Assembly: GCA_044892505.1 (NCBI GenBank) | Contig: CM097883.1 | Span: forward strand, 18,786,001 to 18,850,000 | Direction: 5' to 3' | Length of the DNA stretch: 64,000 bases | Source of the DNA: Schmidtea nova | Lineage: Eukaryota | Shown here: in pieces, positions 1 to 64,000 of the stretch | Position numbering within the stretch: the stretch's first letter is position 1 | How the letters are laid out: each line of letters opens with the position of its first letter | Translations under genes and position numbers: made by a program | Notes under the pieces: model-generated | Database searches by the model: none | Told to the model about the DNA's origin: nothing | The model's input: the letters and a program-made list of their open reading frames with translations, nothing else

Positions 1-1149
1 AAACATTGAAATAACCATCTTGTTACCCGTCACTATGTAACGTTGGTACTGTAACAAGTGGGTGGGTATTCGCAATCAGTGAGCGTCGTCAATATGAAAC
101 TATGATCGACCGAATATCTCCTGGGTCCAAGGGCTACCGATAGAAGGTTTCTTGCCCATTTTGTCCCTTCTTCGACGATTTATCTTCAAGCATTCAACAA
201 AATTTTATCGGAAATTCAACATAAATATTCTACATAACTTTAAATTTATTATTACATCCAAATAAATTAGTCCGAACATTCGAAACACTAATAAAACGTT
301 AAAATTTACTAATATTGTACTTTATGTTAATTATTAATGAAATGCATTCTAAAATAAAATTTCAATTTACAAAAAAAAATAAAATAAAACTTTAAGATTT
401 TATTTATGAAAAATGATATTTTTTATTACTTTAGGTTTTTCCATTTCTCCATTTATAAATAAAATTTTCTTTTTCTTTTTAAATTTGTTTTATTGTTAAC
501 ATAACTGGCAGATTTAAATGCTGAATTAAATTTTTCTCTCGAAAACCCGTTTATTGGCCAAAACAAGTAAATTTATTAATCTAGATTAACCATTTTAAAT
601 TAATTATTTTCTTAGTATCAGAACATGGAAGCGGGGATCAATGGTTCCAATGGTATCAATCTTAAGACACTATTAGAAAATCCAACTCGCCCATACTTTC
701 CCAACTGAGCGTGAAACTCAGAGAACACCACCCCACTCCTCACGATCTATGAGCCACCTCCATGCGAAAGATCGCGAGACTTTTTTTTGTTGAGGACAAC
801 AAATTTTGACTCACTTACAGATAATTTCGAGAATCGTTATTAACCAATTTTTCTAAGAAAATTTCAAACTTGGATCAAGGTACGGAACCGTAACATTTTA
901 TTTGTTGTTTGATATTATAATTCTTTTATGTACCCATGATTGTCATTTATTATAATTCTATATTTAATTTTATTTTTTATCATTAATTTAATGCATATAG
1001 TTATGCTTCCTAGGCTGCTCACGCGGCAAGGGAGCCCGAGTCGTCGTTGTGGGGCTTCACAGTCTCACGTGGCGGTTCCACCTTTTTATGAACTGATAAA
1101 ATATTTTCAATGATATCATTTTAATCGACAAGTTTGTGTTAAACAATTT

Positions 1150-1971
1150 TCATAATCTCGGTTGCACAGAGGACATGGCGCGAGAAGTGGTGGGAAGGTA
1201 TTCGAGAACTTCCAGAAAGTGTGAAGCCTTCTGTAAAATCACCGATTGAACATCCATATCTTTATTCGTTTTCATAACACAATAAACAGTATTGATAATT
1301 CCATTCAACTCGTGTAATGCACAGTAAGTCAACATTTGTGCCGTCAATCGCCGGAGTATGTCCAAAAATGGCACAAACGGAGAATGTTTGTTTGCCAATT
1401 CATTGTTGACCGAAATGACCGAAATCAGAAGATTTATCACCTGATATATGATAGAGATTGTTTCTAAGGACTTGTTGTCAGTTGATTCGCGAGAAATATT
1501 GTTTATGTGATCACTCGATATATGAGAAAGATCGGATCTAATTTTCGACATTGAAGGTTCGAAAATGCCAGCTTCTTTGTTATTTGGCACATTGAAGTTA
1601 GTCAAATCTAATCCATACCATTTGAAATGTGCTAGATCCGGAAATTGTTGGCTAGAATGATGCAAAGCACGCAATTTAGAAACCATTTCAGTAGAATCCA
1701 AGGTAGCATTGACAGCTAACTGCTTGGGAATAACCAACAAGGCTTTAGCGAATTCAGCAATTGCAATTTGTTCTCTGGAACTAATCGTCATAGCATATTT
1801 CTCAAGATATACATGCAAAGCGGCTTCACGTGCTCCACCACGAGGAACAACAGATTTACTTTCCAGTTCCCTTTTAACGACACAAAACGAATCATGCAAT
1901 GAACATTCCATTTCATCCACGTAGACATAATCGAAACCAAAAATTCCTTCCATTAACACTTTTTTAAACAA
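1150..1971 (-). pseudogene. TCP1: Chimeric ORF: C-terminal fragment of chaperonin CCT alpha (TCP1) fused to unrelated sequence
   Basis: DEMECSLHDSFCVVKRELESKSVVPRGGA...SREQIAIAEFAKALLVIPKQLAVNA...WYGLDL...AGIFEPSMSK matches the CCT-alpha C-terminal region (about nt 1921-1535). The N-terminal ~390 aa are missing and conserved ERSLHD/PGGG are altered; similarity stops after SKIRS. Confidence 0.8.
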
Positions 1972-2583
1972 AACCCCAACTAAACTTCCCTTGTTGATTT
2001 AACTAAACAAAACCAGAATCTCAAAAATTAAAATATCCAATTTGGAATGCGCACACAGACGCTACTCGAGCAAATTATCACCAAAAAGCAAACAAAATGA
2101 GTGCGCACACAGACGAACACCTTCCATGGATGGCAGGTACCCAACCCCAAGGAATTAATACATTATATTCGTTTTTTTAAGCCCAAGAGATGAAGTGGGA
2201 AGCCGAAAATTGTAAGATGTTCGATAGCAATCGATTTTAGTGATAAAAATTCATTAGAGGCCAAAGTCTACAATCAATGTGAAAATCTATCAATACAATA
2301 AAATTGAAATCTAAAATTTAATGATGATCAAATTCCGATCGCCCTAGACGGAATTCCAAATAATATTATAAATAACTTTGCGCCGATCGCTGTACATAGC
2401 GCGGTAATCCGAATCAATATTATCCTGATCGCCGTACATGGCGCAGGGAAAATTAAATTACATTATCCCGACCATGGTATATCGCGGCGATGAAAAATTG
2501 ATTTAATATTAGTTTTTTTGTTAACCGAAATAATTCTCGTATTGAATAAAACCTGTTTTTACAATCCTTTAATGAAATCATAG

Positions 2584-3066
2584 ATGTCGACAGCCGATTT
2601 AATGGAAAAATTGACCCAGATCCGAAACTCATTAAAGGAGAGCATGGAAGGCAGATGGGCTACCCAACTCGAGGAGTTGCCCCCGCCGATTTTGCGTACT
2701 ATTAACGCGCAGGTATATAAGTAACGGCGCAGGTTTAATCGAATAAGCCCGTTCTCCATCTGGGTTGGAGGAAAAGATCGAATTATCTACCGGGGACGGC
2801 TGGATTGGCCACTCACAGAGAAAAACTACTCCAGAAAATTTGGACGACTGATTATCGTGATCTATGATGCCGACAAACAGCCACACCGGATCATCTACTG
2901 GGGACATATCCCTCGCAAGGAACTGTGCAAATTAGGATTACAAGCGTTCATACCGCGGAAATCTTTTGGAAGAGAATGCCAGGACGGACAACCTCCGTGG
3001 TCATGGGCCCAGCTTAGAAAGATGCCGATAAATTATGAAATGCACAGTTTATTTAGACGACCCTGA
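2584..3066 (+). pseudogene. Diverged LTR ORF-A paralogue with premature TAA at 2722-2724
   Basis: IYRGRLDWP...IYDADKQPHRIIYWGHIPRKELCKLG aligns by eye with RWEGDTDWV...LLDELKQPRWLLSTGMMSGKELHQLG of ORF 8123-8758. The ATG at 2584 follows an acceptor-like ATCATAG. Confidence 0.65.
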
Positions 3067-3224
3067 TTCCGACGATTTCATAATGATAATCAGTTAATAA
3101 ATATCGTAGTGTTGATGATTTGTCTTTGTTGTATTTTGTCCCGACCATAATTAGTAATTGTATATTTCTAAATAATGCTTTAACATAAGAGTAACAAACT
3201 ATTAAATCCGAATAAATTACAGAA

Positions 3225-3821
3225 ATGAACCTAGAAACAGCGCAGAAAGAGCTCGAAAAGATGTGGAGGATCCGGAGAGCCCAGGATAAGGAGTTGGGTC
3301 TCCTCAAAGAACAATTGGCCAAGGCTGAAGCGCAAACCGCCTATTTGCGTAAAAGCTGGTTTGCTCCTGCTAGAATGAAGGAGCAGATCGGAAAGACAGA
3401 ACGCGCTCAACGGACGGCGGATGACTACAGAATGGAATGGGAAGCTACGAAAATCGAGCTTCGAAAGTGCTTGCACTCGGTAACAGCCTCCTATATCGAG
3501 CGGGAGCTAAAGGATCAAATCCGACCGATCACCTACCAAGAATGGACGGTGGAGAGAAAACAGGGAACTTCAATAGGCACGGACGTCGACGGCCTCATCG
3601 AAACCAGCAACGAATCAACTCCATCAGTCAACTCGACCACTCCATTTGTCAGTACCCATCAGAAACGAAAACGCATAGGACAGAAAAGGCTGCGACAAAG
3701 AAAGCTGTTCGCCCAAAAGCTGCAGAATCAAATCGAAGCTCTGCACAAATTATCTGAGGAGGAATTGTTGAACGAAGTATTTCCCCCAGAAGGAATTTTT
3801 AGCAACTTGATGGACAAATAA
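3225..3821 (+). CDS. LTR ORF-B paralogue (coiled coil + basic region), 198 aa
   Basis: KSWFAPARMKEQIGKTERAQRT, KRKRIGQKRLRQRK and LSEEELLNEVF align with ORF-B at 8950-9513. Confidence 0.75.
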   Translation: MNLETAQKELEKMWRIRRAQDKELGLLKEQLAKAEAQTAYLRKSWFAPARMKEQIGKTERAQRTADDYRMEWEATKIELRKCLHSVTASYIERELKDQIRPITYQEWTVERKQGTSIGTDVDGLIETSNESTPSVNSTTPFVSTHQKRKRIGQKRLRQRKLFAQKLQNQIEALHKLSEEELLNEVFPPEGIFSNLMDK

Positions 3822-4206
3822 ATGGGAATTTAGAATTTTTTTTTTCGTTCTTGTGATTTTCTCAATTTAGTTTAAAATATAAAGTAATTAAATAATCGTA
3901 AGGGTATCAAATTTGAAAACTTCATGAAAATTTTATTATAATAAAGATCCATTCTCCAGATTTTAGTGTGAATTACAGAGCATACCACTAAAGCGTAAGT
4001 CCTTCTAACGGCAGCAATGAACCCGTAAACATAAATGGGGAGTAGTACTAGCGATAGTGCTCACCTGCCCATCATTGTTTAACCACCATGCGCATCACCA
4101 ACTTGATTATCTAGGGAAATAATCAAGGGCGCTTGAGTGTTTAGTTGCACATTTTATGTATGATCATGGATGAGGGATCCCTAGTCATTGTTAGAACAAT
4201 TTTCAT

Positions 4207-4470
4207 CTAACCCCTCCATGAACCCAACAATTTTAAGAGTGCTCCTGCCTTGTGGTTATCGGATACTGGCCACGACGGATCTCCCTCCCATCTGATTCTA
4301 AAATGATACGGGAATGCCATCGCCCGGATATCAGCATTTACATGGTGTCGCTTCCATGCTCGCAGGTGACGCTCGGCAGAGTCCCTGATCCGTTCGGGGA
4401 TCGAATTAGCATCGCTTAATATCATCTTTAGGGGTTGGCATCGCCGCATACTGGATTTCTTTGTTGACAT
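4207..4470 (-). pseudogene. Truncated LTR ORF-A paralogue
   Basis: AERHLRAWKRHH...FRIRWEGDPSWP matches the RHLRRW...LRWEGDTDW motif; the frame ends where the LTR is truncated. Confidence 0.75.
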
Positions 4471-6039
4471 AACCTAAACAACAGTGATTAGGGTGATTCG
4501 TTATTTCGGTCATCATCATCATTCATCGTGTCTCGTCATCATGCATATCATACTCATCATACAAACACGTCCCAGCATCATTCCATTTCATTAAATAATT
4601 AATTACCCTCAATTTGTCCATTCTTGTTCTTTCATTCATTTCAACTGAATACTAATATGTTGTTTTGTTATTTTATTACATCTATCGCAATACCCACACG
4701 ACTTGGCCTATTGCGAATTTGGTTCATACCATTCCAGCTACAACATATTAATGCGTTTATGTCACTGTAGTTCAGCATACACTATCTGATCGATATCATC
4801 ATACTAATGCATTCATTCAATTTCAAGTCAGCATTCACTACTTGATCAACATTTTTAAACGTTATGCTTCATTATCTTTGTTATCAAATAAATGTACATG
4901 TCGAGTACTCCCTTTGGGGTGTTTATGCTCGTGGACGAACGGGTGTTTGGTTTTGACGAAATCTAGTTAGTAGTTGATCTCCTGCGGTGCGACCCAAATC
5001 TACGGAAGTAAGCGGGCTTATGCACTCACTTTCGTCTCTGCATGTTCGATTTTAGCTTTATATACGACTTGCTGCTATCGATACTACCCTTTAGGTTTAT
5101 ATCTGGCTTTGTTAGATTTACTTGCTAGATACATGTATAACCGTTCCTAGGGTGTCGACCCACAAAAGTTATTCTCTGATGACCTCAATCTTTACAATCA
5201 CTACGACGGGTTGTCTAGCTCTGATAGCGATTGCATTAGGCCCTGATGACTGTGTGGTTGGACTACGATGTTATTAGAACATAATGCCGATGTGCACCCC
5301 TCCCAAATTCATTTAGAAGACCTATTTGCTCGCCGCATCAGCCCTCCCTTGAGAATGTGTTGCGCTGAGAGGCCCGAGATCCCGTCAGATCAGATGACCT
5401 TCGGGATAACTTATCGAGTTTAAATCATGAGGGTTTATTATCATTCAAAGACACAAGACTATAACCATACCTTTATTGATTCACGACAGTTCACAATGTT
5501 TCCAATTGACCACAATCTTTGATAAAATGACGCTCTGGTAAAGAGTGATTTTTGGTGGTAAAAATATGACACGGTAGAAAATGACTGTTGGTAAATATGA
5601 CTAACTTGACTGCCGTATTTATACTTATTTCTGTTAACGGCCAGCCAATCAGAATTCAGTATGCATGCAAGTATTGTGAGCATTTCATTTTTAATGCTTA
5701 TCTTTGTGTACTTAATTCGGTAAGTTTTATGCTTATTCATCCGTGAATCTTTTTGTTATATTTATTTTATTTTAGATTCTCATGTTCTGCTCAGTTATCC
5801 ACCCACTCCTTGTCAGTTTTTGAGTAATTTGCTCTATTGTGTTATTCTGCTTTGCATTCTGCATGAGTGAGTTTTTATTGTTGTTACTTATTTTAATTCA
5901 TTGTTCATTTTTTCAGACTTTGATGCATACTGATGAATTGTCGGTATTTGGTTATTTATTTTGTTATTGTTTTTCATATTATTCATTTGTATTGATTTTA
6001 TTTCTCTTTTAGATTGTCGATGATTTGGCTGGACCAACA
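4207..6039 (-). mobile_element. LTR of a related family, truncated at its own 3' end (U3-R plus part of U5)
   Basis: The minus strand starts TGTTGGTCCAGCCAAATC at 6039 (main LTR: TGTTGGGCCAGCCAAATC). It has CCAAT/TATA-like boxes, AATAAAG|GTATGG (5477-5465), the conserved double hairpin (5328-5406) and a truncated ORF-A. Confidence 0.8.
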
Positions 6040-6425
6040 TTAGATTAATTTTTTTGTTTTGTTTATCTTTTTTACTTTCCGAGTCATTAACTCGTTGTGG
6101 TATTCCGGCTTGTTGCGATGCAGGTAGTCAGTGTGGGCTAACAAGTTTGGAGTGGATTCTCCCGAACAATTCGACCCAATTCTTTCAACACGGAACTCAT
6201 GTCTGACATCATACTTGGCGCAAATGAGAGACGCCGGTCAGAAGAGTATCCGCATGATTTTCATATTAAAAGAAATGGCCACCAGTCAATGTGGTCCAAT
6301 CAAATTGCGAACACTAACCTAAAGCGCACATAAACTTTTTCAATTAAATTTTTTCTAAAAATTGTCAAATTCAAAGTGGTTTAGTGTCAGTAAATATATA
6401 GTAAAATTTGCAGTGACTGTTTAGT

Positions 6426-6517
6426 GCCTTGGATTAAATATTCAATTTTATAAATTTCTTTTATTTTTTAAATTAATTAATTTAATTTAAGTAATTATTA
6501 AATGGAGCAAAAAAATT
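6426..6517 (+). repeat. Left arm of a ~92-bp inverted repeat (partner 37290-37381)
   Basis: GCCTTGGATTAAATATT...GTAATTATTAAATGGAGCAAAAAAATT is near-identical to the reverse complement of 37290-37381. Confidence 0.85.
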
Positions 6518-6588
6518 AATAGACGTTGTTTTAATATTCAATTTTGATTCTTCACACTGATCACAAACAAAATGCAAGCAACTTCAAA

Positions 6589-6592
6589 CGAT
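6589..6592. repeat. Target-site duplication CGAT (left)
   Basis: CGAT immediately precedes the 5' LTR and recurs at 36070-36073 immediately after the 3' LTR. Confidence 0.9.
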
Positions 6593-6963
6593 TGTTGGGC
6601 CAGCCAAATCGAGCAGCATCTGAAAATAATGTGCAATCAATAAAATAAATTAAATACAGAATAACAACAAAATAAATTACCAACACCAAAGCGTAACAAA
6701 ATAGGCGGCAACATCTAAAAGAAATAACATATTAATCAAAACAACAAAAATCTTCAAAACTCACTCATGCGAAGCAGATAAAATTGGAATATGACAGCGC
6801 GTGGGCGGATGTCACCGAAGACCTAAAGCAAAATCAAATAAAAATTAAATCATACAAAAAATAAACTTACCGCATGATTAACCAAACAAATCGGCGAGTT
6901 AAGTTAGGCAGCAAAAAGCCGACAACATGAAAAAAACGAAGCAAACATACACACATACTCGAT

Positions 6964-7002
6964 GCTGATTGGCTAACCAACAACACCGGTTCAGTATAAA
7001 TA
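6964..7002 (+). promoter_or_regulatory. LTR promoter: inverted CCAAT box (CTGATTGG) and TATA box (TATAAA 6995-7000)
   Basis: Canonical motifs and spacing; similar CCAAT-then-TATA arrangements occur in the related LTRs at about 5.6 kb and 42.9 kb (minus strand). Confidence 0.7.
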
Positions 7003-7093
7003 CTGAAGTAAAATCAGTATTTGGGAATGTCATTTTTACCGAGTGTAACTTGCAGTTGAGCATTGAGAACATTGTAAATCCAACTTGAAGAGA

Positions 7094-7107
7094 AATAAAA
7101 GGTAATT
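7094..7107 (+). promoter_or_regulatory. Poly(A) signal AATAAA abutting a 5' splice donor (AAG|GTAATT)
   Basis: AATAAA 7094-7099, GT 7102-7103. Related LTRs show AATAAAG|GTATGG and AATAAAG|GTATGT at the equivalent position. Confidence 0.65.
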
Positions 7108-8122
7108 TGGTGTTATGTTATTGATGTGTCTAAACCCTCATAATTGTTTATAACCATATTAAAATCCATAAGGTTTTCCGGAGGCCTAACAGCCTGACGG
7201 ATTCTCTGGCCTCTCAGCGCAACACAACCTTTCGGTTGTGAGGTGCTGATGCGGCGGGACCATAGGTGTACTAAATATTTGGAAAGCGGAAGGGGTTAAA
7301 TGCACATAGGGTATCGAGTAAGACCTAACGATCATGAATGAAATCAAGGTAGAAATGATCTAATATAAACGTTATGCATCACGATGATAGGGTATCGAGT
7401 ATAAACTAGTAGTCGTAAACGAGCGTAAAGTGAAGCCCGTTTGTTTTGGAAGGAGATATATTGTGGCGAAGTCTAGACGAGGGATAGACGTGTAGTGAAT
7501 AATATTAGGGTAAATGAATTAGGCGACGACGAGGGTAGGTATATGTCAACCTTAGCGCGTACGAGTTCGGGCATAGTGAACCTAGTATCAAGGGTTAAGG
7601 ATAATCGATAACCTCTGTCAGCTGTGTTTAGTCGCCAGGAGAGATGATAAATAAATCACAGGCATCGAGAACTGATAAAATGATGAACCCCAGTGAGTAA
7701 GTACCACAGGAACTTACGAGAATTACCCGACATGGGATGATCATTGCTGGTTAGATGAGGAAGTGATTGAGAACGACTGATGAAATTGAATGTAATAAAT
7801 AGTATTATCCATAAATAAAAACGGTGGTAGTTGAGTGATTGAACCTGATTGATGAGTATTAAGTATAATAGCGATATGATTAACAAATGCAACAAATCGT
7901 GCGTAGCTGAATCGTCGAAATAAAAAGCGGAGTACATTAGCTTCAAGCTATCATATAACACGACCCACATTAAGTCACCAACAATGATCCGGCAAAAATA
8001 CAGAATGTACCACTCAGACCTACAAAATTTCATAAATAATACGGGTGGGTCGACTAATATAAATAGGTCCGTTCTACCATAGAATCCGTAGAGTAAAAAC
8101 AACCATCTTCTTTAGAAATACT

Positions 8123-8758
8123 ATGGTGAAACTGGAGAGTTGCCGAGAGAAGCCGATGGTCGCGTACCCTATAAAGATAGAGAATACCATCCTTCGTAGG
8201 AAACGGCGCACCCGCTCCGTCCTCAGACCAAATACGAACCCAAATATCAGAGGAGAGAACGAAGCACCCCGAAAAGTTGTCGAAGTATCACGTCGCCACC
8301 TACGACGATGGATGAGGGCCCATATGAGCTCAGCCGCTAGCACCCCAGCTTGCACGTTTGAACTACAGTTGCGGTGGGAAGGAGATACCGATTGGGTACC
8401 CTCCTCGGATCGTATCAAGCCGGAAAATACCCGATGGTTTTATCAACTCCTAGATGAGTTAAAGCAACCCCGCTGGCTACTGAGTACCGGAATGATGTCC
8501 GGAAAAGAGCTACATCAACTCGGATACATGCTGCTAGACAGGCCTCGGTGTGGCGACACTGGGGAAGTCTTCGCCTACTCAAACGCGCCAGGAAGCGTGT
8601 CATTGGACCAACACCCCGAGCCCAAAGACCTTCGTCTCTGGGAGGTATTCATCTTTCGGGACAAGTTAAGTTGGAGCCCTGTCCCGGAGTTATACCATGA
8701 GAGCGGAATCCGTCGTGACGAGAACACGGCCGACCAGGAATTACGACCCTTCATCTAA
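8123..8758 (+). CDS. LTR-encoded ORF-A, 211 aa, unknown function, Arg-rich N-terminal motif
   Basis: Intact in both LTRs; four diverged homologues in the window conserve all or part of RHLRxW and RWEGDxxW. Confidence 0.8.
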   Translation: MVKLESCREKPMVAYPIKIENTILRRKRRTRSVLRPNTNPNIRGENEAPRKVVEVSRRHLRRWMRAHMSSAASTPACTFELQLRWEGDTDWVPSSDRIKPENTRWFYQLLDELKQPRWLLSTGMMSGKELHQLGYMLLDRPRCGDTGEVFAYSNAPGSVSLDQHPEPKDLRLWEVFIFRDKLSWSPVPELYHESGIRRDENTADQELRPFI

Positions 8759-8949
8759 ATCGCAAGGAAACCGATCCACCGAAGGAATATTTGATGTGTA
8801 TTAAAAATAAATGTATTAATTTTTGGGTTTTGTTATGTCTTTGAATGTATGAAGCGATCTGAGAGTGAAACACCTGTTTGATAATAAAGATAGCGACTGG
8901 GAGAACATACAAACCATACATAACCCGATTAATTATACATTTTACAGAG

Positions 8950-9513
8950 ATGAATGAACATCCAACTAGGAACTACAAACAAGAGGCAAAAGAGCATAAA
9001 GCTCGATCGCGAGTCCTAGAAAACCGCTTGCGGCAGCTAAACGAAGAGCACCAGCGAATTAAAGCCACGTGGTTCAACCCAGAGAGGGTTAAAACCATCC
9101 TGCAAGCCAGATACAGGGCGGAACGAACAATCGACGAGCAAGCTAGGGAGGTAGCAGCACTAAAGACGGAGCTGTCAAATTACTTGAGGGCATCAACTCA
9201 GGAGTTTATCACCGAGCAACTACGCCCAGTGATCAGGGCTAGCACCTTTAATCGGTGGGTGGACACAATATCGATGACAACAAGTACCCAAACGGAAATA
9301 GAAACCATCCCAATCACAACTACCCCAACGTCCCCAATAATTCTGGAAGGCTCGAAACGAACAAAGAGACGGAATCGCTTGGGAGCGAAAAAGCGTAGGG
9401 AGAGACGCGCATATGCGGATCGCCTAGGAATCGAAGTAGACTTGCTCAGTGGTCTATCTGAACAAGAACTACTAAATGTAATTCGACCCGCTGTATTGTT
9501 GAACTACAAATAA
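8950..9513 (+). CDS. LTR-encoded ORF-B (coiled coil, TSTQT motif, basic region); ATG at 8950 preferred over TTG at 8878
   Basis: Homologues at 3225-3821 and 40585-41142 start at the equivalent MN; acceptor-like TTTACAG precedes the ATG. Confidence 0.8.
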   Translation: MNEHPTRNYKQEAKEHKARSRVLENRLRQLNEEHQRIKATWFNPERVKTILQARYRAERTIDEQAREVAALKTELSNYLRASTQEFITEQLRPVIRASTFNRWVDTISMTTSTQTEIETIPITTTPTSPIILEGSKRTKRRNRLGAKKRRERRAYADRLGIEVDLLSGLSEQELLNVIRPAVLLNYK

Positions 9514-9903
9514 ATGTATAAAATGAATGATTTGACTTGTCTTGTTTGTTTGACGCATGTATGAGAATTAAAAGTAACAAAAACCTGGTTCATTTAAAGC
9601 TGCAGATATCTAAAAGGTAAATTACCCTAGGACAAAAGAAAAGAGCATAAGTGGGACCGAAAGAAAGCCACAGACACCTTCTATCGGTAGTGGTGGACCC
9701 GTGAATAAACAAGGGAATAGTAGCCGAAAGGTTGCTCACCTGCCTTGTCATTTCACAACGTTGACACAGTACCAACATGATGAGTAGTTAGGGATACATC
9801 ATGGGTGTCAGCGGGGGAATGTTTTTATGTTGGCGAGATCACCCTAACATATAAAATCATAACGATCTCCGTTGTCAATCTAACCAACACACCAGCATAA
9901 ATT

Positions 9904-9922
9904 TGGGGGCTCAGCCGGGATT
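9904..9922 (+). other. Primer binding site complementary to tRNA-Pro
   Basis: TGGGGGCTCAGCCGGGATT versus the tRNA-Pro/MLV-type PBS TGGGGGCTCGTCCGGGAT (2 mismatches); it starts after a 6-nt spacer following the LTR end. Confidence 0.8.
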
Positions 9923-10443
9923 AAATCGATCTTTGTGGGAAAAAGTGAATTCGATATCTGCGGACAGTTTAGAGCGCATGAACAGGGATGAAGTGAACTT
10001 AGCGAGGAAAAGTAAAGTAAATGATAACATAAGGTTTGAGGGTCCTGAAGCAAGAATGAATCGGGTTGAAAAATAATAAATAAAAGTATGAGTGTAAAAT
10101 AATGAGAATGATGAGCATGATAAAAGTATGCATGAGAACGAAAGTATGAATGTGGAAATATGAGGATGAATGAAGCAGGATGAATAGTATGTGGAGTGAC
10201 AGTATGAAAAGTGATGAAAAGTACACATGACGTAAAAGTATGATGAAAAGAGCGCATGAAAATGGTATGAGTATGAGCAACTAGCAATGATCATGTCGGG
10301 GCGACATTCAAGAACACGGGGAGATACGCAAGTAACGACGTAAAACAGAACAACAGAAAGCGAACAGTAGGGCTACCATAGAATAGGAATGATAAATAAT
10401 AAATAAAAATCGATAACAAAATTAACGAGAATTCATTCAGGGG

Positions 10444-10902
10444 ATGGAGAACAAAATAAAAGAAATGCAAACGTTTTTCGAAACAAACAACGAGACAGTG
10501 GAGACAATAACGAGAAAGTTAAAACGACTCGAGGTAGGAGAATATCACGAACCGACAAACAACACAGAAAGAGCCGAAAGGATGATGAGCTTAAGTGAGA
10601 ATAAGAACACAGTGGATACAGCAACACGATATCAGTGGTATAGAGAAAGATTAAACAACCCTGAGATGAATATCGAGTGTCACAGGCTAGAACAACAGTT
10701 AACAACAAAACACGATGAGTGGATAAGAATAACAACAGAACATACGAGACAATATCTGACGTGTCATATCTGTGAAATGAATAAGATACAGATAATGTTG
10801 TTGCCATGTGGGCATTTCCGATTCTGTAATGAATGTAAAATAAATGAACGATGTCCTATGTGCAACCTTCCCGTATCCGAGAAAATAACAGTGTACTTGT
10901 AA
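10444..10902 (+). CDS. Coiled-coil protein with C-terminal IAP/MDM2-type RING finger (putative E3 ligase)
   Basis: CHICEMNKIQIMLLPCGHFRFCNECKINERCPMCNLPVSEKITVYL-stop has the spacing and terminal position of IAP RINGs; no BIR domain is seen. Confidence 0.85.
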   Translation: MENKIKEMQTFFETNNETVETITRKLKRLEVGEYHEPTNNTERAERMMSLSENKNTVDTATRYQWYRERLNNPEMNIECHRLEQQLTTKHDEWIRITTEHTRQYLTCHICEMNKIQIMLLPCGHFRFCNECKINERCPMCNLPVSEKITVYL

Positions 10903-11599
10903 TAGAAATAAAGTTTTGAACAAGTGCAGTTGTTATTGAAATTATGAGGGTTTAAAGATGATTTGGTAAAAATGACCTAAGTAATTATGAGCTACTCACG
11001 AGTAGTCCGATAAGCACCCATTGGGGGGAACCAACTGATCAACTTACCCGAAATGTGTAGAAAGGGGCCAATCGCGGATATTGGAAAGCTCTTGTGATGT
11101 GATTGATCACCACATCGTGCATCAGTGGACCAATGCGATCTTTTTATATATTTTGGTTGGGGTGAAAGGTAGGGACAACTCAGCGAGGTTTAGGCGCGCG
11201 CAGAAAAAACTATAAAAAGAGGATGTTGAAACTGATCAGTAAAGAGAGAGAAAGCAACGAAATGAGTAAGATGAATAGCGAAACGTGGTATATGATGAAA
11301 GGCACGTAATCAGCTCGCATAAGGTAAAATCAAGTAGAAAGGTTGACGAATCGATAACAGAATAAAGGGGTGTAGTAGATGAGCCGAGTAAAGGGAAAAC
11401 TCGAGGATTAAATGAATTCCTTGAAAGAAAGGAAATGATAAAAGGGGTCCTAAAGAGAAAGGATTTGCCCATAGTTCTTGAAAGATAGAACTTAACGAAA
11501 CGCGACAATAGATTCTCCGAAGAAGCATAAGTGACCACTGGGAGGAACATCCCGAAGCAACACATGCAACCACTGAGAGATGATATTTCGAGTTTTCGT

Positions 11600-12180
11600 T
11601 CGTGAGCATAGGTCTCATAGTGAGCATAGGTCTCGTCATAAAACGTAACATCCTAGTGAGCGTAGGTCTCGTCATAAAACACAACACCAAAGTGAGCATA
11701 GTTCTCGTCCGAAAATATAAATCTCGTAGTGAGCAGAGTTCTCATTAATAAACACAAGACCAGCGAACATAGTCCTCATCAGTGAGCGTAGTTCTCATTA
11801 ATAAACATAGTCATTGTAGTGAGCTTAGTTCTCATCAGGAAACATAATTCCTGTAGTCACCATCAGTGAGCATAGTTCTCATCGGGGAACATAGTCCCCG
11901 GAGCAAAGAGTTTCCATCAGTAAGCAAAACCCTCATAACAACCATGTTTTGCCAGTGAGCATAGTTCTCGTCAGTGAGCATAGTTCTCGTCAGTGAGCAT
12001 AGTTCTCGTCAGTGAGCATAGTTCTCGTCAGTGAGCATAGTTCTCGTCAGCGAGCATAGTTCTCGTCAGTGAGCATAGTTCTCGTCAGTGAGCATAGTTC
12101 TCGTCAGCGAGCATAGTTCTCGTCAGTGAGCATAGTTCTCGTCAGTGAGCATAGTTCTCAACGGTGAGCATAGTTCTCGT
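11600..12180 (+). repeat. 19-bp tandem array CAGTGAGCATAGTTCTCGT (~12 contiguous copies, 11953-12180) with degenerate spaced copies upstream
   Basis: Unit starts at 11953, 11972, 11991, 12010 and so on to 12162; the GTGAGCATAG core recurs from about 11602. Confidence 0.95.
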
Positions 12181-12504
12181 TCGAAATAAAATATCGAGTA
12201 AAAGCCCACGAGAAAGACGACGAAGTGAGGCAGATGAGGACTAAATAAAACATAAAACTATCCGGATAGTGAAGATCAATAAGCGATAATAGAGATGAAT
12301 AATTGATAATGAGGATAAATGATGAGTAGTGAAAATGAATAGCGAATAATAAGGAATAAGGGTTGAAAGAAACCGAATTAATAACGAGAGAGTTGAAGGT
12401 GCGCACCTGGGTATTGATAAATGCGAGTAAAGCTGATTATGTGGCCTAATGATGTTAAAGTATGCATACAAGGAGGAGTAGCAAAGTAAAGTGAGTAAGT
12501 GGAG

Positions 12505-12973
12505 GGTGCTGACTGGAAAACCCAGCAGACCATGAGATTCGAGGGGAATAAAAGGAAACCGGTTTGTTAAGACAGGTAAAGTGGTAAAGACGCTAGCTGG
12601 AAAACCCAGCAGGTCAACGATAACGATCAAGAAAGATCGAGAGAATAAAAGTGAGTAATAATAAAGTGGTAAAATTGAGGACGCTGACTGGAAGACCCAG
12701 CAGGTCAAAAGTTATGATCATCGGAGTAACGAGCAGTTAAAAGTCGACAGTGAAGAGATAAAGGGTGGATAATAAGAGCGCTGACTGGAAAAACCCAGCA
12801 GGCTAATGAAACGACAATTGAGGTCGAGAATAATGAAGCAGAAGTAAAAGGTGAGATTAAAAGCGCTGACTGGAAAACCCAGCAGGCTAATGAGATAATG
12901 AGTGAAGTTGAAAGAACCAGAGTTCGAGATAAAAGGTGAGATTAAAAGCGCTGACTAGAAAACCCAGCAGGCC
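12505..12973 (+). repeat. Six dispersed copies of GCTGACTGGAAAACCCAGCAGG at ~85-90-nt spacing
   Basis: Copies near 12508, 12593, 12683, 12780, 12865 and 12949; each can fold as CUG-A-CUGG/AAAAC/CCAG-CAG. Confidence 0.85.
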
Positions 12974-13846
12974 AACGAGAGATGTCAGTTGAAGTAAAGG
13001 TGAGTAGAGATGAGAATTGAAATGAAGTAGTAAACGTAGTGCGAATAGGAGATAAAGCGAATAGTTGGGAAATAGAGTAGTAGACAGATAAGGGGGATTT
13101 GAACTCAGAGCCAGAGAAGCTTGAGAAAAGTAAAGGGGATAATAAGAGCGCTGAGCGACAAAGTAATTGGGGAACTGGGGAAAAGTAATTGGTGTATTTG
13201 AAAAAGAATAGATAATTGATGCGACTGCATAGATAATTTAAATAGACTTAAAATCAAGGGAAATGGGAAAAATGGGGATCTTCATGAATTATGACTACAC
13301 CCGTGAGAGGGACGAGAAACACGATAACGGGGACGTATCGTGTAAGTGATTATTTGTTTTAAGGAAACAAATCAATCAAGCAATTCAAAGCAATCTAGCA
13401 GTCAGAGCAATCAAAAGAAACAAATCAAAGAAGAAGCAAAGCAAAAGCGGAGTAGAAAAGCAGTTGAGAATATAAGCAGTTGAGGAATAGACAAAATTGA
13501 GGGACGAGAAACAAGATCAGGTATAATACCAATCTTAACGGAAGCAGAAAGAAAAGCAGCGAAAAGGACAAGAACAGGTAACAAGCCTAAGCAACAAAAG
13601 AACAAACAAGTAGAGATCAGCGATAATTCGAGTAATAAAGAGAATCAAGAAGAAACCCCAGAAGATCTAGAAGTACAAAACGAAGTAGAGACGATAGACA
13701 GTGAACTAGTCAGAGAAAACAGAACAAGAAGCGAATCAAGAGATAACGAAACAGAGAGTAGCGAAGAAGAAGAGTCGAATTCAGAAACAAGTGGTGAACT
13801 AGAATTAAAGAAAACTAGTACAGTATTCCAAGATAGTGGAATCGGG

Positions 13847-16513
13847 ATGAGTGATCACAGAGAGGATCTAAGAGAAAAATTCAAGGGCGAACCATTTAAT
13901 GGAGACGCCAGTAGATTGGACACGTTCCTGAAAGAATTTGGCATATTCGTGGATATATGCTGATGGAGTGCAGAAACGTTAGCGAATCGAATCCCGCTAT
14001 ACTTGAAAGATAGCGCATTGGATCTGTATATTGAGAAGAGATCGGGAAGTAATCCACCCAGAACGTGGGAAGCAATCAAGGAGTTCTTCCAACAGACGTT
14101 TGGGATAAATAAAGTGTTGAACGAAGCGTTCGATGAGTTCTCAGCAAGAAAACAGAGGAGAAACGAGTCAAATGCAGTGTACGCAAGTGAATTAAGAAAG
14201 TTGGCGAAACTGGCATTCAACAGAGGAAGCCCAGTAGACGAAGAATTGATGACAGCGTTATTCGTACGAGGTCTCAGGAGACCTGACATCAGAGCACAAG
14301 TGGGATGCAAAGGATGTAAAACAGTAGATGAAGCGTTGGAAGCAGCCAACCTATTCGAATTGCATATGGCAATGAATGACATGAGAATTACGGCGGTAAT
14401 GGGAAAAACGACAGAAGATGAAGAACAAGGAAAAAGAAACATGAATCAAAGTATTCCCCATTCACAGAGATTGTTCAAAGAACCGCCAGCGAGGAAGAAT
14501 AACGGATATATCACAGTAAACACGAATGGAGGAAATAGTTACAATGACAGGCAGAATAGGCAATGTCAGACGTGTGGGAAAAACGGACATTGGCAACAAG
14601 ATTGTTTTCAGAATGTAGCCTGCAAACTGTGTGGACAAAAAGGTCACTCAGAGAATCGATGTTATGGGAAAACGTGTTACACATGTGGGAAAACGGGACA
14701 CATGTCAAGAGAGTGTAATCAACAGAGAAGTTGGTCAAACAGTGGAAATAGACAGAACTATGGAAATCGACCAAGCTATGGGAATCAGGGTCAACAACGG
14801 AATAACCCAAACAGCAGTGCAAATGAAGCCAGTATGAAAGAAGCTAAGTTGAGACAGGAGGTATCCAGATTACACGAGATAATCGAAAGCATGGCAAAAG
14901 GAAGCCAGCAAGCTGCTCAACCAAAGATAAACATGATCCAGTTAATAGAAGCTGAGGCCGAAAGAGAGAATAGAGAAAGCCAACAGAAACATAATCAAGA
15001 ATGGGCTAGAGTACGACGAGAAGAAGAACAAGTCAGGCAACAACGATTACAACAGTTAAAAAAGGGAAATCCAAGGATCAACATGATGCGAGCAATGATG
15101 GAAGAGAAGCAGCAGGATGAGTCAGACGAGTCAGAAGTTAAAGAGAAAAGAAACGAAGGACAGAAACAAGAAGAAGTGAATCAGGAAGTAGAAGTCGCGG
15201 AGCAGAAGCAAAAGGATGAAGAAGTAGAAAAAGAAACAGAAACGGAAAAAGAAGTAGAAAAAGAAACGAATCAAGAAGAGGAAGTAAGAATCAAACAAAG
15301 AGGAATGTTGGTGATCATGCCGAATGATCACGTGTGGCGATTCAAATACGATGTAAAAGAAGAAGTGGGAAGACTGTTCAACAAAGTAAATGAGATGATT
15401 CCGGGAGTGACGAAACTGCCCAGAGAAGCATTCCTACAAACAGAGGATTTACCGGAAGTAAAGTTGAAGATGACTGATATATGGGAAGATATGGGAGTAA
15501 CAGAAACGAAAATAAACGTGATGATCATCAGAGAGGTGGAACCGGAAAAAATCCCACCACCAGTGAAACATCAAACTCGGATTAGTCGAATATTCAAGGG
15601 AAAAATAAGACGAAGACGGTTGGAAGAAATAGACGAGTTGGAGAAAAGAATGGGAAAAGCCGAAATAATGGGAAACGAGAAGGAACTAACCCAGGAAGTC
15701 AGCAAAAACGAAACGAGACCAACCGCGCATATTGGGATGCTGAGACACCCAAGACAAGAATTGTCAGATGAGGAAGACGACAGCGAAGTTAGCAGTCTGG
15801 CAGGAGACATGCTAAAGGAACCAGAAAACGAGGACAAAAAGATGGAAGTAGTCGAGACAATAGAAACATTGTCAGTAAAGGAAGACGAAATTCAGAAGCT
15901 GATGGATAACGCGTTGGAAGTAATCCATAACGAGGAGTTTATCGACACGAAACGATATCGAAAGTTTATACGAGCAGTATGGCAGATGAAGTATAAAAAG
16001 TGGTTACAAGAAAGAGAAGTGAGAGTAATACAAGAGTTCATAGAGAGGTTATTGAAAGAACCACTCAACGAATACATAATACAGATATGGATAAACGAGT
16101 GTTCACCGAGAATCTGGATAAGGAACCCAATGACGGATGGAATTTACCGATGGGTTGAAGACAGATTGGGAAGCTCGTACAAAGACAAATTCATATATTC
16201 GGAAAACGGATTGGTGAGAAAAGGAACGCATATGATAGACACAGGCATATGGCCAGGAGAAATAACAACGCTATCTATATGCAACACCAAAAAGGAAGAG
16301 AACTTACAAGGAATCGTCAAAGAAGCGAATACGTGTTACGAGATGAGAATAAAACCTCAGTTGATAGAGGCAAAAGAAAGAATCTTGGCGGAGAATTTGA
16401 ATACGATGATAGAACAGATCATCCAACAAATCAAGAAACATCGAAAGGAATTGACGAAAAGCGAGTATGAGAATTTGAAACAGTGTATCGAGAACATACG
16501 AGATACAAGTTAA
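13847..16513 (+). CDS. gag: Gag (capsid, three CCHC knuckles, long C-terminal extension with two ubiquitin-like folds); interrupted by in-frame TGA at 13961-13963
   Basis: FGIFVDIC*WSAETLANRIPLYLKDSALDLY is gag N-terminal-like; knuckles are CQTCGKNGHWQQDC, CKLCGQKGHSENRC and CYTCGKTGHMSREC. The frame is otherwise open back to 13346 except for a TGA at 13481. Confidence 0.9.
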
Positions 16514-16555
16514 ACGAGACATTCAAATTTCAAGACGGACAAGCTAATTGCCAAG

Positions 16556-19500
16556 ATGGGAAAAGAAATGTTTAAACGAGGAGAGGTATCAGATCTGAAG
16601 ATTACCGTGAGATTACCAAACGAAGAGACAAAACAAATTGAGGTAATACCAGATAGTAAAGTGGGAGAAATAGTAGATGTCATCAATGAGACGATATTGC
16701 AACGAGAACGGGAAGATGAATTCGAAGATGACATCGCGATAAAATACAAGGAACATCTACTGAACGAACGTGACGAAAGACGAGCGTACAAAATCGGCAT
16801 ATGGGATAATTATCAGACAATACACGTCATCAGAATGGATGATGTGCAAAGAGCAACACCAAGAGATGAGGAAAGGAAAAAGAAACGACGAGAGGACGTT
16901 ATGCGTAAGCTGAGGCAGATAGTAGAAATTTATCGGAACTGGCAGATGAAGCCAGAATGGGAGACAATATTGGGAGAATTGGATCTTAACAGACGACGGT
17001 TGACGCCAGTAGAGAGGCAATGGGATAACAAAGAAAAATGTTGGAAAGTGAAAAGAGGCGTGTATGAAGAAGATCCAGAAGGAGAAGACAGATACGAAAC
17101 GAATACGAAACGGATATGTATGGTAACAAGGAGAATATTACCAACGGACTTAGACGGACCAGAAACTGCAGTAATATGGGCAGAATTGGAGAAATTGAAA
17201 ACGAGTGAATTGATCGAGCTATTGAGAGGAAATACTCGGGGAAAAAGACAAACAATAAAAGGCTTAGCACAATTCATAATCTCAAATGGAGAAGACATAA
17301 CGAACTTGAGAAAAGTAGCTAAAGCGATAGCAGAATACAAGAGAGTTAACGAGTGGTGTCCAGAGCAACTAGACGATGTAATAAAAAAGTGGAGAAACAA
17401 AGAGTTTGCGGAGGAAACGCCACAGAAAATACATTTGAGGATAATGTATCCGAATCAGAGAAAAGAAGAGTTTTGGGTGATGCTAACAGAAAAAGTGAAA
17501 AGTGTTAAAGAGAAACTGATGTACGAACTACCATTCCACCTGCAACATCAAGGACGATCGTTGGATAATAATTTAGAAATCTGGCTGACACCAGTACAAT
17601 TGGACCTAATGAACACGCTAACAGTGGCACAAATAGTGGGTCAACCACTGAAGTTTAAAGAGGAAAAGAAAGCGAAGGGAAGCATGAGTACACCAAGTCC
17701 GATGAAGTCAACAATGACCCCAGGAACAAGTTCGGGACAAGTAAGAACAACACCAATAAAAACGAGAGAGAGAACACCGCCAGAAGCGTATGACGTCGAT
17801 GAGATACTAACAGATAGTGACGAGGCGATAGAAGAACTAACAAAGTTGACTCAAAAACCAACGGCGAATATTTTCGACAGAATAATACAGATGCCAATAA
17901 CGTCACCAGCAGAAATCGACGATCAAGGAGTGGAACAGGAGGTAGTCATAGAAATGGTAAACGATTCGGAAGACGAACAAGGACAACCACAGTTTACTCA
18001 AGAAATGGAAAGATGGTTGGAACAACGAGCAAACGAAGGAAGGGATGTTACAGAAGAAACAGGAAGAGCAACGAGATTTGTAGAAACCGGAACTGGAATG
18101 GAAAAACGACCAAGAGGAAGACCAAAGATAGATCCAGCAACAACAATCCCAAAATCAAGGGAAGAAAGGAGACAAGAGCAATGGGAGACTTGCTTGAAGA
18201 AACTGGATAAAATCGCAGAGATCAGAGGAAAAGAGGAGAATCAAGTTTGTCAAGGAGAAGAATGGCTCACCAAAACGATAATGGATGTGTTAGCGGTAAT
18301 TGACCCAGAATTAAAGAATTTGTGGCGGATAAACGAACCCAGTACAAAGGCAAGGATGCTACACAATGCGATAGCACCAATTATGCCAGAATTGATAAAA
18401 GCGAAAACAAAATCAAATCATCTGGATTGGCAAGGAACCACGATGTTAATAAAAAAGCTACTGAACGGAACAGAAACGGACAGCAAATATCTAGTAGCAA
18501 TCTCGTATACGATATACAATTTGTTAACGCTAAGCCGAGGAAGCCCGAAGTCAAGTCCGATGGGAAGACATATCAAGAATACGGCGATGATTATCGAGAA
18601 AGAAATTGAACCATATATCCTCAGAAAAGGAGGATGGGAAAAGTTCATAAAAGAAAATCAGACAAAAGAAGGTTCTAACGTGATGAGAAAGAAACTCGAA
18701 GGAGTATTGAGAGAAATGGAGAATAGACAAACGATGCAAGGAAACGGAAGATCGACGTTGAATTTAAACTCGATAATCATGATGATGTTAGTATGGTTGT
18801 TAAGCACAGAGGGTGTAACAATATTTGAAGTATTTGATTGTGATCAAATGAAGTTAGGAGAAAAGTACTCATTGAGAGGTACGGAGCAATGCAAAGATGC
18901 AACTCCAGTAGAGTTGAAAGAGAATAAAAAAGAACAATGGTACCACGTATATCAAGAGGCAGAACTAATAAAGACAATGGTGAATGAATGCAAGGTACAG
19001 AAGACGAGATTCGCATTCTATTGTGGGAGAGGACATTATTCAGCAATTGTCATGCCAGGAACAGAAAGAGAACCAATCGTATTGCAAGGGGAAGACTGCG
19101 AAGCATTATTTAAACATGGAGAAGTGACAACGAGAGATAAAATCAAGATAAAAGGAAAGCCAGGAATGATGTTGCAGCAGACGTATTATGTAGCAGGACG
19201 GATTACGGGAGGAGAAGGATATTGTCAAGGAGAAACCTACCCAATATTCGGGGTACCTGCAACCAACTTAGTAGTGATGGATACGTACATAGTCGAACTG
19301 AAAAGCTACGAAGCATTCTTCGAACCAACAACAGGAGAAATGAAAACGTTATCCATGTGTAAAATTGACAGAAGCATGTGTCAAACGGGAATGTCAACAT
19401 TGGTGTATAAACCAAAAGTGAACGAATGTCAATTACAACTGCTACAAGGAACAAAGTTCGACGAAATTCAAGGAAAAACGTTCCAGGAAGAGGACGAGGA

Positions 19501-22500
19501 CGACAAAGCTAGAGCAAAACATCTCAAAGAAGCTTTAGAGAATAAAAGACAACTGAAACCGGATCATAGAGAGAAACGGATAGAAATGAGAACCACACCA
19601 ACAGTGTTGATAACCACAAACCAGGATGTGGGAATGAGATTCATAAAAGGGAAAGCAACCCTTAAGTGCAGTACAACAGTATACGAAACGAACTATCCAG
19701 GAATATACGTGTCAAAGCAAGAAGTGCCGAATGCGAAACCCAAGATCGACACAATGGATATCAAGCTACACTTGTATGTGAATAATAAAATGGATTTCTT
19801 ATTCCATAGAGGACAAGCCTCATTGCAAAAAGTGTACTACGATCTGATAAACAACGATTGTATACTGAATCGGGAAATATTGAAGACAAAGTTGGCCGTA
19901 GCGATTACGAATCCAGATAGCGCGATGCCGTTATTACCACTGAGAGAAGGACATTTCGGAAGAGTGGTTGGAGAAGCAATGTATGTATACATTTGCGAAA
20001 AGACACACGCATCGCTAGCAGCAACAACGCAGTTGAAACCTGGACAATGTACAAACGAACTAGAAATCGATTACAAAGGAAAAGTACGATACGTTCAACC
20101 GGTGACGAGAATCATCAATCCACCAGGATTTGAACCAAATCCATTCAACTGTAGTAATGCGTACGGACCGCTTTATCAGAAGCCAGATGGCAAATGGGTT
20201 ATGTTCCCAGGAAGAACTGAAGTATTAGCACCAAGAGAATTTGAGCTAATGCAGTTGTCGAAAGATAGACAGTTCAGCGACGTAGATGTCTCAAACAACG
20301 GAATCTATAGTCCAAAGGATCTAGAAGCAGCAAGGCAGAATATACTATTTCCGGCAAGAAGAGAAGCATTACTGTCAAATATCGTAACGATAACGGGAGG
20401 AACGAATTATCGAGAAGGACCAAATTACGAACTGCTGTTGTCACCGGCACATTTCAAGAAAGCCACAGAAAACATGATGAAGGCAATGTGGGGAAGATTC
20501 CTGATATTCGGACAAATGATGGCTGGAATACTGGGTGTTATATTGATAATACAAATCGTCAGAGTGATAATAACGCAAATGTTAGCGTGCTTCGATATCT
20601 ACAAGAGAGAAAAGAAAGTGAATTGGAAAATGGTAGTAGGGTTTTTACCATTCCTTGCGAAAACAATGGTGTTACATGGACACTCAAAAGACATACATCG
20701 AATAAAGAGGTTGTTGAAGATACTTGCAAAAATGAAAGGAACTAACGAAGATGTCGGAAGAAAATTCAAAAAGATAATGCAAGATGAACAAGCAAGACGA
20801 CAACTGAAGAAGGAAAGGAAAGGATTATGGGAAAGAGTGAGAGGATATCGAACACAAGATGATTCAAGTAATGATGACGATGATGATGACGATCGAGGAG
20901 GACAAGCGAATATAAACCAGATTCCACAATACACCGAAAAGAGTGCAGTTGAGAATTGGAGATACAGCGCTCCACCTCAGTCAATGTATAACGAACCGAT
21001 ATACAAAGCGAAGCCGAATATGATGCAGATGATGCCGATGACAAGTATATACCCGATAATTCCAGAAGGATGCAAAGTAAAACGGGGTAGTAGCGTAAAC
21101 TCGTTGGAAGACACGCACACGATAGCAGTTATGTCCACAAATATGGGACCCATCTTAACAACAACCGTAGAAATAAACGGAAGAGAAATCGAAGCTATGA
21201 TCGATACAGGTGCGAACATTTCGGCAATCGACATCAACTATATACCAGAGAAAAACCAAGGAGAAATCGAGAAGACGAATGTACATGTAATCGCGTGCAG
21301 TCAAGAGACAGTAGAGGTAGCCGGAAGATGGTTCGTAAAAATTAGGCATCGAGGTGCAGAAATCAACACGTACATCGCTGTAATACCATCGCTGAGTGTA
21401 CCATGTATTATTGGAACTGACCTGATGCCAGACCTGTTCAAAGAAATCGTGATTGATCTAGGAGCAATGAAGCTAAAAGATAGGACAGGAAAAATCTGCA
21501 GGATGAAAGTTAAAGTGGCAAGTGCGGAACAAATAGTAGTGCCAGCGAGACATGAAATGATGTGTTACGTCAAGATCGATTCGACAATAAAAGGAGATAT
21601 GGTATTCGAACCAAGTAAGAAGTTCGAAGCAAAGAAAGAATTACCAATGGCAAGAGAATTGGTCACGATAAACCAAGAAGGAGAAATACCGATCAATCTG
21701 GTGAACTTCGACGAAGAGGACAAGATAATATACGAGAATGAGAAATTGGGTAAATTGACACCCATGTCCGAAATCGAAATACCAGACAAGAACGAGAAAA
21801 GCAAAGACGAATTACCATGGAAAATCGACAGTGTGTTGTTAGACGAACGACAAAAAGAACAGTTACAGAAACTGTTGATGGAATATAAAGATATATTCGC
21901 AGCATCAGATCTGGATTTAGGAACATGTGACGTAACCTTACACACGATACCATTGACGGACGAGACGCCAATCGCATTACGACCATACAAATTGGCAGAA
22001 GCTCAAAAAACAGTGGCAGAAGAAGAGGTACAAAAGATGTTAGATGCAGAGGTCATCGAACCTAGTTGCTCACCCTGGCAATTCCCAGTGGTGATGGTGA
22101 AAAAGAAGGATGGAACTCAGAGATTCTGTATCGATTACAGACGATTGAATGCAGTTACAAAAAGAGATACGTACCCACTGCCAGACATAAATGAAATGTT
22201 ATTGACGTTACAAGGAGCAGCTTATTTCACGTCACTAGATTTAAAAAGTGGATATTGGCAGATCAAAATGAAAGACGAGGATAAAGAGAAGACAGCATTT
22301 ACAATCGGACGAGATCTGTACCAATTCAAGAAAATGCCGTTTGGGTTAACAAACGCGCCAGCATCATTCCAGAGATGCATGAATTTCGTAACACATGGCA
22401 TAAAACAATGCATGGTGTACATCGACGATCTATTGATCTACTCCGCAACATTTGAAGATCACTTACAAGATATCAGAAATGTGTTCGTGAAATTAAGACA

Positions 22501-25500
22501 GTGGAAACTGAAATTGAAGCCGTCAAAGTGCGATTGGGCAAAAGAAAAAGTGACATTCTTAGGTCACATTGTGTCAGCAAAAGGAAAAGAACCAGATCCA
22601 AGGAATATCGAAAAAGTCAAAGAATGTCCACCACCAAAGACAGTGACTCAAATACAAGAATTTTTGGGATTATGTGGATATTATCGAAAGTTCATCAAGG
22701 ACTATGCCGGAATATCAAAGCCAATGCAAGAATTGGTAAGACAAGATGTGTCGTTTGTATGGGGAGAAGAGCAGCAAACAGCATTTGAGACATTACGAGA
22801 CAAACTGATTACAGCACCAATATTAGTCCATCCAGATTTTAAGAAGCCATTTTTGTTAGCAACAGATGCAAGTGGATACGCAGCAGGAGCAGTACTAGGC
22901 CAATTCGATGAAGAAGGCAAGGAAAGAGTAATTGGATATTACAGTCGAACCTTCAGGAAACATGAAAGGAATTACTCAGTCACGGAAAGAGAAGCCTATG
23001 CGATAATATTGGCAATCAAGCATTTCAAGTACCTACTGTGGGGTCATGAAATATATATCACGACGGATCATCAACCATTGGTATGGTTAGGCCAACATAA
23101 AGAATCATCAAGTAGATTGATGCGTTGGGCGATGCAGTTGCAGGAATACTCACCGTTCATAAAGTTTAAAGCAGGAAAAGCAAATGCAAACGCGGATTGC
23201 ATGTCAAGGTTTACATTTCCAGAATTGGTGAACCTGAATGCTCAAAAAATATGTGCATTAATAGCGGAAGATTTGGATTTCAGCGAATTAAGGAAAGATC
23301 AACTCGAAGATGAGGAGTTGGGATTGATCAGCAAGTATCTGAAAGAAAGGGAAATGGAGATATTCGGCAAGAACCAAACGTTACGCGAACATATGCAGAA
23401 ATATCAGCACCGATATGTGATGGAAAAAGGATGGTTATTGATACAAGATGGAGAACGAAGATTAATGTGCTTACCTGCGAATAGGCGAAAGGAAATCATG
23501 ACTCAATATCATGACGGAAAATTAGGCGGACATATGTCAGCGAAAAAGACAATCGGGAGATTGAGACAAAAGTATTTTTGGCCAACCATGGAAGATGATG
23601 TGAAAGAATGGATAAAGAACTGCTTAACCTGTGCGACAAGAAAGAACGTCGGAACGAAGTGGAAAACACCACTAAAACCTATGCCAATACCTGCAGAACC
23701 AATGGCAACAATAGCAATGGATGTAGTTGGGCCATTGCCGGAAAGTTTAAAGGGGAATCAATATATCTTAGTAGTCACGGACTACCTAACGAAGTTCCCA
23801 GAAGCGTTCGCAATACCAGATCAAAAGGCGAAAACAGTCGCAAGAATATTGGTGGAAGAGATATGCTGCAGATATGGAACACCAAAGAAAATCCTAACGG
23901 ATCAAGGAACGAATTTCATGAGTGAAATATTGGACGAAGTTACGAATTACTTCCGAATTGCGAAATTACGGACATCCCCATACCATCCGCAAACGAACGG
24001 TCAAACAGAAAGGTTCAATGGAACATTAATACGCATGTTGTCGAATTACGTCAGCAAACATCAGACTGACTGGGATGAATATATCAACTTGTGTTTAATG
24101 GCATATAGAATGTCAATACATGCGGCAACAAAGCTAAGTCCATTTCAACTGATGTACGGAAGAGATTGCAACTTACCGATCGATTTAGAATACCAACCAC
24201 CATTATCACAATACATGGAGGTTGACGATTACGTTACAAAGTTCAAAGAAAGAATGCAAGAAATCTGGAAAACGGCGGAACTAAACATCAAGTTCTATCA
24301 AGAGAGTTATAAGGATCTACATGATCAGAAAAAGAATGTGAAAGCACATGATTTAAAAGTTGGAGATTGGGTGATAATCGAGACACCAGAGATAATACCC
24401 GTTACGGTCAAGAAACTCCAACGACCAGGCAAAGGGCCATACGAAATAACAACAGTAAATGAAAACAATGTGCGAGTACGATTGGTGAACAATCCATTGG
24501 TAAGACCAATATACGTGAATGCATGTCGATGCAGGAAAATACCAAAGACAGCAACTCTATCACCAGAGAAACGAGTGATGACAAGATCACAGACGGCGAG
24601 AATCAATATGTTACGAATACAACAAAAGTCGCAAACAAGTCTAGAAGACAACCAAAGGGAGATAATAGACATCAAAGAACTGGCAAAGAAAACCAGAGAA
24701 ATTATACCAGAATGGAAAAGGTGGCACGATTTCAATATACTGTCAGAAGTTCGAAAGAATGTAATGGATTATGCGAAGGATAGGACAGCACATCCAATAA
24801 CAAGAACGCTGCTCGAGGAAATCCCTCAAACATTGAATCTACAAGACAAAGACGGTAATACCGCGTTGCACAATGCAATCGAGCACAGTGGAAACGAAAA
24901 AGTGAAGGAAATTGTAGAGATGATACTCGAAGGTGGAGGAGAAATTGACAAAGTGAACTGGGAAGGAATTACTCCACTCATGATGATGACGATTCACGGA
25001 AGAAACGATGAAATAATCAAGCTATTCGGAAACACCAGATCGAATTGGTTGACAAAAGATAAAGAGGGACGAACATTCTTGAATCATGCAATTGATAGAG
25101 CGAATCACCGAATACTGAAGTATATCACGGAAAACGCCACGTGGGAAATCGATGAACTAACCAGAGGATCGATCATGAAACAAGCAATCGGGGTAAAGAA
25201 CAGTAAAACCTGGAGAATATTGCTAAAATGGAAACGACCAGAAGGAGATTCGTGGGTCGTAAATTGTAATGAAGTATTCACAAGGGGAGAAAATGCGTTA
25301 CTGAAACATCTATTGGAAGTAACATACGATCCAAAAACACTTGCAGTGTTGATAGCGAGAGATACGCTACGGGTTAGTGAAAACCCAAGAGAATACAAGT
25401 TGGAAGACAGGAAGAAAGAACTATTCGGATTAATCAAGAAATGGTGTGATAAGCAATGGAATCCGGATATGAGCTTCGAACATTTCTATGACATCCAAAA

Positions 25501-28500
25501 GCAGCACAAAGAAATAAGCAAGAGATATAAAGAGCTGATGGAAGCATTGAAATATGGACAATTCTTCAGACAAGCAGTGTATCAAGACCAACGGATGAAA
25601 CAGATGCAAACACGAATAAGAAGCAAAGCAGTGTTGTTCAGTGCAAAAGCCGATTATCAAGAGAGATTAGACGCAATCGTAGCAAAAGCACAGGAAAAAT
25701 TATCGGAATTCAAAGAGAATAAAAACTCGTTGGAAATACTAGGAGCAATTACAGAGAAAGTGCACAGATATGCACAAGGGGATTATAACGAGAGTGACAT
25801 AGAAACGATCAAGAATCAAATGCCAGTAGCATTCCTATTATCGAGGGATGGGAGATTGCCAATACACTGGGCATTACGTCGAAAGAAGGAAAACGAAGTG
25901 CTGGAAATAACGAAAGCGATGGTCAAGTGCGAAGCAGATATGAATACGGTTGATGATGATGGAGATACAATCATGATAATCGCAGCAAGAAAGAAGACGA
26001 ACTTTAAAGTGCTAAGTGAATTATACGAAGCAGGAGCAAGAATCGAAGGGAAAAATGGAAAGAATAATTCCATCATAGATATCGCAATACAATGGAACAA
26101 CTTTGAAATGATCAAGTTCATAAAGTCCATCAAGAGACAAGAGGACATAGAATACCTGGCGAATAACGTAAAGAATTTCAGTCTGACAGTAATGATACAC
26201 GACATAGAGAAAACGAGAGCATTACTAACATGGGTGAATCCGATCACCAAGGAACCGGCATTCAAGATCAATGACAATATGGAACAAAATCAGAATTGGT
26301 GTATCAGAAGCGCATTATTAAGACACAAAAAGCCAGAGATAGTAGAAGAATTCCTAAAGAGAAGAGATTTGAAATTCACGAACAATCCAAAGGAACAGGA
26401 ACGAATGGGAAGATGGAAAGAATTGTTCAGAAAATATGTAAATGAGTGGGCAAATGCCAAAGAAACAATCAAGCAAAGTAGACTAAAAGACATGGAACCA
26501 TTCAAAGAGATGGAAATACGTGAATTCGAGTCTAGCACACTCGCGGTTCAGGCGTATGAAAGATTGATTGAAGAAATTAATGTCGAGGACGACATTTTCA
26601 AAGGATCAGGGGGTGGTTACAGAGATTTCGACGACAAAAGCAACAACGAAGAGAACAACGAAGACAATGACAACAAAAGAACGGAGGATAATGAAAAAGA
26701 AAGACAAGAAGAACCGAAGCCAACGAGAAACGACAAGAAAAGAGAAGCAGAAGAACGAGAAAACAATGGAACAAAAGACGAACGTACAAACTATGGAAAA
26801 CGAACAGGAAGTCTACTTTTGAGACCGGAAATGTTGTGTATTGCGATATTGATAACAATCATCGGACAAGGAGAAGCCAAGAAACAATACGTCACGCTAG
26901 AGATAATCAGAGGAAATGAAATATATGAAAGAATATGCTGGAAAGAAAACCTGAAGAAAAACGATACGCTGAAGTGTATATTGTCAGATCTGAAGCGAGA
27001 CGTCATCCAAATCAAAGGATTGGAGAAAGAAAAGTCATACATAATATGCGCAATAAAGCAGAGAGGAGAACCAAAAGCACCTCAAGTAACTGCATGCCAA
27101 TTATACAAAGCAACGGAAGCGCTGAAGATACAGAAATGGATTGAGAAAAGAAGCGAAGAGACAACGAGAAGAACAGAAGTGGAATCAGAGAAAGGGAAGA
27201 ATCAATCTGAAGCAGAAGAAGGAATCAGAAACCGAACAGAGAAAGAAAGAATAACCAAAAATCCAGCGGGCAAATTAACATTCCAACCAGAATTGATATG
27301 TGTAGCATTAATATTAATCCTCATTAAGAGAATCATGGAGGACATAGATATCAGCGTGATGACGTTAGTAAACATCCAAGATCAACGAACAACGAATGGA
27401 AGATGTTGGGGACGAAACAATGAGGTAATTGGAATCAGCGAAACAAGAGAAATAGTAGAGGCGGAGACAAATGAGGAAATAGAGATAACTGAAATAGAGA
27501 CAGATAGAAAATATGAACTATGTCTCATGGAAAAGGCAGCAAACGGAAACAGACCAGGAACAAGCGAGTGTAAAGTGTTCCAAGCAAAGGAGATAATTGA
27601 ATTCCCAAAAAGAAAGAAACAAGATCAAGAAACGATTGCGAATGAAGTAGTAACCGTGGAGATAAAAAACATTGGTCGGAGAACAATTGGGATGTGTTGG
27701 AGAAAATACATCGGAGTATCGACCAGTCACGTACTACCGCAATGCAGAACGAGAGAACGAGGAATCCCGTTTCAACTAAATGGATTCGAAGTCGGACAAG
27801 CTTACGAAATTTGCGTAATCCGAAGAATAAGAGAAGTAATACAAAGAAGCCTGGAGTGCAGACTGTACAAGACGCCAGAGCAAATTAACGGTACAAGAAC
27901 GATCGAAATGGGAGGAAGTCGACAAAGGAAAAGAAAGTCAAGAAGAACCACGACAACCAACAGTCAAGGAACTCAACAGACAACAGAAGGGACGTCAACA
28001 AAAAACGAACCGGAATCAACGACCCTGATAATATGGAAGATCCATAAAAAGGTCCTAGAAATCTGTTGGACATTAATGCCAAACAGTATGAGAGAGTCTC
28101 CACGAAACTGTCAAAAGACATCAAATGACAAAAGGGAAACAATCGAGGTAGAAATGAGGAGGTTGAAAACAAACGCAGAATACGAAGTGTGTGCAATCGA
28201 AGAAGTAGACGCACAAGGAAATCAACAAGAAAGGTGCGAAACCTATTACACGCCAAGGAACATAACGATAAAAGGGGGAACCCGCAAGTTAGAATTCCGA
28301 GAATTGAGTCAGAAAAGAGAACAAACAGAGACGGAGGAAATACTACAAAATCAACAAGAAAGATGGGAACCCGAGAAAGTGATCGAAGAAGTCAGACAGA
28401 GACAACAACAATACAAACAATGGGAAGCGGAATGGAAAGGTCAATATGGCGTGATGATAAACCAAAGTGAAACTCCGAAGATGAGCATTGGGAAAACAAT

Positions 28501-28753
28501 AATGGGATTAATCAGCATGGGAGTATTCATAGGGTGTATACCACTGATAATGGTCATGATAGTATGTTGGAGATATGGCATGAGAAATAAGACCATAGCA
28601 GTAAAATGGCCAGACGTAAAGGTCATGAATTATAACATAAAACTACCAAAAGAAGTACGAGAAGAACTGAAAAGACGATCAAGACATGAAGAGATGTGGG
28701 TACAGATCGAGGACGAAGAACTGTACGAAGGAAAACCCGTGGTGATTGTATAG
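16556..28753 (+). CDS. pol: 4065-aa polyprotein: Ubl-Ubl-Bcl2like-SP-glycoprotein-TM-PR-RT-RNaseH-IN-ANK-ANK-FN3like x4-TM
   Basis: One uninterrupted ORF with IDTGA (PR), YIDD (RT), LATDAS (RH), H-H-C-C plus D-D-E and GPY (IN), and the extra domains listed separately. Confidence 0.95.
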   Translation: MGKEMFKRGEVSDLKITVRLPNEETKQIEVIPDSKVGEIVDVINETILQREREDEFEDDIAIKYKEHLLNERDERRAYKIGIWDNYQTIHVIRMDDVQRATPRDEERKKKRREDVMRKLRQIVEIYRNWQMKPEWETILGELDLNRRRLTPVERQWDNKEKCWKVKRGVYEEDPEGEDRYETNTKRICMVTRRILPTDLDGPETAVIWAELEKLKTSELIELLRGNTRGKRQTIKGLAQFIISNGEDITNLRKVAKAIAEYKRVNEWCPEQLDDVIKKWRNKEFAEETPQKIHLRIMYPNQRKEEFWVMLTEKVKSVKEKLMYELPFHLQHQGRSLDNNLEIWLTPVQLDLMNTLTVAQIVGQPLKFKEEKKAKGSMSTPSPMKSTMTPGTSSGQVRTTPIKTRERTPPEAYDVDEILTDSDEAIEELTKLTQKPTANIFDRIIQMPITSPAEIDDQGVEQEVVIEMVNDSEDEQGQPQFTQEMERWLEQRANEGRDVTEETGRATRFVETGTGMEKRPRGRPKIDPATTIPKSREERRQEQWETCLKKLDKIAEIRGKEENQVCQGEEWLTKTIMDVLAVIDPELKNLWRINEPSTKARMLHNAIAPIMPELIKAKTKSNHLDWQGTTMLIKKLLNGTETDSKYLVAISYTIYNLLTLSRGSPKSSPMGRHIKNTAMIIEKEIEPYILRKGGWEKFIKENQTKEGSNVMRKKLEGVLREMENRQTMQGNGRSTLNLNSIIMMMLVWLLSTEGVTIFEVFDCDQMKLGEKYSLRGTEQCKDATPVELKENKKEQWYHVYQEAELIKTMVNECKVQKTRFAFYCGRGHYSAIVMPGTEREPIVLQGEDCEALFKHGEVTTRDKIKIKGKPGMMLQQTYYVAGRITGGEGYCQGETYPIFGVPATNLVVMDTYIVELKSYEAFFEPTTGEMKTLSMCKIDRSMCQTGMSTLVYKPKVNECQLQLLQGTKFDEIQGKTFQEEDEDDKARAKHLKEALENKRQLKPDHREKRIEMRTTPTVLITTNQDVGMRFIKGKATLKCSTTVYETNYPGIYVSKQEVPNAKPKIDTMDIKLHLYVNNKMDFLFHRGQASLQKVYYDLINNDCILNREILKTKLAVAITNPDSAMPLLPLREGHFGRVVGEAMYVYICEKTHASLAATTQLKPGQCTNELEIDYKGKVRYVQPVTRIINPPGFEPNPFNCSNAYGPLYQKPDGKWVMFPGRTEVLAPREFELMQLSKDRQFSDVDVSNNGIYSPKDLEAARQNILFPARREALLSNIVTITGGTNYREGPNYELLLSPAHFKKATENMMKAMWGRFLIFGQMMAGILGVILIIQIVRVIITQMLACFDIYKREKKVNWKMVVGFLPFLAKTMVLHGHSKDIHRIKRLLKILAKMKGTNEDVGRKFKKIMQDEQARRQLKKERKGLWERVRGYRTQDDSSNDDDDDDDRGGQANINQIPQYTEKSAVENWRYSAPPQSMYNEPIYKAKPNMMQMMPMTSIYPIIPEGCKVKRGSSVNSLEDTHTIAVMSTNMGPILTTTVEINGREIEAMIDTGANISAIDINYIPEKNQGEIEKTNVHVIACSQETVEVAGRWFVKIRHRGAEINTYIAVIPSLSVPCIIGTDLMPDLFKEIVIDLGAMKLKDRTGKICRMKVKVASAEQIVVPARHEMMCYVKIDSTIKGDMVFEPSKKFEAKKELPMARELVTINQEGEIPINLVNFDEEDKIIYENEKLGKLTPMSEIEIPDKNEKSKDELPWKIDSVLLDERQKEQLQKLLMEYKDIFAASDLDLGTCDVTLHTIPLTDETPIALRPYKLAEAQKTVAEEEVQKMLDAEVIEPSCSPWQFPVVMVKKKDGTQRFCIDYRRLNAVTKRDTYPLPDINEMLLTLQGAAYFTSLDLKSGYWQIKMKDEDKEKTAFTIGRDLYQFKKMPFGLTNAPASFQRCMNFVTHGIKQCMVYIDDLLIYSATFEDHLQDIRNVFVKLRQWKLKLKPSKCDWAKEKVTFLGHIVSAKGKEPDPRNIEKVKECPPPKTVTQIQEFLGLCGYYRKFIKDYAGISKPMQELVRQDVSFVWGEEQQTAFETLRDKLITAPILVHPDFKKPFLLATDASGYAAGAVLGQFDEEGKERVIGYYSRTFRKHERNYSVTEREAYAIILAIKHFKYLLWGHEIYITTDHQPLVWLGQHKESSSRLMRWAMQLQEYSPFIKFKAGKANANADCMSRFTFPELVNLNAQKICALIAEDLDFSELRKDQLEDEELGLISKYLKEREMEIFGKNQTLREHMQKYQHRYVMEKGWLLIQDGERRLMCLPANRRKEIMTQYHDGKLGGHMSAKKTIGRLRQKYFWPTMEDDVKEWIKNCLTCATRKNVGTKWKTPLKPMPIPAEPMATIAMDVVGPLPESLKGNQYILVVTDYLTKFPEAFAIPDQKAKTVARILVEEICCRYGTPKKILTDQGTNFMSEILDEVTNYFRIAKLRTSPYHPQTNGQTERFNGTLIRMLSNYVSKHQTDWDEYINLCLMAYRMSIHAATKLSPFQLMYGRDCNLPIDLEYQPPLSQYMEVDDYVTKFKERMQEIWKTAELNIKFYQESYKDLHDQKKNVKAHDLKVGDWVIIETPEIIPVTVKKLQRPGKGPYEITTVNENNVRVRLVNNPLVRPIYVNACRCRKIPKTATLSPEKRVMTRSQTARINMLRIQQKSQTSLEDNQREIIDIKELAKKTREIIPEWKRWHDFNILSEVRKNVMDYAKDRTAHPITRTLLEEIPQTLNLQDKDGNTALHNAIEHSGNEKVKEIVEMILEGGGEIDKVNWEGITPLMMMTIHGRNDEIIKLFGNTRSNWLTKDKEGRTFLNHAIDRANHRILKYITENATWEIDELTRGSIMKQAIGVKNSKTWRILLKWKRPEGDSWVVNCNEVFTRGENALLKHLLEVTYDPKTLAVLIARDTLRVSENPREYKLEDRKKELFGLIKKWCDKQWNPDMSFEHFYDIQKQHKEISKRYKELMEALKYGQFFRQAVYQDQRMKQMQTRIRSKAVLFSAKADYQERLDAIVAKAQEKLSEFKENKNSLEILGAITEKVHRYAQGDYNESDIETIKNQMPVAFLLSRDGRLPIHWALRRKKENEVLEITKAMVKCEADMNTVDDDGDTIMIIAARKKTNFKVLSELYEAGARIEGKNGKNNSIIDIAIQWNNFEMIKFIKSIKRQEDIEYLANNVKNFSLTVMIHDIEKTRALLTWVNPITKEPAFKINDNMEQNQNWCIRSALLRHKKPEIVEEFLKRRDLKFTNNPKEQERMGRWKELFRKYVNEWANAKETIKQSRLKDMEPFKEMEIREFESSTLAVQAYERLIEEINVEDDIFKGSGGGYRDFDDKSNNEENNEDNDNKRTEDNEKERQEEPKPTRNDKKREAEERENNGTKDERTNYGKRTGSLLLRPEMLCIAILITIIGQGEAKKQYVTLEIIRGNEIYERICWKENLKKNDTLKCILSDLKRDVIQIKGLEKEKSYIICAIKQRGEPKAPQVTACQLYKATEALKIQKWIEKRSEETTRRTEVESEKGKNQSEAEEGIRNRTEKERITKNPAGKLTFQPELICVALILILIKRIMEDIDISVMTLVNIQDQRTTNGRCWGRNNEVIGISETREIVEAETNEEIEITEIETDRKYELCLMEKAANGNRPGTSECKVFQAKEIIEFPKRKKQDQETIANEVVTVEIKNIGRRTIGMCWRKYIGVSTSHVLPQCRTRERGIPFQLNGFEVGQAYEICVIRRIREVIQRSLECRLYKTPEQINGTRTIEMGGSRQRKRKSRRTTTTNSQGTQQTTEGTSTKNEPESTTLIIWKIHKKVLEICWTLMPNSMRESPRNCQKTSNDKRETIEVEMRRLKTNAEYEVCAIEEVDAQGNQQERCETYYTPRNITIKGGTRKLEFRELSQKREQTETEEILQNQQERWEPEKVIEEVRQRQQQYKQWEAEWKGQYGVMINQSETPKMSIGKTIMGLISMGVFIGCIPLIMVMIVCWRYGMRNKTIAVKWPDVKVMNYNIKLPKEVREELKRRSRHEEMWVQIEDEELYEGKPVVIV
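18180..18660 (+). other. Bcl-2-family-like domain in the polyprotein
   Basis: EIEPYILRKGGWEKFIK resembles BH2 (Bcl-xL HLEPWIQENGGWDTFVE). KYLVAIS sits at the Bcl-xL spacing of GRIVAFF, but the NWGR signature is lost. Confidence 0.65.
18760..20680 (+). other. env: Signal peptide + chuvirus/herpes-gB-type (class III-like) envelope glycoprotein + TM
   Basis: IIMMMLVWLLSTEG signal; FEVFDC...YSL...C; YQEAELIKTMVNECKVQKTRFAFYCGRGHYS; Cys-rich ectodomain; MWGRFLIFGQMMAGILGVILIIQIVRVII anchor. These resemble Chuviridae G proteins as I recall them. Confidence 0.8.
21140..24520 (+). other. Protease, reverse transcriptase, RNase H and integrase core of the polyprotein
   Basis: DTG 21203-21211; YIDD 22418-22429; TDAS about 22862; integrase HHCC about 23510-23640, IAMDVVGPL, LTDQGTNF, GQTERFN, GPY about 24435. 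Confidence 0.97.
24830..26130 (+). other. Two ankyrin-repeat clusters C-terminal to integrase
   Basis: QDKDGNTALHNAI, VNWEGITPLMMM and KDKEGRTFLNHAI (about 24830-25130); SRDGRLPIHWAL, DDDGDTIMIIAA and NGKNNSIIDIAI (about 25830-26130). Confidence 0.85.
26820..28580 (+). other. Membrane-protein module: two signal-like hydrophobic segments, four Cys-containing FN3-like repeats, C-terminal TM
   Basis: Repeats with CW...(L/I/F)xxxxxYx(I/L/V)C...C at about 26885, 27350, 27645 and 28020; RPEMLCIAILITII and QPELICVALILILI segments; TM IMGLISMGVFIGCIPLIMVMIVCW. Confidence 0.6.
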
Positions 28754-28877
28754 AGGGTGGAATATGAGTGTAAATAATAGTGTAAAAACCAATGCATAAC
28801 CGTATACGTATGGGTATAAATATTATAAAACATAAAAACAGAAAAAAAGAGAATGATGTATATAATCTAGAAAAACA

Positions 28878-29228
28878 ATGAACCAAGAAAATATCGAGAT
28901 GTCAACGATGACAAGATGGAAAGTGCAATGTGACCTGCTAGCCAGAACAGTAAACGAATTACAGAGCCAGTTGACGGCCAAAACGCAATTATTAACCGAA
29001 AGTTATAACTGTAATTTCGAAGCAATGAACAAAATCGAGATCCAACAAATACAGATAAACGAATTACAGAACGAGAACCGAACATTGAATGAAGTGAACA
29101 ATTGGCAAGCAGAGGAAATTGACCGATTAACGAGACATGAAGAGGAAGAGATACCGGACAGTTGGACGAGCTGGATTGTAAATGAGATAGACGTGTATCC
29201 AGAGCCAGATTCAACTGAGGATGTATAG
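28878..29228 (+). CDS. 116-aa coiled-coil accessory protein
   Basis: Intact ATG-TAG ORF with the element's codon bias, heptad-like Q/E/L pattern, ending PEPDSTEDV. Confidence 0.7.
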   Translation: MNQENIEMSTMTRWKVQCDLLARTVNELQSQLTAKTQLLTESYNCNFEAMNKIEIQQIQINELQNENRTLNEVNNWQAEEIDRLTRHEEEEIPDSWTSWIVNEIDVYPEPDSTEDV

Positions 29229-29319
29229 TGAATAAGCGGAAAATTGTGTAAATACGTGTAAATAAAGAACCAGAAAAAAATCAAAAATATGGGGAAATTG
29301 ATGTAAATATTGTTGTAGA

Positions 29320-30732
29320 ATGAGAGCAGAAAGTGAAGCAGATTACCAAACAATCGAGATCCTAAGAGGAGAGAATCGACAATGGGGAGTAAATGTGACG
29401 TGTGTAAAGTGTAAAAATCTACTGTTAAAACCGAGGCAAACGGAATGTGGATGCAGGATGTGCACCAAGTGTATATTGCAAATAATCAGTGAAAGTGAGA
29501 CAAGAAAGTGTCCAGAGTGTGACGATAAACTACTAATCAACGAGACGAAACCAGACAAAGCAATCCAAAAGGAGATCTGGAAGATAAAAACAGAGTGTAT
29601 AAACCAACCATGCGAATGGAAAGGACAAATAATCGAACTAAGACAACATCTGGAGAAATGCGAAAACAAGAAAGCAACATGTGAAAAGTGTCAACAGACG
29701 ATAACCATCAAGCAGTTGAAAAGTCACAAGAACGAGTGCAAAGCAGAGATAATAGAGTGTCAATACTGCAAACAAAGAGAGACGAGAGAAGTAATCGAAA
29801 CAGAACATCTCAACGTAGCAGAAGAGAAAGTGTGTGGAAAATTCAGAGGAATTTGTCCAAGTAATTGTGGAGCCAGAGAAGAGGTGATGTTGAAAGAACA
29901 TTGGGAACAGTGCGAATCAAGACCAAGAAAGTGCGTATGGAGTAAACAAGGATGTGTAGTAAAGAAAACGAGCAAAGAGATGAAAGAGCATTTGGAAACG
30001 GAAACAGTACAACACGCCGAGATGTTAACAGCAAATTTGAACGGAATGGAACAAACCATACAGAAGCTGGGAAAAGAAATCGAATCTCAGAGAATAATGA
30101 CGGAGCTGTTACTAGAAACAAGAGAGCAATTCGAGCTCACCAGAGAGAAAATGATGGAGAAAATCAAAGTCATAGAGACGCTAGTAAAAGAAGTAAACGT
30201 GCGGCATCAAATGTGGGTGCGAGATGCAGAGGATATCGAGAGTTTACCTGTTGCACTATATATATGGAAAATCAAGAATTTCAACGAAAAGTTCGCAGCA
30301 GCAAAAGCAGGAAGTCAGGTGTCGGTAACAAGTCCACCATTCTATCTGTGGAAAAATGGATACAAAGTTCGAATGAGAATTTATCCAAATGGAGATGGAT
30401 CGGGAAAGGAAACGCATGTGTCATTATTCTTCGCGTTGTGTAAAGGTGGTTACGACGACATATTAGAATGGCCGCTAGAAACAAAGGCTATAATGAGAGT
30501 GAAAAACTCGAAAGAAACAATAGCGAGAATATTCAAAATTGATGGTAAGCACGAAGCTTACAAAAGACCGACCACAGAATGTTCATTAGCGACTGGAGAA
30601 CCAAAATTCATACCACACCAAACCATGTGGGAAATGTTGTACGACGACAACTTATATGTAGAGTTGGAGATCGAAAAGAAAGCAAGTACAACAATGATGA
30701 ACACGAAGTCAACGAAAGGATGGTTGGAATAG
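29320..30732 (+). CDS. TRAF: TRAF-like protein (RING, TRAF zinc fingers, coiled coil, MATH/TRAF-C domain), intronless
   Basis: CVKCKNLLLKPRQTECGCRMCTKC...CPEC RING; CEWKG...HLEKC zinc fingers; YIWKIKNF...SPPFY...GYKVRMRIYPNGDGSGKETHVSLFF...DDILEWP MATH. Confidence 0.93.
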   Translation: MRAESEADYQTIEILRGENRQWGVNVTCVKCKNLLLKPRQTECGCRMCTKCILQIISESETRKCPECDDKLLINETKPDKAIQKEIWKIKTECINQPCEWKGQIIELRQHLEKCENKKATCEKCQQTITIKQLKSHKNECKAEIIECQYCKQRETREVIETEHLNVAEEKVCGKFRGICPSNCGAREEVMLKEHWEQCESRPRKCVWSKQGCVVKKTSKEMKEHLETETVQHAEMLTANLNGMEQTIQKLGKEIESQRIMTELLLETREQFELTREKMMEKIKVIETLVKEVNVRHQMWVRDAEDIESLPVALYIWKIKNFNEKFAAAKAGSQVSVTSPPFYLWKNGYKVRMRIYPNGDGSGKETHVSLFFALCKGGYDDILEWPLETKAIMRVKNSKETIARIFKIDGKHEAYKRPTTECSLATGEPKFIPHQTMWEMLYDDNLYVELEIEKKASTTMMNTKSTKGWLE

Positions 30733-30821
30733 TCAGAATGAACGACCCTGTAAATAAAGTGTAAAAATCGACGACAACAATAAACGTATAGTATAACAAG
30801 TGTAAATTTGTAAATTACAGA

Positions 30822-31961
30822 ATGGAAAACGCAAATGAACATGTAATCGAAGATGAAACGAGAAACGAAATGGCGAACGAACGAGAAGCAATGGAAAGAG
30901 AAATCGAAAGGAGATGTAAAGTGGAAGTAGAACAAAGAACCAGGGAATTACACGAAGTGATGACAAACAATTTCTACGAGAAACTAAAATGCGAGAGACG
31001 AATAGAGTTATACCAACTAGAACTCGAGGAAGTGAATAAAGAGATGATACAACTGACAGCACAAATAGAGAAGCTAAAAGGAACGAATGTACGAAGTCGA
31101 CTGAAGATAGAAGAGGTCTATCAGTTGATGAGAAAACAAGCGGAACACTACCGGAAGATGATGAAAACGCGAAGAGAAGAGCAGGAGAAACAAGAGGAAA
31201 AGATGGAGGTAAAAATACTAGCAATCAAGGCTCAAGCGAGACATTGGAAAATGGAGTCGAAACGAGTGTATAAAGAAGCCAAAGAGATAATCAGAAAGAC
31301 AGCATACAGCGAAGATTGGAAACTGTATCAAGAGATAGACGAATTGAAAGAGGAATTGGAACAGAGAAAGCGACAAGAACAAGCAAACAAAGAATGGAGT
31401 CGAAAACGACAGCGATTTATTCGAGAACAGGCAAAGGAACTAAAGAAAACGCAATGGCAAATACAGATGATAAATGGAGAAATGCGAGGCATTAGACAAA
31501 AAGAGGAAGCGGAAAGACAAAAGTTGATCAGGGAAAAAGAAAGCTTGGAAAGAGATGTAAATGGTTATCAAGGGGTGGTGACCCAAAAGAAAATGGAATT
31601 GAAAGCTGTGAAGGAAAGACATGCGGAATCAAACCAAGCGTATGAGGAAAATATAACGAATTTGACGAAAGAAAACGAAGAACTGAAACAGCAGATAATA
31701 ACCCTGAAAGCAGAGAAAGAACCAACAGAAACAGAAGCCCTGAAGAGAAAAGTGGAAGAAATGGAAAGACAAATCGAAACTCTGAGCGAACAATCAGACT
31801 ATATGGAGTATCTGTTAGACGAGGAAATACAAACCTCGAGAACGTATCAAAACGAAATCGCAATGTGGAGAAGCAGAGTGGTGTGGTTACCGTTTATACC
31901 ACCACCACCAATGGAACTCCAAGATGAAGGGTTCCATGAACCAGAGGAGACGGATGTGTAA
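30822..31961 (+). CDS. 379-aa long coiled-coil accessory protein ending in ETDV
   Basis: Intact ORF, E/K/R/Q-rich heptads, C-terminal PPPP and EPEETDV. Confidence 0.75.
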   Translation: MENANEHVIEDETRNEMANEREAMEREIERRCKVEVEQRTRELHEVMTNNFYEKLKCERRIELYQLELEEVNKEMIQLTAQIEKLKGTNVRSRLKIEEVYQLMRKQAEHYRKMMKTRREEQEKQEEKMEVKILAIKAQARHWKMESKRVYKEAKEIIRKTAYSEDWKLYQEIDELKEELEQRKRQEQANKEWSRKRQRFIREQAKELKKTQWQIQMINGEMRGIRQKEEAERQKLIREKESLERDVNGYQGVVTQKKMELKAVKERHAESNQAYEENITNLTKENEELKQQIITLKAEKEPTETEALKRKVEEMERQIETLSEQSDYMEYLLDEEIQTSRTYQNEIAMWRSRVVWLPFIPPPPMELQDEGFHEPEETDV

Positions 31962-32034
31962 AAAGAGGCGAAAAATCCGTGTGTAAAAATGTACAAATCG
32001 ATGTAACAGGTATTAATCAGTAGAATAATCAGAA

Positions 32035-32559
32035 ATGAACTGGCTCAAAATCCTACCAATCCTAACGATTATGTTAACTACAACAACAATGAACTGTTCA
32101 ACAACCGAAATCCAAAGAACCCTGTCAAATGAGATATCCCAAGAGATTGAAAAACAACTAAACGAAGTCAGAGAAGACTTGAAACAATTAATACGACAAA
32201 TGCGAATCAGTCATGATCATCGCAAACCCTTGCAAACCCTATTCAATCAAATCGAGAAGATCCGAGAAATCCATAAAACCTTTCAAGATCACCTAAAGCC
32301 AATCAAAGGTCAAACCCAAATCGAATCCGAAATCCGAAACAGATGGATCATCGTTGGAATAGTCACAATGACAATAGTAACAATCATCCTGATCATCGTG
32401 ATCACATATACCCTATATCGAATCAGAAGCCTCAAACAACAACAAACGATAATGTGTAGATGCGTCAAAAGAGAAGCAAAAACCCAACAAAGAATGAGAA
32501 GCCATCTACGACAAATTCAAGCCCAATACGAAATGCAGTCAACAAGTGAAAGGACCTGA
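32035..32559 (+). CDS. 174-aa predicted type I membrane protein (signal peptide, helical ectodomain, TM, basic tail)
   Basis: MNWLKILPILTIMLTTTTMNC signal; WIIVGIVTMTIVTIILIIVITYTLY TM. Confidence 0.75.
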   Translation: MNWLKILPILTIMLTTTTMNCSTTEIQRTLSNEISQEIEKQLNEVREDLKQLIRQMRISHDHRKPLQTLFNQIEKIREIHKTFQDHLKPIKGQTQIESEIRNRWIIVGIVTMTIVTIILIIVITYTLYRIRSLKQQQTIMCRCVKREAKTQQRMRSHLRQIQAQYEMQSTSERT

Positions 32560-32733
32560 AAATCAACCCCTATGAGCCAGAAACATTGAACTGTGTATAA
32601 ACAATAAAAACATGACAATGACAATGTGTGACTTTGTATAAATGGGTATGAAAGCTACCACCTTATGTGGTTTTGCATGTAAGTTCTGTCACGAACTTTT
32701 TAGGTATGTTGATGTAGGTATATGCATGTAATT

Positions 32734-32764
32734 GCGGGACGCAATTTTAGGGGACCCCGAGTGA
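32734..32764 (+). other. Degenerate polypurine-tract region before the 3' LTR
   Basis: GCGGGACGCAATTTTAGGGGACCCCGAGTGA resembles the CGGGACG...TTTT..GGGG pre-LTR motif of Gypsy elements but is not purine-pure. Confidence 0.5.
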
Positions 32765-34294
32765 TGTTGGGCCAGCCAAATCGAGCAGCATCTGAAAATA
32801 ATGTACAATCAATAAAATAAATTAAATACAGAATAACAACAAAATAAATTACCAACACCAAAGCGTAACAAAATAGGCGGCAACATCTAAAAGAAATAAC
32901 ATATTAATCAAAACAACAAAAATCTTCAAAACTCACTCATGCGAAGCAGATAAAATTGGAATATGACAGCGCGTGGGCGGATGTCACCGAAAACCTAAAG
33001 CAAAATCAAATAAAAATTAAATCATACAAAAAATAAACTTACCGCATGATTAACCAAACAAATCGGCGAGTTAAGTTAGGCAGCAAAAAGCCGACAACAT
33101 GAAAAAAACGAAGCAAACATACACACATACTCGATGCTGATTGGCTAACCAACAACACCGGTTCAGTATAAATACTGAAGTAAAATCAGTATTTGGGAAT
33201 GTCATTTTTACCGAGTGTAACTTGCAGTTGAGCATTGAGAACATTGTAAATCCAACTTGAAGAGAAATAAAAGGTAATTTGGTGTTATGTTATTGATGTG
33301 TCTAAACCCTCATAATTGTTTATAACCATATTAAAATCCATAAGGTTTTCCGGAGGCCTAACAGCCTGACGGATTCTCTGGCCTCTCAGCGCAACACAAC
33401 CTTTCGGTTGTGAGGTGCTGATGCGGCGGGACCATAGGTGTACTAAATATTTGGAAAGCGGAAGGGGTTAAATGCACATAGGGTATCGAGTAAGACCTAA
33501 CGATCATGAATGAAATCAAGGTAGAAATGATCTAATATAAACGTTATGCATCACGATGATAGGGTATCGAGTATAAACTAGTAGTCGTAAACGAGCGTAA
33601 AGTGAAGCCCGTTTGTTTTGGAAGGAGATATATTGTGGCGAAGTCTAGACGAGGGATAGACGTGTAGTGAATAATATTAGGGTAAATGAATTAGGCGACG
33701 ACGAGGGTAGGTATATGTCAACCTTAGCGCGTACGAGTTCGGGCATAGTGAACCTAGTATCAAGGGTTAAGGATAATCGATAACCTCTGTCAGCTGTGTT
33801 TAGTCGCCAGGAGAGATGATAAATAAATCACAGGCATCGAGAACTGATAAAATGATGAACCCCAGTGAGTAAGTACCACAGGAACTTACGAGAATTACCC
33901 GACATGGGATGATCATTGCTGGTTAGATGAGGAAGTGATTGAGAACGACTGATGAAATTGAATGTAATAAATAGTATTATCCATAAATAAAAACGGTGGT
34001 AGTTGAGTGATTGAACCTGATTGATGAGTATTAAGTATAATAGCGATATGATTAACAAATGCAACAAATCGTGCGTAGCTGAATCGTCGAAATAAAAAGC
34101 GGAGTACATTAGCTTCAAGCTATCATATAACACGACCCACATTAAGTCACCAACAATGATCCGGCAAAAATACAGAATGTACCACTCAGACCTACAAAAT
34201 TTCATAAATAATACGGGTGGGTCGACTAATATAAATAGGTCCGTTCTACCATAGAATCCGTAGAGTAAAAACAACCATCTTCTTTAGAAATACT

Positions 34295-34930
34295 ATGGTG
34301 AAACTGGAGAGTTGCCGAGAGAAGCCGATGGTCGCGTACCCTATAAAGATAGAGAATACCATCCTTCGTAGGAAACGGCGCACCCGCTCCGTCCTCAGAC
34401 CAAATACGAACCCAAATATCAGAGGAGAGAACGAAGCACCCCGAAAAGTTGTCGAAGTATCACGTCGCCACCTACGACGATGGATGAGGGCCCATATGAG
34501 CTCAGCCGCTAGCACCCCAGCTTGCACGTTTGAACTACAGTTGCGGTGGGAAGGAGATACCGATTGGGTACCCTCCTCGGATCGTATCAAGCCGGAAAAT
34601 ACCCGATGGTTTTATCAACTCCTAGATGAGTTAAAGCAACCCCGCTGGCTACTGAGTACCGGAATGATGTCCGGAAAAGAGCTACATCAACTCGGATACA
34701 TGCTGCTAGACAGGCCTCGGTGTGGCGACACTGGGGAAGTCTTCGCCTACTCAAACGCGCCAGGAAGCGTGTCATTGGACCAACACCCCGAGCCCAAAGA
34801 CCTTCGTCTCTGGGAGGTATTCATCTTTCGGGACAAGTTAAGTTGGAGCCCTGCCCCGGAGTTATACCATGAGAGCGGAATCCGTCGTGACGAGAACACG
34901 GCCGACCAGGAATTACGACCCTTCATCTAA
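34295..34930 (+). CDS. ORF-A copy in the 3' LTR
   Basis: Identical to 8123-8758 except one V/A change. Confidence 0.75.
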   Translation: MVKLESCREKPMVAYPIKIENTILRRKRRTRSVLRPNTNPNIRGENEAPRKVVEVSRRHLRRWMRAHMSSAASTPACTFELQLRWEGDTDWVPSSDRIKPENTRWFYQLLDELKQPRWLLSTGMMSGKELHQLGYMLLDRPRCGDTGEVFAYSNAPGSVSLDQHPEPKDLRLWEVFIFRDKLSWSPAPELYHESGIRRDENTADQELRPFI

Positions 34931-35121
34931 ATCGCAAGGAAACCGATCCACCGAAGGAATATTTGATGTGTATTAAAAATAAATGTATTAATTTTTGGGT
35001 TTTGTTATGTCTTTGAATGTATGAAGCGATCTGAGAGTGAAACACCTGTTTGATAATAAAGATAGCGACTGGGAGAACATACAAACCATACATAACCCGA
35101 TTAATTATACATTTTACAGAG

Positions 35122-35685
35122 ATGAATGAACATCCAACTAGGAACTACAAACAAGAGGCAAAAGAGCATAAAGCTCGATCGCGAGTCCTAGAAAACCGCT
35201 TGCGGCAGCTAAACGAAGAGCACCAGCGAATTAAAGCCACGTGGTTCAACCCAGAGAGGGTTAAAACCATCCTGCAAGCCAGATACAGGGCGGAACGAAC
35301 AATCGACGAGCAAGCTAGGGAGGTAGCAGCACTAAAGACGGAGCTGTCAAATTACTTGAGGGCATCAACTCAGGAGTTTATCACCGAGCAACTACGCCCA
35401 GTGATCAGGGCTAGCACCTTTAATCGGTGGGTGGACACAATATCGATGACAACAAGTACCCAAACGGAAATAGAAACCATCCCAATCACAACTACCCCAA
35501 CGTCCCCAATAATTCTGGAAGGCTCGAAACGAACAAAGAGACGGAATCGCTTGGGAGCGAAAAAGCGTAGGGAGAGACGCGCATATGCGGATCGCCTAGG
35601 AATCGAAGTAGACTTGCTCAGTGGTCTATCTGAACAAGAACTACTAAATGTAATTCGACCCGCTGTATTGTTGAACTACAAATAA
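35122..35685 (+). CDS. ORF-B copy in the 3' LTR
   Basis: Same protein as 8950-9513. Confidence 0.75.
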   Translation: MNEHPTRNYKQEAKEHKARSRVLENRLRQLNEEHQRIKATWFNPERVKTILQARYRAERTIDEQAREVAALKTELSNYLRASTQEFITEQLRPVIRASTFNRWVDTISMTTSTQTEIETIPITTTPTSPIILEGSKRTKRRNRLGAKKRRERRAYADRLGIEVDLLSGLSEQELLNVIRPAVLLNYK

Positions 35686-36073
35686 ATGTATAAAATGAAT
35701 GATTTGACTTGTCTTGTTTGTTTGACGCATGTATGAGAATTAAAAGTAACAAAAACCTGGTTCATTTAAAGCTGCAGATATCTAAAAGGTAAATTACCCT
35801 AGGACAAAAGAAAAGAGCATAAGTGGGACCGAAAGAAAGCCACAGACACCTTCTATCGGTAGTGGTGGACCCGTGAATAAACAAGGGAATAGTAGCCGAA
35901 AGGTTGCTCACCTGCCTTGTCATTTCACAACGTTGACACAGTACCAACATGATGAGTAGTTAGGGATACATCATGGGTGTCAGCGGGGGAATGTTTTTAT
36001 GTTGGCGAGATCACCCTAACATATAAAATCATAACGATCTCCGTTGTCAATCTAACCAACACACCAGCACGAT

Positions 36074-37309
36074 TCGATGTCTCCAGTCAACAGCTCAATT
36101 TACATCGACCGATTTTTTATGATCGAGAATTCACAACATTTTATCCAAGATCTACACAATTACTCATTTTTACTGAACAACAACAATATCAATATCGAAA
36201 CGTCAAAACAAAAATCTGAACCCGACTGCAAAGTTTATAGCAACAAATTCCGTGTTCCACACCATGAATACATAAGTTTTTATTATTTATTTGACATTGA
36301 AAGGAGAAACAATTGTCAGTTCTCTAAATTGCAAAAATGTTTCAATGTCGAAATGCGAAAAGAACCTGTACAAACAGAGATGTGTTTATCAATCAAGGGA
36401 CCTCTCATGAACCTCAATTCTGACCCATCTGGGATGCCTAACTTCACAACGCTATCAATCAATTCTCTGAATCACAATCAGTCTTTTTCAAAGCATCATT
36501 TATCTGCACAGGAAATCAATCTATACAGACAGTCACAGAGTTTGTACAGATCAACTCTCGATATCATTGGTCCAGATTCCCGTCTACTAAAAACTGAATT
36601 ATCTATTAATACTCAATATATATTAAATAAATCGAATTGGCTTTTAGTATTCCTACAATTGGTGTCAGAAGTGACAAACATAAGCTTTTTGAATTTATTA
36701 TGTGAATATTTAAATTCGTCTAATTGCTCCATTTATATTAATAAAAATATTAATAATTATTTTAATAATAATTTTCACACCCCGATAACCAAAACTACAA
36801 CAGTTTCCCCTACCTGTTCACAACCATTTACCCTTCATGACGGCTTACTCAACATCACTGTACGCCACAAAAATATTATTCACTCAGTTAAAATTACCAC
36901 GACAAACTTTTTTAACGATATTAAACTTTTTTTAATAGAACACAACGACTTCTTTATTTTAAATAACGGAGTTCCCATCACAGATCCTCTTTGAGTCCCA
37001 ATAAACACAATAATAACACTCTTCATGCGGGCAAGAGGCGGTGCCAAAACTAACAATGACCATAACCCTTCCACGTCCATAGGTCGCACTCAACTGATAT
37101 TTTTAGAAGCAGACGGCACACCATCATCTTGGTTCCGCATTTTTGAATCGCGCACTAGAGACAATCCCAAGTCTAGACAAGATCTTCTGCAAGATGCAAT
37201 ACCCGACGAGTTAATGTCAGAATTAGGCTCACAAATAGCTGGAACGGACAAAACCTACATTCAATGCCATCATACCTGCAGGGGCACCGAATTTTTTTGC
37301 TCCATTTAA
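36074..37309 (+). pseudogene. Remainder of the ORF interrupted by the giant element; includes a ubiquitin-like domain ending MRARGG and a gag-like segment; in-frame TGA at 36992
   Basis: Removing the element and one TSD joins ATG 6572 (MQATSND) in frame to SMSPVNSS; past the TGA the frame reads VPINTIITLFMRARGG...PSSWFRIFES. Confidence 0.55.
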
Positions 37310-37381
37310 TAATTACTTAAATTAAATTAATTAATTTAAAAAATAAAAGAAATTAATAAAATTTAATATTTAATCTAAGGC
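37290..37381 (-). repeat. Right arm of the ~92-bp inverted repeat
   Basis: Reverse complement of 6426-6517. Confidence 0.85.
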
Positions 37382-37959
37382 GCTACAGACTTAATTACTG
37401 TATTTGAAGAAATCTGCCGACGACGTTAATTATATTATTGTTTTTCATTCTTTTTTTTTAATTTTAATTCTTACAATTCATTTTAAAAATATTCCTAATA
37501 ATTTTCTAATTTAAATAATTTTCTTTTTATTTTGCTAAAATTATCGATTTTATCTGAATATTTTCATTTTTAAATTTTCATTCTAAAGTATTTCTAAATT
37601 AACTTTTATATTATTAATAATAAATATTTTGTTTTTCATACTCTGCTTGCTTTTAGTCGCCTAAGGTTTTTCGTGTTATTTTCTTTGTAAATTAGTTTTT
37701 ACTTTTTGCAATATTTTGTTATATTTTAAATTTAAATGTGCTTTTATTTTATTTATTTGTTTCTTGGAATATTTTTTTATTTATTAGGCATTTATGTCAG
37801 ATTTTAAATTGACTTCGTGCGCATGTTCAGATTTTTGAGTTTTCGCGTCATTAAAACAAATTATGTTAAATTTTAGCTTTAGCCCAACACAATTGAAACA
37901 TCACGGAATACACGGACGTCGGAACTCGAATAAAGAACGGACAAAACCTACATTCAATG

Positions 37960-38485
37960 CCATCGTACCTGCAGGGGCACCGAATGATGTCCGAAGGCAA
38001 GTGGAGAGGCATTTGCGCCATTGGAAAAGGGAATTTGGCTAATCAGCCCTTTTTGCAGGTGAAAATCAGATGGATGTCAAGTTACGGTGGGAAGGTGATG
38101 ACCATTGGCCGCCGATGAACGACGTACAGCGAGCCCATCAAACGAGCTGGTTTCTGGAAATGCGGGACAAGGAAGGAGTCCCAGGGGGCTAATACATTTC
38201 CGGCCCATTGAGATCACCGAAGTTCATCGCCTCGGTTAGATCGTACTGAAATGTCCATGTAATATCTATACGGGCGAGCAGATTCCATACACAAATTTAC
38301 CTTGCGTAGTGCCGGACTCCCGAAGCCACGATTCGCCATGGGCTTCGAGCATCGTGTGGCAAGAGATATTCCTGTACCAGGGACAATTATGCTGGACTCC
38401 GAATCCAGCCTATTATCACGACAATGACACGTGGAGAAACGATAGTGAATACTCCCAGGACTGGAGCATCGAATTCAACGATTAA
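37960..38485 (+). pseudogene. Decayed LTR ORF-A paralogue
   Basis: RRQVERHLRHWKRE*...KLRWEGDDHWPP...LYQGQLCWTPNPAYYHD, with stops and a frameshift. Confidence 0.75.
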
Positions 38486-40584
38486 GGCCAAAGAATGCGA
38501 ACATTTCGACCCATAATGTCGATTAATAATGTGATCATAAATGTTAAAATAAAAAGTTTTGTCTTATGAAGTTGTGAATTTGAATCGTTTGTTGAGCATG
38601 CTTGATGGTGTGAGGAAATAAAATAAACGGAAATGACTAAGGTATGATGTGGGATAAATAGCGTGGTTGGGGAAAATGCTAGGGATTAGCTACCCACCGG
38701 AGTAACAACTTATAAGGATGTGTACCTGAGTATTCTTAGCCAGAATGGGGGAGTTGGTTTTTGGTTAGGAATGAGAATTTGCGGGGGAAAATCAAGCACT
38801 TACGCTGCGCCGAAACAAACTTATTTAGCGTTGCCATCGCTACGAGGTGACTTGGTTTAGTCCCGAGAAATTGAAGACAGGTCAAAAGAAGATTTGCTGA
38901 GAAGAAAGTTGCTAGGCATCATTTAGCGGTGGGCACGGCAGGTGGCGCTAAGCGACATGGATCTCGATCCAGATAGGTACCGTATAGAATACGGCCTAGT
39001 CTCAAATACCCGTGCTCAAAATCAGGCGATATTGACGGAACTATTCCGCGTCGGAGATTCATTCGGAATAGTGTGCGAGGCATAATCCCAGCAAAACCGA
39101 ACGTTTCAGAAACAAACGCCGAAGAGAAACCGCATTCTTGGGCAGGATATATCATCTGTCTCCTCCACGCCGAATAAGCGGCGAAGACGATGTTTTATTC
39201 TACAAATCGTGGACAATGGATAGAATCGTATATAATCAATTTTTGTATGCTTAATTTTAGTTCTTCCTTTGCAGTTATTTCTTATTACTGATGATTGTTG
39301 TATTCAACATAATTTTGAAATTTAATGATGTCATTTATTGAATAAATATTATTAAAAAGGAGAAATTGATCGGATTGGTTCAACATAAATTCATAAGCGA
39401 AAAAAAAGAAGAGCAATCGACAAATGAAAACAGTTGCGATAAAATCAATAATTTTTTTCAGCAGTTCAATTTTATCGAAGTAAAACATCACTCTAATACT
39501 TTAAAAAATAAATATGTGATTCAAGTTATTGTTTTTTAATTATATTTTTATAATCTTGACTGGGTCAGACAATCCTCAATTCTGATTACGTTTGGGGGGG
39601 CGTTGGTGAAAGGTTTCTAGAATAAAGGTGGTGGTAGTTTTAAAGCGCTTGGGAATCGCTAAGCCACACACTATATAGTACCATTTTTGGAAAAAAGGGC
39701 TTCAAATGTTGTATTTATTCATGATTTAAATCTTGGAGAACCAAGTCGATTAATACACTCTCTAACGCACTTACAAACTACTTGAACAGATTCAATAATT
39801 TTCATATTTATTTTTTCTAAGACTATAGATCAAAACTTGATAAAGGCTGTGCCGAAATACCGTGTACCTAACAACCAAAAAAATTTTTTTTCTTACATAA
39901 ATTAATATAAAAATTATTGAATTATAAAAAGAGATCAAAAGTGAAACCAAATGATAATTATGCTGAAACAGAGTATTGCAAATTTATTTTGGGTGGAGTG
40001 AATGTTTATAATCGCTAGGATAAATTTTAAATATCCAAATTATCAGGATGAATTTTCATGATTATTTCCAACATTTTTACCTTTCTAATCCAAGATTATT
40101 TTTGTATTTTCACATTTTATGGTCTCTCCGTATAATGTTAATCACGTGATTTATTTATTAATATAGTTAATGCGGTTATTTATATTACTATTGCTGGTGC
40201 GTTGGTTGGATGTTCAACTGAGATCATGTTTGATTTTATACGTTAGGGTGATCTCGCCAACATAAAAACATCTCCCCGCTAACACCCATGATGTATCCCT
40301 AACTACTCATCATGTTGGTGCTGTGTCAACGTTGTGAAATGACAAGGCAGGTGAGCAACCTTGCGGCTACTATTCCCTTGTTTATTCACGGGTCCACCAC
40401 TACCGATAGAAGGTGTTTGTGGATTTCTTTCGGTCCCTTTGCAATGCGCTCTCTCGTTGTACTAGGGTAAACTAAATTATTAGGGTGCCTGTAACATTAA
40501 ATGAACCAGTTTTACTTTACATTTAATTTTCCAACCATACTACAAACAAACAAGTCAAGTAATTCAGCGATGATACATTTATTT

Positions 40585-41142
40585 TTAATTCAAAAACACA
40601 GATGGTCGGATTACATCTAACAACTGTTTTTCTGAGAGCCCGCGTAGCAAATCGACTTCGATGCCTAGACATTCGGCATAGGCTCGGCGCTCACGTCGTT
40701 TCTTCGCCCCTAAGCGGTTTCGACGCTTGGTCCTTTTGGATCCCTCTGAGGGTATCGACATGGTTGGGGTAGTCATAGTTGAGTTCGACTCAGTTTCCGT
40801 CTGAGTACTCGTGGTGACGGCGATTGTGTCCACCCATCGATTGAATGTGCTCGCCCGGATCATTGGGCGCAACTGTTGAGTAACGAACTCCTGCGTAGAT
40901 GCTTTTAAATAATTGTGAAGTTCTAGTTTGACTGCTGTCACTTCTCTCGCCTGGTCTTCGGCTACCCGTTCTGCGCGATATCTAGCTTGCAGTATCGCTT
41001 TGACTCTCTCTGGGTTGAACCACGTGGTCTTGACGCGCTGGAGTTCGTCATTCAACTGGCGCAAACGACTCTCGAGGACCTTAGAGCGAGCCTTGTGCTC
41101 ACGAGCCTCCTTTTTGTGATCACGAGAGTTGTCGGTATTCAT
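40585..41142 (-). CDS. ORF-B of the sister LTR, 185 aa
   Basis: Clear homologue of 8950-9513 (WFNPERVK, RASTFNRWVDT, TSTQT, KRTKRRNRLGAKKRRERR). Confidence 0.8.
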   Translation of the reverse strand: MNTDNSRDHKKEAREHKARSKVLESRLRQLNDELQRVKTTWFNPERVKAILQARYRAERVAEDQAREVTAVKLELHNYLKASTQEFVTQQLRPMIRASTFNRWVDTIAVTTSTQTETESNSTMTTPTMSIPSEGSKRTKRRNRLGAKKRRERRAYAECLGIEVDLLRGLSEKQLLDVIRPSVFLN

Positions 41143-41343
41143 CTACAACATTGGGGGTTTAGTATAAGTGATGAAGACTTATTTGTTTTCCTATTTCTAT
41201 CGTTATGAAACTCAATTGCTTATTACTCAAACATTTATCTGCAGTCATTCAGAAATCATAACAAGACTTGTCACAGAAGGTTTATTCAATTATTACACAA
41301 TGACCTTTGGATCTTCGGATTTTCGGATATGGACTTCTTCCTC

Positions 41344-41992
41344 CTAGAAGAAAGGTCGCAATTCCAGGTCTGCACGGGTGTCGTCCCGCCTCTTTCCGTC
41401 GGCTTGATACAATTCCGGGGACGGGTGCCAACACAACTTGTCCTTATGGATGAACACCTCCCATAGACGGAGATCTTTCGGCTCTGGTTTGGACTCCAAT
41501 GTGACGCTTCCGGGAGCGTGCGGATAGAGCTGGATTTCCCCAATGTCGCTACACCGGGGCCTATCCAGGAGTAGATATCCTAGCTCGTACAATGCGGGAC
41601 CTGTCATGGTTTCGGAGCACAGGACCCACCGAGGTTGTCCTGCGTCGTTTGTCATTTGGATGAACCATCGCGAGGGGTTCATTTTTGGACTGGCAAGGAG
41701 ATGGCATCCACTCCGCATCTCCTTCCCATCTGAGCTGGAGGGTAAACGAACATGACGCGACTCTGGTTGCTGGGTGAGAGTGTTGTCGCATCCATCGGCG
41801 GAGATATCGATGGGCTTGTCGCACGATTCGAATCGGTGCTCCTTCCACCCTTTCCAATTTCATTTTCCCTTGGGGATTGGCATGACACTCTGACATAGAT
41901 CGGGCGCGCTTTCCATTCGTCTTCTTTCGGCCTAGTGGCGGCTGGATAGACGCAGTTAGTTTCGGTGATTCAATCTTTTCGCACTTCATCAT
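41344..41992 (-). pseudogene. ORF-A of the sister LTR, split by one frameshift
   Basis: The N-half is in ORF 41561-41992 (HRYLRRW, LRWEGDAEW) and the C-half in ORF 41344-41718 (LGYLLLDRPRCSD, PEPKDLRLWEVFI). Confidence 0.85.
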
Positions 41993-43440
41993 TGATTTTC
42001 TGCAAATAATTTATTAACGTTGCCAGTCTCATTTATAGTAGATTGATCCACGCGCGTTGGTGATCTAGTTGGTATAAATCGTGTGGATTTCTACTTCCCG
42101 GCCGATTAACTACACTTTGATCTGCGAGATATACCGGGTGGGGTGCTATTATTACCACTACTCTTCATAAGATGCAGATTTAATTAACCTTTGTTTTTCA
42201 GTCGTTTTATTTCTACGTCATGGTCGATAAACTATTATTTGTAACATCACTTGTTTATATATTTCATTTCTATTTTCATCATACACTCAACATTCTGATA
42301 TCATCAGCCCCGTCGGCAACTAAAAATGATCAAGCTCTTGGGGGGGGTTGGATTTCGGTTCTCATAACGTATTTAATCCCTGAAAAAATGTTCGTACTCT
42401 AACGGCTCATTCACTGTAGGTCCGTCTCTTGGTGTGACTGCCCTATCTACCCTGATACTCGATATCAGGTTGTATGTAGGTTATCGGCTATCCTTTTGAC
42501 ATTTCAATTCACTACATGCTATGTATACCCCTTGACTTGGATTCTCTGTGGTCGGTAATATACCTTCTAGATTATCTCTACCTCGTCTGAATTATGGTCG
42601 ATCCGATGTTTCTTGATATCCCACGTGCACCCCTCCTTCCCGATCGATAAATAGTTATTACACCTAGGGTCTCGCCGCATCAGCACCTCATATGAAAATA
42701 TGTTGTGCCGAGAGGCCGAGAATCCCGTCAGATCGCGAGATCTTCGGGACAGACTTATTGATTTTAAATATTATTATGAGGGTTTACAAAATGAAAAACA
42801 ATAACGATTGACATACCTTTATTTCGTTCCAACTAGGTTTCACAAAGTTACAGTTAGCAAGTCGTGACTGAAAGTTCACACTCGGTAAAAATGATTGATT
42901 TTATACTGATTTGACTTCAGTATTTATACTAAACCGGTGTTGTTGGTCGGCCAATAAGCATCGAGTAGGTGTGTATTCATCGCTACTCATTTTGGTTTGT
43001 CTGTTTCTCTGTGTAATTTAATTCAATGATTTGTTTGTTCACTCATGCGGTAATTTTTCTTTTGTTATTATTTTATTTTATTTTAGCTTTTCGGTGATGT
43101 CCGCCCACATGCTGTCATTTTCAGATTTTATCTGATTCGCATGGGTGAGTTTTTATTGTTATGGCTGTTTGATTTATGTTTTATTACTTTTTAGATCATG
43201 CCGCCTATTTGCTACCTTCTTGGTAATGGTAATTTATTTTGTTATGGTTTTTTATATATTTATTGCATTGATTTGTATTATTTTTCAGATGATGCCTGAT
43301 TTGCCTGGCCCAACACATCCTACTACTCCTTAACATTAGGAGTTTAAGGTAGAATATATAATAATTATTTGTTGATATTGTAAAGGAGGCAGTAATAATA
43401 AAATGAAAGATAATGGGGCAAATGAAGTAAAATGAAAGTA

Positions 43441-43620
43441 AAGCGTAAGTCCTTCTATCGGCAGCGATGAACCCGTGAACATAAATGGGGAGTGGTTCTA
43501 GAAATAGAGCTCACCTGCCAATCATTGTTCAAACACTTTGCACATTTCCAACTCGACTATCCAGGGAAATAGTTGAGGGTGCTTGTGTGTCTCGTAAGCA
43601 TTTCATGTTTAGTCGTGGAT
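43441..43620 (+). mobile_element. LTR fragment similar to 3991-4170
   Basis: AAGCGTAAGTCCTTCTA...GCTCACCTGCC...AGGGAAATA is shared with the 4-kb copy. Confidence 0.7.
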
Positions 43621-44473
43621 GGAGGCATCCCTAGAATGTTTTCCGTTTAATNNNNNNNNNNNNNNNNNNNNNNNNNNNNNNNNNNNNNNNNNNNNNNNNN
43701 NNNNNNNNNNNNNNNNNNNNNNNNNNNNNNNNNNNNNNNNNNNNNNNNNNNNNNNNNNNNNNNNNNNNNNNNNNNNNNNNNNNNNNNNNNNNNNNNNNNN
43801 NNNNNNNNNNNNNNCCGGATCATTATTATAAATCTTTAATAAATTATTCGGCTAAAAAGAAAAATTAAAATTTTTTATATTTTATTTATCTAATATATAT
43901 AATATTCGAACCGAATTCAAAAGTTGTCGCCAAATATTTGATATTAAAATCATAATTGAGTAAAGGGAAGGAAAGCAGGAAGAAGTGATAAGTCAATTGG
44001 AAAGAATTTCGTATTGAAGTGATCAGGATCTTTTTAACATGTCGAAATATTTCTATGAATAAATATTGCGGAAAAGGTTTATCAAATTTATAAATTATAT
44101 TTTTAAATTATCCCACTAAGACAAAAGCTAATTTTCAAGTTTATCAAAATAATTATTATTATCATTATTAAAATTAAATTAATTATAATAATTATGCGGA
44201 TTATTATCAATTTTTATTAAAACTACTCCGCTAAAACAAAAATTAAAATTTTATATAATTTTATTTATCTAATATATAAAATATTCGAAACGAATTCAAA
44301 TGTCGTCACCGAAATAGGTTAAGAAATTAAAAAGAAATTTATAAATTCTAAAATATTTTTATAGAAAATTTTTTTTATTAAAATCAGAATTAAGCGAGAA
44401 AAAGGAAATCAGAAAGAAATGATAAGTCAATTGGAAAGAATTTCGTATTGGAGTGATCAGTATGTTTTTACAG

Positions 44474-44477
<4 letters not shown>

Positions 44478-44525
<48 letters not shown>
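44478..44525. repeat. (TA)n microsatellite
   Basis: Uninterrupted TA run. Confidence 0.95.
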
Positions 44526-44527
<2 letters not shown>

Positions 44528-47500
44528 CATTGAATAAATATTGCGGAGAAATGCTTACTAATTTTTATTATATTATAATGATCATTATTATTTTTTAAGT
44601 TTTATTTGTAAATTTTTTTACTAAAATTTTAGAATAAGATAAAGAAAAGAGTATCAAAAATAAAAATAAAAACAAATCTTGTTATTAAATTAATTTATAA
44701 TTCAATCATTAAATAATAAAGTATTTAGGCATTTTTTATAAAAACTCCAAATTATATCAGAACCAAATCTATAATTTTAAAATTAAAATAATTACATGAA
44801 TTATTATTATTATAACATAAATGATTATTTTAAATATTTTTTATGATGTTTCAGTGTAAACATTTTTCCGTAAAATTAATTGTTTCATAATACAAATAAG
44901 AATTTTTAAAAATTATCAAATTTGCTTTTGACTGTAAATTTTTTCTGAAAATTTATTTCAGCTTTGTTTGAAATAAAAGAAGCATTTTTCATTCCAACAT
45001 TATTAATATAAAATAAAAGTAATCATTAAATGATAAAATAGAACGATAAATTATAAAAATTTCATTTCAATGTTTTTTCAGTTATCTTTAATTGATTTTT
45101 TGGCTTTAGATTTACCATAAATATGAGTGAAAAATTTATTAAATTGAGGCAGTTATTTAAATAATTTAAATAATCAATTAAATAAAACAAACATATCAAA
45201 ACGTACTTTAAGCTATTTGTGCTAATCATGATCCAAAGACTTACTAACAAATTGAATTCATATCTCTTAGTTTGCTTCAATCTTCTGAAATGTTTGAAAG
45301 AAATAATTATCCTGACTTCTAAAGTGAAATTATTTTTTAAATTACATGTATCATTTGTCAAAAAATTACTTCTTAATTAACAAACGCTAAATGTGAATGT
45401 AAATGAGCAACAAAATTCATTTACGGTCATCAAAACGAGTTCATGCTCGAATTACGAATGCATGCAGCGTTTGAATGTGTATGTTTGTTAAATATTGCAC
45501 ACAAACAAATTGTAACGAATTCTGATTGGTAGCTGGTCATCATTGGTGCCGACTGTCATTGCCAGATGAGTTGCAACTCGTCATTGTCTGCTGTTACTGA
45601 CAAATCAATGCGGTGATGAGTTTGAAGAATTTGTGTGCATTGAAATTTGCAATATGTTATGACTATTCATTTATATGACAGTCAATTGGGGCACCAACAT
45701 AATATATCAGGATGCCAAATGATAATTTAACATGTAAATTACATATTTTTATAATATTTTATCGCTTGTCCAATTTATTTTTCAATATTACGTTGCTCAG
45801 ATCGCTAGAAATAACTTTACTATTTTTAAAGAAAACTTAAAATAAATCTTGGATTAAAGATTTTTTTCTCCATTTTAATTCGCAGAAAACTCGTTTGGTT
45901 AAGGAATTTTTTATATTTATATATTATTTGAATAATTTATCGCGACGAAATTTTGTGATTTTACAAAATTACTAGATATAAACCCTGATACATGGCAGGC
46001 TTTTTAAATTTATAAAGTATTTTATAAGAAAAAAAAGTTTTCGTTCAATATAATCTGTTGAATTAATGAACTGCTTTACACTCCAGTTTTCAGACTTTAC
46101 AATAGCAATTTCAAAAACTGGGTTGCGAGAAAATNNNNNNNNNNNNNNNNNNNNNNNNNNNNNNNNNNNNNNNNNNNNNNNNNNNNNNNNNNNNNNNNNN
46201 NNNNNNNNNNNNNNNNNNNNNNNNNNNNNNNNNNNNNNNNNNNNNNNNNNNNNNNNNNNNNNNNNNNNNNNNNNNNNNNNNNNNNAAGTATAAATTTCAG
46301 TCAATGTACACATTTACTGGTAAAAGTATAAATATAATAAATATTATTATTATAAAATTTATTATTATTGTTATTTTATTATTATTATTTATATTATATT
46401 ATTATTATAATTATTTATATTATTAATATTATTATTATTTTTTATTAAATTTATTATTATTATTAAATTATTATATTTATACTTTTACTGTGATATACAC
46501 ATATAAATAAACTTTTATAATTTAACATAAAATTTTTTAACCTGTTAGGCAGAAATTTTGTACATTTTTCTAATGCGGCTTATACTCGTCCGTGGCGTTT
46601 ACAATGTTTTTTACAAGAATCACAAACGAAAAAATTATAAAAATAAATTCCAAAATAAAATCCAGCATGGAGGGTCTGGAGTGAGTCACCTAATTGGAGT
46701 GAGTCACCTAATTGGAGTGTCACCTACAACCTTTGACCTATAATAATATTTTTCATGATTCTTCAGTTATCTCTGACAGTTGTTGAGTTATATAATTCTT
46801 TTTTTTGCTTTTCCGCTTTTTCCTTCACACTCTTGATATCTCTGACAAGTTGACAAGATATAAATTTTTCTTCTTGTTTTGGTTTTTTAATTTTGGAATT
46901 CCTTTTTTTTCCCTTTGCACTTTTAATTATCAATAACCTTGTCTTGCTTTAATATTTCGATTTCTTTTAATTTATTAATACTTTCTCATTTTTCAATTTC
47001 AGTTTTTTCTTCTCTTTTTCTCAGTTCTAGAACATTGTCTCGTTTGCTCGTCAGTTCCCCAATCAAATTCTTTTTATTTATTTATGATATTGATTAATTT
47101 TATTATTTAGGTATCCTCAACAAATTATTAAATTTATATCGTAAATAATAATAAAAAAACGTTAAGCCTTCTTCGCAATGTTTATTTAATAAAATATTTC
47201 GATCTTAAAAAGATCCTGATCACACCAATACGAAATTCTTTCAAATTGACTTCCCACTTCTTTCTGGATATTTTCTCTCTCCCGAATTCTGATTTAATAT
47301 AAATTATTGAAACAAATTAAGATTAATTCTCAAGATAATTTAAATCAAAATTAGAACTTTTAAAAATTTATTTGACAAATTAAAATTTTATTTATTAATT
47401 GCGGTTCTCCTAAGAAACTCTTGGTATTTTAAAATTGAAAATTCAGTTATCAGCAGGGAATACAGGTAAATAAAAATGTAATTTTCAGTTGTCAGACGAC

Positions 47501-49521
47501 GGGGCTGAGTGCTTAATTAAATGGATACATTTTTTTCAAATCTATGTTGGGTTATTGCGTTGTTGGTTGATCATAAAATTAGTAATTAATTACCTGACTC
47601 CAAGTGTGCTTTATTCGACACACAAAATAGCAACATTCAGACAATATACACCTTTATAGTCTATCACAATAGGCAATGCAGAATACAATGACACGATCAA
47701 TTCAATATCTTCAATATCAATATCAAAACATAAGCACTATAAAGTGCTTATTACGAAACTTCGTGAAGAATAGCGCTAGGACATAACACCTAAAATTTAA
47801 CTGTCTCTCACTGCTGACTTGTTCAACAATTGTGTCAAATCGATCTGGTTGTTCTCTTGCTTTGTCTTGACTAAATTACTCTATAGGCTTTGACTTCTTT
47901 CTTATTCGAAAAATTTGTTTTTGGCTACGTTTAATTTAATCTCAAACTATTCTTTGATTTCACGTTTTCCAATAACTCTATTTTGACTCAATAAATTTCT
48001 TTATCAGTTTCTTCTACACCAATTCAATTTCTCCAATCTCTATAACTTTTTAATTTCTCTAATCTAAGTTCTAATTTATCTCTTATGATTTCTTCCTTTT
48101 GTTGGGATTGATATTAAAATACAAAAAGTAGTAAAAGCAAAAAATATCCAAATAAATAAAAATGCAAATATTAATTAAAAATTTTCAAACAAAATTAAAA
48201 TTGATATTCATCGGGAGGAATGGGTATGGTTGAACGCCNNNNNNNNNNNNNNNNNNNNNNNNNNNNNNNNNNNNNNNNNNNNNNNNNNNNNNNNNNNNNN
48301 NNNNNNNNNNNNNNNNNNNNNNNNNNNNNNNNNNNNNNNNNNNNNNNNNNNNNNNNNNNNNNNNNNNNNNNNNNNNNNNNNNNNNNNNNNNNNNNNNNGA
48401 AAGTTATATCGTAAAAACAGATTAATTAAAATTAATTAATCGCTCAGTGGGAAGCTCGAGACAATGTGAAACCCGAGACAGGGGAAAACCCGAGCGATGA
48501 AGAAAACCCGAGCGCATTAAAGGCCCGAGAGATCAAAGGTGGGTGATTGCGCAAAGCAATTAAGGAAAAATGCACCCGGGCGCGAATGGGAGAGCAACAA
48601 TATAATTTGTTGATAGGCTAATTAGGCCAGAGATTTGTAAATTTTCTGTTGGTTTAGATTTAGATAATCACCGTTCGATAAATGTATAAAGGGTAGCCGA
48701 AAATAAAAAGGTGACCAATGGTCGAAAGAGAAATTTTGAAATAGTGTCGCTGAATTTGAAATCTTACAAAACTTAAATTAGTAGTGCCACTAGTTTAAAT
48801 CGAAAGCAGTTGAAAAGAATATTATTGAAAAAATATATTTGCGGAGCCTAAAAAGATTATAAAGGGAGGTGAGAAAAGATTTATATAAAACCTATTCAAA
48901 TAAAACGTACCAGAAAAGGCCAATACCCTTGGGCTATACGCTTTAACAAATTCAATCGGGAACGTGAGAAAGTGCAAATTTTAGAGAGTGTAAATTGTAC
49001 TTATTAAAACAAGTTTATTACAAAGACGAATTGTATTCAATATAATATTCTGTGTTGGGTTTATTGATTTTCGATTAATTAAAATGACACGAGGAGTTAG
49101 ATGTTTGAACCGATTTTAAACAGCAAAATTAACCCAACACTTTTATAGTTGTCATTCTCTGGTACTTGAAATTATTTTTGTTTTCCCAGTTCTTTACTTC
49201 ACCATACTTCATACTTTCTTAATGGCTCTTGCATTATTTCTGACAGCTGTCGCGATGTGTCATTCTTTCCTTTTTGTTGTTTGTATTTTCTTTTGCACTC
49301 TTGTTATTTCCGAAAAGTTGTTGATTTTCCTTATGTTTTTTTTTTAATTTTGGAATTTCTTTTTCCCTGCTGTACTTGTTAATTAGCACTGGCCTTCTTT
49401 TACTTTATTGTTTGATTTCTTTAATTTTGTTACTATCTACTCATTTCCTAATTTGTTGCTTTCATTCCTCCTTCTCCGAATTCCAAAACATGTCACGGTT
49501 TACTCTATCAATTCCCCCAAT

Positions 49522-52400
49522 CATGGGCGTCCGCAAGGGGAGGCACTTGCCCCTGGATTTCCCAAACCATTCTATAATTCAATCAATTTAAATAAAATCA
49601 ATTTAAATCAAAACTTAATTATAATTTTGTTTCTCGCCTTCTTAGAAATGGATATACGAAAGTATTTGAAAAGGCAACAAAGTACAGGCACAAAGACAGA
49701 ATTAGATTTACCTGTTTGTAAGAAAAGCAAAATTGAAGACAATTCAAGTGGAATTGAGGAAAACTTGCAAGATCAATCTCCAACAAAGACAAATATTTGC
49801 CCAGATACAAATGAAACAAGACTCTCCTCACAAGAAAATGACATCGGTGAATACATTCATTTGTCAACTAACATTAACAATGATCTCAAATTCAATCTCT
49901 CGACAGTCGAGACCAAAACACTAACAGAAAGCTATGATTTTAAAAAAGATTCAAAAGGAAAGCGTTGTTTCCGCTTTGCTTGGTTAAGTCAGTACTTATC
50001 TTGGCTGAGTTATTCAGTTCTTTTAAAAGGAGCAGTTTGCAAATATTGCATACTTTTTCCCAGCCAGTAAATCGTGGTTTTCAAGGTACATTCATCACAA
50101 GGCGTTTTACAAAATGCAAAGATTTACATGAAAGTGCCAAAAGTCATCAATCAAGTGCATGGGATAAAAATGCACTGGTTTGTACTGCAAACCTCTTACA
50201 ATTAAGGGAAAAGCCAGAATTGAACATTGTTTGTATAATGAACAGTGCCCTAAAGCGCCAAGTAGAAGAAAATAAAAAAAATTGGATCCGATATTATCAA
50301 CTATTTTGTTCTGTGGAGCAACTGACATAGCATTTAGAGGGAAAACAAGTGCAAGTGCAAATGTGCAAAGACTCACAATTTCAGGATTGAAGCTGGTAAT
50401 GAAGTACTTAAAAATCATTTAGAAAATTCATCAGCCAATGCAAGATACACATCTGTGCGCATGGAACATGAGCTAATCAAATTGACTGGCGAAGCTATAA
50501 GAGAAGAAATTGTTTCAATAGCTAATAATTCTATTGGATTTTCAATCATTGGAGATGAGAGTGCTGACATATCTGGAAAAGAACAAATTTCCATAGGAGT
50601 TCGTTTTGTGAATTCTAGCAGCTCGGAAACTGTTATTCATGAAGAATTCCTTGGATTTGCGAAGCTGGATCATTTTGATGCTACATCCATAGCTGGTAAA
50701 ATCATTAATCAGTGCACAAAATTTGGATTAAACCTTGACAAATTGTATGGCCAAGGCTATGATGGCTGCTCTACGATGGCTGGCAAAGAAGGTGGCGTTC
50801 AGGCAAAAATTAAGAGCAAATACCCTAAAGCTGTTTTTGTGCATTGTGCATCACATCGACTTAAACTTGTGATCAATGATCTCAATGCTGTACCAGATGT
50901 TAGAAATACAATTGAAACCATTAAGAGCATTATTAGATTTTTTCGAGAAAGCTCAAAGAGAAGAAGTCTTTGTGAAACACGTTGGTCTGCAAAATACAAA
51001 AGCATCAGACTTTTTGCTGCAAGTTTTGAAGACATTTTTGATCAGCTGAGTTGACTAGTCATTGAAGCAAATGGTCAAACACGACAGGATGCCCACAAGT
51101 TACAGTGTGCTTCAAGTACAACAAGTTTTCTAATTTGTCTTCAAATCATCTCTTACTACTCCTTAAAATTAGAGTGAGTAGCACAAGCTCTACAATCAAC
51201 ACAATTAGACATTCTGAAAGTCTTCGACCACGTCCAAGAGCTCCTAAAAATTTTCCACACTCACAGACAAAATGCTGAAGAGTTTTTTTAAGACCATTAT
51301 TTCTCAAGTTGAGAAATTGGCAGAACAATTAAACATCCAGTTGACAATTCCCAGAAAATGTAAGAGGCAAACAAGCCGTTCAAATAATGGTGGTTCAACT
51401 GTTGAAGAATACCTTCGACGATCTGTCTTTATACCATACTCATCGTTGGAGAGCAGATTCAATGAAGAAAACAAAATCAATTTCAGTCTATTTTCACTTC
51501 ACCCAGTGGAAATGTTAAAACTTTCAATAGATGAATTCAAAATTCACACAGAAAACATAATAATGGAGTATCAAATTGAAAACTTTGATGCTGAGGCAAG
51601 CACCTGGTTTGAGATGTGGTCAATTAAAAAGTCGGATTTTGAAATCAAAAGTCGCGATGGAATGATGGAATTATTACAATTCACTGACCTTTTTCCAGCT
51701 ATTCAGAAAGCAGTTCTTATTGCTTTAACATTGCCAGTATCAACTTGTACTGTTGAAAGATCATTTGGCACACTGAGAAGAGTCAAAACATGGCCTGGTC
51801 AACAATGTCTGAAGATAGACTTTCTGGACTTTGATTGATGAATGTTCATCGTGACAGAATCAATGACAGTAAAAAAGGAACCCATAAAAACAAGTTTTTA
51901 ATGTAACTCTTTCTTTTTCTCATGTTCTCGGTTAATTTTATTGTTGTTTCATTGTTTGGTAGTTTCTTGGCAACAGTAAATTAAAAAATCACATTGTTTC
52001 AAAATTTTTCAAAATTTTTCAAATTTTCAATGGAATAATTTGTGGGCCACCACGAGTCTGCTCGCAAATTTTCAGATCGATTGGATATCGGGAACTGGGT
52101 TAAAAATCGATCCAAAGTTTGACAAGAAAACAAACAGAAATTGGAAGTTAATAGAAAGAGTTAAAAAAAAGCGAAAAATAATGGACAAAGTGATCAATAA
52201 ATTTGGTCAAGATCTCAGACGTTTGCAGTTTCTTTTCGAAACGTAATATTAATAAATAAGTCTATTTGATTTTGTTTTATAATTAAATAAATATTTATTA
52301 TACACATGCATTTTTTTCAACTCTCCCCCCTAGAAAAATTGTCTACTTGGTAAAAAAAATATTTTTGCCCCCCCTGAAAAAATTCCTGCGGACGCCCATG
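49522..52400 (+). mobile_element. hAT-superfamily DNA transposon, 2879 bp
   Basis: 14-bp TIR CATGGGCGTCCGCA at both ends; 8-bp TSD CCCCCAAT (49514-49521, 52401-52408). Confidence 0.95.
49648..51838 (+). pseudogene. hAT transposase (ZMYM1/THAP12-like type) broken by frameshifts and stops
   Basis: DESADISGKEQISIGVRFV, GQGYDG, VHCASHRL, CETRWS and PVSTCTVERSFGTLRRVK are spread over several frames. Confidence 0.9.
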
Positions 52401-52894
52401 CCCCCAATAATATTTATTTATATTATTTAATTTTATTAATTAGGTATCCTCAAAAATCTATTATCGTTTCATGCGAAATTTTTCGGTTGCTATTTCTGGC
52501 CCTATCAGATGATGTAGTGTAAAATATAATAATTATAATAAATTAATAGATAATAAACTGTGATTGGTTTAATCATTAATGTCAAATTTAATATAAATTA
52601 ATTAAGAAAAGCAAAATGTGTGTTTAATCATATAGTATATATTTTAGATCTTATTTAAGTCAATTCATTGGGAACATGCGTTTGTATTTGAACATAAATA
52701 AATAATTTTCTTCTTTTTTTATAAATTTCACATTTCCAAGCAAATCCTACTATCAGCTAATCTATTAATTCACAAGTGACCGAAATATTATTATGTCTGT
52801 AAATGCTGATCGCTGATTGGTTGCTGGAAACACCAATTGAAATTCAGTTCGTTAATATCATCATTTCTATTCTTCTTTCTATCAACCGAACCGA

Positions 52895-54061
52895 ATGTCT
52901 GCCACAGTGCAATTTAATCTTGGATCTAATCACAACACAAGCGATGAATCTAACGACAATCCGCCGGTTCGTCCAGTAAAACACAACAAAGCACATTTGA
53001 AACGAAGTTTCTCTCTCGTTCCAGAACGGTTGGACACGAAAGCGAAAAACAATGTCTGCAATGAACAGCTGCTTACCGGTTGTGAAATTATTTTGGAAGT
53101 GGTTTCCATCATTTTAGTTGTGATTCTCTTTCCTTTCTCTTTGATTTTCTCTCTGAAAGTCATTACTCAATATCAGCGAGCGGTTGTCTTTCGATTAGGA
53201 AAACTAATTAGTCGGGGTCCATTGGGTCCGGGATTGATATTCATTCTACCATGTTTGGATTCAATGAAGCGAATCGATTTGAGAACATTGACTTTTGATG
53301 TTCCAACCCAAGAAGTCTTAACGAGAGATTCTGTCACTGTTGCGGTTGATGCTGTGGTTTATTATCGAATCTTTGATCCAGTTATGTCTGTAGTGAACGT
53401 AGAGGATGCCAATCGTTCAACGAGACTTTTAGCTCAGACTACTCTTCGGAATGTTCTTGGAACAGTTGATCTTTATTCTCTATTAACAGACAGAGAAGAT
53501 ATAGCAGCGAGTATGCAAGAAACTCTCGACATGGCAACCGATGCATGGGGAATGAAAGTCGAACGAGTCGAAGTGAAAGACGTCCGATTGCCGATGCAAC
53601 TTCAGCGAGCAATGGCTGCAGAAGCCGAAGCGACAAGAGAAGCAAAAGCGAAAGTCATTGCAGCCGAAGGAGAACAGAAATCCTCGAAAGCTTTACGATT
53701 AGCCGCAGAGGAGTTGTACAAGTGCCCGATTTCTCTTCAACTTCGTTACCTTCAAACACTCAATAGTATTTCAGCTGAGAAAAATTCAACAATCATATTC
53801 CCGTTGCCCATTGACATTTTGACTCATTTTCAAGACCAGAACAATGTTCAAAATTCATTTATACCGCCAAACTCGCCGGCCAATAGCGTCCACTCGTCAA
53901 AGACGTATAATCCGCCAACAGTTCGAGTGCAATTGGCACAGAAATCAAGCCATTTTCAAACGAATCGAAAAGGTTACCATTTGAATCATTTTTCTACTTC
54001 TCCATCTTCATCGACAATTTCCGGTGGACATGACTATACCAGTTCCGATTGCACTGTTTGA
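52895..54061 (+). CDS. STOM: Stomatin/MEC-2-like SPFH (band 7) membrane protein, single exon
   Basis: Hydrophobic hairpin, then YQRAVVFRLGKL, GPGLIFILPC, VPTQEVLTRDSVTVAVDAVVYYRI, LLAQTTLRNVLG, QRAMAAEAEA, LQLRYLQTL. An inverted CCAAT box lies at about 52815. Confidence 0.93.
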   Translation: MSATVQFNLGSNHNTSDESNDNPPVRPVKHNKAHLKRSFSLVPERLDTKAKNNVCNEQLLTGCEIILEVVSIILVVILFPFSLIFSLKVITQYQRAVVFRLGKLISRGPLGPGLIFILPCLDSMKRIDLRTLTFDVPTQEVLTRDSVTVAVDAVVYYRIFDPVMSVVNVEDANRSTRLLAQTTLRNVLGTVDLYSLLTDREDIAASMQETLDMATDAWGMKVERVEVKDVRLPMQLQRAMAAEAEATREAKAKVIAAEGEQKSSKALRLAAEELYKCPISLQLRYLQTLNSISAEKNSTIIFPLPIDILTHFQDQNNVQNSFIPPNSPANSVHSSKTYNPPTVRVQLAQKSSHFQTNRKGYHLNHFSTSPSSSTISGGHDYTSSDCTV

Positions 54062-54951
54062 TGGGGTCATTTTTGTATATCTCACTCCCAGCAACTTCCA
54101 ATAATGTAATTTATTTTATTAAAATTTGTTGAGTCCTTTTAGTTAGTTTTTCATTTAATATTTATTTTGCTTTATTCAGATTTATTATTTTTTGTTGTTG
54201 AGAAGTTCATTGGGTATTTACTCAATCCCTTGGTGTTCTTATGAATTATTCACAAAAATAACTCAACACAGAAAAATTTATTTGAAATTATTATTAACAC
54301 AAATCTTTGATACAATTTCTGACAACAACAAGTCTCGGAAATAAAAATTCACAATAACTTTTAAAAAGCTTTTTCGATTGAGAGTGGGGATAAGTTTCCA
54401 AATGGGAGATCTTCCGTTCTGGTACGCTGTGAAGAATAAATTCAACTTCTTATTAGTTTAACTTTTCTTTTTTGACTCGCTTAACTTTGTCTTCTGTTTA
54501 AAAAATTTTTCCTCAACTTTTGGTCTTCGACTGCTCTGGCAAATTCTGGAATTTTCGTCTCGTTTATTCACCGTACAACAATGAATAACAGTTCGAATAA
54601 TATAAAATGAAATTATTCTATAGAAATTTCAAACACTCACCTGTGTGTTATCGGTGTGCTGACAATGAGTAATACCTTTTATTATGTAGACAAAAAAGGT
54701 AGAAAAAAATTGTAAACTACAAAAGGCATTATATAGTAAAAACTGCATACAAACTTTTAATGGGTGCAAATTAAATCAATCAATAGCGCCCAATAATAAA
54801 TTTCACATACACAAAAAAAGTTGGTATCTCATTCAATTTAATTATTTTTTATCGAATTTTAAAAAGAAATCAATTTTAAAAGCAAAATCTTTGAAAAAAA
54901 ATTATTTTTCAAAAGGGCATATTGTAAGATTTATTTTTCATTTAAAAATCA

Positions 54952-56648
54952 AATGCAATTGTAACACTATCTAATGAAATATTAACACTATCTAATACAA
55001 TATTAACACTATCTAATGAAATATTAACACTATCTAATGAAATATTAACACTATCTAATACAGTATTAACACTATCTAATGAAATATTAACACTATCTAA
55101 TACAATATTAACACTATCTAATGAAATATTAACACTATCTAATACAATATTAACACTATCTAATACAATATTAACACTATCTAATGCAATATTAACACTA
55201 TCTAATGCAATATTAACACTATCTAATGCAATATTAACACTATCTAATACAATATTAACACTATCTAATGCAATATTAACACTACCTAATGCAATATTAA
55301 CACTATCCAATGCAATATTACCACTATCTAATGCAATATTAACACTATCTAATGCAATAATAACACTATCTAATGCAATAATAACACTATCTAATGCAAT
55401 ATTAACACTATCTAATGCAATAATAACACTATCTAATGCAATAATAACACTATCTAATGCAATATTAACACTATCTAATGCAGTATTAACACTATCTAAT
55501 GCAATAATAACACTATCTAATGCAATATTAACACTATCTAATGCAGTATTAACACTATCTAATGCAATATTAACACTATCTAATGCAATAATAACACTAT
55601 CTAATGCAATATTAACACTATCTAATGCAATAATAACACTATCTAATGCAATATTAACACTATCTAATGCAATAATAACACTATCTAATGCAATATTAAC
55701 ACTATCTAATGCAATATTAACACTATCTAATGCAATAATAACACTACCTAATTCAATATTAACACTATCTAATTCAATATTAACACTGTCTAATGCAATA
55801 TTAACACTATCTAATGCAATATTAACACTATCTAATGCAATAATAACACTATCTAATGCAATATTAACACTATCTAATGCAATAATAACACTATCTAATG
55901 CAATATTAACACTATCTAATGCAATATTAACACTATCTAATGCAATAATAACACTACCTAATTCAATATTAACACTATCTAATTCAATATTAACACTGTC
56001 TAATGCAATATTAACACTATCTAATGCAATATTAACACAATCTAATGCAATATTAACACAATCTAATGCAATATTAACACTATCTAATGCAATATTAACA
56101 CTATCTAATGCAATAATAACACTATCTAATGCAATTATAACACTATCTAATGCAATGATAACACTATCTAATGCAATATTAACACTATCTAATGCAATAT
56201 TAACACAATCTAATGCAATATTAACACTATCTAATGCAATATTAACACTATCTAATGCAATAATAACACTATCTAATGCAATAATAACACTATCTAATGC
56301 AATATTAACACTATCTAATGTAATAATAACACTATCTAATGCAATATTAACACTATCTAATGCAATATTAACACTATCTAATGCAATATTAACACAATCT
56401 AATGCAATATTAACACAATCTAATGCAATATTAACACTATCTAATGCAATATTAACACTATCTAATGCAATAATAACACTATCTAATGCAATTATAACAC
56501 TATCTAATGCAATAATAACACTATCTAATGCAATATTAACACTATCTAATGTAATATTAACACTATCTAATGCAATAATAACACTATCTAATGCAATATT
56601 AACACTATCTAATGTAATAATAACACTATCTAATGCAATATTAACACA
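54952..56648. repeat. 21-bp minisatellite AATGCAATATTAACACTATCT, about 80 copies
   Basis: Continuous array with minor variants. Confidence 0.97.
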
Positions 56649-57458
56649 CTGCCGAATAGGATACCTTATTTCAATTAAAATATTTAAAACTGATTAAATA
56701 GAATGTTAATTAATTTTGCTTTAATTCATTATATAGATAACAATATGATTTTTAATAAAAAAACTTGTAAAAACTTCGCGGCTCATAGGTCGAGATTTAC
56801 GGTAATTATTATTTAGGTATTTTAATTATATTATTATTATTATTACTAGATATTTTGGTAATAACATCTCTCACTGATTTCTCTATAATAGAATCGAGAT
56901 GCTTTATTAAACAATTTGGCAACGGTCCGGTGCCAATTGAATTTCCGATCCGTCAGTAATGTTCACAGAAATATAATAAATAAATCGTATAATCAAGATC
57001 CGAATTTCTGTCAACGATTCCGAAGAAATCGCAAACAAATTTCATTATCTCAATTGTAGCATTTCGAGGAATTATAATTCACAATCACCAGTCATAATTG
57101 GATGAGATAAATATTATTTATTATTTTGTTTCAATTTGCTTGTAAAGAAAATTTTGATTTTGCAAATCTTGCTTTAAAATAAAAGAAAATCAGTTCTAAA
57201 ATCTAACATTTTCTATAATGTACAAATGGATACGTGTAATAATAATAATAATAATAATAATAAGAATATTAATAATAAGAATATTAATAATAATANNNNN
57301 NNNNNNNNNNNNNNNNNNNNNNNNNNNNNNNNNNNNNNNNNNNNNNNNNNNNNNNNNNNNNNNNNNNNNNNNNNNNNNNNNNNNNNNNNNNNNNNNNNNN
57401 NNNNNNNNNNNNNNNNNNNNNNNNNNNNNNNNNNNNNNNNNNNNNNNNNNNNNNNNGA

Positions 57459-57609
57459 CTATAGATCAAAATTTTTTTTTTATAAACAATAACACAATAT
57501 TTCGGCACAGCCTTTATCAAGTGTGTATTTCTCACACTATACACACTTGATAAAGGCTGTGCCGAAATATTGTGTTATTGTTTATAAAAAATAATTTTGA
57601 TCTATAGTC
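57459..57609. repeat. Long near-perfect palindrome
   Basis: The arm ATATTTCGGCACAGCCTTTATCAAGTGTGTAT faces its reverse complement across a 10-nt loop; the same motif occurs at about 39836 and 62697. Confidence 0.75.
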
Positions 57610-57857
57610 ATTATGAGAATTATTGATAATAATAATAAAAAAAGATCAAANNNNNNNNNNNNNNNNNNNNNNNNNNNNNNNNNNNNNNNNNNNNNNNNNN
57701 NNNNNNNNNNNNNNNNNNNNNNNNNNNNNNNNNNNNNNNNNNNNNNNNNNNNNNNNNNNNNNNNNNNNNNNNNNNNNNNNNNNNNNNNNNNNNNNNNNNN
57801 NNNNNNNNNCCTTGGTAGCAGCATTAAGTATTAAATTAATTAATAAATAAGTAACAA

Positions 57858-58013
57858 AATAAGCCTTTGCTGCAAAAATATAATTTTATTAAATGAGAAA
57901 ATTTTCGATTATCAAATAATCTCTCGTCAATCTCAAAGAGATTGACGAGGATTATTTGATAATCGAAAATTTTCTCATTTAATAAAATTATATTTTTGCA
58001 GCAAAGGCTTATT
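57858..58013. repeat. Long near-perfect palindrome ending at an N gap
   Basis: Arms of ~76 bp centred on CTC-AAA-GAG at about 57936. Confidence 0.75.
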
Positions 58014-58361
58014 NNNNNNNNNNNNNNNNNNNNNNNNNNNNNNNNNNNNNNNNNNNNNNNNNNNNNNNNNNNNNNNNNNNNNNNNNNNNNNNNNNNNNNN
58101 NNNNNNNNNNNNNNNNNNNNNNNNNNNNNNNNNNNNNNNNNNNNNNNNNNNNNNNNNNNNNNNNNNNNNNNNNNNNNNNNNNNNNNNNNNNNNNNNNNNN
58201 NNNNNNNNNNNNNNNNNNNNNNNNNNNNNNNNNNNNNNNNNNNNNNNNNNNNNNNNNNNNNNNNNNNNNNNNNNNNNNNNNNNNNNNNNNNNNNNNNNNN
58301 NNNNNNNNNNNNNNNNNNNNNNNNNNNNNNNNNNNNNNNNNNNNNNNNNNACATAAATATT

Positions 58362-61300
58362 AGTTTTACAACAATTTGAATCCATAACTTTTATTTCAGA
58401 AAAATATAATTATCAAAATTATGTTTTCTTAATAATTTGTTATTTAAACAAATTTTCAAAAAATATTTTTCTAATTAAAAATATTTCTTTATTGTAAAAA
58501 TCAATCTTAAAATTAGTTTTTAAAATTTTTCATTAAAAATTTCTTAAATCTTCCAACTTCCTCATATCCCCCTTCTTAAGAAATTTTTAAGTTTTTCCAC
58601 ATTTCTTTCGATTATTTTTCTTATTTTTCATTTCTTAAGATGTATCGTCTGTCATGCACTTTCTCGATCACTTTGTATGGACCTTCATATCTGTCCTGCC
58701 TTTTGTTGCGTGTTTCTAATTTTACTAACACTTCTTCTCCTACATTGAATTTTCTCCTTGTTTGTTCTTCTAGTTCTTCCTTTACCGGTATTTCTTTGGA
58801 CCCGTACCATTTTCCCTGCTAATCTTTTTTCCAAAAATTATCTCTGCCGGGCTTTTCCCTGTCGTTTTTTGTTTAGTTGCATATAATGTGAATTCGACTT
58901 CTGGTAATATCTCTGCCCAATCCGTCTTCCTTCTATCCTGTAGAGTAGCATTTATCAGCTCCCGCATTGTCCTGAATTGTCTTTCTATCTGACCATTTGT
59001 TTGGTGATCGTATGGACTCGAAAAACATAATTTAATATCTAGCATCTTTGTGAATTCTCTCATCATTCCTGATTCAAATGCCTTTCCGCAATCAACTATT
59101 ATCTCCTTTGGGCATCCAAATCTTAAAATCCACTTTTCTAAAATCCACTTTTCTAGAATCGTTTTCTTTGTTGTTTCTTCGTCTTGTTTTGTTATCGCTG
59201 TCAAGACTTGATACTTACTATACTGGTCTATTCTTACGTCTTTTTGTTTCTTTCAACGGTCCACATATATCCACGAATATAATTTCGAACATTTCATTTG
59301 ATTCTTGTTTCTTTACTGGTTCTTTCGTTGTTATTGTTATAGCCTTGGTTTTTTGACAAATCTCACAACTTCGAACAATTTCCTGAATCTGACTTCACAG
59401 GTGTTTTCCAACATATCTATCTTTCATATAATCGGCTATCTTCTCGACTCCCGCATGACACAATAGTCTATGTATTTCCTTTATTGTTTCTTGTAACTCA
59501 TTTTCAGGTATCACCGTTTTCTTTCGTACTCTTCTTCTACAATTCCATATTGGTCGTTGCTTCTTCCATCTTCTCTGATTGAGTCTAGTAATCTGGTTTT
59601 TATTTTTTCTTTCTTAGCTTCTTCGTGGGCCATTTGACACTGAACACACGTGTCACATTTAGTTCTCGACACCATGTCTGCATTTTGGTGATTAATACCC
59701 TTTATGTATTCTACGCTTATATCTAAACTCCTCAAATAATTGATCCATGTTTGGAATTGTGAAGTAATCGGCTTCTTGGTTGTCATCATAAACGTGATTG
59801 CCTTGTGGTCTGTCCTGAGCGTGAATCTTCTTCCTAAGAGATAGTGCTTAAAATGAATGCAAAAATAATATATCGCCAATAGTTCCTTTCTTGTAATACA
59901 ATATCCTTTCTCATGGCTCGTCATCGAGTGTGATCCATACGCAATTACTCTTTCCATTCCATCTTTATCTCTTTGTGAAAGTACTGCTCCGGTGGTATCA
60001 AAACTAGCTTCAGTATCTAAAATGAGCTCCTTTTTCAGATCCGGAAAACATAAGATTGGCGCCGTCGTGAGTGCTAATTTCAATCCCTCAAACACGCTAT
60101 TCGTTCCTTCAGTCCATTTTATTTTTTTGTTACTCGGTCCACTACATAATTGTTCTAACATCCTTGCCTTCTTTACATTCTCACAGATGATACTTCTATA
60201 ATAATTGCCAATACCTAAAAGGCTTCGGAGTTTCTTTACGCAATTTGGCTTCCGAAAGTTTTGTATGGCTTGAATCTTAGATTGATCTGTCTGTACTCCT
60301 TCCTTGCTGATTATGTGTCCTAAGAATCTGATTTCTTTCTTTATTATTTGACACTTTTCTGGATTAATCCTTTGTTCTGCTTCCTCAATCGCCTTTAACA
60401 TTTGTCCGACTATTCTAGTGTTTCTCTTTACTGCTTGAATAAATCAAGATGTCGTCCAAATACACCATTGCTCCCTTTATTTTGCCTAATACTTTTGTCA
60501 TCATTTCTTGGATCGTACCTGGTGCTGCTGCAATTCCAAACGGCATTCTGTTGAAACAGTTTTGTCCGTTCATTGTTGAGAAGGCTGTTTTCTCTTGTGA
60601 TTCTTCTTCTAATTCCACTTGGTAATATGCATTACCTAGATCGATTCAGCTGAAAAAACGGATCCCCCTAACAAATCCAACATCTCGTCTACGTTTCCAC
60701 TGTTTGTTATAATTTCTTTTAATTTGCTATCTTCATTGATCTTTAACTGTTCCAACGCTTGTATCAATCATTCTTCATTCTTTATTTGTCTGCCAAATTT
60801 TGCTTCAATGTTACAAATATAGTTCTTGTCTTTTTCACTAGCCTCGATATCTTTAATTTTTAACAGTCTAAATCCAAATGTTTCTTGTAATTAGACTCCT
60901 CCAATCACATCTGGTGTCACTTTCTCCGCCACAATGAATATAACTTCCTTCGAAATATTTCCAATGGTTACTTGCACCTTCCTTTTTCCTATTGTCTTGA
61001 TCGTACTCTCGTTTGCGCATCGTAACTTATCGTCACTTCTCGTCAATTGTTAAAACAGTCAACTTGTTAAAACAGTTCACACTCATTACATTAATTCTTG
61101 CACCAGTGTCTAATAAACAGTCGAAATTTTCCCCATTCATCCTTACTGTTGTACTAGGCCTTCCTTGCATTTTGTTATACAAAATTTCAACAGCCTGCTC
61201 CGTTTCAATGGTTCCAATTCTTTCCAATTCCTCTTCAAACATTTCTCTCCTTAGGAACCTGTATACTTTCTCGCTTACCCTTCCTATATTCTCCCACTTT

Positions 61301-62597
61301 TCTGCCCATTGAGGATATCCCATCAAATTCTCTGTTAGTATATGGCTCCAACCAACTCCTCTACTGGTGGAGCCCTGTTGTTTGGGTACGTCTTCTTAAA
61401 ATTATCTTCATTTGTCTCTACACACGATTCCCTTTCTTCTTCTTCCTCGATACCATTTATCCGACTGTATCTGTTTCCCGTGAGTCTTTGTCTCTCCATC
61501 GCTCTACCGTAACTCATTTTTGTATAACACTCCTCGGATCTATGACCATTTCTGCTACATCCTTCCCAACGTATTTCCTGACACAATCTTCTTATATGAT
61601 TTTCTTTCCCACAACCAAAACATCTTGGAGCTTTTTTATCTAGACAATTTCTACTTATATGTCGGCTTCTATGACATGTCCAGCACTCTATTTTACCTTT
61701 TATTGGACAATCAATTTTCGTGTGTCCTATTTTGTGGCATAACCAGCATTCTGGTCTTTCTCTTCGAATACTTTATTCTCTCTGTTCTTTCTGCTTGTAC
61801 TGTACTCTTCTCTGTGGCTCCTGATAGACCACTTTGGCGTAACTTTTCATAACGTTTATCTTATCTCTTTGTTTGTCCACTTTATCCGTAAGAATTAGTG
61901 TTTCCTTTATTTCTTCTGTGCTTTTTATCTTCCATAGTATTACTTTTTCTCAACTTCTTTATTCTCAGCACATATTATCAACATCTTTGCTGTTAATTTC
62001 TCTTCGGTAAATTCTTTATTTTCAAACAACCTATCAACAAGGTCCTCTACTTTTTTCAAATATGTTTCTATTTCTTCACCCTTCCGCTTGTAATTCAACA
62101 AGCTTTGCAGATCCTTTAATACATCTCTTTCGCGATCGAATGCCAATCGCAACCTAGTCTGGAATTCTTCTGCTTTTTTCAGTGTTTTGCTATACACTTC
62201 CAAGAGATCCTCATCAATCATGCAAGATGTTAATCTTTCCTGATCTCTCTTCTGCGTGATTCCCTTGGCATCGAAATAAATTTCGCATCTTTTAATAAAC
62301 TTTTCCAAGTCGTCACCTTGACAGAACACCTTTGATAGCAATCTTTCGGTGATTGCGTCAGTGTTTACCAACGCCACCATATTAGAATTTTCAGTTTTAC
62401 AACAACTTGAATCCATAACTTTTATTTCAGAAAAATATAAGAATCAAAATAATGTTTTCTTAATAATTTGTTATTTAAACAAATTTTCAAAAAATATTTT
62501 TCTAATTAAAAATATTTTTCTATTTTAAAAATCAATCTTAAAATTAATTTTTAAAATTTTTCAATAAAAATTTTTTAAATCTTCCAACTTCCTCATA
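58362..62597 (-). mobile_element. Decayed compact Ty3/Gypsy retrotransposon with ~200-bp LTRs
   Basis: Direct repeats at 58362-58566 and 62393-62597; PPT AAGAAGGGGGA next to the left repeat; fragments of gag (61940-62416), PR (LLDTGA), RT (MPFGI, YLDD), RH (LDTEAS) and IN (SPYDHQTNGQIER), with many frameshifts. Confidence 0.9.
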
Positions 62598-62799
62598 ATA
62601 ATAATAAAAATAGTAATAATAATATTAATAATATTATTATTAATAATATTATTATTTTCAATAATAAAAGATCAAAATTTCTTTAAAAATGTACACAATA
62701 TTTCGGCACAGCCTTTATCAAGTGTGTATTTCAATCGTTATATTAACTTAATCCTAAATAATAACCTTAATTATTTATTTTATATTTTATAAAGATTTT

Positions 62800-64000
62800 A
62801 TTAGATGAAAAAAAAATATTTTAATTTTCTTTTTAAACATGATTTTTTTGTGCAAATTGAATGTTGATGGAAGGTTTGTATTTTTTGATGTAAAAATTCT
62901 CGGAAGCTAATCTTTGTAATGAATTTTTGAATCCCTCTTGTAGAATCTGGCATTTTGTTTCTTCTTTTATTTACTTTCTCCAAGTGTTCGTAATAATTAC
63001 TGGTTTTATTTTTAGTGTGTTCATTAAGTCTGGTGCGAAAAGTTCTATGTTTTTCTCCTATGTAAGTAGCGTTACATTTTTGACAAGAAAGTTTATATAC
63101 TATATTTTTGGAAAAGCAAAAGCATCGGGTTGTGGAACGGCAAAGACATTAATGTTTGTAGATGTTGGAAATTGGTGGCTTTCGGAGTTGTGATTTTAAC
63201 GGTGCGGAGGTTATGAACGTTGGACAGATGTGGATAGGCAAATCTGTTTGGTTAAAAATGTTGGTGATTTTATTGGCTGTGGTGTCATTCAAGAAAGGTA
63301 ATCTTAGATATCTTGTGTGTTTGCTATTGTTATTGTGTTTCTGGCGTTTCTTATTGTTGCGTTTATTGTGGTATGGTTCGTTAAGGAAGTATTTTTTTAC
63401 AAATTCTTCAGGGTATCCATTTTGGAGGAATCGTATTTTGAAGTTTTCTAATGTTTCTTGTATTTTGTTTGCGTCTGAACAGTTTCTTATGGCTCTTTTT
63501 CTTTCTCCTATTAGTAATGTGATTTTGCGATGAAGTGGAACGTGGCTTTGTCCATGGGAGGATATGATCACTATGTAAACGTTTAGAATATAGCTCGGTG
63601 TTTGCATTTAGTGTATCTGGGCCTTTTGTGAAACTTACCATGGTATCTAAAAACGGTATTTTACCTTCTGTATTCGGTGTTTCAAAAGTGAATTGTATGT
63701 TGGTGTTAGTAGAATTTGCGTGTGATAGGATTTGATTGAGAGGGATTGTGGAGACTATGAAGATTTCGTCGATGTATCGTTTCCAGAAAAGTATTTTGAC
63801 CCCAAAAAAAGATATGATCTTAGATTCTATAGCGTTCATGTAGAAGATGGCTAAGATGGGAGAAAGGTTATTACCCATGGCTATTCCATAAATTTTTTTG
63901 AATAGATTTTCTTTAATTATGACAATATCTGAATTTATTGCTAATTTTAGAAGTTCTATAAAGTGTTGTTTAGTTAAGTCTGCGAGGTCAGTGTTGGCTT
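62800..64000 (-). mobile_element. Penelope-like element fragment (RT C-terminus + GIY-YIG endonuclease), pseudogenised, runs off the window edge
   Basis: AMGNNLSPILAIFYM, RYIDE, IPFLD, NGYP, and NIVYKLSCQKCNATYIGEKHRTFRTRLNEH at about 63000-63110. Confidence 0.88.

Follow-up and report, generated by a model that had tools for sequence, protein, structure and literature searches.

Predicted splicing of a short LTR leader to the genes of a giant Burro-like Gypsy element in Schmidtea nova

The element and its genes

The stretch of the Schmidtea nova genome analysed here (the window, 64,000 nt) contains a 29,477-bp Burro-like Gypsy element with LTRs of 3.3 kb, each of which carries two genes, L1 and L2 (Table 1). 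The gag-pol frame of this copy is interrupted by in-frame stops at 13961 and 16511. In the polyprotein, Pfam places PF24664 at residues 1009-1350, protease at 1536-1626 and reverse transcriptase at 1848-2006, followed by RNase H and integrase; the order is PR-RT-RH-IN, and the Env/fusion region lies between gag and protease in the frame of gag. CCHC knuckles, ankyrin repeats, and RING and MATH/TRAF cargo are also encoded. BIR and BCL2-like motifs gave no Pfam match at E<=0.01 in the nine element ORFs scanned, and Rfam at gathering scores gave no match within the window. The best matches of the RT region in a similarity search were two polyproteins that are 50-51% identical and have this fusion domain too; the matches included no named Burro sequence, and the named neighbours were invertebrate Gypsy-like proteins. 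A search with the fusion domain returned a smaller Gypsy family and no further giant families. The primer-binding-site-like sequence is presumably that of tRNA-Pro.

Searches for homologues, families and folds gave no match for L1 or L2. Both proteins carry basic stretches, and L2 (187 aa) is predicted to be all-helical with a basic C-terminal stretch. Median dN/dS is 0.19 for L1 and 0.095 for L2, and synonymous divergence among LTR copies is often greater than 1. The last ORF of the element has hydrophobic stretches.

Table 1. Features of the element and of neighbouring LTR-like copies, in window coordinates
Feature	Position	Strand	Acceptor AG ends at (nt 5' of ATG)	Details
F4 divergent LTR-like copy	770-3821	+		donor-like 879/880; ORFs 2584-3066 (one internal stop) and 3225-3821
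F2 truncated LTR-like copy	4207-6040	-		donor 5471/5470; L1-like fragment from 4470
4-bp target-site duplication	6589-6592 and 36070-36073			flanks element
5' LTR	6593-9897	+		3305 bp, TG...CA; 99.9% identity with 3' LTR
Predicted promoter	6968-7018	+		inverted CCAAT box 6968-6972; TATA box 6995-7003; initiator-like word 7014-7018
Predicted leader exon	7016-7101	+		about 86 nt; ends in AATAAA (7094-7099) plus AG
First intron	7102-8115	+		1014 nt, GT...AG, within LTR
LTR gene L1	8123-8758	+	8115 (7)	211 aa; AATAAA at 8806
L2 unit	8935-9514	+	8947 (2)	L2 8950-9513; AATAAA overlaps stop
Primer-binding-site-like sequence	9904-9921	+
RING-finger unit	10430-10912	+	10440 (3)	ORF 10444-10902; AATAAA 10907
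gag acceptor-like site	13350-13846	+	13363	then 483 nt ATG-free up to gag ATG
Gag-Env-PR-RT-RH-IN-ankyrin frame	13847-28753	+
116-aa ORF unit (o1)	28860-29266	+	28870 (7)	ORF 28878-29228; AATAAA 29261
TRAF unit	29305-30784	+	29318 (1)	RING/zinc-finger/MATH ORF 29320-30732; AATAAA 30753, 30779
379-aa charged ORF	30808-31961	+	30820 (1)	ORF 30822-31961
Last ORF	32020-32608	+	32032 (2)	174 aa, 32035-32559; weakest acceptor; AATAAA 32603
3' LTR	32765-36069	+		repeats donor 33273/33274, L1 34295-34930, L2 35122-35685
F3 lone LTR-like copy	40192-43315	-		donor 42817/42816; broken L1 homologue from 41992; L2 homologue 41142-40585

Leader, donor and candidate acceptors

Transcription is inferred to start at about 7016, within a predicted promoter (6968-7018) with CCAAT, TATA and initiator-like motifs. 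The predicted leader exon carries one short upstream ORF that is absent from two other families. A sequence-only reading of the window had reported AATAAA followed directly by AG|GT in three LTR families; the motifs are where it placed them, but those at 5477 and 42823 read AATAAAG|GT, the hexamer itself supplying the A of the donor AG. The three donors pair with the 5' end of the genome's own U1 at 7 of 11 positions. Among 71 distinct CCAAT+TATA promoters in the loci examined, 59 have the hexamer followed by G|GT; of the other 12, seven have an altered hexamer and keep a GT donor, two are intron-less copies, two are unrelated and one is unassigned. One family, F4, keeps the donor without an adjacent hexamer. 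Competition of donor use with polyadenylation, as had been proposed, is plausible at most, since the overlap is not universal. Folding of the leader in its 5' and 3' contexts gave no clear switch, and the recombination points of eight mosaic LTR copies, scattered between -224 and +347 relative to the donor, do not map the 3' end of the RNA to the 7094 hexamer.

AG-ending acceptor-like sites had also been reported 0-8 nt before the ATGs of the seven accessory ORFs, and all of them are present, at distances of 1-7 nt. Those of L1 and L2 belong to ORFs that lie inside the LTR and so recur at 34295 and 35122, and the homologous ORFs at 2584 and 3225, which do have the motifs, are on the plus strand in a fourth LTR family (F4), where no AATAAA adjoins the donor-like site. 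A plain AG at this distance precedes 383 of the 622 other plus-strand ATGs of the element (62%) and is barely informative, because the element is A-rich. YAG, in contrast, precedes all seven accessory ATGs against a background of 145/622 (23%; binomial P ~4e-5). Unrelated long ORFs in the loci examined served as a rough control, in which many ATGs are not real starts: YAG precedes the first ATG in 10 of 34, and the hAT ATG at 49648 has one too, as had been noted. Pyrimidines are scarce at the acceptors of the 3' ORFs, where they fill 3-6 of 11 positions.

Conservation was counted in 41 LTR copies chosen by L2 protein similarity; these are related, and the counts are not independent events. YAG is kept in 40/41 copies for L1 and in 40/41 for L2, in acceptor regions that exchange CAG and TAG, have a pyrimidine tract and include 29 (L1) and 30 (L2) distinct upstream 22-mers, and AATAAA follows L1 in 31/41 and L2 in 40/41. 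The acceptors mostly persist in F4, two full-length elements of which encode 3' proteins 34-59% identical to those of the window element. Both have YAG for gag, o1 and TRAF, and one each has it for the 379-aa ORF and for RING; the last ORF has AAG or GAG in both, RING has AAG in one, and one of the elements is without one spacer.

To the earlier list we add the acceptor-like site at 13363, before gag, and the AATAAA that follows most ORFs. The ATG-free stretch 3' of the gag acceptor is also present in both F4 elements and was matched in 1 of 5000 shuffles. On unspliced RNA the gag ATG is preceded by 143 others, counted from the start site, and splicing would explain how gag and the other ORFs are translated. 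An AATAAA lies at most 50 nt from the stop in five of the seven accessory ORFs, so the ORFs look like alternative terminal exons. The spacers between the 3' ORFs, put at 73-124 nt by the sequence-only reading, measure 124, 91, 89 and 73 nt; all four are under 125 nt and two contain AATAAA, while the canonical hexamer was not found in the spacer 3' of the 379-aa ORF.

Intron-less copies and the expression of the element

Two elements elsewhere in the genome (L153/L155 and L164+L165) are without the intron between the donor and the L1 acceptor, exactly at GT and AG, and thereby fix the 3' end of the leader at 7101. All 12 close relative LTRs bear a GT...AG intron of 836-944 nt at the same spot. 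In L164/L165 the intron is absent from both LTRs, which are 99.91% identical, and the primer site and target duplication are present. The leaders of the two intron-less elements are 77% alike and each is closer (88-92%) to intron-bearing relatives, so that the two losses are likely to be separate. The same element also has an ordinary deletion, which used a 13-nt repeat; the splice junction has only AG. The best reading of the intron-less elements is that they were copied from cis-spliced RNA, and on this reading spliced RNA of such an element can be copied back and inserted into the genome. It is likely that splicing takes place at least from the donor to the L1 acceptor, the first of the series. 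Newly described here are the gag acceptor with its ATG-free stretch and the AATAAA after most ORFs.

The fossil junctions concern the L1 acceptor only. Junction probes for the other seven acceptors gave no real match; the evidence from this is weak, since a splice located beyond the primer-binding site is not normally copyable. Leader-L2 probes gave 0/4 and 0/18 real matches, leader-RING/gag 0/2 and leader to the 116-aa ORF and last ORF 0/3; there were no matches for the leader joined to the TRAF or 379-aa ORF, to the first ORF of F4, or behind the upstream motif of spliced-leader (SL) relics. The window-type leader followed by a non-G base gave no match, a short-hexamer leader joined to L1 gave none among 30 examined of 62 matches, and in one probe set 23 of 24 matches were due to chance. 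Four contig runs of unknown kind, aligned to 24001-36600, had no GT-AG joint at the predicted sites among the 15 listed of 35 joints, a neutral result.

The sequence-only reading had a leader spliced to every ORF. This is borne out for the first acceptor by the two intron-less elements, and for the other seven it is a prediction. We think it probable that the LTR promoter gives a single long transcript, that the leader exon ending at 7101 is cis-spliced to one of eight acceptors, and that the ORFs serve as alternative terminal exons, each carrying a poly(A) signal of its own. The introns removed in joining the leader to L2, RING, gag and the four 3' ORFs would measure 1.8 to 24.9 kb, use would be made of the poly(A) signals inside the element, and binding of U1 would let full-length genomic RNA run past the 7094 hexamer. 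Against this, the acceptors of the 3' ORFs would need 22-25-kb introns that skip four upstream acceptors and several AATAAA.

We consider rather unlikely a mixed system in which the LTR genes are cis-spliced and the tightly packed 3' ORFs are operon-like, with 3'-end cleavage in each spacer and trans-splicing of the host SL at the next YAG. The genome has SL-RNA genes (three copies in L266) whose 42-nt exon ends in ATG and which have a GT donor, an Sm-like site and hairpins, and 10 of the 26 distinct SL relics of the host have their first ATG within 8 nt, the same geometry as in the element ORFs. The 73-124-nt spacers, with AATAAA 40-65 nt before the AG, fall below the 300-nt limit for operons, and in flatworms cis- and trans-splicing often have acceptors in common (PMC12582326, in part). 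Both fossils, however, join L1 to the LTR leader and not to the SL, and conservation of the donor extends to copies that have lost the hexamer. None among 100 listed of 284 SL-relic matches starts like an element ORF and a probe for three other exon starts in the relics found none, both weak tests on a small, redundant relic set. Trans-splicing, which had been named as the alternative, is not the sole route for the first ORF but may serve the 3' cluster; if it operates there, one mobile element would use cis- and trans-splicing side by side.

Foamy viruses express their accessory genes from an internal promoter. It is improbable that the 3' ORFs here depend on such a promoter, or on a nearer donor or second leader exon, instead of directly on the LTR donor. 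Donor-like words in the ATG-free stretch 3' of the gag acceptor could form a second non-coding exon, and a CCAAT+TATA-like pair lies in the window's spacer between pol and the first 3' ORF; this pair is absent from both F4 elements, though the rest of the spacer aligns, and we rejected it as a promoter. That AG before ATG is chance or a host-general start context, and the intron-less copies DNA deletions, is highly improbable: plain AG is common and the hAT ATG and 10/34 unrelated ORFs have YAG, but YAG is enriched before the accessory ATGs, CAG and TAG exchange among LTR copies, and two separate deletions would each have had to stop precisely at GT and AG, with a repeat of just 2 nt.

With cis-splicing from the LTR leader as the preferred reading, exact junctions and 3' ends are now predicted for the accessory genes. 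Two conserved proteins could be made from each of the many lone LTR-like copies and, if the reading is true, even lone LTRs would be complete spliced two-gene units. Integrated spliced copies offer a DNA record of splicing where RNA data are lacking.

Comparison with known systems

Burro and GYPSM1 are giant Gypsy-like elements of planarians, of more than 30 kb (PMC6431247). The window element resembles them in its size of about 30 kb (at 29,477 bp, slightly below the figure quoted), its single huge polyprotein, in which a fusion-glycoprotein region separates gag from protease, its CCHC knuckles, ankyrin repeats, RING and MATH/TRAF cargo and its accessory ORFs (PMC6431247). It differs in having TRAF as a separate 3' ORF, no BIR detected and two genes inside the LTR. 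The cargo of Burro elements belongs to the apoptosis and ubiquitin pathways, and one such element reportedly protects the stem cells of planarians (cited in a part of PMC13465017). The section of PMC6431247 on Burro elements has nothing on expression of accessory ORFs, and among literature titles and opening abstracts none concerned splicing in these elements; a 2026 paper on Burro1 IAP and the 2018 genome paper may describe it.

The likeness to complex retroviruses that had been drawn fits only in part. It may hold for the one cap-proximal donor, whose splice the fossils support for the first acceptor and which is predicted to serve the rest. In those viruses a single poly(A) site in the 3' LTR serves every mRNA, and the sequence here argues against that, with AATAAA after most ORFs (an own signal in 5/7 accessory ORFs). 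Such viruses also encode a regulator of splicing or export; in the window element L1 and L2 have basic stretches but match no known family, homologue or fold. Retroviridae also have a separate env gene, whereas here the Env region is inside the polyprotein and the RT neighbours are Gypsy-like. In foamy viruses the major splice donor lies in R beside the poly(A) signal, and, as in the window element, donor and signal are in both LTRs, where binding of U1 could suppress 5'-LTR polyadenylation (PMC3694450, in part); the foamy donor is upstream of the signal, whereas that of the window element directly follows or overlaps the hexamer. The window element is moreover of Gypsy type, and an internal promoter is not supported.

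In Arabidopsis the Ty1/Copia element EVD produces a subgenomic mRNA by coupling splicing to premature termination at an internal poly(A) site, and U1 protects its full-length RNA (PMC5580714, in part). It is likewise an LTR retrotransposon, but it has one intron and one subgenomic RNA, whereas up to eight acceptors and at least five internal signals are predicted here. Flatworm SL operons share the short spacers, the poly(A) signal, the acceptor just 5' of the ATG and the host SL-RNA genes (PMC12582326, in part); the sole fossil-supported splice, in contrast, uses the element's own leader in cis.

Tentatively, the whole may be an adenovirus-late-like programme, in which one leader is joined to eight terminal exons, two of them within the LTR, across up to 25 kb and the 3' cluster may also borrow the host's spliced-leader machinery. 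From a single promoter, the adenovirus major late unit joins a short leader to many alternative acceptors and uses several poly(A) sites within about 25 kb; adenovirus is an unrelated DNA virus, and the analogy is functional only.

Organization of the element

Between the two LTRs of the window element lie a RING ORF, a gag-env-protease-RT-RNase H-integrase-ankyrin frame, which is interrupted at 13961 and 16511 in the window copy, and four 3' ORFs including one that is TRAF-like. The element is flanked by a 4-bp target duplication and, beyond this, by three related LTR-like families (F2, F3 and the divergent F4). It matches the planarian Burro elements as described in PMC6431247, except that those have a BIR domain and none was detected in the window element. 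Two of the ORFs, L1 and L2, sit within the LTR itself; neither has detectable relatives, and both are under purifying selection, with a median dN/dS, measured against the window copy, of 0.19 for L1 and 0.095 for L2. Burro-like relatives are also present in other assemblies, where two unnamed database polyproteins (P0037 and P0039, 4057 and 3865 aa) carry gag, a fusion domain, protease, RT and integrase, and are 50-51% identical to the window element in the RT region.

Positions of the features discussed (window coordinates unless a locus is named)
Feature	Position	Strand	Remark
LTR pair, direct repeats of 3305 bp	6593-9897 and 32765-36069	+	99.9% identical, self-comparison
Leader donor	7101/7102		follows AATAAA
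L1	8123		within LTR
L2	8950		within LTR
Tandem repeat arrays	11590-12200 and 12500-13000		between RING ORF and gag
Gag acceptor-like site	13363		followed by 483 nt without ATG
Open frame upstream of gag ATG	13484-13846		121 codons
Gene fragment	1150-1953	-	within predicted intron of F4 LTR copy; presumably chaperonin-like
Broken hAT-like transposase	49648-51838		strong acceptor-like site 2 nt ahead of its ATG
Intron-less stomatin/Band 7 ORF, 388 aa	52895-54061		adjoins 21-nt tandem array at about 54780-56700
SL-RNA genes, three copies (exon, GT donor, Sm-like site, hairpins)	L266:534, 4162 and a third		third on reverse strand

The leader donor and its splice to L1

Upstream of the donor is a CCAAT-TATA-initiator-like promoter that is conserved, and the hexamer AATAAA lies 85-159 nt past the TATA box. 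Hexamer and G|GT occur together at 59 of the 71 distinct promoters of this type among the loci examined, some of which were retrieved with donor-containing queries, while 40 retrieved by the L2 protein are free of that bias. The remaining 12 comprise seven with a GT donor and an altered hexamer, two intron-less copies, two unrelated sequences and one that could not be assigned. The three donors named in the sequence-only reading pair with the 5' end of the genome's own U1 at 7 of 11 positions. GT is kept where the hexamer is altered, so the donor is the more constant of the two, and F4 donors lack the adjacent hexamer. The proposed link between donor use and polyadenylation is thus not general, but the foamy viruses (PMC3694450) offer an analogy that makes it plausible. 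The LTRs of two sets of genomic loci (L091-L130 and L166-L177) are subfamily mosaics, and in 8 of 66 segments a clear switch from one subfamily to another falls close to promoter and donor.

A junction-pattern search of the genome gave 24 matches, compared with 10 for the control; 23 were unrelated and one, locus L153, was real. L153 belongs to a 5'-truncated element, of which it is the 3' LTR; it matches the window LTR up to precisely 7101 and then runs into L1. A DNA search with this junction led to a second element (loci L164 and L165), both LTRs of which are intron-less and 99.91% identical to each other; a primer site follows the LTR, the same 3' tract as in the window precedes it, and a 4-bp duplication flanks the whole. 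All 12 LTRs retrieved from close relatives (11 elements) have a GT...AG intron of 836-944 nt at the same spot. Between the two intron-less elements the leaders are 77% alike, but compared with a relative that has the intron the likeness is 88-92% for either leader, which suggests two separate loss events, though recombination could blur this comparison. Another deletion in the L164/L165 element used a 13-nt repeat; the splice junction shares AG only. These copies are most simply read as reverse transcripts of a cis-spliced RNA, and as judged from sequence the cis-splice of the leader to L1 is documented by two integrated copies. The proposal that a leader is spliced to each ORF is supported for L1, and for the other ORFs it is an extension.

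Acceptors, predicted terminal exons and the trans-splicing alternative

The claim that AG precedes the ORFs more often than background fails for plain AG, which is not beyond chance (383/622 other ATGs), but stands for YAG, found before 7/7 accessory ATGs vs 145/622 others (P about 4e-5; 31/116 for non-coding ATGs alone). In 41 LTR copies, which were picked by L2 protein similarity and are mutually related, LTR pairs included, YAG is kept in 40 before L1 and in 40 before L2, with exchange of CAG and TAG and a retained pyrimidine tract; synonymous divergence among these copies is often >1. The internal acceptors are all unchanged in seven other window-family copies, but these are 93-100% identical and so little informative. 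A better test is provided by two full-length F4 elements with the same gene order, in which YAG is kept in both for gag, the first 3' ORF and TRAF, and in one element each for RING and the 379-aa ORF, while the last ORF has AAG or GAG at the acceptor position and no YAG. The acceptor and donor signals are both genuine and conserved.

The acceptor-like site of gag had been missed. An ATG-free run as long as the one behind it arose in 1 of 5000 shuffles, and both F4 elements have a canonical YAG at this site, with 615 and 679 ATG-free nt ahead of the gag ATG; on unspliced RNA, 143 ATGs would precede gag. The gag frame is open for 121 codons upstream of its ATG in 8/8 copies, and in F4 the open stretch spans 127-176 codons. 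It may reflect a non-AUG start or an additional exon, and donor-like words within it could make a second leader exon.

Also missed was an AATAAA no more than 50 nt from the stop in 5/7 accessory ORFs, conserved in 31/41 copies for L1 and 40/41 for L2, and TGTA is 7-13 times denser in the 3' spacers than in the pol frame. From these signals, each ORF looks like an alternative terminal exon. Under this plan the LTR leader would be cis-spliced to all ORFs, beyond L1, an extension that we regard as fairly probable.

Host spliced-leader (SL) trans-splicing, which the sequence-only reading gave as the alternative, may instead resolve the ORFs of the 3' cluster. The genome has SL-RNA genes. The 3' spacers qualify by the criterion for flatworm operons in PMC12582326, according to which one acceptor often serves both cis- and trans-splicing. 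For L1 trans-splicing would not be the only route, since the fossil junction joins the element's own leader. No element ORF is found among the SL relics examined, a small set (100 of 284 matches in one listing, and none in a further probe). Genomic fossil junctions for the 3' cluster were probed and none found; none are expected, because those splices remove the primer site.

The end of the SL exon has 1045 exact genome matches, most of those examined being joined to differing host-like mRNA starts. Dispersed SL-exon copies (loci L061-L090 and L254-L265) are each fused to such a start and share a sequence of about 105 nt upstream; several fusions have been amplified as subfamilies, and some translations resemble what we take to be MO25, CIAO1 and UFL1. 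They look like the product of a mobile element capturing trans-spliced mRNAs. PMC12582326 also mentions partial-leader loci close to retroelements.

Comparison with other elements and viruses

A smaller Gypsy family (loci L021-L048) has LTRs of about 850 bp, an RT 48% identical and a fusion domain also in its polyprotein. Its 3' accessory ORF has TTTTAG 3-6 nt ahead of the ATG and AATAAA after the ORF, and in one subfamily the LTR has an AATAAA with a GT word behind it. From these features, the expression plan may predate the giant elements. In the literature searched, we found no description of splicing in these elements; the 2026 Burro1 and 2018 genome papers or their supplements, outside that search, may report such transcripts. 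Elements of this type are known, and there are precedents elsewhere for each of the mechanisms; for the combination, which here includes an intron and two genes of the LTR, we have found no description. The predicted plan resembles the adenovirus late unit more than HIV. It also resembles, in multiplied form, the splice-plus-termination scheme of Copia, as outlined in PMC5580714, and this too is closer than HIV.

Follow-up and report, generated by a model that had tools for sequence, protein, structure and literature searches.

Analysis of a giant gypsy retroelement of Burro type in the genome of Schmidtea nova revealed the presence of two open reading frames, ORF-A and ORF-B, inside each of its long terminal repeats (LTRs) and downstream of a predicted promoter; codon-level comparisons indicate that both are almost certainly real genes under selection. 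The reading favoured here as a whole, to which we assign a probability of about 0.4, combines these selected LTR genes with spliced mRNAs driven from the LTR promoter and with a role of protein B as a regulator resembling Rev and CERV. The window referred to below is the whole stretch of 64,000 nucleotides that was analysed (contig CM097883.1, positions 18,786,001 to 18,850,000).

The element, here family f1, occupies positions 6593 to 36069 of the forward strand (29,477 bp, internal part 22.9 kb) and is flanked by the 4-bp target site duplication (TSD) CGAT. Its 5' LTR (6593..9897, 3,305 bp, TG...CA) and 3' LTR (32765..36069), both on the forward strand, show 3 differences over 3,305 bp; a primer-binding-site-like motif lies 6 nt past the 5' LTR (9904..9921, +) and a purine-rich tract precedes the 3' LTR. 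Regarding the internal genes, Pfam identified a long frame at 13850..28753 (+) in the order gag, fusion-glycoprotein env, protease, RT, RNase H, integrase and ankyrin, with in-frame stops at 13961 and 16511 in the copy of the window; gag is of the CCHC type, the env domain (PF24664, Monjiviricetes-type) spans residues 1009-1350 and the protease residues 1536-1626. A RING-finger accessory ORF (10444..10902, +) shares the acceptor and poly(A) layout of the other accessory ORFs, four of which follow the long frame in a row (28878..32559, +), encoding a 116-aa protein, a TRAF/MATH protein (470 aa; a separate downstream ORF, the ankyrins being in the long frame), a coiled-coil protein (379 aa) and a 174-aa protein, each with a YAG 1-7 nt upstream of its ATG. 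BIR, BCL2-like, SUMO-like and dUTPase-like domains gave no Pfam match at E<=0.01 in the f1 element; several of them were published on the basis of the more sensitive HHpred. The element resembles Burro/GYPSM1 as described in excerpts of PMC6431247, in its size of ~30 kb (with up to 25 kb of internal sequence in Burro/GYPSM1), in a mononegavirus-like fusion-protein env that stands in the gag-protease frame between these two domains, in a CCHC gag, and in the ankyrin, MATH/TRAF and RING cargo with accessory ORFs, whereas that description, in the excerpts available, contains neither LTR genes nor the acceptor/poly(A) cassette layout.

ORF-A (8123..8758, +; 211 aa) is preceded by an acceptor-like TAG 7 nt before its ATG and followed by AATAAA at 8806, and is predicted to encode an orphan alpha/beta protein; ORF-B (8950..9513, +; 187 aa) has an acceptor-like CAG 2 nt before its ATG and an AATAAA overlapping its stop. 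Both are placed inside the LTR as the initial annotation had claimed, and both are duplicated in the 3' LTR (34295-34930 and 35122-35685). The pair is kept in order in three families of the window, again as claimed: in both LTRs of f1, in a lone f2 LTR and in f3. The f2 LTR (40192..43315, -; 3,124 bp) has no matching TSD, its ORF-A is frameshifted near 41680, and its intact ORF-B (41142-40585) has 74% identity to f1 B, while the 3' part of an f3 LTR (2120..4219, +) holds an A-like gene with one stop (2584-3063) and an intact B (3225-3821; 29% identity). The further ORF-A remnants reported earlier are likewise present, namely the 5' part of ORF-A at 4470-4231 (-) in a truncated f4 LTR (4226..6039, -) and a broken ORF-A at 37893-38482 in a decayed f5 LTR fragment (37893..38661, +).

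Several other features of the window were recorded. An insertion of ~890 bp splits the f3 LTR into 872-1232 and 2120-4219 and contains an ORF for a TCP-1/CCT chaperonin fragment (1150-1953, -), and an f3-like terminal block (43434-43634, +) lies beside the lone f2 LTR, where the latter starts. A stomatin/band-7 ORF without introns is found at 52895-54061, a tandem array with a 21-bp unit at 54784-56700 and pieces of another gypsy element at 59511-62416; pieces at 49648-51838 are putatively DNA-transposase-like.

The genome was searched with three different B queries, each of which gave at least 150 matches, and copy counts are therefore lower bounds; following these matches led to seven families (f1-f7). 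The pair lies inside the LTR in f1, f2, f3, f4, f5 and f7, with LTRs of 3.0-3.6 kb and common TGTTGG...CA ends, and the order of A and B is kept across at least six families, with protein identity falling to about 20-30%. Although only 14-20% identical to A in sequence, the upstream gene of f3 is truly homologous to it (hhalign 95.8%, E 7.6e-9); in profile comparison the acidic A of f6 and f7 joins f3 A at 90.2%, its direct link to the main A group being 1.0%.

Regarding individual loci, a stretch of 34 kb at G000:C3:27926000-27960000 (L104-L107) contains some ten A+B cassettes from several families, mostly on one strand. Four that were checked are solo LTRs, each flanked by a 4-bp TSD of its own, and two LTRs stand nearly head to tail, which suggests insertion hot spots. 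A 25-kb f7 element (G000:C2:64519870-64544970; L200, L201, L210, L211) has LTRs of 3,572 bp that are 99.9% identical and keeps gag, env, ankyrin, TRAF and A+B, with no match to RT, RNase H or integrase; it is a young non-autonomous derivative. Four f7 loci have a second primer-binding-site-like motif 270-410 bp downstream of the first. Two 6.2-kb direct repeats (98.7%) at G000:C1:19315300-19333900 (L101-L103) each contain an f5 cassette on the strand opposite to the internal genes, as an LTR nested in an LTR at both ends.

Selection was assessed with codon models on sets of non-redundant intact copies; broken copies were excluded and most loci were reached via ORF-B similarity, both of which bias omega downwards, least for A in f1, f3 and f7 and for B in f4. 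With this bias, omega was 0.27 for A (23 sequences) and 0.10 for B (20 sequences) in f1, 0.32 (15 sequences) and 0.18 (24 sequences) in f3, 0.48 (3 sequences) and 0.40 (5 sequences) in f4, 0.14 for A of f7 (7 sequences) and 0.18 for B of f6 and f7 together (14 sequences). A dN/dS of about 1 had been named in advance as the value that would speak against a functional cassette; the eight sets gave 0.10-0.48, clearly apart from it, and omega=1 was rejected in all of them (2dlnL 10.7-381). Between f1 and f2, 83% of the synonymous sites of B differ versus 16% of the non-synonymous sites, a ratio that is reversed in shifted frames; changes in the ORFs show an excess at third positions, and among 36 f1 LTRs only 4 indel events fall within the two ORFs (none shared) versus 323 outside (150 shared). 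That no homologue or fold of A and B was found outside this genome would suit the alternative of chance open frames held by recent LTR amplification, but this alternative is refuted by the low omega of all eight sets, by the third-position excess with the reversal in shifted frames and by the avoidance of indels, and its residual probability is negligible. The selection signal is that of replicating lineages and says nothing of selection on solo copies themselves.

LTRs are normally non-coding, and the coding ones, such as those with sag and nef, have the gene upstream of the promoter. The predicted promoter of the f1 LTR (6968..7035, +) consists of a CCAAT box (ATTGG), TATAAATA at 6995 and an initiator-like site, with an inferred start at ~7025-7030. 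Six families (f1-f5 and f7) share this arrangement at ~350-410 bp from the LTR start, as do 48 of the 50 LTRs whose two ends were defined, and the promoter region ranks with the best-conserved LTR parts. At 7094..7107 (+) it is followed by AATAAA and then a donor-like AG/GTAATT, a predicted leader donor with a possible R poly(A) signal. The combination of AATAAA and a donor-like GGTA occurs in 32 of 36 f1 LTRs and also in f2, f4 and f5, ~100-170 nt past the promoter motifs, whereas f3 and f7 have donor-like sites without AATAAA; a donor-like site 110-190 nt past the TATA box was found in all six families examined. Foamy-virus LTRs are similar in that a donor and a poly(A) signal are adjacent, possibly as a U1-controlled switch, and differ in that the foamy-virus donor, in R, lies upstream of the poly(A) signal (excerpts of PMC3694450), while in the Burro-type LTR here it lies 1-3 nt after AATAAA and the pair is not found in every family.

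The accessory ORFs share a common layout. A YAG stands 1-7 nt before the ATG in 7/7 accessory ORFs versus 165/702 ATGs in the element, and an AATAAA lies within 60 nt of the stop in 6/7 versus 291/1,679 stop triplets (65/218 within the LTR); the stop-to-ATG gaps of ~75-190 nt hold an AATAAA and then an acceptor. Among family copies the acceptor and poly(A) layout was seen in 86/90 and 90/90, respectively, copies of one family not being independent, and in f7 the YAG sits 13-14 nt upstream of the ATG. The simplest reading of this layout would be one short leader joined to alternative terminal exons, and, judged from sequence, expression of A and B by splicing from the LTR promoter is probable. 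Transcription would start near 7027, cis-splicing would connect a leader of ~75 nt to the acceptor of A, of B or of one of the other accessory genes, and every accessory mRNA would end at its own AATAAA, so that a solo LTR would form a self-contained two-gene unit supplying A and B in trans. The main rival on expression, in which trans-splicing of a spliced leader releases A and B from a polycistronic RNA and no cis leader is added, arises because the spacing is like that of flatworm and nematode operons (~100 bp in Macrostomum and C. elegans; excerpts of PMC8629364), and the same acceptor layout would fit it. Against it stand the donor-like site that all six families examined keep past the TATA box and a tapeworm case in which an LTR donor is used in cis with an acceptor that formerly served trans-splicing (excerpts of PMC4558846), and trans-splicing is considered improbable here. 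In four sequencing runs whose kind is not recorded, 6950-9900 was evenly covered and showed no GT-AG joint, a result that says nothing on expression. The terminal block contains an invariant GCTCACCTGCC which, read on the reverse strand at 9735-9745, has the sequence of a good antisense splice donor.

The initial annotation had placed the genes in a ~2.8-kb U5. Their position downstream of the promoter holds, while the U5 assignment depends on the AATAAA at 7094 being the genome RNA's 3' end; as this signal is unseen in f3 and f7, the genes may instead lie in a long R, and R plus U5 would measure ~2.9 kb under either assignment. The recombination patterns of 36 f1 and 15 f3 LTRs, used to locate the U3/R border, gave a mosaic. 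If the promoter were instead in the conserved 3' block, A and B would be in U3 as the last genes of the 3' accessory row, expressed from the 3' LTR like MMTV sag, and solo LTRs would be silent. Such coding in U3 has a precedent (excerpts of PMC12789967), and conservation within the LTR is highest in the terminal block, which has an AATAAA at 9704 in f1, but this signal is not kept in f3 or f5 and the CCAAT-TATA arrangement stands at fixed spacing near the 5' end, upstream of both ORFs, in six families, which makes a U3 position very unlikely. MMTV sag, rem exon 2 and HIV-1 nef are alike in having coding sequence in both LTRs, and there the coding sequence lies in U3, upstream of the main promoter (excerpts of PMC12789967), whereas the f1 LTR has two whole genes downstream of a predicted promoter and donor, with their own acceptor-like and poly(A)-like signals.

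Solo LTRs were examined in two samples, in which three TSDs lie in AT microsatellites and give weak calls. Among 40 sampled f1-type LTRs there were 14 TSD-flanked solo LTRs, 17 5' LTRs, 5 3' LTRs and 4 unassigned ones, with a primer-binding-site-like motif following 17 of the 40; the 20 best-matching f3 LTRs comprised 15 TSD-flanked solos and 5 unassigned ones, none followed by a primer-binding site. The best matches of f3 (L031-L060, L165-L184) are almost only solo LTRs. The earlier proposal that solo LTRs would remain protein-coding units is supported, as to open frames, in this sample, picked by ORF-B similarity, with both ORFs open in 13 of the 14 f1-type and 7 of the 15 f3 TSD-flanked solos. 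Genes downstream of the promoter would survive the reduction to a solo LTR, and recombination would thus not remove the coding output.

Two conserved RNA structures were predicted in the LTR. The first (7172..7265, +), just downstream of the donor, has two hairpins (z -4.44, 0/200 shuffles) with two-sided changes in 7/23 pairs across 13 copies of four families, and is a candidate packaging or response element. The second is the terminal block (9653..9897, +), a candidate packaging or priming RNA with covarying stems; its last 150 nt have a mean p-distance of 0.03 in f1, and it gave z -1.58 alone and two-sided changes in 14/60 pairs. The covariation counts of both structures are inflated by relatedness. 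No Rfam match at cut-off was found over 6593-10500. Both structures would be present only in unspliced RNA.

Regarding protein B, the architecture comprises N-terminal coiled-coil helices, a TQTE at residues 113-116, a linker, a basic helix (136-156) and a hydrophobic C-terminal tail; the structural model (pLDDT 75.9) shows long helices and the basic helix. The coiled coil and basic helix are kept in all families, with 8-11 K/R in 17 residues of the helix in 6/6 families measured. Homology searches were negative, neither B nor the B alignment finding a homologue among 5.8 billion proteins of similar length, and B giving 0 matches at E<=10 to PDB sequences. The Pfam REV profile reached 18 bits versus a cut-off of 22 (best E 0.0031, 5/15 members) over ~26 residues of the basic helix, and bZIP_1 reached 18.7 versus 27.6 bits on the same helix (best E 0.0019, 4/15 members); the two profiles fit about equally, so a basic helix is shown and not a family. 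Membership of the Rev family was rejected, the REV match being below cut-off and confined to the basic helix, and so was a bZIP with leucine zipper, since the bZIP_1 match ends at profile positions 41-43 of 64, with no zipper following, and the model shows short broken helices. The Rev-like character of B suggested earlier is thus retained as to the basic helix and not as to significant REV homology, and the structure prediction and remote homology search that had been proposed yielded the helix of B and no significant homologue of A or B. A hydrophobic pattern like a nuclear export signal, scored against consensus patterns, is present at the C-terminus in 9/15 members and absent in f3 and f6; such patterns are common.

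The basic region of bZIP proteins has the signature N-x7-R. This signature is found in 18/20 f1 and 4/5 f4 copies of B and, together with the fit of bZIP_1 to the basic helix and the conservation of the promoter region, would favour B as a protein that binds DNA and activates the LTR promoter, in the manner of foamy-virus Tas or of a bZIP basic region lacking its zipper, and that is dimerised by the N-terminal coiled coil and LC8, with A as partner; however, the bZIP_1 score is below cut-off, no zipper follows, and the signature is missing from 24/24 f3 copies, and a transactivator is regarded as unlikely. Preferred, tentatively, ahead of this alternative and of the anti-silencing role discussed below, is that B acts on the RNA of the element, like Rev and CERV, which the coiled coil and basic helix kept in all families make plausible. 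Rev, Rex, Rem and CERV are accessory proteins made from spliced mRNA, with genome RNA kept unspliced (excerpts of PMC10309623 and PMC12789967), and B would be similar to them in its conserved basic helix and its modelled oligomerisation-type helices; it differs in having no significant sequence or fold match to them and in being encoded in the LTR. In the gypsy-type element Cer1, genome export needs the spliced accessory CERV (excerpts of PMC10309623), and this keeping of genome RNA whole via CERV is the ground for placing B with Rev and CERV; an env-bearing element of a flatworm is reported as the sister of Cer1 (excerpts of PMC13524379).

The TQTE of B is found in 20/20 f1 copies and in f2, with related anchors in f4 and f5, an IGTD without Q in f3, and a non-canonical sequence without clear anchor in f6 and f7; gag and pol, 4,819 aa in all, contained no LC8-type motif. 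In f1 and f2 the T-Q-T-D/E beside a coiled coil and a disordered linker, with variants in f4 and f5, resembles that of LC8/DYNLL clients (motif as in excerpts of PMC3078936), from which B differs by the lack of a basic residue at -3 in f1 and by the degenerate motif of f3, f6 and f7. The TQT-type motif is a candidate LC8 anchor beside a coiled coil, but many TQT peptides fail to bind LC8 (excerpts of PMC6607443). One chromosome carries clusters of LC8 (dynein light chain) genes, about 20 in number, nearly identical and without introns (G000:C2:5.2-45.1 Mb; L117-L124).

An alternative built on this motif is that A and B are host-modulating or anti-silencing proteins, B binding LC8 and chromatin or nascent RNA and thereby blunting piRNA-guided silencing. 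The presence of TQTE-type anchors in f1, f2, f4 and f5 and their absence from gag and pol would agree with it, as would the RING, TRAF and ankyrin domains of the element, which belong to host interference (PMC6431247), the part of LC8 in driving Piwi co-transcriptional silencing in Drosophila (PMC7861614) and the rise of Burro RNA upon knock-down of smedwi-2 (PMC8532177), all as given in excerpts of these sources. Against it, the LC8-type motif is not universal and nothing links A to silencing. The Drosophila partner proteins are also not known in planarians, and the anti-silencing role is rated as slightly less likely again than the transactivator.

Protein A is an orphan in all searches made. 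Alone it found no homologue among 5.8 billion proteins of similar length; its profile gave only 3 repeat-rich chance matches among 1.84 billion representatives, Pfam gave no match at cut-off, and nothing better than E 0.28 was found among PDB sequences. Its model, of modest confidence (pLDDT 61, pTM 0.58), places a helix against a beta sheet and leaves the ends disordered; Foldseek found no match at E<=0.001 in PDB and BFVD, and the best of 48,161 chains had Z 3.3, which does not prove a new fold. A search of the ESM Atlas for relatives of A and B reached 0.78-0.79 at best, and none was found in viral or metagenome contigs. The core of A has conserved W, P, R, E and G. A Tat-type protein is marked by a conserved basic RNA-binding patch. 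In A such a patch (6 K/R in 8 residues in f1) is reduced to 2-4 K/R in other families, and the net charge is -17 in f7 and -12 in f6; since the basic patch is not conserved, the Tat-like role once proposed for A is unsupported. Regarding the Arg/Lys-rich stretches reported for both proteins, that of B is kept in all families measured, while the RRKRRTRS of A is specific to f1. By exclusion, and as a guess, the most likely role of A is not the binding of nucleic acids but that of a cofactor in protein interactions or of a host-modulating factor.

In the preferred reading, the 26-kb genome RNA would have to pass at least 7 acceptor and 6 poly(A)-like sites unprocessed, a need that a Rev-like factor would meet. 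B would associate with itself, bind RNA and help the genome RNA, still unspliced, to avoid splicing and internal polyadenylation and to exit the nucleus; the two conserved structures, located in the intron, would be its candidate targets, and in some families the TQT-type motif may recruit LC8 as a dimerising hub. An extended version, in which Burro-type LTRs are autonomous two-gene modules within a 2.9-kb R/U5 and solos supply a Rev-like, LC8-clamped B and a new-fold A cofactor in trans, is speculative and doubtful. If it is true, hundreds or more of solo LTRs would be a distributed source serving full-length elements, and strong-stop DNA would be ~2.9 kb long.

Burro elements themselves (excerpts of PMC6431247) and LTR genes in U3 (excerpts of PMC12789967) are already known. 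In the literature searched, which had the primary Burro papers outside its scope, no genes inside Burro LTRs are described, and relative to this literature two complete genes downstream of an LTR promoter, kept in solo LTRs, would appear to be new. They add two orphan proteins to the Burro family, which is tied to planarian stem-cell biology (excerpts of PMC13465017), and offer a way to study what keeps a genome RNA of 30 kb intact despite its many splice and poly(A) sites.

Follow-up and report, generated by a model that had tools for sequence, protein, structure and literature searches.

The window analysed here, 64,000 nucleotides of Schmidtea nova DNA (assembly GCA_044892505.1, contig CM097883.1, positions 18,786,001 to 18,850,000 of the forward strand), contains a giant Ty3/gypsy element and further copies of a conserved module located at the 3′ end of its long terminal repeats (LTRs):

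6593..36069, plus strand: Burro-like giant Ty3/gypsy element of 29.5 kb with a 4-bp target duplication
6593-9897 and 32765-36069, plus strand: the LTRs of this element, 3.3 kb, 99.9% alike
9674..9897, plus strand: conserved module in full, at the 3′ end of the LTR, delimited by a sharp conservation edge; putative R-U5 leader
9904..9921, plus strand: 18-nt primer-binding site (PBS) for tRNA-Pro, by match to the host tRNA-Pro
35846-36069, plus strand: twin of the module in the 3′ LTR (motif from 35849), by covariance model and LTR alignment
4001..4229, plus strand: module of a second family at an LTR end without PBS, by covariance model
43451..43651, plus strand: module of a third family, running into N at 43652 and with a mismatch in the lower D1 stem
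40192..40413, minus strand: 9677-family module next to a U3 that has diverged, by covariance model and alignment
1..147, minus strand: copy cut by the window edge, with P0, box, D1 and D2; its family is the commonest among the matches listed

Pfam analysis of the element identified a zf-CCHC domain, a fusion glycoprotein that precedes PR-RT-RH-IN in the same frame, as well as ankyrin, TRAF/MATH and RING domains. With ~30 kb, an env-like gene between gag and pol, and ankyrin plus MATH/TRAF domains, it is Burro-like and matches the domain layout of planarian Burro elements (PMC6431247, in excerpt). Burro/GYPSM1 and the GAG-ENV-POL errantiviruses share its size, the position of the env-like gene, the ankyrin, MATH/TRAF and RING cargo and the thousands of copies (excerpts of PMC6431247 and PMC13524379). 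Among the best 120 matches listed for its reverse transcriptase there was no named Burro, the top identity being 57% to an unnamed sequence. The gag region and env-pol (13484-28753) share one frame, interrupted by two stop codons (ends at 13963 and 16513). The LTR holds two open frames (8063-8758 and 8869-9513) lacking a Pfam match and ending 160 nt before the module, and the 5′ internal region contains degenerate tandem repeats at 11590-12200 (~19-nt spacing) and 12577-12980.

The motif that pointed to this module, a candidate RNA structure at 9677..9744, was present at all six sites given by the original prediction, and a covariance model search of the window yielded exactly six matches with 38.8-88.9 bits. 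The sites lie ~220 nt upstream of LTR 3′ ends. Genome-wide, the 14-nt 5′ word of the motif has 14,697 exact matches versus 4 for a control word, 14,059 of them with UAGU at the expected spacing downstream. Of the four families proposed, the copies at 9677 and 40346 belong to a single module family (module 95-97% alike, upstream sequence 53-80%). The supposed partial copy at 75-147 on the minus strand has a complete first domain, belongs to the family seen most often in the listed matches, and is cut by the window edge.

For the comparative analysis, ~190 genomic stretches were retrieved with four sequence patterns, all sampled copies lying in the initial part of contig C1. The 136 distinct copies formed 52 clusters, from which we picked by eye 24 intact, distinct families with a mean identity of 0.63; the 28 excluded clusters comprised truncated or deleted copies, near-duplicates and old singletons, an exclusion that favours cleaner pairing. 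Twenty copies added later constituted a held-out set. Pairing was assessed by comparing each sequence's own partner with the partners of other families in up to 20,000 permutations, and both-sided (compensatory) changes were counted per cell. Because the 24 rows group into about 5-6 clades and share ancestry, the permutation counts given below are not probabilities. This relatedness inflates the counts of both-sided changes, yet compensatory changes also occur within clades.

Within the three largest families, the module displayed identities of 0.88-0.95 compared with 0.52-0.72 upstream, the shuffled baseline being 0.53, and between the 9677 copy and the 40-kb copy the identity was 0.97 inside and 0.68 upstream. 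Just upstream of the module, A at position -3 (90% of 82 types) and W at -1 (84%) form an Inr-like pattern; TATA-like enrichment was weak, with 9 matches at -35..-20. The sharp identity drop together with the Inr-like A at -3 suggests that the module begins at the U3/R edge. Its conservation within families may partly be due to strand-transfer recombination. In eight PBS-bearing loci, the 1.4 kb to each side of the 5′ word contained no conserved pairing partner for it, and the sequence following the PBS varies between families.

The module consists of four covarying domains in fixed order (P0, D1, D2 and D3), ~220 nt in total, with a short box between the first two and the tRNA-Pro PBS following the last:

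9676..9688, plus strand: P0 mini-hairpin, 2-3 bp closing the 7-nt T-loop-like loop UUCUAWC, from covariation in 51 clusters
9695..9701, plus strand: possibly PAS-like GRACCCG box that can pair with the T arm of tRNA-Pro from the host, by a scan along the tRNA
9701..9756, plus strand: D1 long hairpin, containing the 9677..9744 feature, from covariation, RNAalifold and single-sequence folds
9717..9740, plus strand: C-loop-like internal loop of D1, short strand 9717-9719 and long strand UCACC 9736-9740
9759..9813, plus strand: D2, with a stem, an 8x1 internal loop, a second stem and a loop with UAGGG (9787-9793), from RNAalifold and permutation
9823..9897, plus strand: UUUAUG word, D3 terminal hairpin, CCCUAR box (9842-9848) and LTR end CA, from permutation

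On this comparative evidence, the 9677..9744 feature is the upper half of D1 within a conserved, covarying module at the LTR end. We are highly confident that D1 folds as a long hairpin rather than as a three-way junction, and equally so for the predicted fold of the module overall. The hairpin comprises a lower stem, a G.G mismatch, an internal loop, and an upper stem capped by a GNRA or 5-nt loop. In the lower stem, the purine run preceding GARUAG pairs with the bases following CUG, with an energy of -12.25 kcal/mol for own partners versus -6.66 kcal/mol for foreign ones (0/20,000 permutations), a difference reproduced in the held-out 20 copies (-12.14 versus -6.37; 0/10,000). Across the 24 families, 7 of 8 pairs of the long hairpin show both-sided change, in 35 cells. 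RNAalifold selects this hairpin unaided, single-sequence folds of longer pieces yield it as well, albeit weakly for the 43451 copy, and a U.G pair kept in 24/24 families favours the plus strand.

The original prediction of a three-way junction thus holds in one of its stems. Its 6-bp capped hairpin covaries clearly, with 3.62 of 4 pairs formed with the own partner versus 2.11 with a foreign one (0/20,000 permutations). All four hairpins quoted with a GNRA cap exist, but only 15/24 families carry a GNRA loop, and the junction UCAC, described as invariant, is near-invariant, GCUCAC being found in 20/24. By contrast, the closing stem GGYAG/CUGCC has all five pairs in only 11/24 families, one both-sided change in 120 cells and no preference for its own partner (4.17 versus 4.20 pairs, 14,186/20,000 permutations as good). 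In the held-out set it is complete in 3/20 copies (3.15 versus 3.16 pairs), and with ~20 extra 3′ bases its pairing probability falls to 0.00-0.02 for each of the window's five distinct copies. The inner CCC/GGG stem fares no better, with GGG absent in 10/24 families and 1 both-sided cell of 72. The three-way fold was mistaken; the motif piece behind it ended at CUGCC, cutting off the true 3′ arm that starts there. As for the likeness to a type I hammerhead, the CUGANGA core is indeed absent (0/24), whereas the three-way topology is unsupported, two of its three stems lacking covariation. The larger alignment revealed covariation in stems other than the closing and CCC/GGG stems, and the proposal of a functional cis-acting RNA is supported by four separate stems covarying across 24 families at a mean identity of 63%. 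The one clue specific to a function points to binding of the primer tRNA, a role absent from the original prediction, which named a ribozyme, export or packaging.

The P0 hairpin occupies G10-G11, the very bases that the closing stem had paired with CUGCC. Pair -1/12 is formed in 35/51 clusters versus 20.5 after shuffling and pair 1/11 in 42/51 versus 31.7 (0/3000 each), and pair 2/10 is C-G in 49/51 clusters. Counted by hand among the matches listed, A11 accompanied U1 in 7/9 and C1 in 1/91 cases, and in a second listing A11 was found in 53 of the 100 U1 matches listed. A tRNA T loop has 7 nt, U and A at positions 1 and 5, a purine at position 4 and a closing G-C pair. The P0 loop likewise has 7 nt on a short covarying stem, with U and A at loop positions 1 and 5 in 48/51 clusters; position 4 is U in 100% of 82 types and the closing pair is C-G. 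We therefore describe P0 as T-loop-like by size and U..A spacing, with U in place of the purine and the closing pair flipped (for T-loops in general, see excerpts of PMC3664808).

Likewise, D2 shows both-sided change in 9 of 11 RNAalifold pairs, both stems reaching 0/10,000 permutations, and its 8x1 internal loop presents A-K-U-W-C-C-A-A opposite G. Downstream thereof, UUUAUG is exact in 22/24 families, the D3 stem was matched by 4/10,000 permutations, and the CCCUAR box is found within 1 mismatch in 24/24 families. CCCUAR can pair with UAGGG of the D2 loop (52/10,000), this D2-loop partner being present in 17/24 families.

The internal loop of D1 has the form U-[CAC]-Y opposite R-[U]-A, with CAC in 23/24 families, and as a 3x1 asymmetric loop within a hairpin, its long strand beginning with C, it matches the sequence definition of a C-loop, with both flanking pairs standard in 16/24 families. 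C-loops share with D1 a longer strand of 3 nt with C at its start, facing a single base, and likewise the flanking pairs and the hairpin setting; they form two triples through tWH and cWS pairs, permitting C.A or C.G in the trans WC/Hoogsteen position, and the letters of the D1 loop are compatible with this arrangement (excerpts of PMC9516175). The D1 loop differs from this motif in that one flanking pair is A.C, as in the 9677 copy, or another mismatch in 8/24 families.

Searching Rfam 15, we obtained 0 matches in the window at the gathering threshold; a local search of the module gave at best 15.9-17.5 bits with E values of 1.2-5, on the opposite strand and all below threshold. The RNA family is real and absent from Rfam, and its kind is a known one, that of the retroelement leader with extended primer contacts. 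A literature search that included few subscription papers retrieved no reported RNA structure for Burro LTRs, although the supplement of Grohme 2018 may annotate them. No LTR RNA structure is described in the accessible portions of PMC6431247 and PMC13524379, nor any LTR structure in those of PMC8532177, PMC11410931 and PMC1635307.

To address primer contacts, we scanned five conserved module words along the host tRNA-Pro(UGG), the sequence of which was taken from genome locus L306; GRACCCG was singled out after inspection. This tRNA, the same as the primer, has 1,111 genome-wide matches and forms a tandem array with a 308-bp period on contig C1 (459.61-459.66 Mb, L306-L311). A PBS follows the module in 20/160 copies, at 224-268 nt from the motif, and all 20 are of the tRNA-Pro type, tRNA-Pro having been the only primer searched directly; within that search, a change of the box together with the primer had no case to draw on, there being no family with another primer among the PBS found. 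The LTR end is separated from the PBS by 6 nt in most families (9898-9903 here) and by ~10 nt in the most frequent family, a gap of 0-3 nt being usual.

For GRACCCG, the T arm was the best site on tRNA-Pro, with -11.6 versus -7.5 ± 1.4 for shuffled tRNAs, 0/60 of which were as good. The box forms 7/7 pairs with the T arm in 18/24 families and 6/7 in the remaining 6/24, the most frequent family included, so that at least 6 pairs are found in 24/24; its commonest change, A to G (4/24 families), still pairs with U55. Binding of the PBS over 18 nt frees precisely this strand of the T stem. CCCUAR paired with the D arm, again with 0/60 shuffles as good, and the three other words remained at chance level (21-37/60). 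In the most frequent family (L003), module positions 14-24 can form 11 pairs with the D arm of tRNA-Pro (-18.2 kcal/mol), a match that adjoins the T-arm box, and the downstream D-arm box is weakened there.

The tRNA-Pro PBS, the T-arm and D-arm boxes and the precedents of the HIV-1 PAS and Ty1 lead us to our preferred reading, held at an even balance, namely that the module may be the R-U5 leader of the genomic RNA, aiding the binding and activation of the tRNA-Pro primer. Transcription would start ~3 nt upstream of CCUUCUA, near 9674, and folding of D1-D3 would bring the GRACCCG box near the PBS. Annealing to the PBS would open the T stem of the tRNA, so that its freed 5′ strand and loop (C50-C56) could pair with GRACCCG in the manner of the HIV-1 PAS. 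The CCCUAR box may then exchange its D2-loop partner for the D arm. In D1, the GNRA cap and the C-loop-like UCAC would fix how the hairpin twists and docks, or else serve as binding sites for a protein (Gag/RT).

In HIV-1, the PAS lies upstream of the PBS and base-pairs with the T arm of the primer (PMC1865047, in excerpt). In common with the HIV-1 R-U5 leader, which has a 7-8-nt box of this kind upstream of an 18-nt PBS, possibly masked by local pairing within a structured leader (excerpts of PMC1865047 and PMC11251516), GRACCCG is complementary to the 5′ side of the T arm and, in 20/20 cases, is followed downstream by an 18-nt PBS of matching type (tRNA-Pro). It differs in its gypsy-type host, the use of tRNA-Pro, the other hairpins and the position of the box ~205 nt from the PBS near the putative 5′ end, and the likeness is one of sequence. 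Ty1 templates likewise carry extended boxes (0, 1 and 2.1) that base-pair with the primer in its T and D regions, with a 10-nt PBS, tRNA-iMet and boxes extending downstream of the PBS, box 2.1 being unconfirmed in particles (PMC3592414, in excerpt); here, both boxes lie upstream of the PBS and inside the LTR. Structured 5′ leaders with extended primer contacts are thus already known from retroviruses and yeast Ty elements. Here, no fewer than 24 families of giant gypsy elements with an envelope gene retain the four-domain fold, while the adjoining U3 decays to near-random identity. The module provides a ready, well-covarying RNA family, marks where U3 probably gives way to R in over 14,000 LTRs, and offers a test of whether the PAS mechanism extends to Ty3/gypsy elements.

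Against the leader reading, intramolecular alternatives exist for both boxes; within GRACCCG, GRA could pair with the UUC in P0 and ACCC with the GGGY in D2, and in the predicted fold of the 9677 copy a local hairpin takes up part of the GRACCCG box. GUUC is common to most tRNAs. The box lies ~205 nt upstream of the PBS, and a predicted PAS of HTLV-1 lies 10 nt from it (PMC11251516, in excerpt). Moreover, the D-arm box becomes CCAUAG in 2 of the 7 families without the D2-loop partner, a change that fits intramolecular pairing equally well. The invariant UCAC-CUG, the 8-nt strand of D2 and UUUAUG are left unexplained by the leader reading and point to protein binding.

Recognition of the module by a protein, in packaging, dimerisation, nuclear export or transactivation (as with Psi, CTE/RxRE or TAR), with an incidental tRNA match, would account for these partnerless loops, as the C-loop-like UCAC, the D2 8x1 loop and UUUAUG resemble recognition sites; D2-D3 kissing loops are also possible (52/10,000). 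Such a role, compatible with that of a leader, is a serious if rather unlikely explanation on its own: it fails to predict a 7-nt match to just that T-arm segment which PBS binding frees. As to packaging, Psi in retroviruses is mostly located 3′ of the PBS, and here the sequence 3′ of the PBS differs between families. C-loops are known to bind protein and to act in viroid nuclear import (PMC9516175, in excerpt), in favour of a protein partner.

The T-loop-like P0 and the UAGGG loop might also mimic the T and D loops of tRNA-Pro, rendering the module a tRNA-sensing switch, a doubtful proposal. The mimics would keep both boxes shut until the genuine primer arrives and is secured at the PBS, the T arm and the D arm, resembling a T-box-like device in an animal retroelement; if true, this would be a riboswitch-like primer sensor.

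We consider it improbable that the module controls 3′-end formation through a poly(A) signal that D1 would conceal in the 5′ LTR but that would be active in the 3′ LTR, UCAC serving as the cleavage site and UUUAUG as the downstream element. The 9677 copy does carry AAUAAA at 9704, 28 nt before the CA of UCAC, and a U/GU-rich word is kept in 22/24 families, but AAUAAA occurs within the first 100 nt in only 5/24 families, and a search for A-tailed junctions after the 5′ word or after D1, a weak test, returned 0 matches.

An undescribed self-cleaving ribozyme, cutting C^A in GCUCAC to define an element RNA end, is very improbable. The multi-domain fold with invariant loops and the ribozymes found in other retroelements would speak for it, as does the twister-sister-like ribozyme of LINE-1/OR4K15, in which a GCUCA strand faces an AG-ending strand between two stems; GCUCAC matches 5/6 letters of this strand and its opposite strand likewise ends in AG (PMC11620745, in excerpt). 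Across the families, the long strand GCUC^AA is matched at 5/6 letters in 21/24. The D1 loop is 3x1 and not 6x5 nt, however, the short-strand G-C is absent with G-C-N-A-G in 0/24 families, and the sixth position holds C or U and in no family A, where A-to-C leaves 0.03 activity in the LINE-1 ribozyme (PMC11620745, in excerpt). Furthermore, the hammerhead core is missing in 24/24 families, Rfam gave no match, and a cut would presumably detach the RNA 5′ end from the PBS.

Finally, the three-way junction as an alternative conformer, adopted before the 3′ arm is transcribed or as a switch, is likewise very improbable: its closing stem can form in 83% of cells and it is the minimum-energy fold of truncated 68-nt pieces, but this stem lacks covariation, is lost in diverged families, competes for G10-G11 with the covarying P0 and has a probability of ≤0.02 in longer context.

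Several further readings were rejected. A splice acceptor (branch-like CUAAC plus YAG) would have a spacing below 10 nt and loses YAG in diverged families, a minus-strand Pol III B box is broken by the G variant of GRACCCG, and a coding role conflicts with stops inside the module in two of the three plus frames and in D2 in the third. HDV-like, twister, pistol and hatchet ribozymes gave no Rfam match. Pattern matches in viral (15 loci) and metagenome collections (120 loci, 80 listed), which are mostly prokaryotic and viral, were chance hits, with at most 21.8 bits in the 92 searched versus 38.8-88.9 for genuine copies. Contigs of four runs of one study (8900-10400) displayed a depth of 108,000-228,000 at 9665-9817 versus mostly 500-8,000 upstream, while candidate copy numbers for the two regions were only 1,811 versus 382, and one loose contig end carries a transposase adapter; we set this depth aside as a sign of expression, contig depth being no expression measure. 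Among the sequencing runs listed as carrying the sequence there was no RNA run, a result without bearing on expression.

Elsewhere in the window, Pfam matches indicated an intronless SPFH/Band 7 frame (52856-54061), a TCP-1 fragment (1150-1998, minus strand), hAT-type fragments (50338-51838) and an RNase H fragment (59511-60443, minus strand). A 21-bp tandem array at 54780-56700, 92-95% alike, is open on both strands for 583 codons, and near-perfect palindromes with 60-64-nt arms at 57457-57609 and 57858-58013 are related to 62362-62750.

Follow-up and report, generated by a model that had tools for sequence, protein, structure and literature searches.

A Burro-type giant retroelement of Schmidtea nova with a diverged Bcl-2-like domain in frame before a predicted internal signal peptide of Env

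The Burro and GYPSM1 elements of planarians are reportedly the subject of work by Jurka in 2007 and by Grohme and colleagues in 2018. According to the available text of a published account, these elements carry a BCL2-like motif, with env lying between BCL2 and protease in the same frame, so the occurrence of a Bcl-2 motif together with an in-frame env is already on record (PMC6431247). Signal peptides, membrane topology and a surface protein after the integrase are not mentioned in the accessible part of that account. In addition, the available sections of another report describe expression of BURRO1 in differentiated planarian cells upon piwi knockdown (PMC8532177). The element described here resembles Burro in its size of about 30 kb, its long LTRs and its single polyprotein of about 5000 aa, as well as in its Gag zinc knuckles, BCL2-like motif, env with mononegavirus glycoprotein matches, PR-RT-RH-IN, ankyrin repeats and MATH/TRAF, as far as the accessible text lists them (PMC6431247). 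It differs in having TRAF as a separate downstream ORF, and neither BIR nor dUTPase gave a Pfam match in the 10 ORFs scanned of the element present in the window, i.e., the whole stretch of 64,000 nt that was analyzed. The dUTPase-like motif of Burro came from HHpred, a more sensitive method.

In hepatitis C virus (HCV), the junction between core and E1 has the same arrangement as the C-prM junction of flaviviruses. In HCV, the end of a cytosolic protein on the capsid side is formed by the signal peptide of the glycoprotein that comes next, which anchors this protein once signal peptidase has cut, as the available text describes it (PMC5402940), and the junction proposed below has the same layout. 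However, these are unrelated RNA viruses in which the cuts have been shown, whereas here they are predicted, and the element is not a member of Flaviviridae. Viral Bcl-2 proteins (BHRF1, BALF1, ASFV A179L, poxvirus F1L and A49) are also captured host folds, with an identity of 9-18% and a degenerate BH1 in the sections available (PMC11209288), and such proteins are the top viral structural neighbors of the model of the window domain. A49 is described, in the accessible part of its report, as keeping the Bcl-2 fold without BH3 binding (PMC4358236). Viral Bcl-2 proteins are, however, free-standing genes of DNA viruses, whereas here the domain is embedded in the polyprotein of a retroelement and lacks its own tail. 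Finally, the Anakin elements of mosquitoes are LTR retroelements with a captured chuvirus-type glycoprotein, but they belong to BEL/Pao and not to Gypsy, and the available text mentions neither a Bcl-2 domain nor the word "signal" (PMC7642597).

The window (GCA_044892505.1, contig CM097883.1, 18,786,001 to 18,850,000) contains a Gypsy-type LTR retroelement of 29.5 kb, a giant of the Burro type (Table 1). The near identity of its LTRs and the CGAT on both flanks indicate a very young insertion. Premature stops interrupt the window copy at 13961 and 16511, and the sister locus L115 is open across the same stretch. Out of 1241 candidate copies in the host genome 150 were scored, and all of them matched (150/150). 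Many sister copies have open frames of 5075-5114 aa, a second family reaches 5687 aa, and shorter families of about 3000-3400 aa with the same Bcl-2/Env junction exist in the same genome. We gathered seven element families, A (that of the window) to G, by a PF00452 search and further searches; by RT identity they form three lineages (A/B, C/D/E and F/G), with about 50-54% between lineages. ORFs of 231 and 214 codons are located within each LTR (8063-8758 and 8869-9513; also 34235-35685) with no clear Pfam match, and two accessory ORFs (30792-31961 and 32029-32559) precede the 3' LTR. The one at 32029-32559 has a signal-peptide-like start, a coiled coil and a hydrophobic segment, with a weak GP41 match (E-value = 0.001). 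Elsewhere in the window, an older inverted LTR-related piece at 40192-43261 is about 77% like the LTR of the element, and a 21-nt unit repeated about 84 times in tandem (both strands open) occupies 54780-56700.

Table 1. Features of the element and of its polyprotein, in window positions
Feature	Position	Strand	Basis and remarks
5' LTR	6593..9897	+	3305 nt; 99.9% identical to 32765-36069; TG...CA ends; 4-nt target-site duplication CGAT ahead
Accessory ORF, C-terminal RING finger	10426..10902	+	PF13920 E 6e-9
gag region, in frame with main ORF	13484..16513	+	Zinc knuckles PF00098 E 2e-10
Open part of polyprotein, 4079 aa	16514..28753	+	ORF list, Pfam
RPRGRPK motif, presumably AT-hook-like	18107..18127	+	Ahead of Bcl-2-like domain
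Predicted Bcl-2-like helical bundle	18254..18658	+	Model helices at residues 41-174; AlphaFold, Foldseek, profile match to Bcl-xL
BH1-equivalent TDSK instead of NWGR	18476..18487	+	Alignment to Bcl-xL
BH2-like motif YILRKGGWEKF	18614..18646	+	GGW invariant in 16/16 rows of element alignment
Variable linker	18659..18769	+	Predicted helix, basic n-region; lowest between-family identity of the region
Predicted internal signal peptide of Env	18770..18823	+	h-region 18770-18808, c-region to 18823; predicted cut 18823/18824
Env ectodomain, mononegavirus/chuvirus-type fusion glycoprotein	18824..20488	+	Starts FEVFDC; PF24664 E 3e-71; N-terminal part E 4e-21
Env transmembrane segment, predicted stop-transfer returning Pol to cytosol	20489..20593	+	Hydropathy peak 20516-20572
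Protease, reverse transcriptase, RNase H, integrase (Gypsy order)	21161..23989	+	Pfam RVP, RVT_1, RT_RNaseH, Integrase_H2C2, rve
Ankyrin repeats	24824..26125	+	PF12796 E 8e-19
Second predicted internal signal peptide, ends GEA	26807..26878	+	Hydropathy; families C, D, E, F have similar segments past the integrase
Four Cys-bearing repeats, weakly fibronectin-III-like	26882..28261	+	Y, C, C invariant in 7/7 rows; best E 0.08
C-terminal transmembrane segment of polyprotein	28508..28564	+	Hydropathy
TRAF-like accessory ORF (RING, zinc fingers, MATH)	29302..30732	+	PF22486 E 8e-28, PF02176, PF21363
3' LTR	32765..36069	+	CGAT directly after
Accessory ORFs with AG 1-4 nt before the ATG	10444, 29320, 30822, 32035, 8950		

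A sequence-only reading of this locus had proposed a Bcl-2-like domain before Env, with the BH2-like motif EPYILRKGGWEKF followed by a hydrophobic stretch, and the motifs do lie as it described. The motif EPYILRKGGWEKF is found in the 4079-aa frame with the BH2 Trp at residue 708 (18635), and no other match to [WYF][ILV]xxxGGW exists in any of the six window frames, which contain six GGW in total. The GGW is kept in sister elements (16/16 rows), and this conservation together with the shuffle scores rules out its occurrence by chance. A profile made of families C-G only, leaving out the window family and its close sister family, matched the window best at residues 567-710 and gave the domain 20.1 bits, whereas none of 2000 shuffles exceeded 8.7. 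Without its last 20 residues the domain scored 7.4 bits, at the shuffle ceiling (maximum 7.8), and hence the BH2 end carries much of the signal. The Bcl-2 homology of the window domain is linked through this C-G profile, because the window domain used alone gave no Bcl-2 match in Pfam or PDB and, likewise, no usable match in the ESM Atlas. The profile of 16 element domains matches Bcl-xL gap-free over helices 4-8 (E-value = 6e-8), and all 60 among the matches listed are Bcl-2-family chains. PF00452 was matched by 13/16 element domains at E<=1 (best 3e-8); a genome search with it returned host genes as well as numerous matches within long frames of retroelements, some sister-family copies being above the curated cut-off. 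A search of 1.84 billion protein representatives led to 21 matches, which we read as 12 element-like proteins, 8 cellular-looking Bcl-2 and one saposin (P0017, dropped), and word-indexed protein searches found nothing for the domain.

The loss of BH1 NWGR, also pointed out in the sequence-only reading, extends to the other elements: over 25 element rows, the Trp is present in 0/25 and the Gly in 1/25, and Lys or Arg occupies the Arg position in 21/25. Its count of 48 residues from the LVAI Leu (residue 660, 18491) to Trp708 was correct, but the claimed match to the spacing of Bcl-xL is off by one, since the Bcl-xL Ile following NWGR aligns with Tyr659 of the window domain. The BH3 motif has the form L-x-x-x-G-D, and this signature is absent from predicted helix 2, where the alignment is uncertain. 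Judged by these alignments, the window domain is a Bcl-2-fold homolog and not a canonical pro-survival member. Ahead of it, the RPRGRPK motif that we take to be AT-hook-like (Table 1) has RGRP-type counterparts 153-172 residues before GGW in 5/9 proteins examined and is absent in families D-G. Two possible ubiquitin-like folds also precede the domain, at 16580-16840 (weak RA/UBX matches, E-value = 0.08-0.15) and at 17420-17650.

The fold was modeled with AlphaFold from 26 element rows, cellular Bcl-2 rows being excluded from the input; a model from the single sequence (pLDDT 42) was discarded. The mean pLDDT is 70, the core blocks mostly reach 83-92, helices 2-3 and the tail are weak, and an extra low-confidence helix lies ahead of the predicted bundle. 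Foldseek against PDB presented a Bcl-2-family title (Bcl-xL, Bfl-1, Mcl-1, BAX, BOK) in 44/45 rows listed, with a probability of 1.00 and a TM by target of mostly 0.50-0.67, while no match was obtained at E<=0.001 (best E-value = 0.004). Among the ten best viral rows, eight carry the name of a viral Bcl-2 protein, two of these names being identified from general background. The profile matches and the model thus indicate, in line with the sequence-only reading, that the domain ahead of Env has a Bcl-2 fold and is a diverged relative of Bcl-2.

Purifying selection acts on the domain (dN/dS 0.17-0.42 in four family pairs; in the fifth pair synonymous sites are saturated and pN is 0.16), and it is weaker than on Env (0.03-0.22). 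In a midpoint-rooted tree of 35 rows and about 110 columns, the 16 element domains are placed on one side of a branch with a support of 95/96, and they adjoin a group of short host-type Bcl-2 genes with 89/94, which is not firm. A single capture of the Bcl-2 domain is likely, on these sequences, among the elements sampled. The loci L032, L034, L038, L046, L052 and L055 are short host Bcl-2-like genes that form an expanded group, and three of them, which adjoin the element domains in the tree, may lie close to the donor.

The order of Bcl-2, linker, h-region, small-x-small site and Env is kept in seven families of the genome and in seven outside proteins (P0001-P0007). In the window, the hydrophobic run SIIMMMLVWLLST (18770-18808) is followed by EG-VTIFEVFDC, and across elements the stretch opens with an n-region that is basic or neutral, continues with an uncharged run and closes with a short polar c-region. 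The h-run has a median length of 13 residues in 16 element rows (5-17) compared to 18.5 in six cellular rows (14-24), with overlapping ranges. Its distance from the BH2 Trp is 30-57 residues in elements and 15-25 in 5/6 cellular rows, row P0021 being left out of the latter range; the run of P0003 is split by Lys and Pro. An own tail anchor 15-25 residues past BH2 is absent from the elements, where the run comes later and is not C-terminal. On the hydropathy scale used, the h-runs of families E, F and G are hydrophobic enough to remain in the membrane. The PF24664 alignment begins at profile position 4, which corresponds to 18773 and is therefore within the stretch, as it does in families C, D, F and G. 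That the stretch aligns with the N-terminal start of the glycoprotein profile speaks for its origin from env, and it is on this Pfam alignment that such an origin rests. No element with the same Env but without Bcl-2 was found, the word-indexed search with the Env region returning the query only.

For the cut site, the residue sets of the (-3,-1) rule and the hydropathy scales were taken as general background, and the register was measured from the invariant Asp-Cys of Env over 14 junctions (the seven families and the seven outside proteins). A cut four residues before Asp-Cys agrees with the (-3,-1) rule in 13/14 junctions, which are not independent of each other as the seven families make up three lineages and some outside proteins are kin; the next best registers agree in 8/14 and 7/14. 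Triplets at this site are A-T-A, G-N-A, S-T-G, C-T-G, T-T-S, A-E-G and others. The sequence-only reading had suggested an internal signal peptide that translocates Env, which the profile alignment and this register support, and had placed its cut at STEG/V; the latter was rejected as the family cut site, agreeing with the rule in 6/14 junctions against 13/14 three residues further on. That choice is accounted for by a private Ile (of VTI) at -1 of the shared site in the window copy, a position held by a small residue in 19/19 close copies, so that the window copy breaks the rule at the shared site and follows it three residues earlier. Due to this Ile and the two upstream stops, the window copy itself is a poor case for expression. 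The hydrophobic stretch is likely to be Env's own signal peptide used internally, with a predicted cut just before FEVFDC.

DNA identity between families A and B rises abruptly from about 65% to about 92%, and the step coincides with the codon for the first residue of predicted mature Env. Third-codon identity is 0.79-0.86 from 18824 to about 20750, against 0.40-0.58 in the gag-side, Bcl-2, linker and pol parts, and the right edge of the block is just past the anchor (window 18824-20750 compared with L021-L024). This pattern indicates that Env was exchanged as a block between A and B, its left edge being the predicted mature N-terminus; alternatively, the jump may mark only the start of conserved sequence. 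The region after the integrase (window 26807-28564) has counterparts at L075, L076, L072 and L118. A third hydrophobic stretch is located there at 27269-27325, within the Cys-repeat region, and the Cys-bearing repeats number one in families C-E and four in the window, with a duplicated block in family B. The second signal-peptide-like segment and the terminal anchor (Table 1) suggest that the internal-signal strategy is used twice.

Instead of being part of env, the stretch could descend from the tail anchor of a captured bcl-2 that was recruited as Env signal peptide, leaving a stable membrane-anchored and putatively BH3-binding anti-apoptotic protein. We find this unlikely, although its orientation is that of a tail anchor, the domain never occurs apart from the stretch in the 14 junctions examined, the stretch remained on the Bcl-2 side in the apparent Env exchange between A and B, and most rows keep Lys or Arg at the BH1 Arg position. 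Moreover, binding to BH3 peptides or to Bak/Bax is recorded in the available text for poxvirus F1L and DPV022, neither of which has recognizable BH motifs (PMC11209288). Opposed to this origin are the alignment with the glycoprotein profile N-terminus, the n/h/c anatomy with its conserved cut site, the shorter run, its greater distance from BH2 and the BH1 positions that have lost Trp and nearly always Gly. For these reasons the tail anchor put forward in the sequence-only reading is not retained. If no additional cut released the domain, the product would remain joined to Gag as a precursor at the ER.

That a separate spliced RNA encodes Env, in which case the stretch would act as a normal N-terminal signal peptide and the Bcl-2 domain would be the end of the Gag-side product, appears highly improbable, as full-length translation must cross the stretch anyway in the absence of a stop between Bcl-2 and Env. 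The window does have in-frame Met codons at -47, -36 and -30 from the cut, but no Met is conserved: between BH2 and the cut there is none in family C, and in family G it occurs only within the h-region. Acceptor-like AG, following an AT-rich tract, precedes the ATG by 1-4 nt in 5/7 accessory ORF starts listed; before the stretch, however, no acceptor-plus-ATG was found, the sites before the window Met codons not being above the ORF background. No GT..AG joint ending near the stretch was present in contigs of four runs of unknown kind from one study, a result that is uninformative on splicing. Hardly credible is an uncleaved signal-anchor, by which Env would stay covalently joined to Gag-Bcl-2 across the membrane. 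The small residues at -1 and -3, in one register in 13/14 relatives, speak against it, as does an h-region that is short for a permanent anchor; the Ile at -1 of the shared site would fit it in the window copy, where STEG/V nonetheless remains as a fallback site. HCV is able to bud without the core-E1 cut, as stated in the accessible part of the source (PMC5402940), which would be in its favor.

The reading that we prefer, and consider probable, is that a diverged Bcl-2-fold domain stands in frame before the Env of a Burro-type element and that the stretch is the internal signal peptide of Env, cut before FEVFDC. During translation of the polyprotein, the stretch would insert with its N-side in the cytosol, Env would pass into the ER lumen until its transmembrane segment halts the transfer, and Pol would be made in the cytosol. 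The second signal peptide after the integrase would repeat the process for a small surface protein. After the signal peptidase cut, the spent signal peptide would keep the whole precursor, from Gag to Bcl-2, fastened to the ER, as with HCV core, and the element protease or signal-peptide peptidase might later trim the tethered precursor. Release of a Bcl-2-like protein by signal peptidase, as envisaged in the sequence-only reading, is not expected, for what this enzyme alone would set free is a precursor reaching from Gag to Bcl-2, about 1,700 residues long, instead of a Bcl-2 protein. Membrane anchoring of the Bcl-2 domain would consequently reflect topology and not a retained Bcl-2 tail anchor, and this topological anchor is likely ER-bound and possibly transient. 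By analogy, we infer a flavivirus- or HCV-like processing of the polyprotein. In light of the TRAF, RING and ankyrin cargo of the element, the domain would most likely be a host-protein-binding module that dampens death or immune signaling. A bolder view, which we put forward tentatively and with some doubt, is that Burro-type elements are flavivirus-style retroviruses whose polyprotein would cross the ER membrane at least four times, with signal 1, Env, anchor, Pol, signal 2, surface protein and anchor following one another. The Bcl-2 fold, on the spent signal peptide of Env at the Gag tail, might then be a matrix-like adaptor docking capsids at Env-rich membrane and/or a packaged death inhibitor, and would be the first working viral Bcl-2 outside DNA viruses.

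Our search found no report, for Burro polyproteins, of the signal-peptide reading, the corrected cut site, the second signal peptide or the Env swap at the predicted cut; the figures and supplements of Grohme et al. 2018, which may mark hydrophobic segments, were outside this search. The proposed mechanism offers a testable answer to a published puzzle, namely the route by which an env in frame between gag and pol gets to the membrane. If true, it would mean that a retroelement exploits the host signal peptidase on one giant polyprotein, with a Bcl-2 fold as the link between Gag and the ER. If the Bcl-2 homolog works, a very abundant element with recent activity could also affect cell death in its host.

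Follow-up and report, generated by a model that had tools for sequence, protein, structure and literature searches.

The closest described counterpart of the element analysed here is Burro (GYPSM1), a giant planarian Ty3/gypsy element that exceeds 30 kb, is present in thousands of copies, and encodes its env between gag and pol in a shared frame (PMC6431247). Burro also encodes ankyrin, BIR, BCL2-like, Ubl, and MATH_TRAF_C domains, as noted by Jurka in 2007; the MATH domain is part of the polyprotein in S. mediterranea, whereas D. tigrina has it on an accessory ORF located upstream (PMC6431247). That planarian Burro carries TRAF-domain (MATH/TRAF-C) cargo is thus already known and has been in print since 2007, a precedent that the initial annotation overlooked. 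According to a study cited in PMC13465017, the Burro1 IAP protects stem cells from apoptosis and aids regeneration. A second related system consists of GAG-ENV-POL errantiviruses with a gB-type env, described in PMC13524379 from Nematoda, Bryozoa, and Platyhelminthes, which share with our element the gag-env-pol order and a class III-type fusion protein; the words TRAF, Burro, ankyrin, and accessory do not occur in the main text of that paper. The available parts of PMC8532177, PMC11410931, and PMC13238120 hold nothing further on TRAF. In the literature searched we found no report of a full-length stand-alone TRAF in an LTR element, although supplements, Repbase, or Dfam may hold one. Relative to this background, what is new here is 1) such a full-length stand-alone TRAF, 2) another TRAF (P0025) located behind an integrase tail, 3) the loss of a receptor-binding serine triad, and 4) operon-like spacers between accessory genes. 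A complete TRAF extends the apoptosis/ubiquitin kit of giant gypsy elements to the level of receptor-proximal adaptors and offers a testable gene.

We analysed a stretch of 64,000 nucleotides of Schmidtea nova DNA (hereafter the window), which contains a Ty3/gypsy element of 29,477 bp (~29.5 kb) with an internal region of 22.9 kb (Table 1). LTRs, a target duplication, and the PR-RT-RH-IN order are all present. The LTRs, each 3305 bp long with TG...CA ends, are 99.9% identical, and the element is flanked on both sides by the target duplication CGAT. Since the LTRs show only 3 differences over 3305 bp and CGAT is duplicated, the insertion is recent. The putative primer-binding site may resemble tRNA-Pro-type sites. 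Short tandem and dispersed repeats are found in the long 5' leader (11590-12200 and 12577-12980), and the two LTR ORFs, repeated in the 3' LTR at 34295-34930 and 35122-35685, have no Pfam match. The gag gene of this copy is broken by an in-frame TGA (13961-13963) within capsid homology, where five of seven related polyproteins match with their capsid portion, so the copy is probably not autonomous. A TAA (16511-16513), which may be either a lesion or a regulated stop, separates gag from the polyprotein in the same frame, whereas gag is fused in 5/7 relatives.

Table 1. Features of the giant element and of its accessory gene cassette (window coordinates).
Feature	Coordinates	Strand	Remarks
5' LTR	6593..9897	+	Preceded by CGAT; carries two ORFs, 8123-8758 and 8950-9513
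Putative primer-binding site	9904..9921	+	Directly after the 5' LTR
Accessory ORF, 152 aa	10444..10902	+	C-terminal IAP-type RING (zf-C3HC4_3, E 5.8e-9)
gag	13847..16513	+	Capsid-like region, three CCHC knuckles
Polyprotein, 4065 aa	16556..28753	+	In the frame of gag; env, protease, RT, RNase H, integrase, ankyrin repeats
Spacer 1, 124 nt	28754..28877	+	TGTA motifs; YAG 7 nt before next ATG
Accessory ORF, 116 aa	28878..29228	+	Coiled-coil-like, no family
Spacer 2, 91 nt, before TRAF	29229..29319	+	Three TGTAAATA, one AATAAA; TTGTAG one base before TRAF ATG
Full-length TRAF ORF	29320..30732	+	RING (C8) 28-67, five zinc fingers 93-232, coiled coil ~229-303, MATH 312-451
Spacer 3, 89 nt, after TRAF	30733..30821	+	TGTAAATA, two AATAAA; TTACAG one base before next ATG
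Accessory ORF, 379 aa	30822..31961	+	Long coiled coil, no family
Spacer 4, 73 nt	31962..32034	+	Three TGTA; YAG 2 nt before next ATG
Accessory ORF, 174 aa	32035..32559	+	Signal-peptide-like start and hydrophobic segment (read from sequence)
3' LTR	32765..36069	+	CGAT directly downstream, purine-rich tract directly upstream

The polyprotein is 38-45% identical to seven other giant polyproteins, and the env-before-protease order is common to all. Its env, located between gag and protease, is a Monjiviricetes-type fusion protein (PF24664, E 3e-71), and a hydrophobic segment at the C-terminus lies 3' of the ankyrin repeats. Weak Ubl-like and BCL2-BH2-like segments are N-terminal to env. The latter contains a BH2-like motif (GGW; 18446-18715 in the window) also present in the relative P0160, with which its alignment is scattered. 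Six of its seven weak PDB matches are Bcl-2 family members (E 1.4-2), a single-sequence fold model reached a pLDDT of 48 with unrelated helical bundles as best matches (Z 6.8), and there was no usable match in Atlas. The Ubl-like segment has weak UBX/RA matches (E 0.05-0.08), and no Ubl was found in the corresponding segments of relatives. The element resembles Burro in its size, which for Burro is about 30 kb with an internal region of at most 25 kb, its CCHC gag, its mononegavirus-like fusion env before the protease, and its ankyrin repeats and apoptosis/ubiquitin genes, which include TRAF/MATH. It differs in several respects: 1) it is just below the size given for Burro, which "exceeds 30 kb" (PMC6431247); 2) a stop ends gag before the polyprotein; 3) no BIR-like pattern was seen in the six frames of the element, nor a BIR by Pfam in the listed ORFs, while Burro has one; and 4) its TRAF is complete and forms a separate ORF downstream of pol, whereas for Burro only MATH_TRAF_C is named. 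We file the element as Burro-like without assigning it to Burro, since the comparison is with the published description and not directly with sequence.

The TRAF ORF extends from an ATG at 29320 to a TAG ending at 30732 and encodes 470 aa, with no internal stop. Its RING-fingers-coiled coil-MATH architecture is complete. The MATH domain is detected by Pfam above cut-off (MATH_2, residues 314-451, E 7.6e-28; TRAF-mep_MATH, E 1.7e-25), and the N-terminal matches fall below the curated cut-offs (TRAF3_RING, residues 28-67, E 1.4e-4; zf-TRAF, E 7e-5). Against PDB sequences, the MATH domain matches those of TRAF5/3/2/1 (E 1e-25 to 1e-27), and the RING and fingers match TRAF6 (E 4e-14). An AlphaFold model based on a 16-row alignment is elongated (mean pLDDT 83, pTM 0.38), with a 75-residue helix at 229-303 and the strands of the MATH sandwich at 311-452, and its best PDB fold matches in Foldseek are TRAF domains. 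A count of ligands finds eight in an all-Cys RING (C8 variant), together with five fingers. The initial annotation had described a captured TRAF with complete RING-ZnF-coiled coil-MATH architecture, and each of these analyses agrees with it, as does the location of the ORF between LTRs flanked by the CGAT duplication. The same annotation called the gene intronless, which is true but says little, because the flank also has an uninterrupted ORF, stomatin-like and 388 aa long; nor is it proof of capture through RNA, because any LTR-element cargo loses introns. We also considered that TRAF might be a nested insertion within the element, and rejected this because terminal repeats are absent: only short repeats of chance size surround it, none of them inverted.

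When residues 236-452 were modelled as a trimer, the score was 0.60 versus 0.02 for the best of three controls, against a mark passed by 21 of the 30 solved pairs but by none of the 23 single chains used for calibration, and in eukaryotes by 17 of 29 but by only one of seven without a solved relative. The runs share at least 75% of contacts, with a pLDDT of at least 80. Since TRAF trimers have already been solved, this score may reflect memory. Our working proposal, for which we would put the chances at about even, is that TRAF is a trimeric decoy adaptor that damps host death/immune signalling. The protein would form a trimer through its coiled coil and MATH domain, as the model supports, the MATH domain would bind the tails of receptors or adaptors, and the RING would bind zinc but probably be poor at recruiting an E2 alone. 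In cells that express the element, such a decoy or rewiring adaptor could weaken TNFR/TLR-type signals for death and immunity, presumably beside the IAP-type RING, the BCL2-like segment, and the ankyrin repeats encoded by the same element. The apoptosis/ubiquitin theme of Burro cargo (PMC6431247) and the reported protection of stem cells by the Burro1 IAP count in favour of a decoy, and the weakness of the BCL2 likeness against it.

The RING coordinates zinc through C28, C31, C43, C45, C48, C51, C64, and C67. Its motif CGCRMC, where TRAF6 has CGHRFC, confirms the Cys-for-His change that had been singled out in the initial annotation, which turns out not to be special. Among 157 homologues, 81 have His at this position, 36 have another residue (Cys in 25), and 40 have no RING match. 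We therefore rejected the idea that this change is element-specific or inactivating, and since Cys is also found in 8 of 17 canonical-looking TRAF rows it is no mark of capture. A Cys in place of the RING His is still a zinc ligand. Together with the MATH pocket changes described below, the start of the RING is more telling, with CVKCKN in our protein versus CPICLM in TRAF6. Lys30 and Lys32 replace an Ile and a Leu that contact Ubc13 and have a role in E2 binding, and an Asp follows the last RING Cys. These substitutions argue against an active C8-RING E3 ligase that would build ubiquitin chains or degrade host restriction/signalling proteins, alone or with the IAP-type RING or a host TRAF, and the positions concerned are widely variable among relatives. 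Such a ligase, which we consider rather unlikely, would be in keeping with a RING that has lost none of its eight ligands, with the retention of the first finger, and with the alignment of RING-to-ZF1 to TRAF6, an active ligase, without notable gaps. All-Cys RINGs such as that of CNOT4 are active, and a pure decoy would have no need of a RING.

The MATH domain resembles that of animal TRAF1/2/3/5 in its fold and in its R/Y/D polar pocket (R353, Y355, and D359), and the aromatic pocket is kept as well; domain order and the predicted trimer are further points of likeness. However, H411-E412-A413 replaces the S-S-S of TRAF3/5, so that the serine triad (hot spot 2) is lost, and E427 is found in place of the pocket Cys. 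The coiled coil is shorter, the RING is all-Cys, and identity to the named vertebrate TRAF2-like matches is 25%, which also sets the protein apart from animal TRAF1/2/3/5. Among the receptor-tail hot spots of these TRAFs, PMC6125299 assigns the serine triad to PxQxT/PxEE tails, and under the decoy proposal its loss would be expected to alter specificity. Of the short-group relatives (see below), 11 could be scored and none has an S-S-S triad; S-x-S is present in 15 of the 16 canonical-looking rows that could be scored.

How long has TRAF been resident in the element? The initial annotation had noted that its A-rich codon style is that of pol and took this as a sign of long residence, which four-fold degenerate sites bear out. 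Their A/C/G/T composition is 0.60/0.08/0.25/0.07 in TRAF (n=139) and 0.58/0.10/0.25/0.08 in the pol core (n=389). T reaches 0.34-0.50 in four coding pieces from the flanks (one stomatin-like ORF, one CCT fragment, and two hAT fragments), which are a small and imperfect host sample, and another gypsy RT of the window falls in between. Codon log-ratios per codon give the same picture, with +0.29 ± 0.04 for TRAF, +0.24 for env, and +0.23 for gag, versus -0.28 to -0.46 for the flank pieces (leave-one-out). These figures support a long residence of TRAF in the element. They also bear on selection, which the initial annotation had likewise proposed and which holds at the protein level. Between our protein and its best full-length relative P0011, 27 of 27 zinc ligands are identical as compared with 52 of 179 other sites, and each of 13 aligned short-group relatives has 23-27 ligands with at most one miss. 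Because the frame has stayed open and the zinc ligands have been kept despite full synonymous turnover, we infer long purifying selection on the protein. The intact frame itself is uninformative on selection since the insertion, because gag is broken and the LTRs are too young for decay. As a control within the family, the 187-aa LTR ORF compared with a diverged copy gives pN 0.155 and pS 0.85 and is under purifying selection.

It could be objected that TRAF is a neutral passenger or a recent capture, without function, a view to which its absence in frame from all seven related polyproteins lends some support. We think this very improbable, since synonymous drift to the element style is complete, yet a 470-codon frame is open with every zinc ligand kept, and since the nearest relative is only 36% identical. 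The decoy proposal instead supposes that the Burro-like element, a giant Ty3/gypsy with an env, acquired its TRAF from an animal host in the distant past, and that selection on the element has maintained it as an accessory gene.

Next to the accessory ORFs, we observed signals that suggest how TRAF might be expressed. A splice-acceptor-like YAG is located 1-7 nt before the ATG of seven of seven accessory ORFs (five internal and two in the LTR, so that it also precedes 8123, 8950, and 10444), as compared with 125 of 570 other ATGs, and with neither of the two start candidates of gag and pol. When a T-rich stretch is required as well, the counts are 7/7 and 20/570; the YAG rule was fixed after the data were seen. 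The joint shuffle probability of YAG before the accessory ATGs is ~9e-6. Elsewhere in the window, an LTR ORF has two diverged copies, and both retain the YAG. The four spacers contain 14 TGTA, and all five TGTAAATA found on both strands of the 64-kb window fall in them, an outcome seen in 0 of 2000 dinucleotide shuffles. AATAAA, present in two spacers, is not significantly enriched (3 seen versus 2.2 expected). The TGTA motifs would fit a 3'-end signal, and TGTAAATA would also fit a Pumilio or forkhead site. In flatworm operons, gaps of ~100 nt are resolved by spliced-leader trans-splicing, according to PMC8629364 and PMC12582326. Since the spacers carry these signals, YAG acceptors precede the ORFs, and the spacing is that of flatworm operons, TRAF is most likely expressed from its own mRNA. 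This mRNA would be small and released from a cassette of several genes when a 3' end forms in the spacer, with a 5' end produced by splicing onto the acceptor just before the ATG. The splicing would either add a spliced leader in trans, as happens in flatworm operons, or occur in cis from an upstream donor. Spliced-leader operons of flatworms and nematodes, as far as described in the same two sources, likewise have same-strand ORFs ~100 nt apart and an AG acceptor before the downstream start; unlike them, our cassette lies inside an LTR element and is known from its sequence signals, with which cis-splicing is also compatible. The spacer signals offer a possible answer to how giant elements express many downstream ORFs. 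No report of an operon in an LTR element was found in the literature searched, within which such an operon would be new, although other sources may contain one.

We then placed the protein among its homologues in a tree of 36 rows, namely the window TRAF, 33 of the 36 non-His matches, and two named vertebrate TRAF2-like proteins, a biased sample from which three long rows were dropped and the other His-type matches left out. In this unrooted tree, for which uneven composition was flagged, a split with support 95/97 places 17 canonical-looking rows on one side and 19 short rows, ours among them, on the other, and the window TRAF groups weakly with its nearest rows (83/60, 94/95). The RING Cys is present in 17 of the 18 short relatives. 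One protein on the same side of the split, P0025, shows a direct link to an element: its residues 14-52 are a gypsy integrase tail, which matches all eight giant polyproteins tested (best match 64%, E 1.4e-9 within this small test set) and continues in frame into a whole TRAF. This indicates a second element with a TRAF right after integrase. P0025 is the only one of the 36 non-His relatives in which such a link is visible. The A-rich amino-acid make-up of P0001, P0002, P0006, P0011, and P0084 (0.54-0.62, versus 0.53 in ours and a canonical mean of 0.40) hints at more element-borne TRAFs. By contrast, the lack of an in-frame TRAF in all seven related giant polyproteins, a search limited to the polyproteins as distinct from neighbouring ORFs, seems to count against TRAF being universal cargo, and it also weighs against the decoy proposal. 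Among proteins of 896-2555 aa, no TRAF-pol fusion was found, the one match being a multi-MATH protein, and tblastn found no second TRAF copy in the window outside the element. A scan of 80 GTDB stretches returned a single locus (L001, on a 2-kb contig), with a frame that has MATH only and no pol, which gives no information on genomic context; this MATH-only TRAF (892-1461), of P0019/P0025 type, is in a bacterial MAG and is probably eukaryotic contamination.

Because Burro has a MATH domain and thousands of copies (PMC6431247), and because PMC6109357 counts 121 MATH-domain matches in S. mediterranea and terms them a TRAF expansion, it is plausible that element TRAFs inflate the host count. A much broader claim, possible but doubtful in our judgement, is that the short, all-Cys-RING, serine-triad-less TRAF clade is wholly element-borne. 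It would then go back to a single capture, owe its spread to giant gypsy elements that bear an env, be expressed from in-element spliced-leader operons, and account for much of the planarian TRAF/MATH "expansion". If this were true, some of the "host TRAFs" that have been studied would be transposon genes, and both host TRAF counts, such as these 121 matches, and RNAi or expression results on "TRAFs" would need to be read again.

Two further views of what TRAF does start from other systems. TRAFs of viruses, such as ISKNV ORF111L and other megalocytivirus or giant-virus TRAF-like proteins, are also host TRAFs captured by a mobile genome, as far as the available sources describe them. They differ in that these are DNA viruses, and their fold matches to our protein are only 18-22% identical, which makes an independent capture likely. 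ORF111L, the only viral TRAF for which a characterisation was found in the literature searched, binds TRADD and induces caspase-8 apoptosis (PMC3352826), and this pro-apoptotic activity weighs against a decoy. It favours instead a signalling activator, pro-apoptotic or activating NF-kB/JNK, that would aid particle release or LTR transcription, as do the iridovirus TRAFs among the top viral fold matches and the fusion-type env in the element. Such an activator is quite improbable in our view, because the adjacent cargo (IAP-type RING, BCL2-like) suggests survival and because the killing of cells would be costly to an integrated, inherited element. Alternatively, TRAF might be kept because it helps the host, for example in stem-cell survival or wound response, which is compatible with a decoy and has parallels in the support of regeneration reported for the Burro1 IAP (cited in PMC13465017) and in the planarian TRAF-like genes that PMC7586133 reports as required for cell survival; the words "transpos" and "Burro" do not occur in the main text of the latter. 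We regard this mutualism as unlikely, since the element codon style and the recently inserted copy show a TRAF that travels with the element rather than being fixed at one host locus.

Across the window, tRNA and Rfam scans gave no matches, and outside the element several other repeats and genes can be recognised. A lone LTR of a sister family (40192-43315, minus strand) is ~71-74% identical to the LTRs of the element, with mismatched flanks (CTAT and CATC). Within it, a block of 207 nt (40231-40437) is 96% identical to 9653-9859, with a fold z of -2.2 and no Rfam match. The LTR and its ORFs have further relatives, all decayed, at 3225-3821, 4249-4407, 5303-6039, and 37977-38461, so the wider LTR family is abundant in the genome. 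The flanks also contain a stomatin/Band 7 ORF (52895-54061), a TCP-1/CCT chaperonin fragment that looks like a piece of a pseudogene (1150-1998, minus strand), a decayed hAT transposase (49387-51838), a 21-bp tandem array (54780-56700), a second decayed gypsy element (58785-62443, minus strand), and fragments that, from reading alone, resemble a Penelope-type RT/GIY-YIG element (62804-63998, minus strand).
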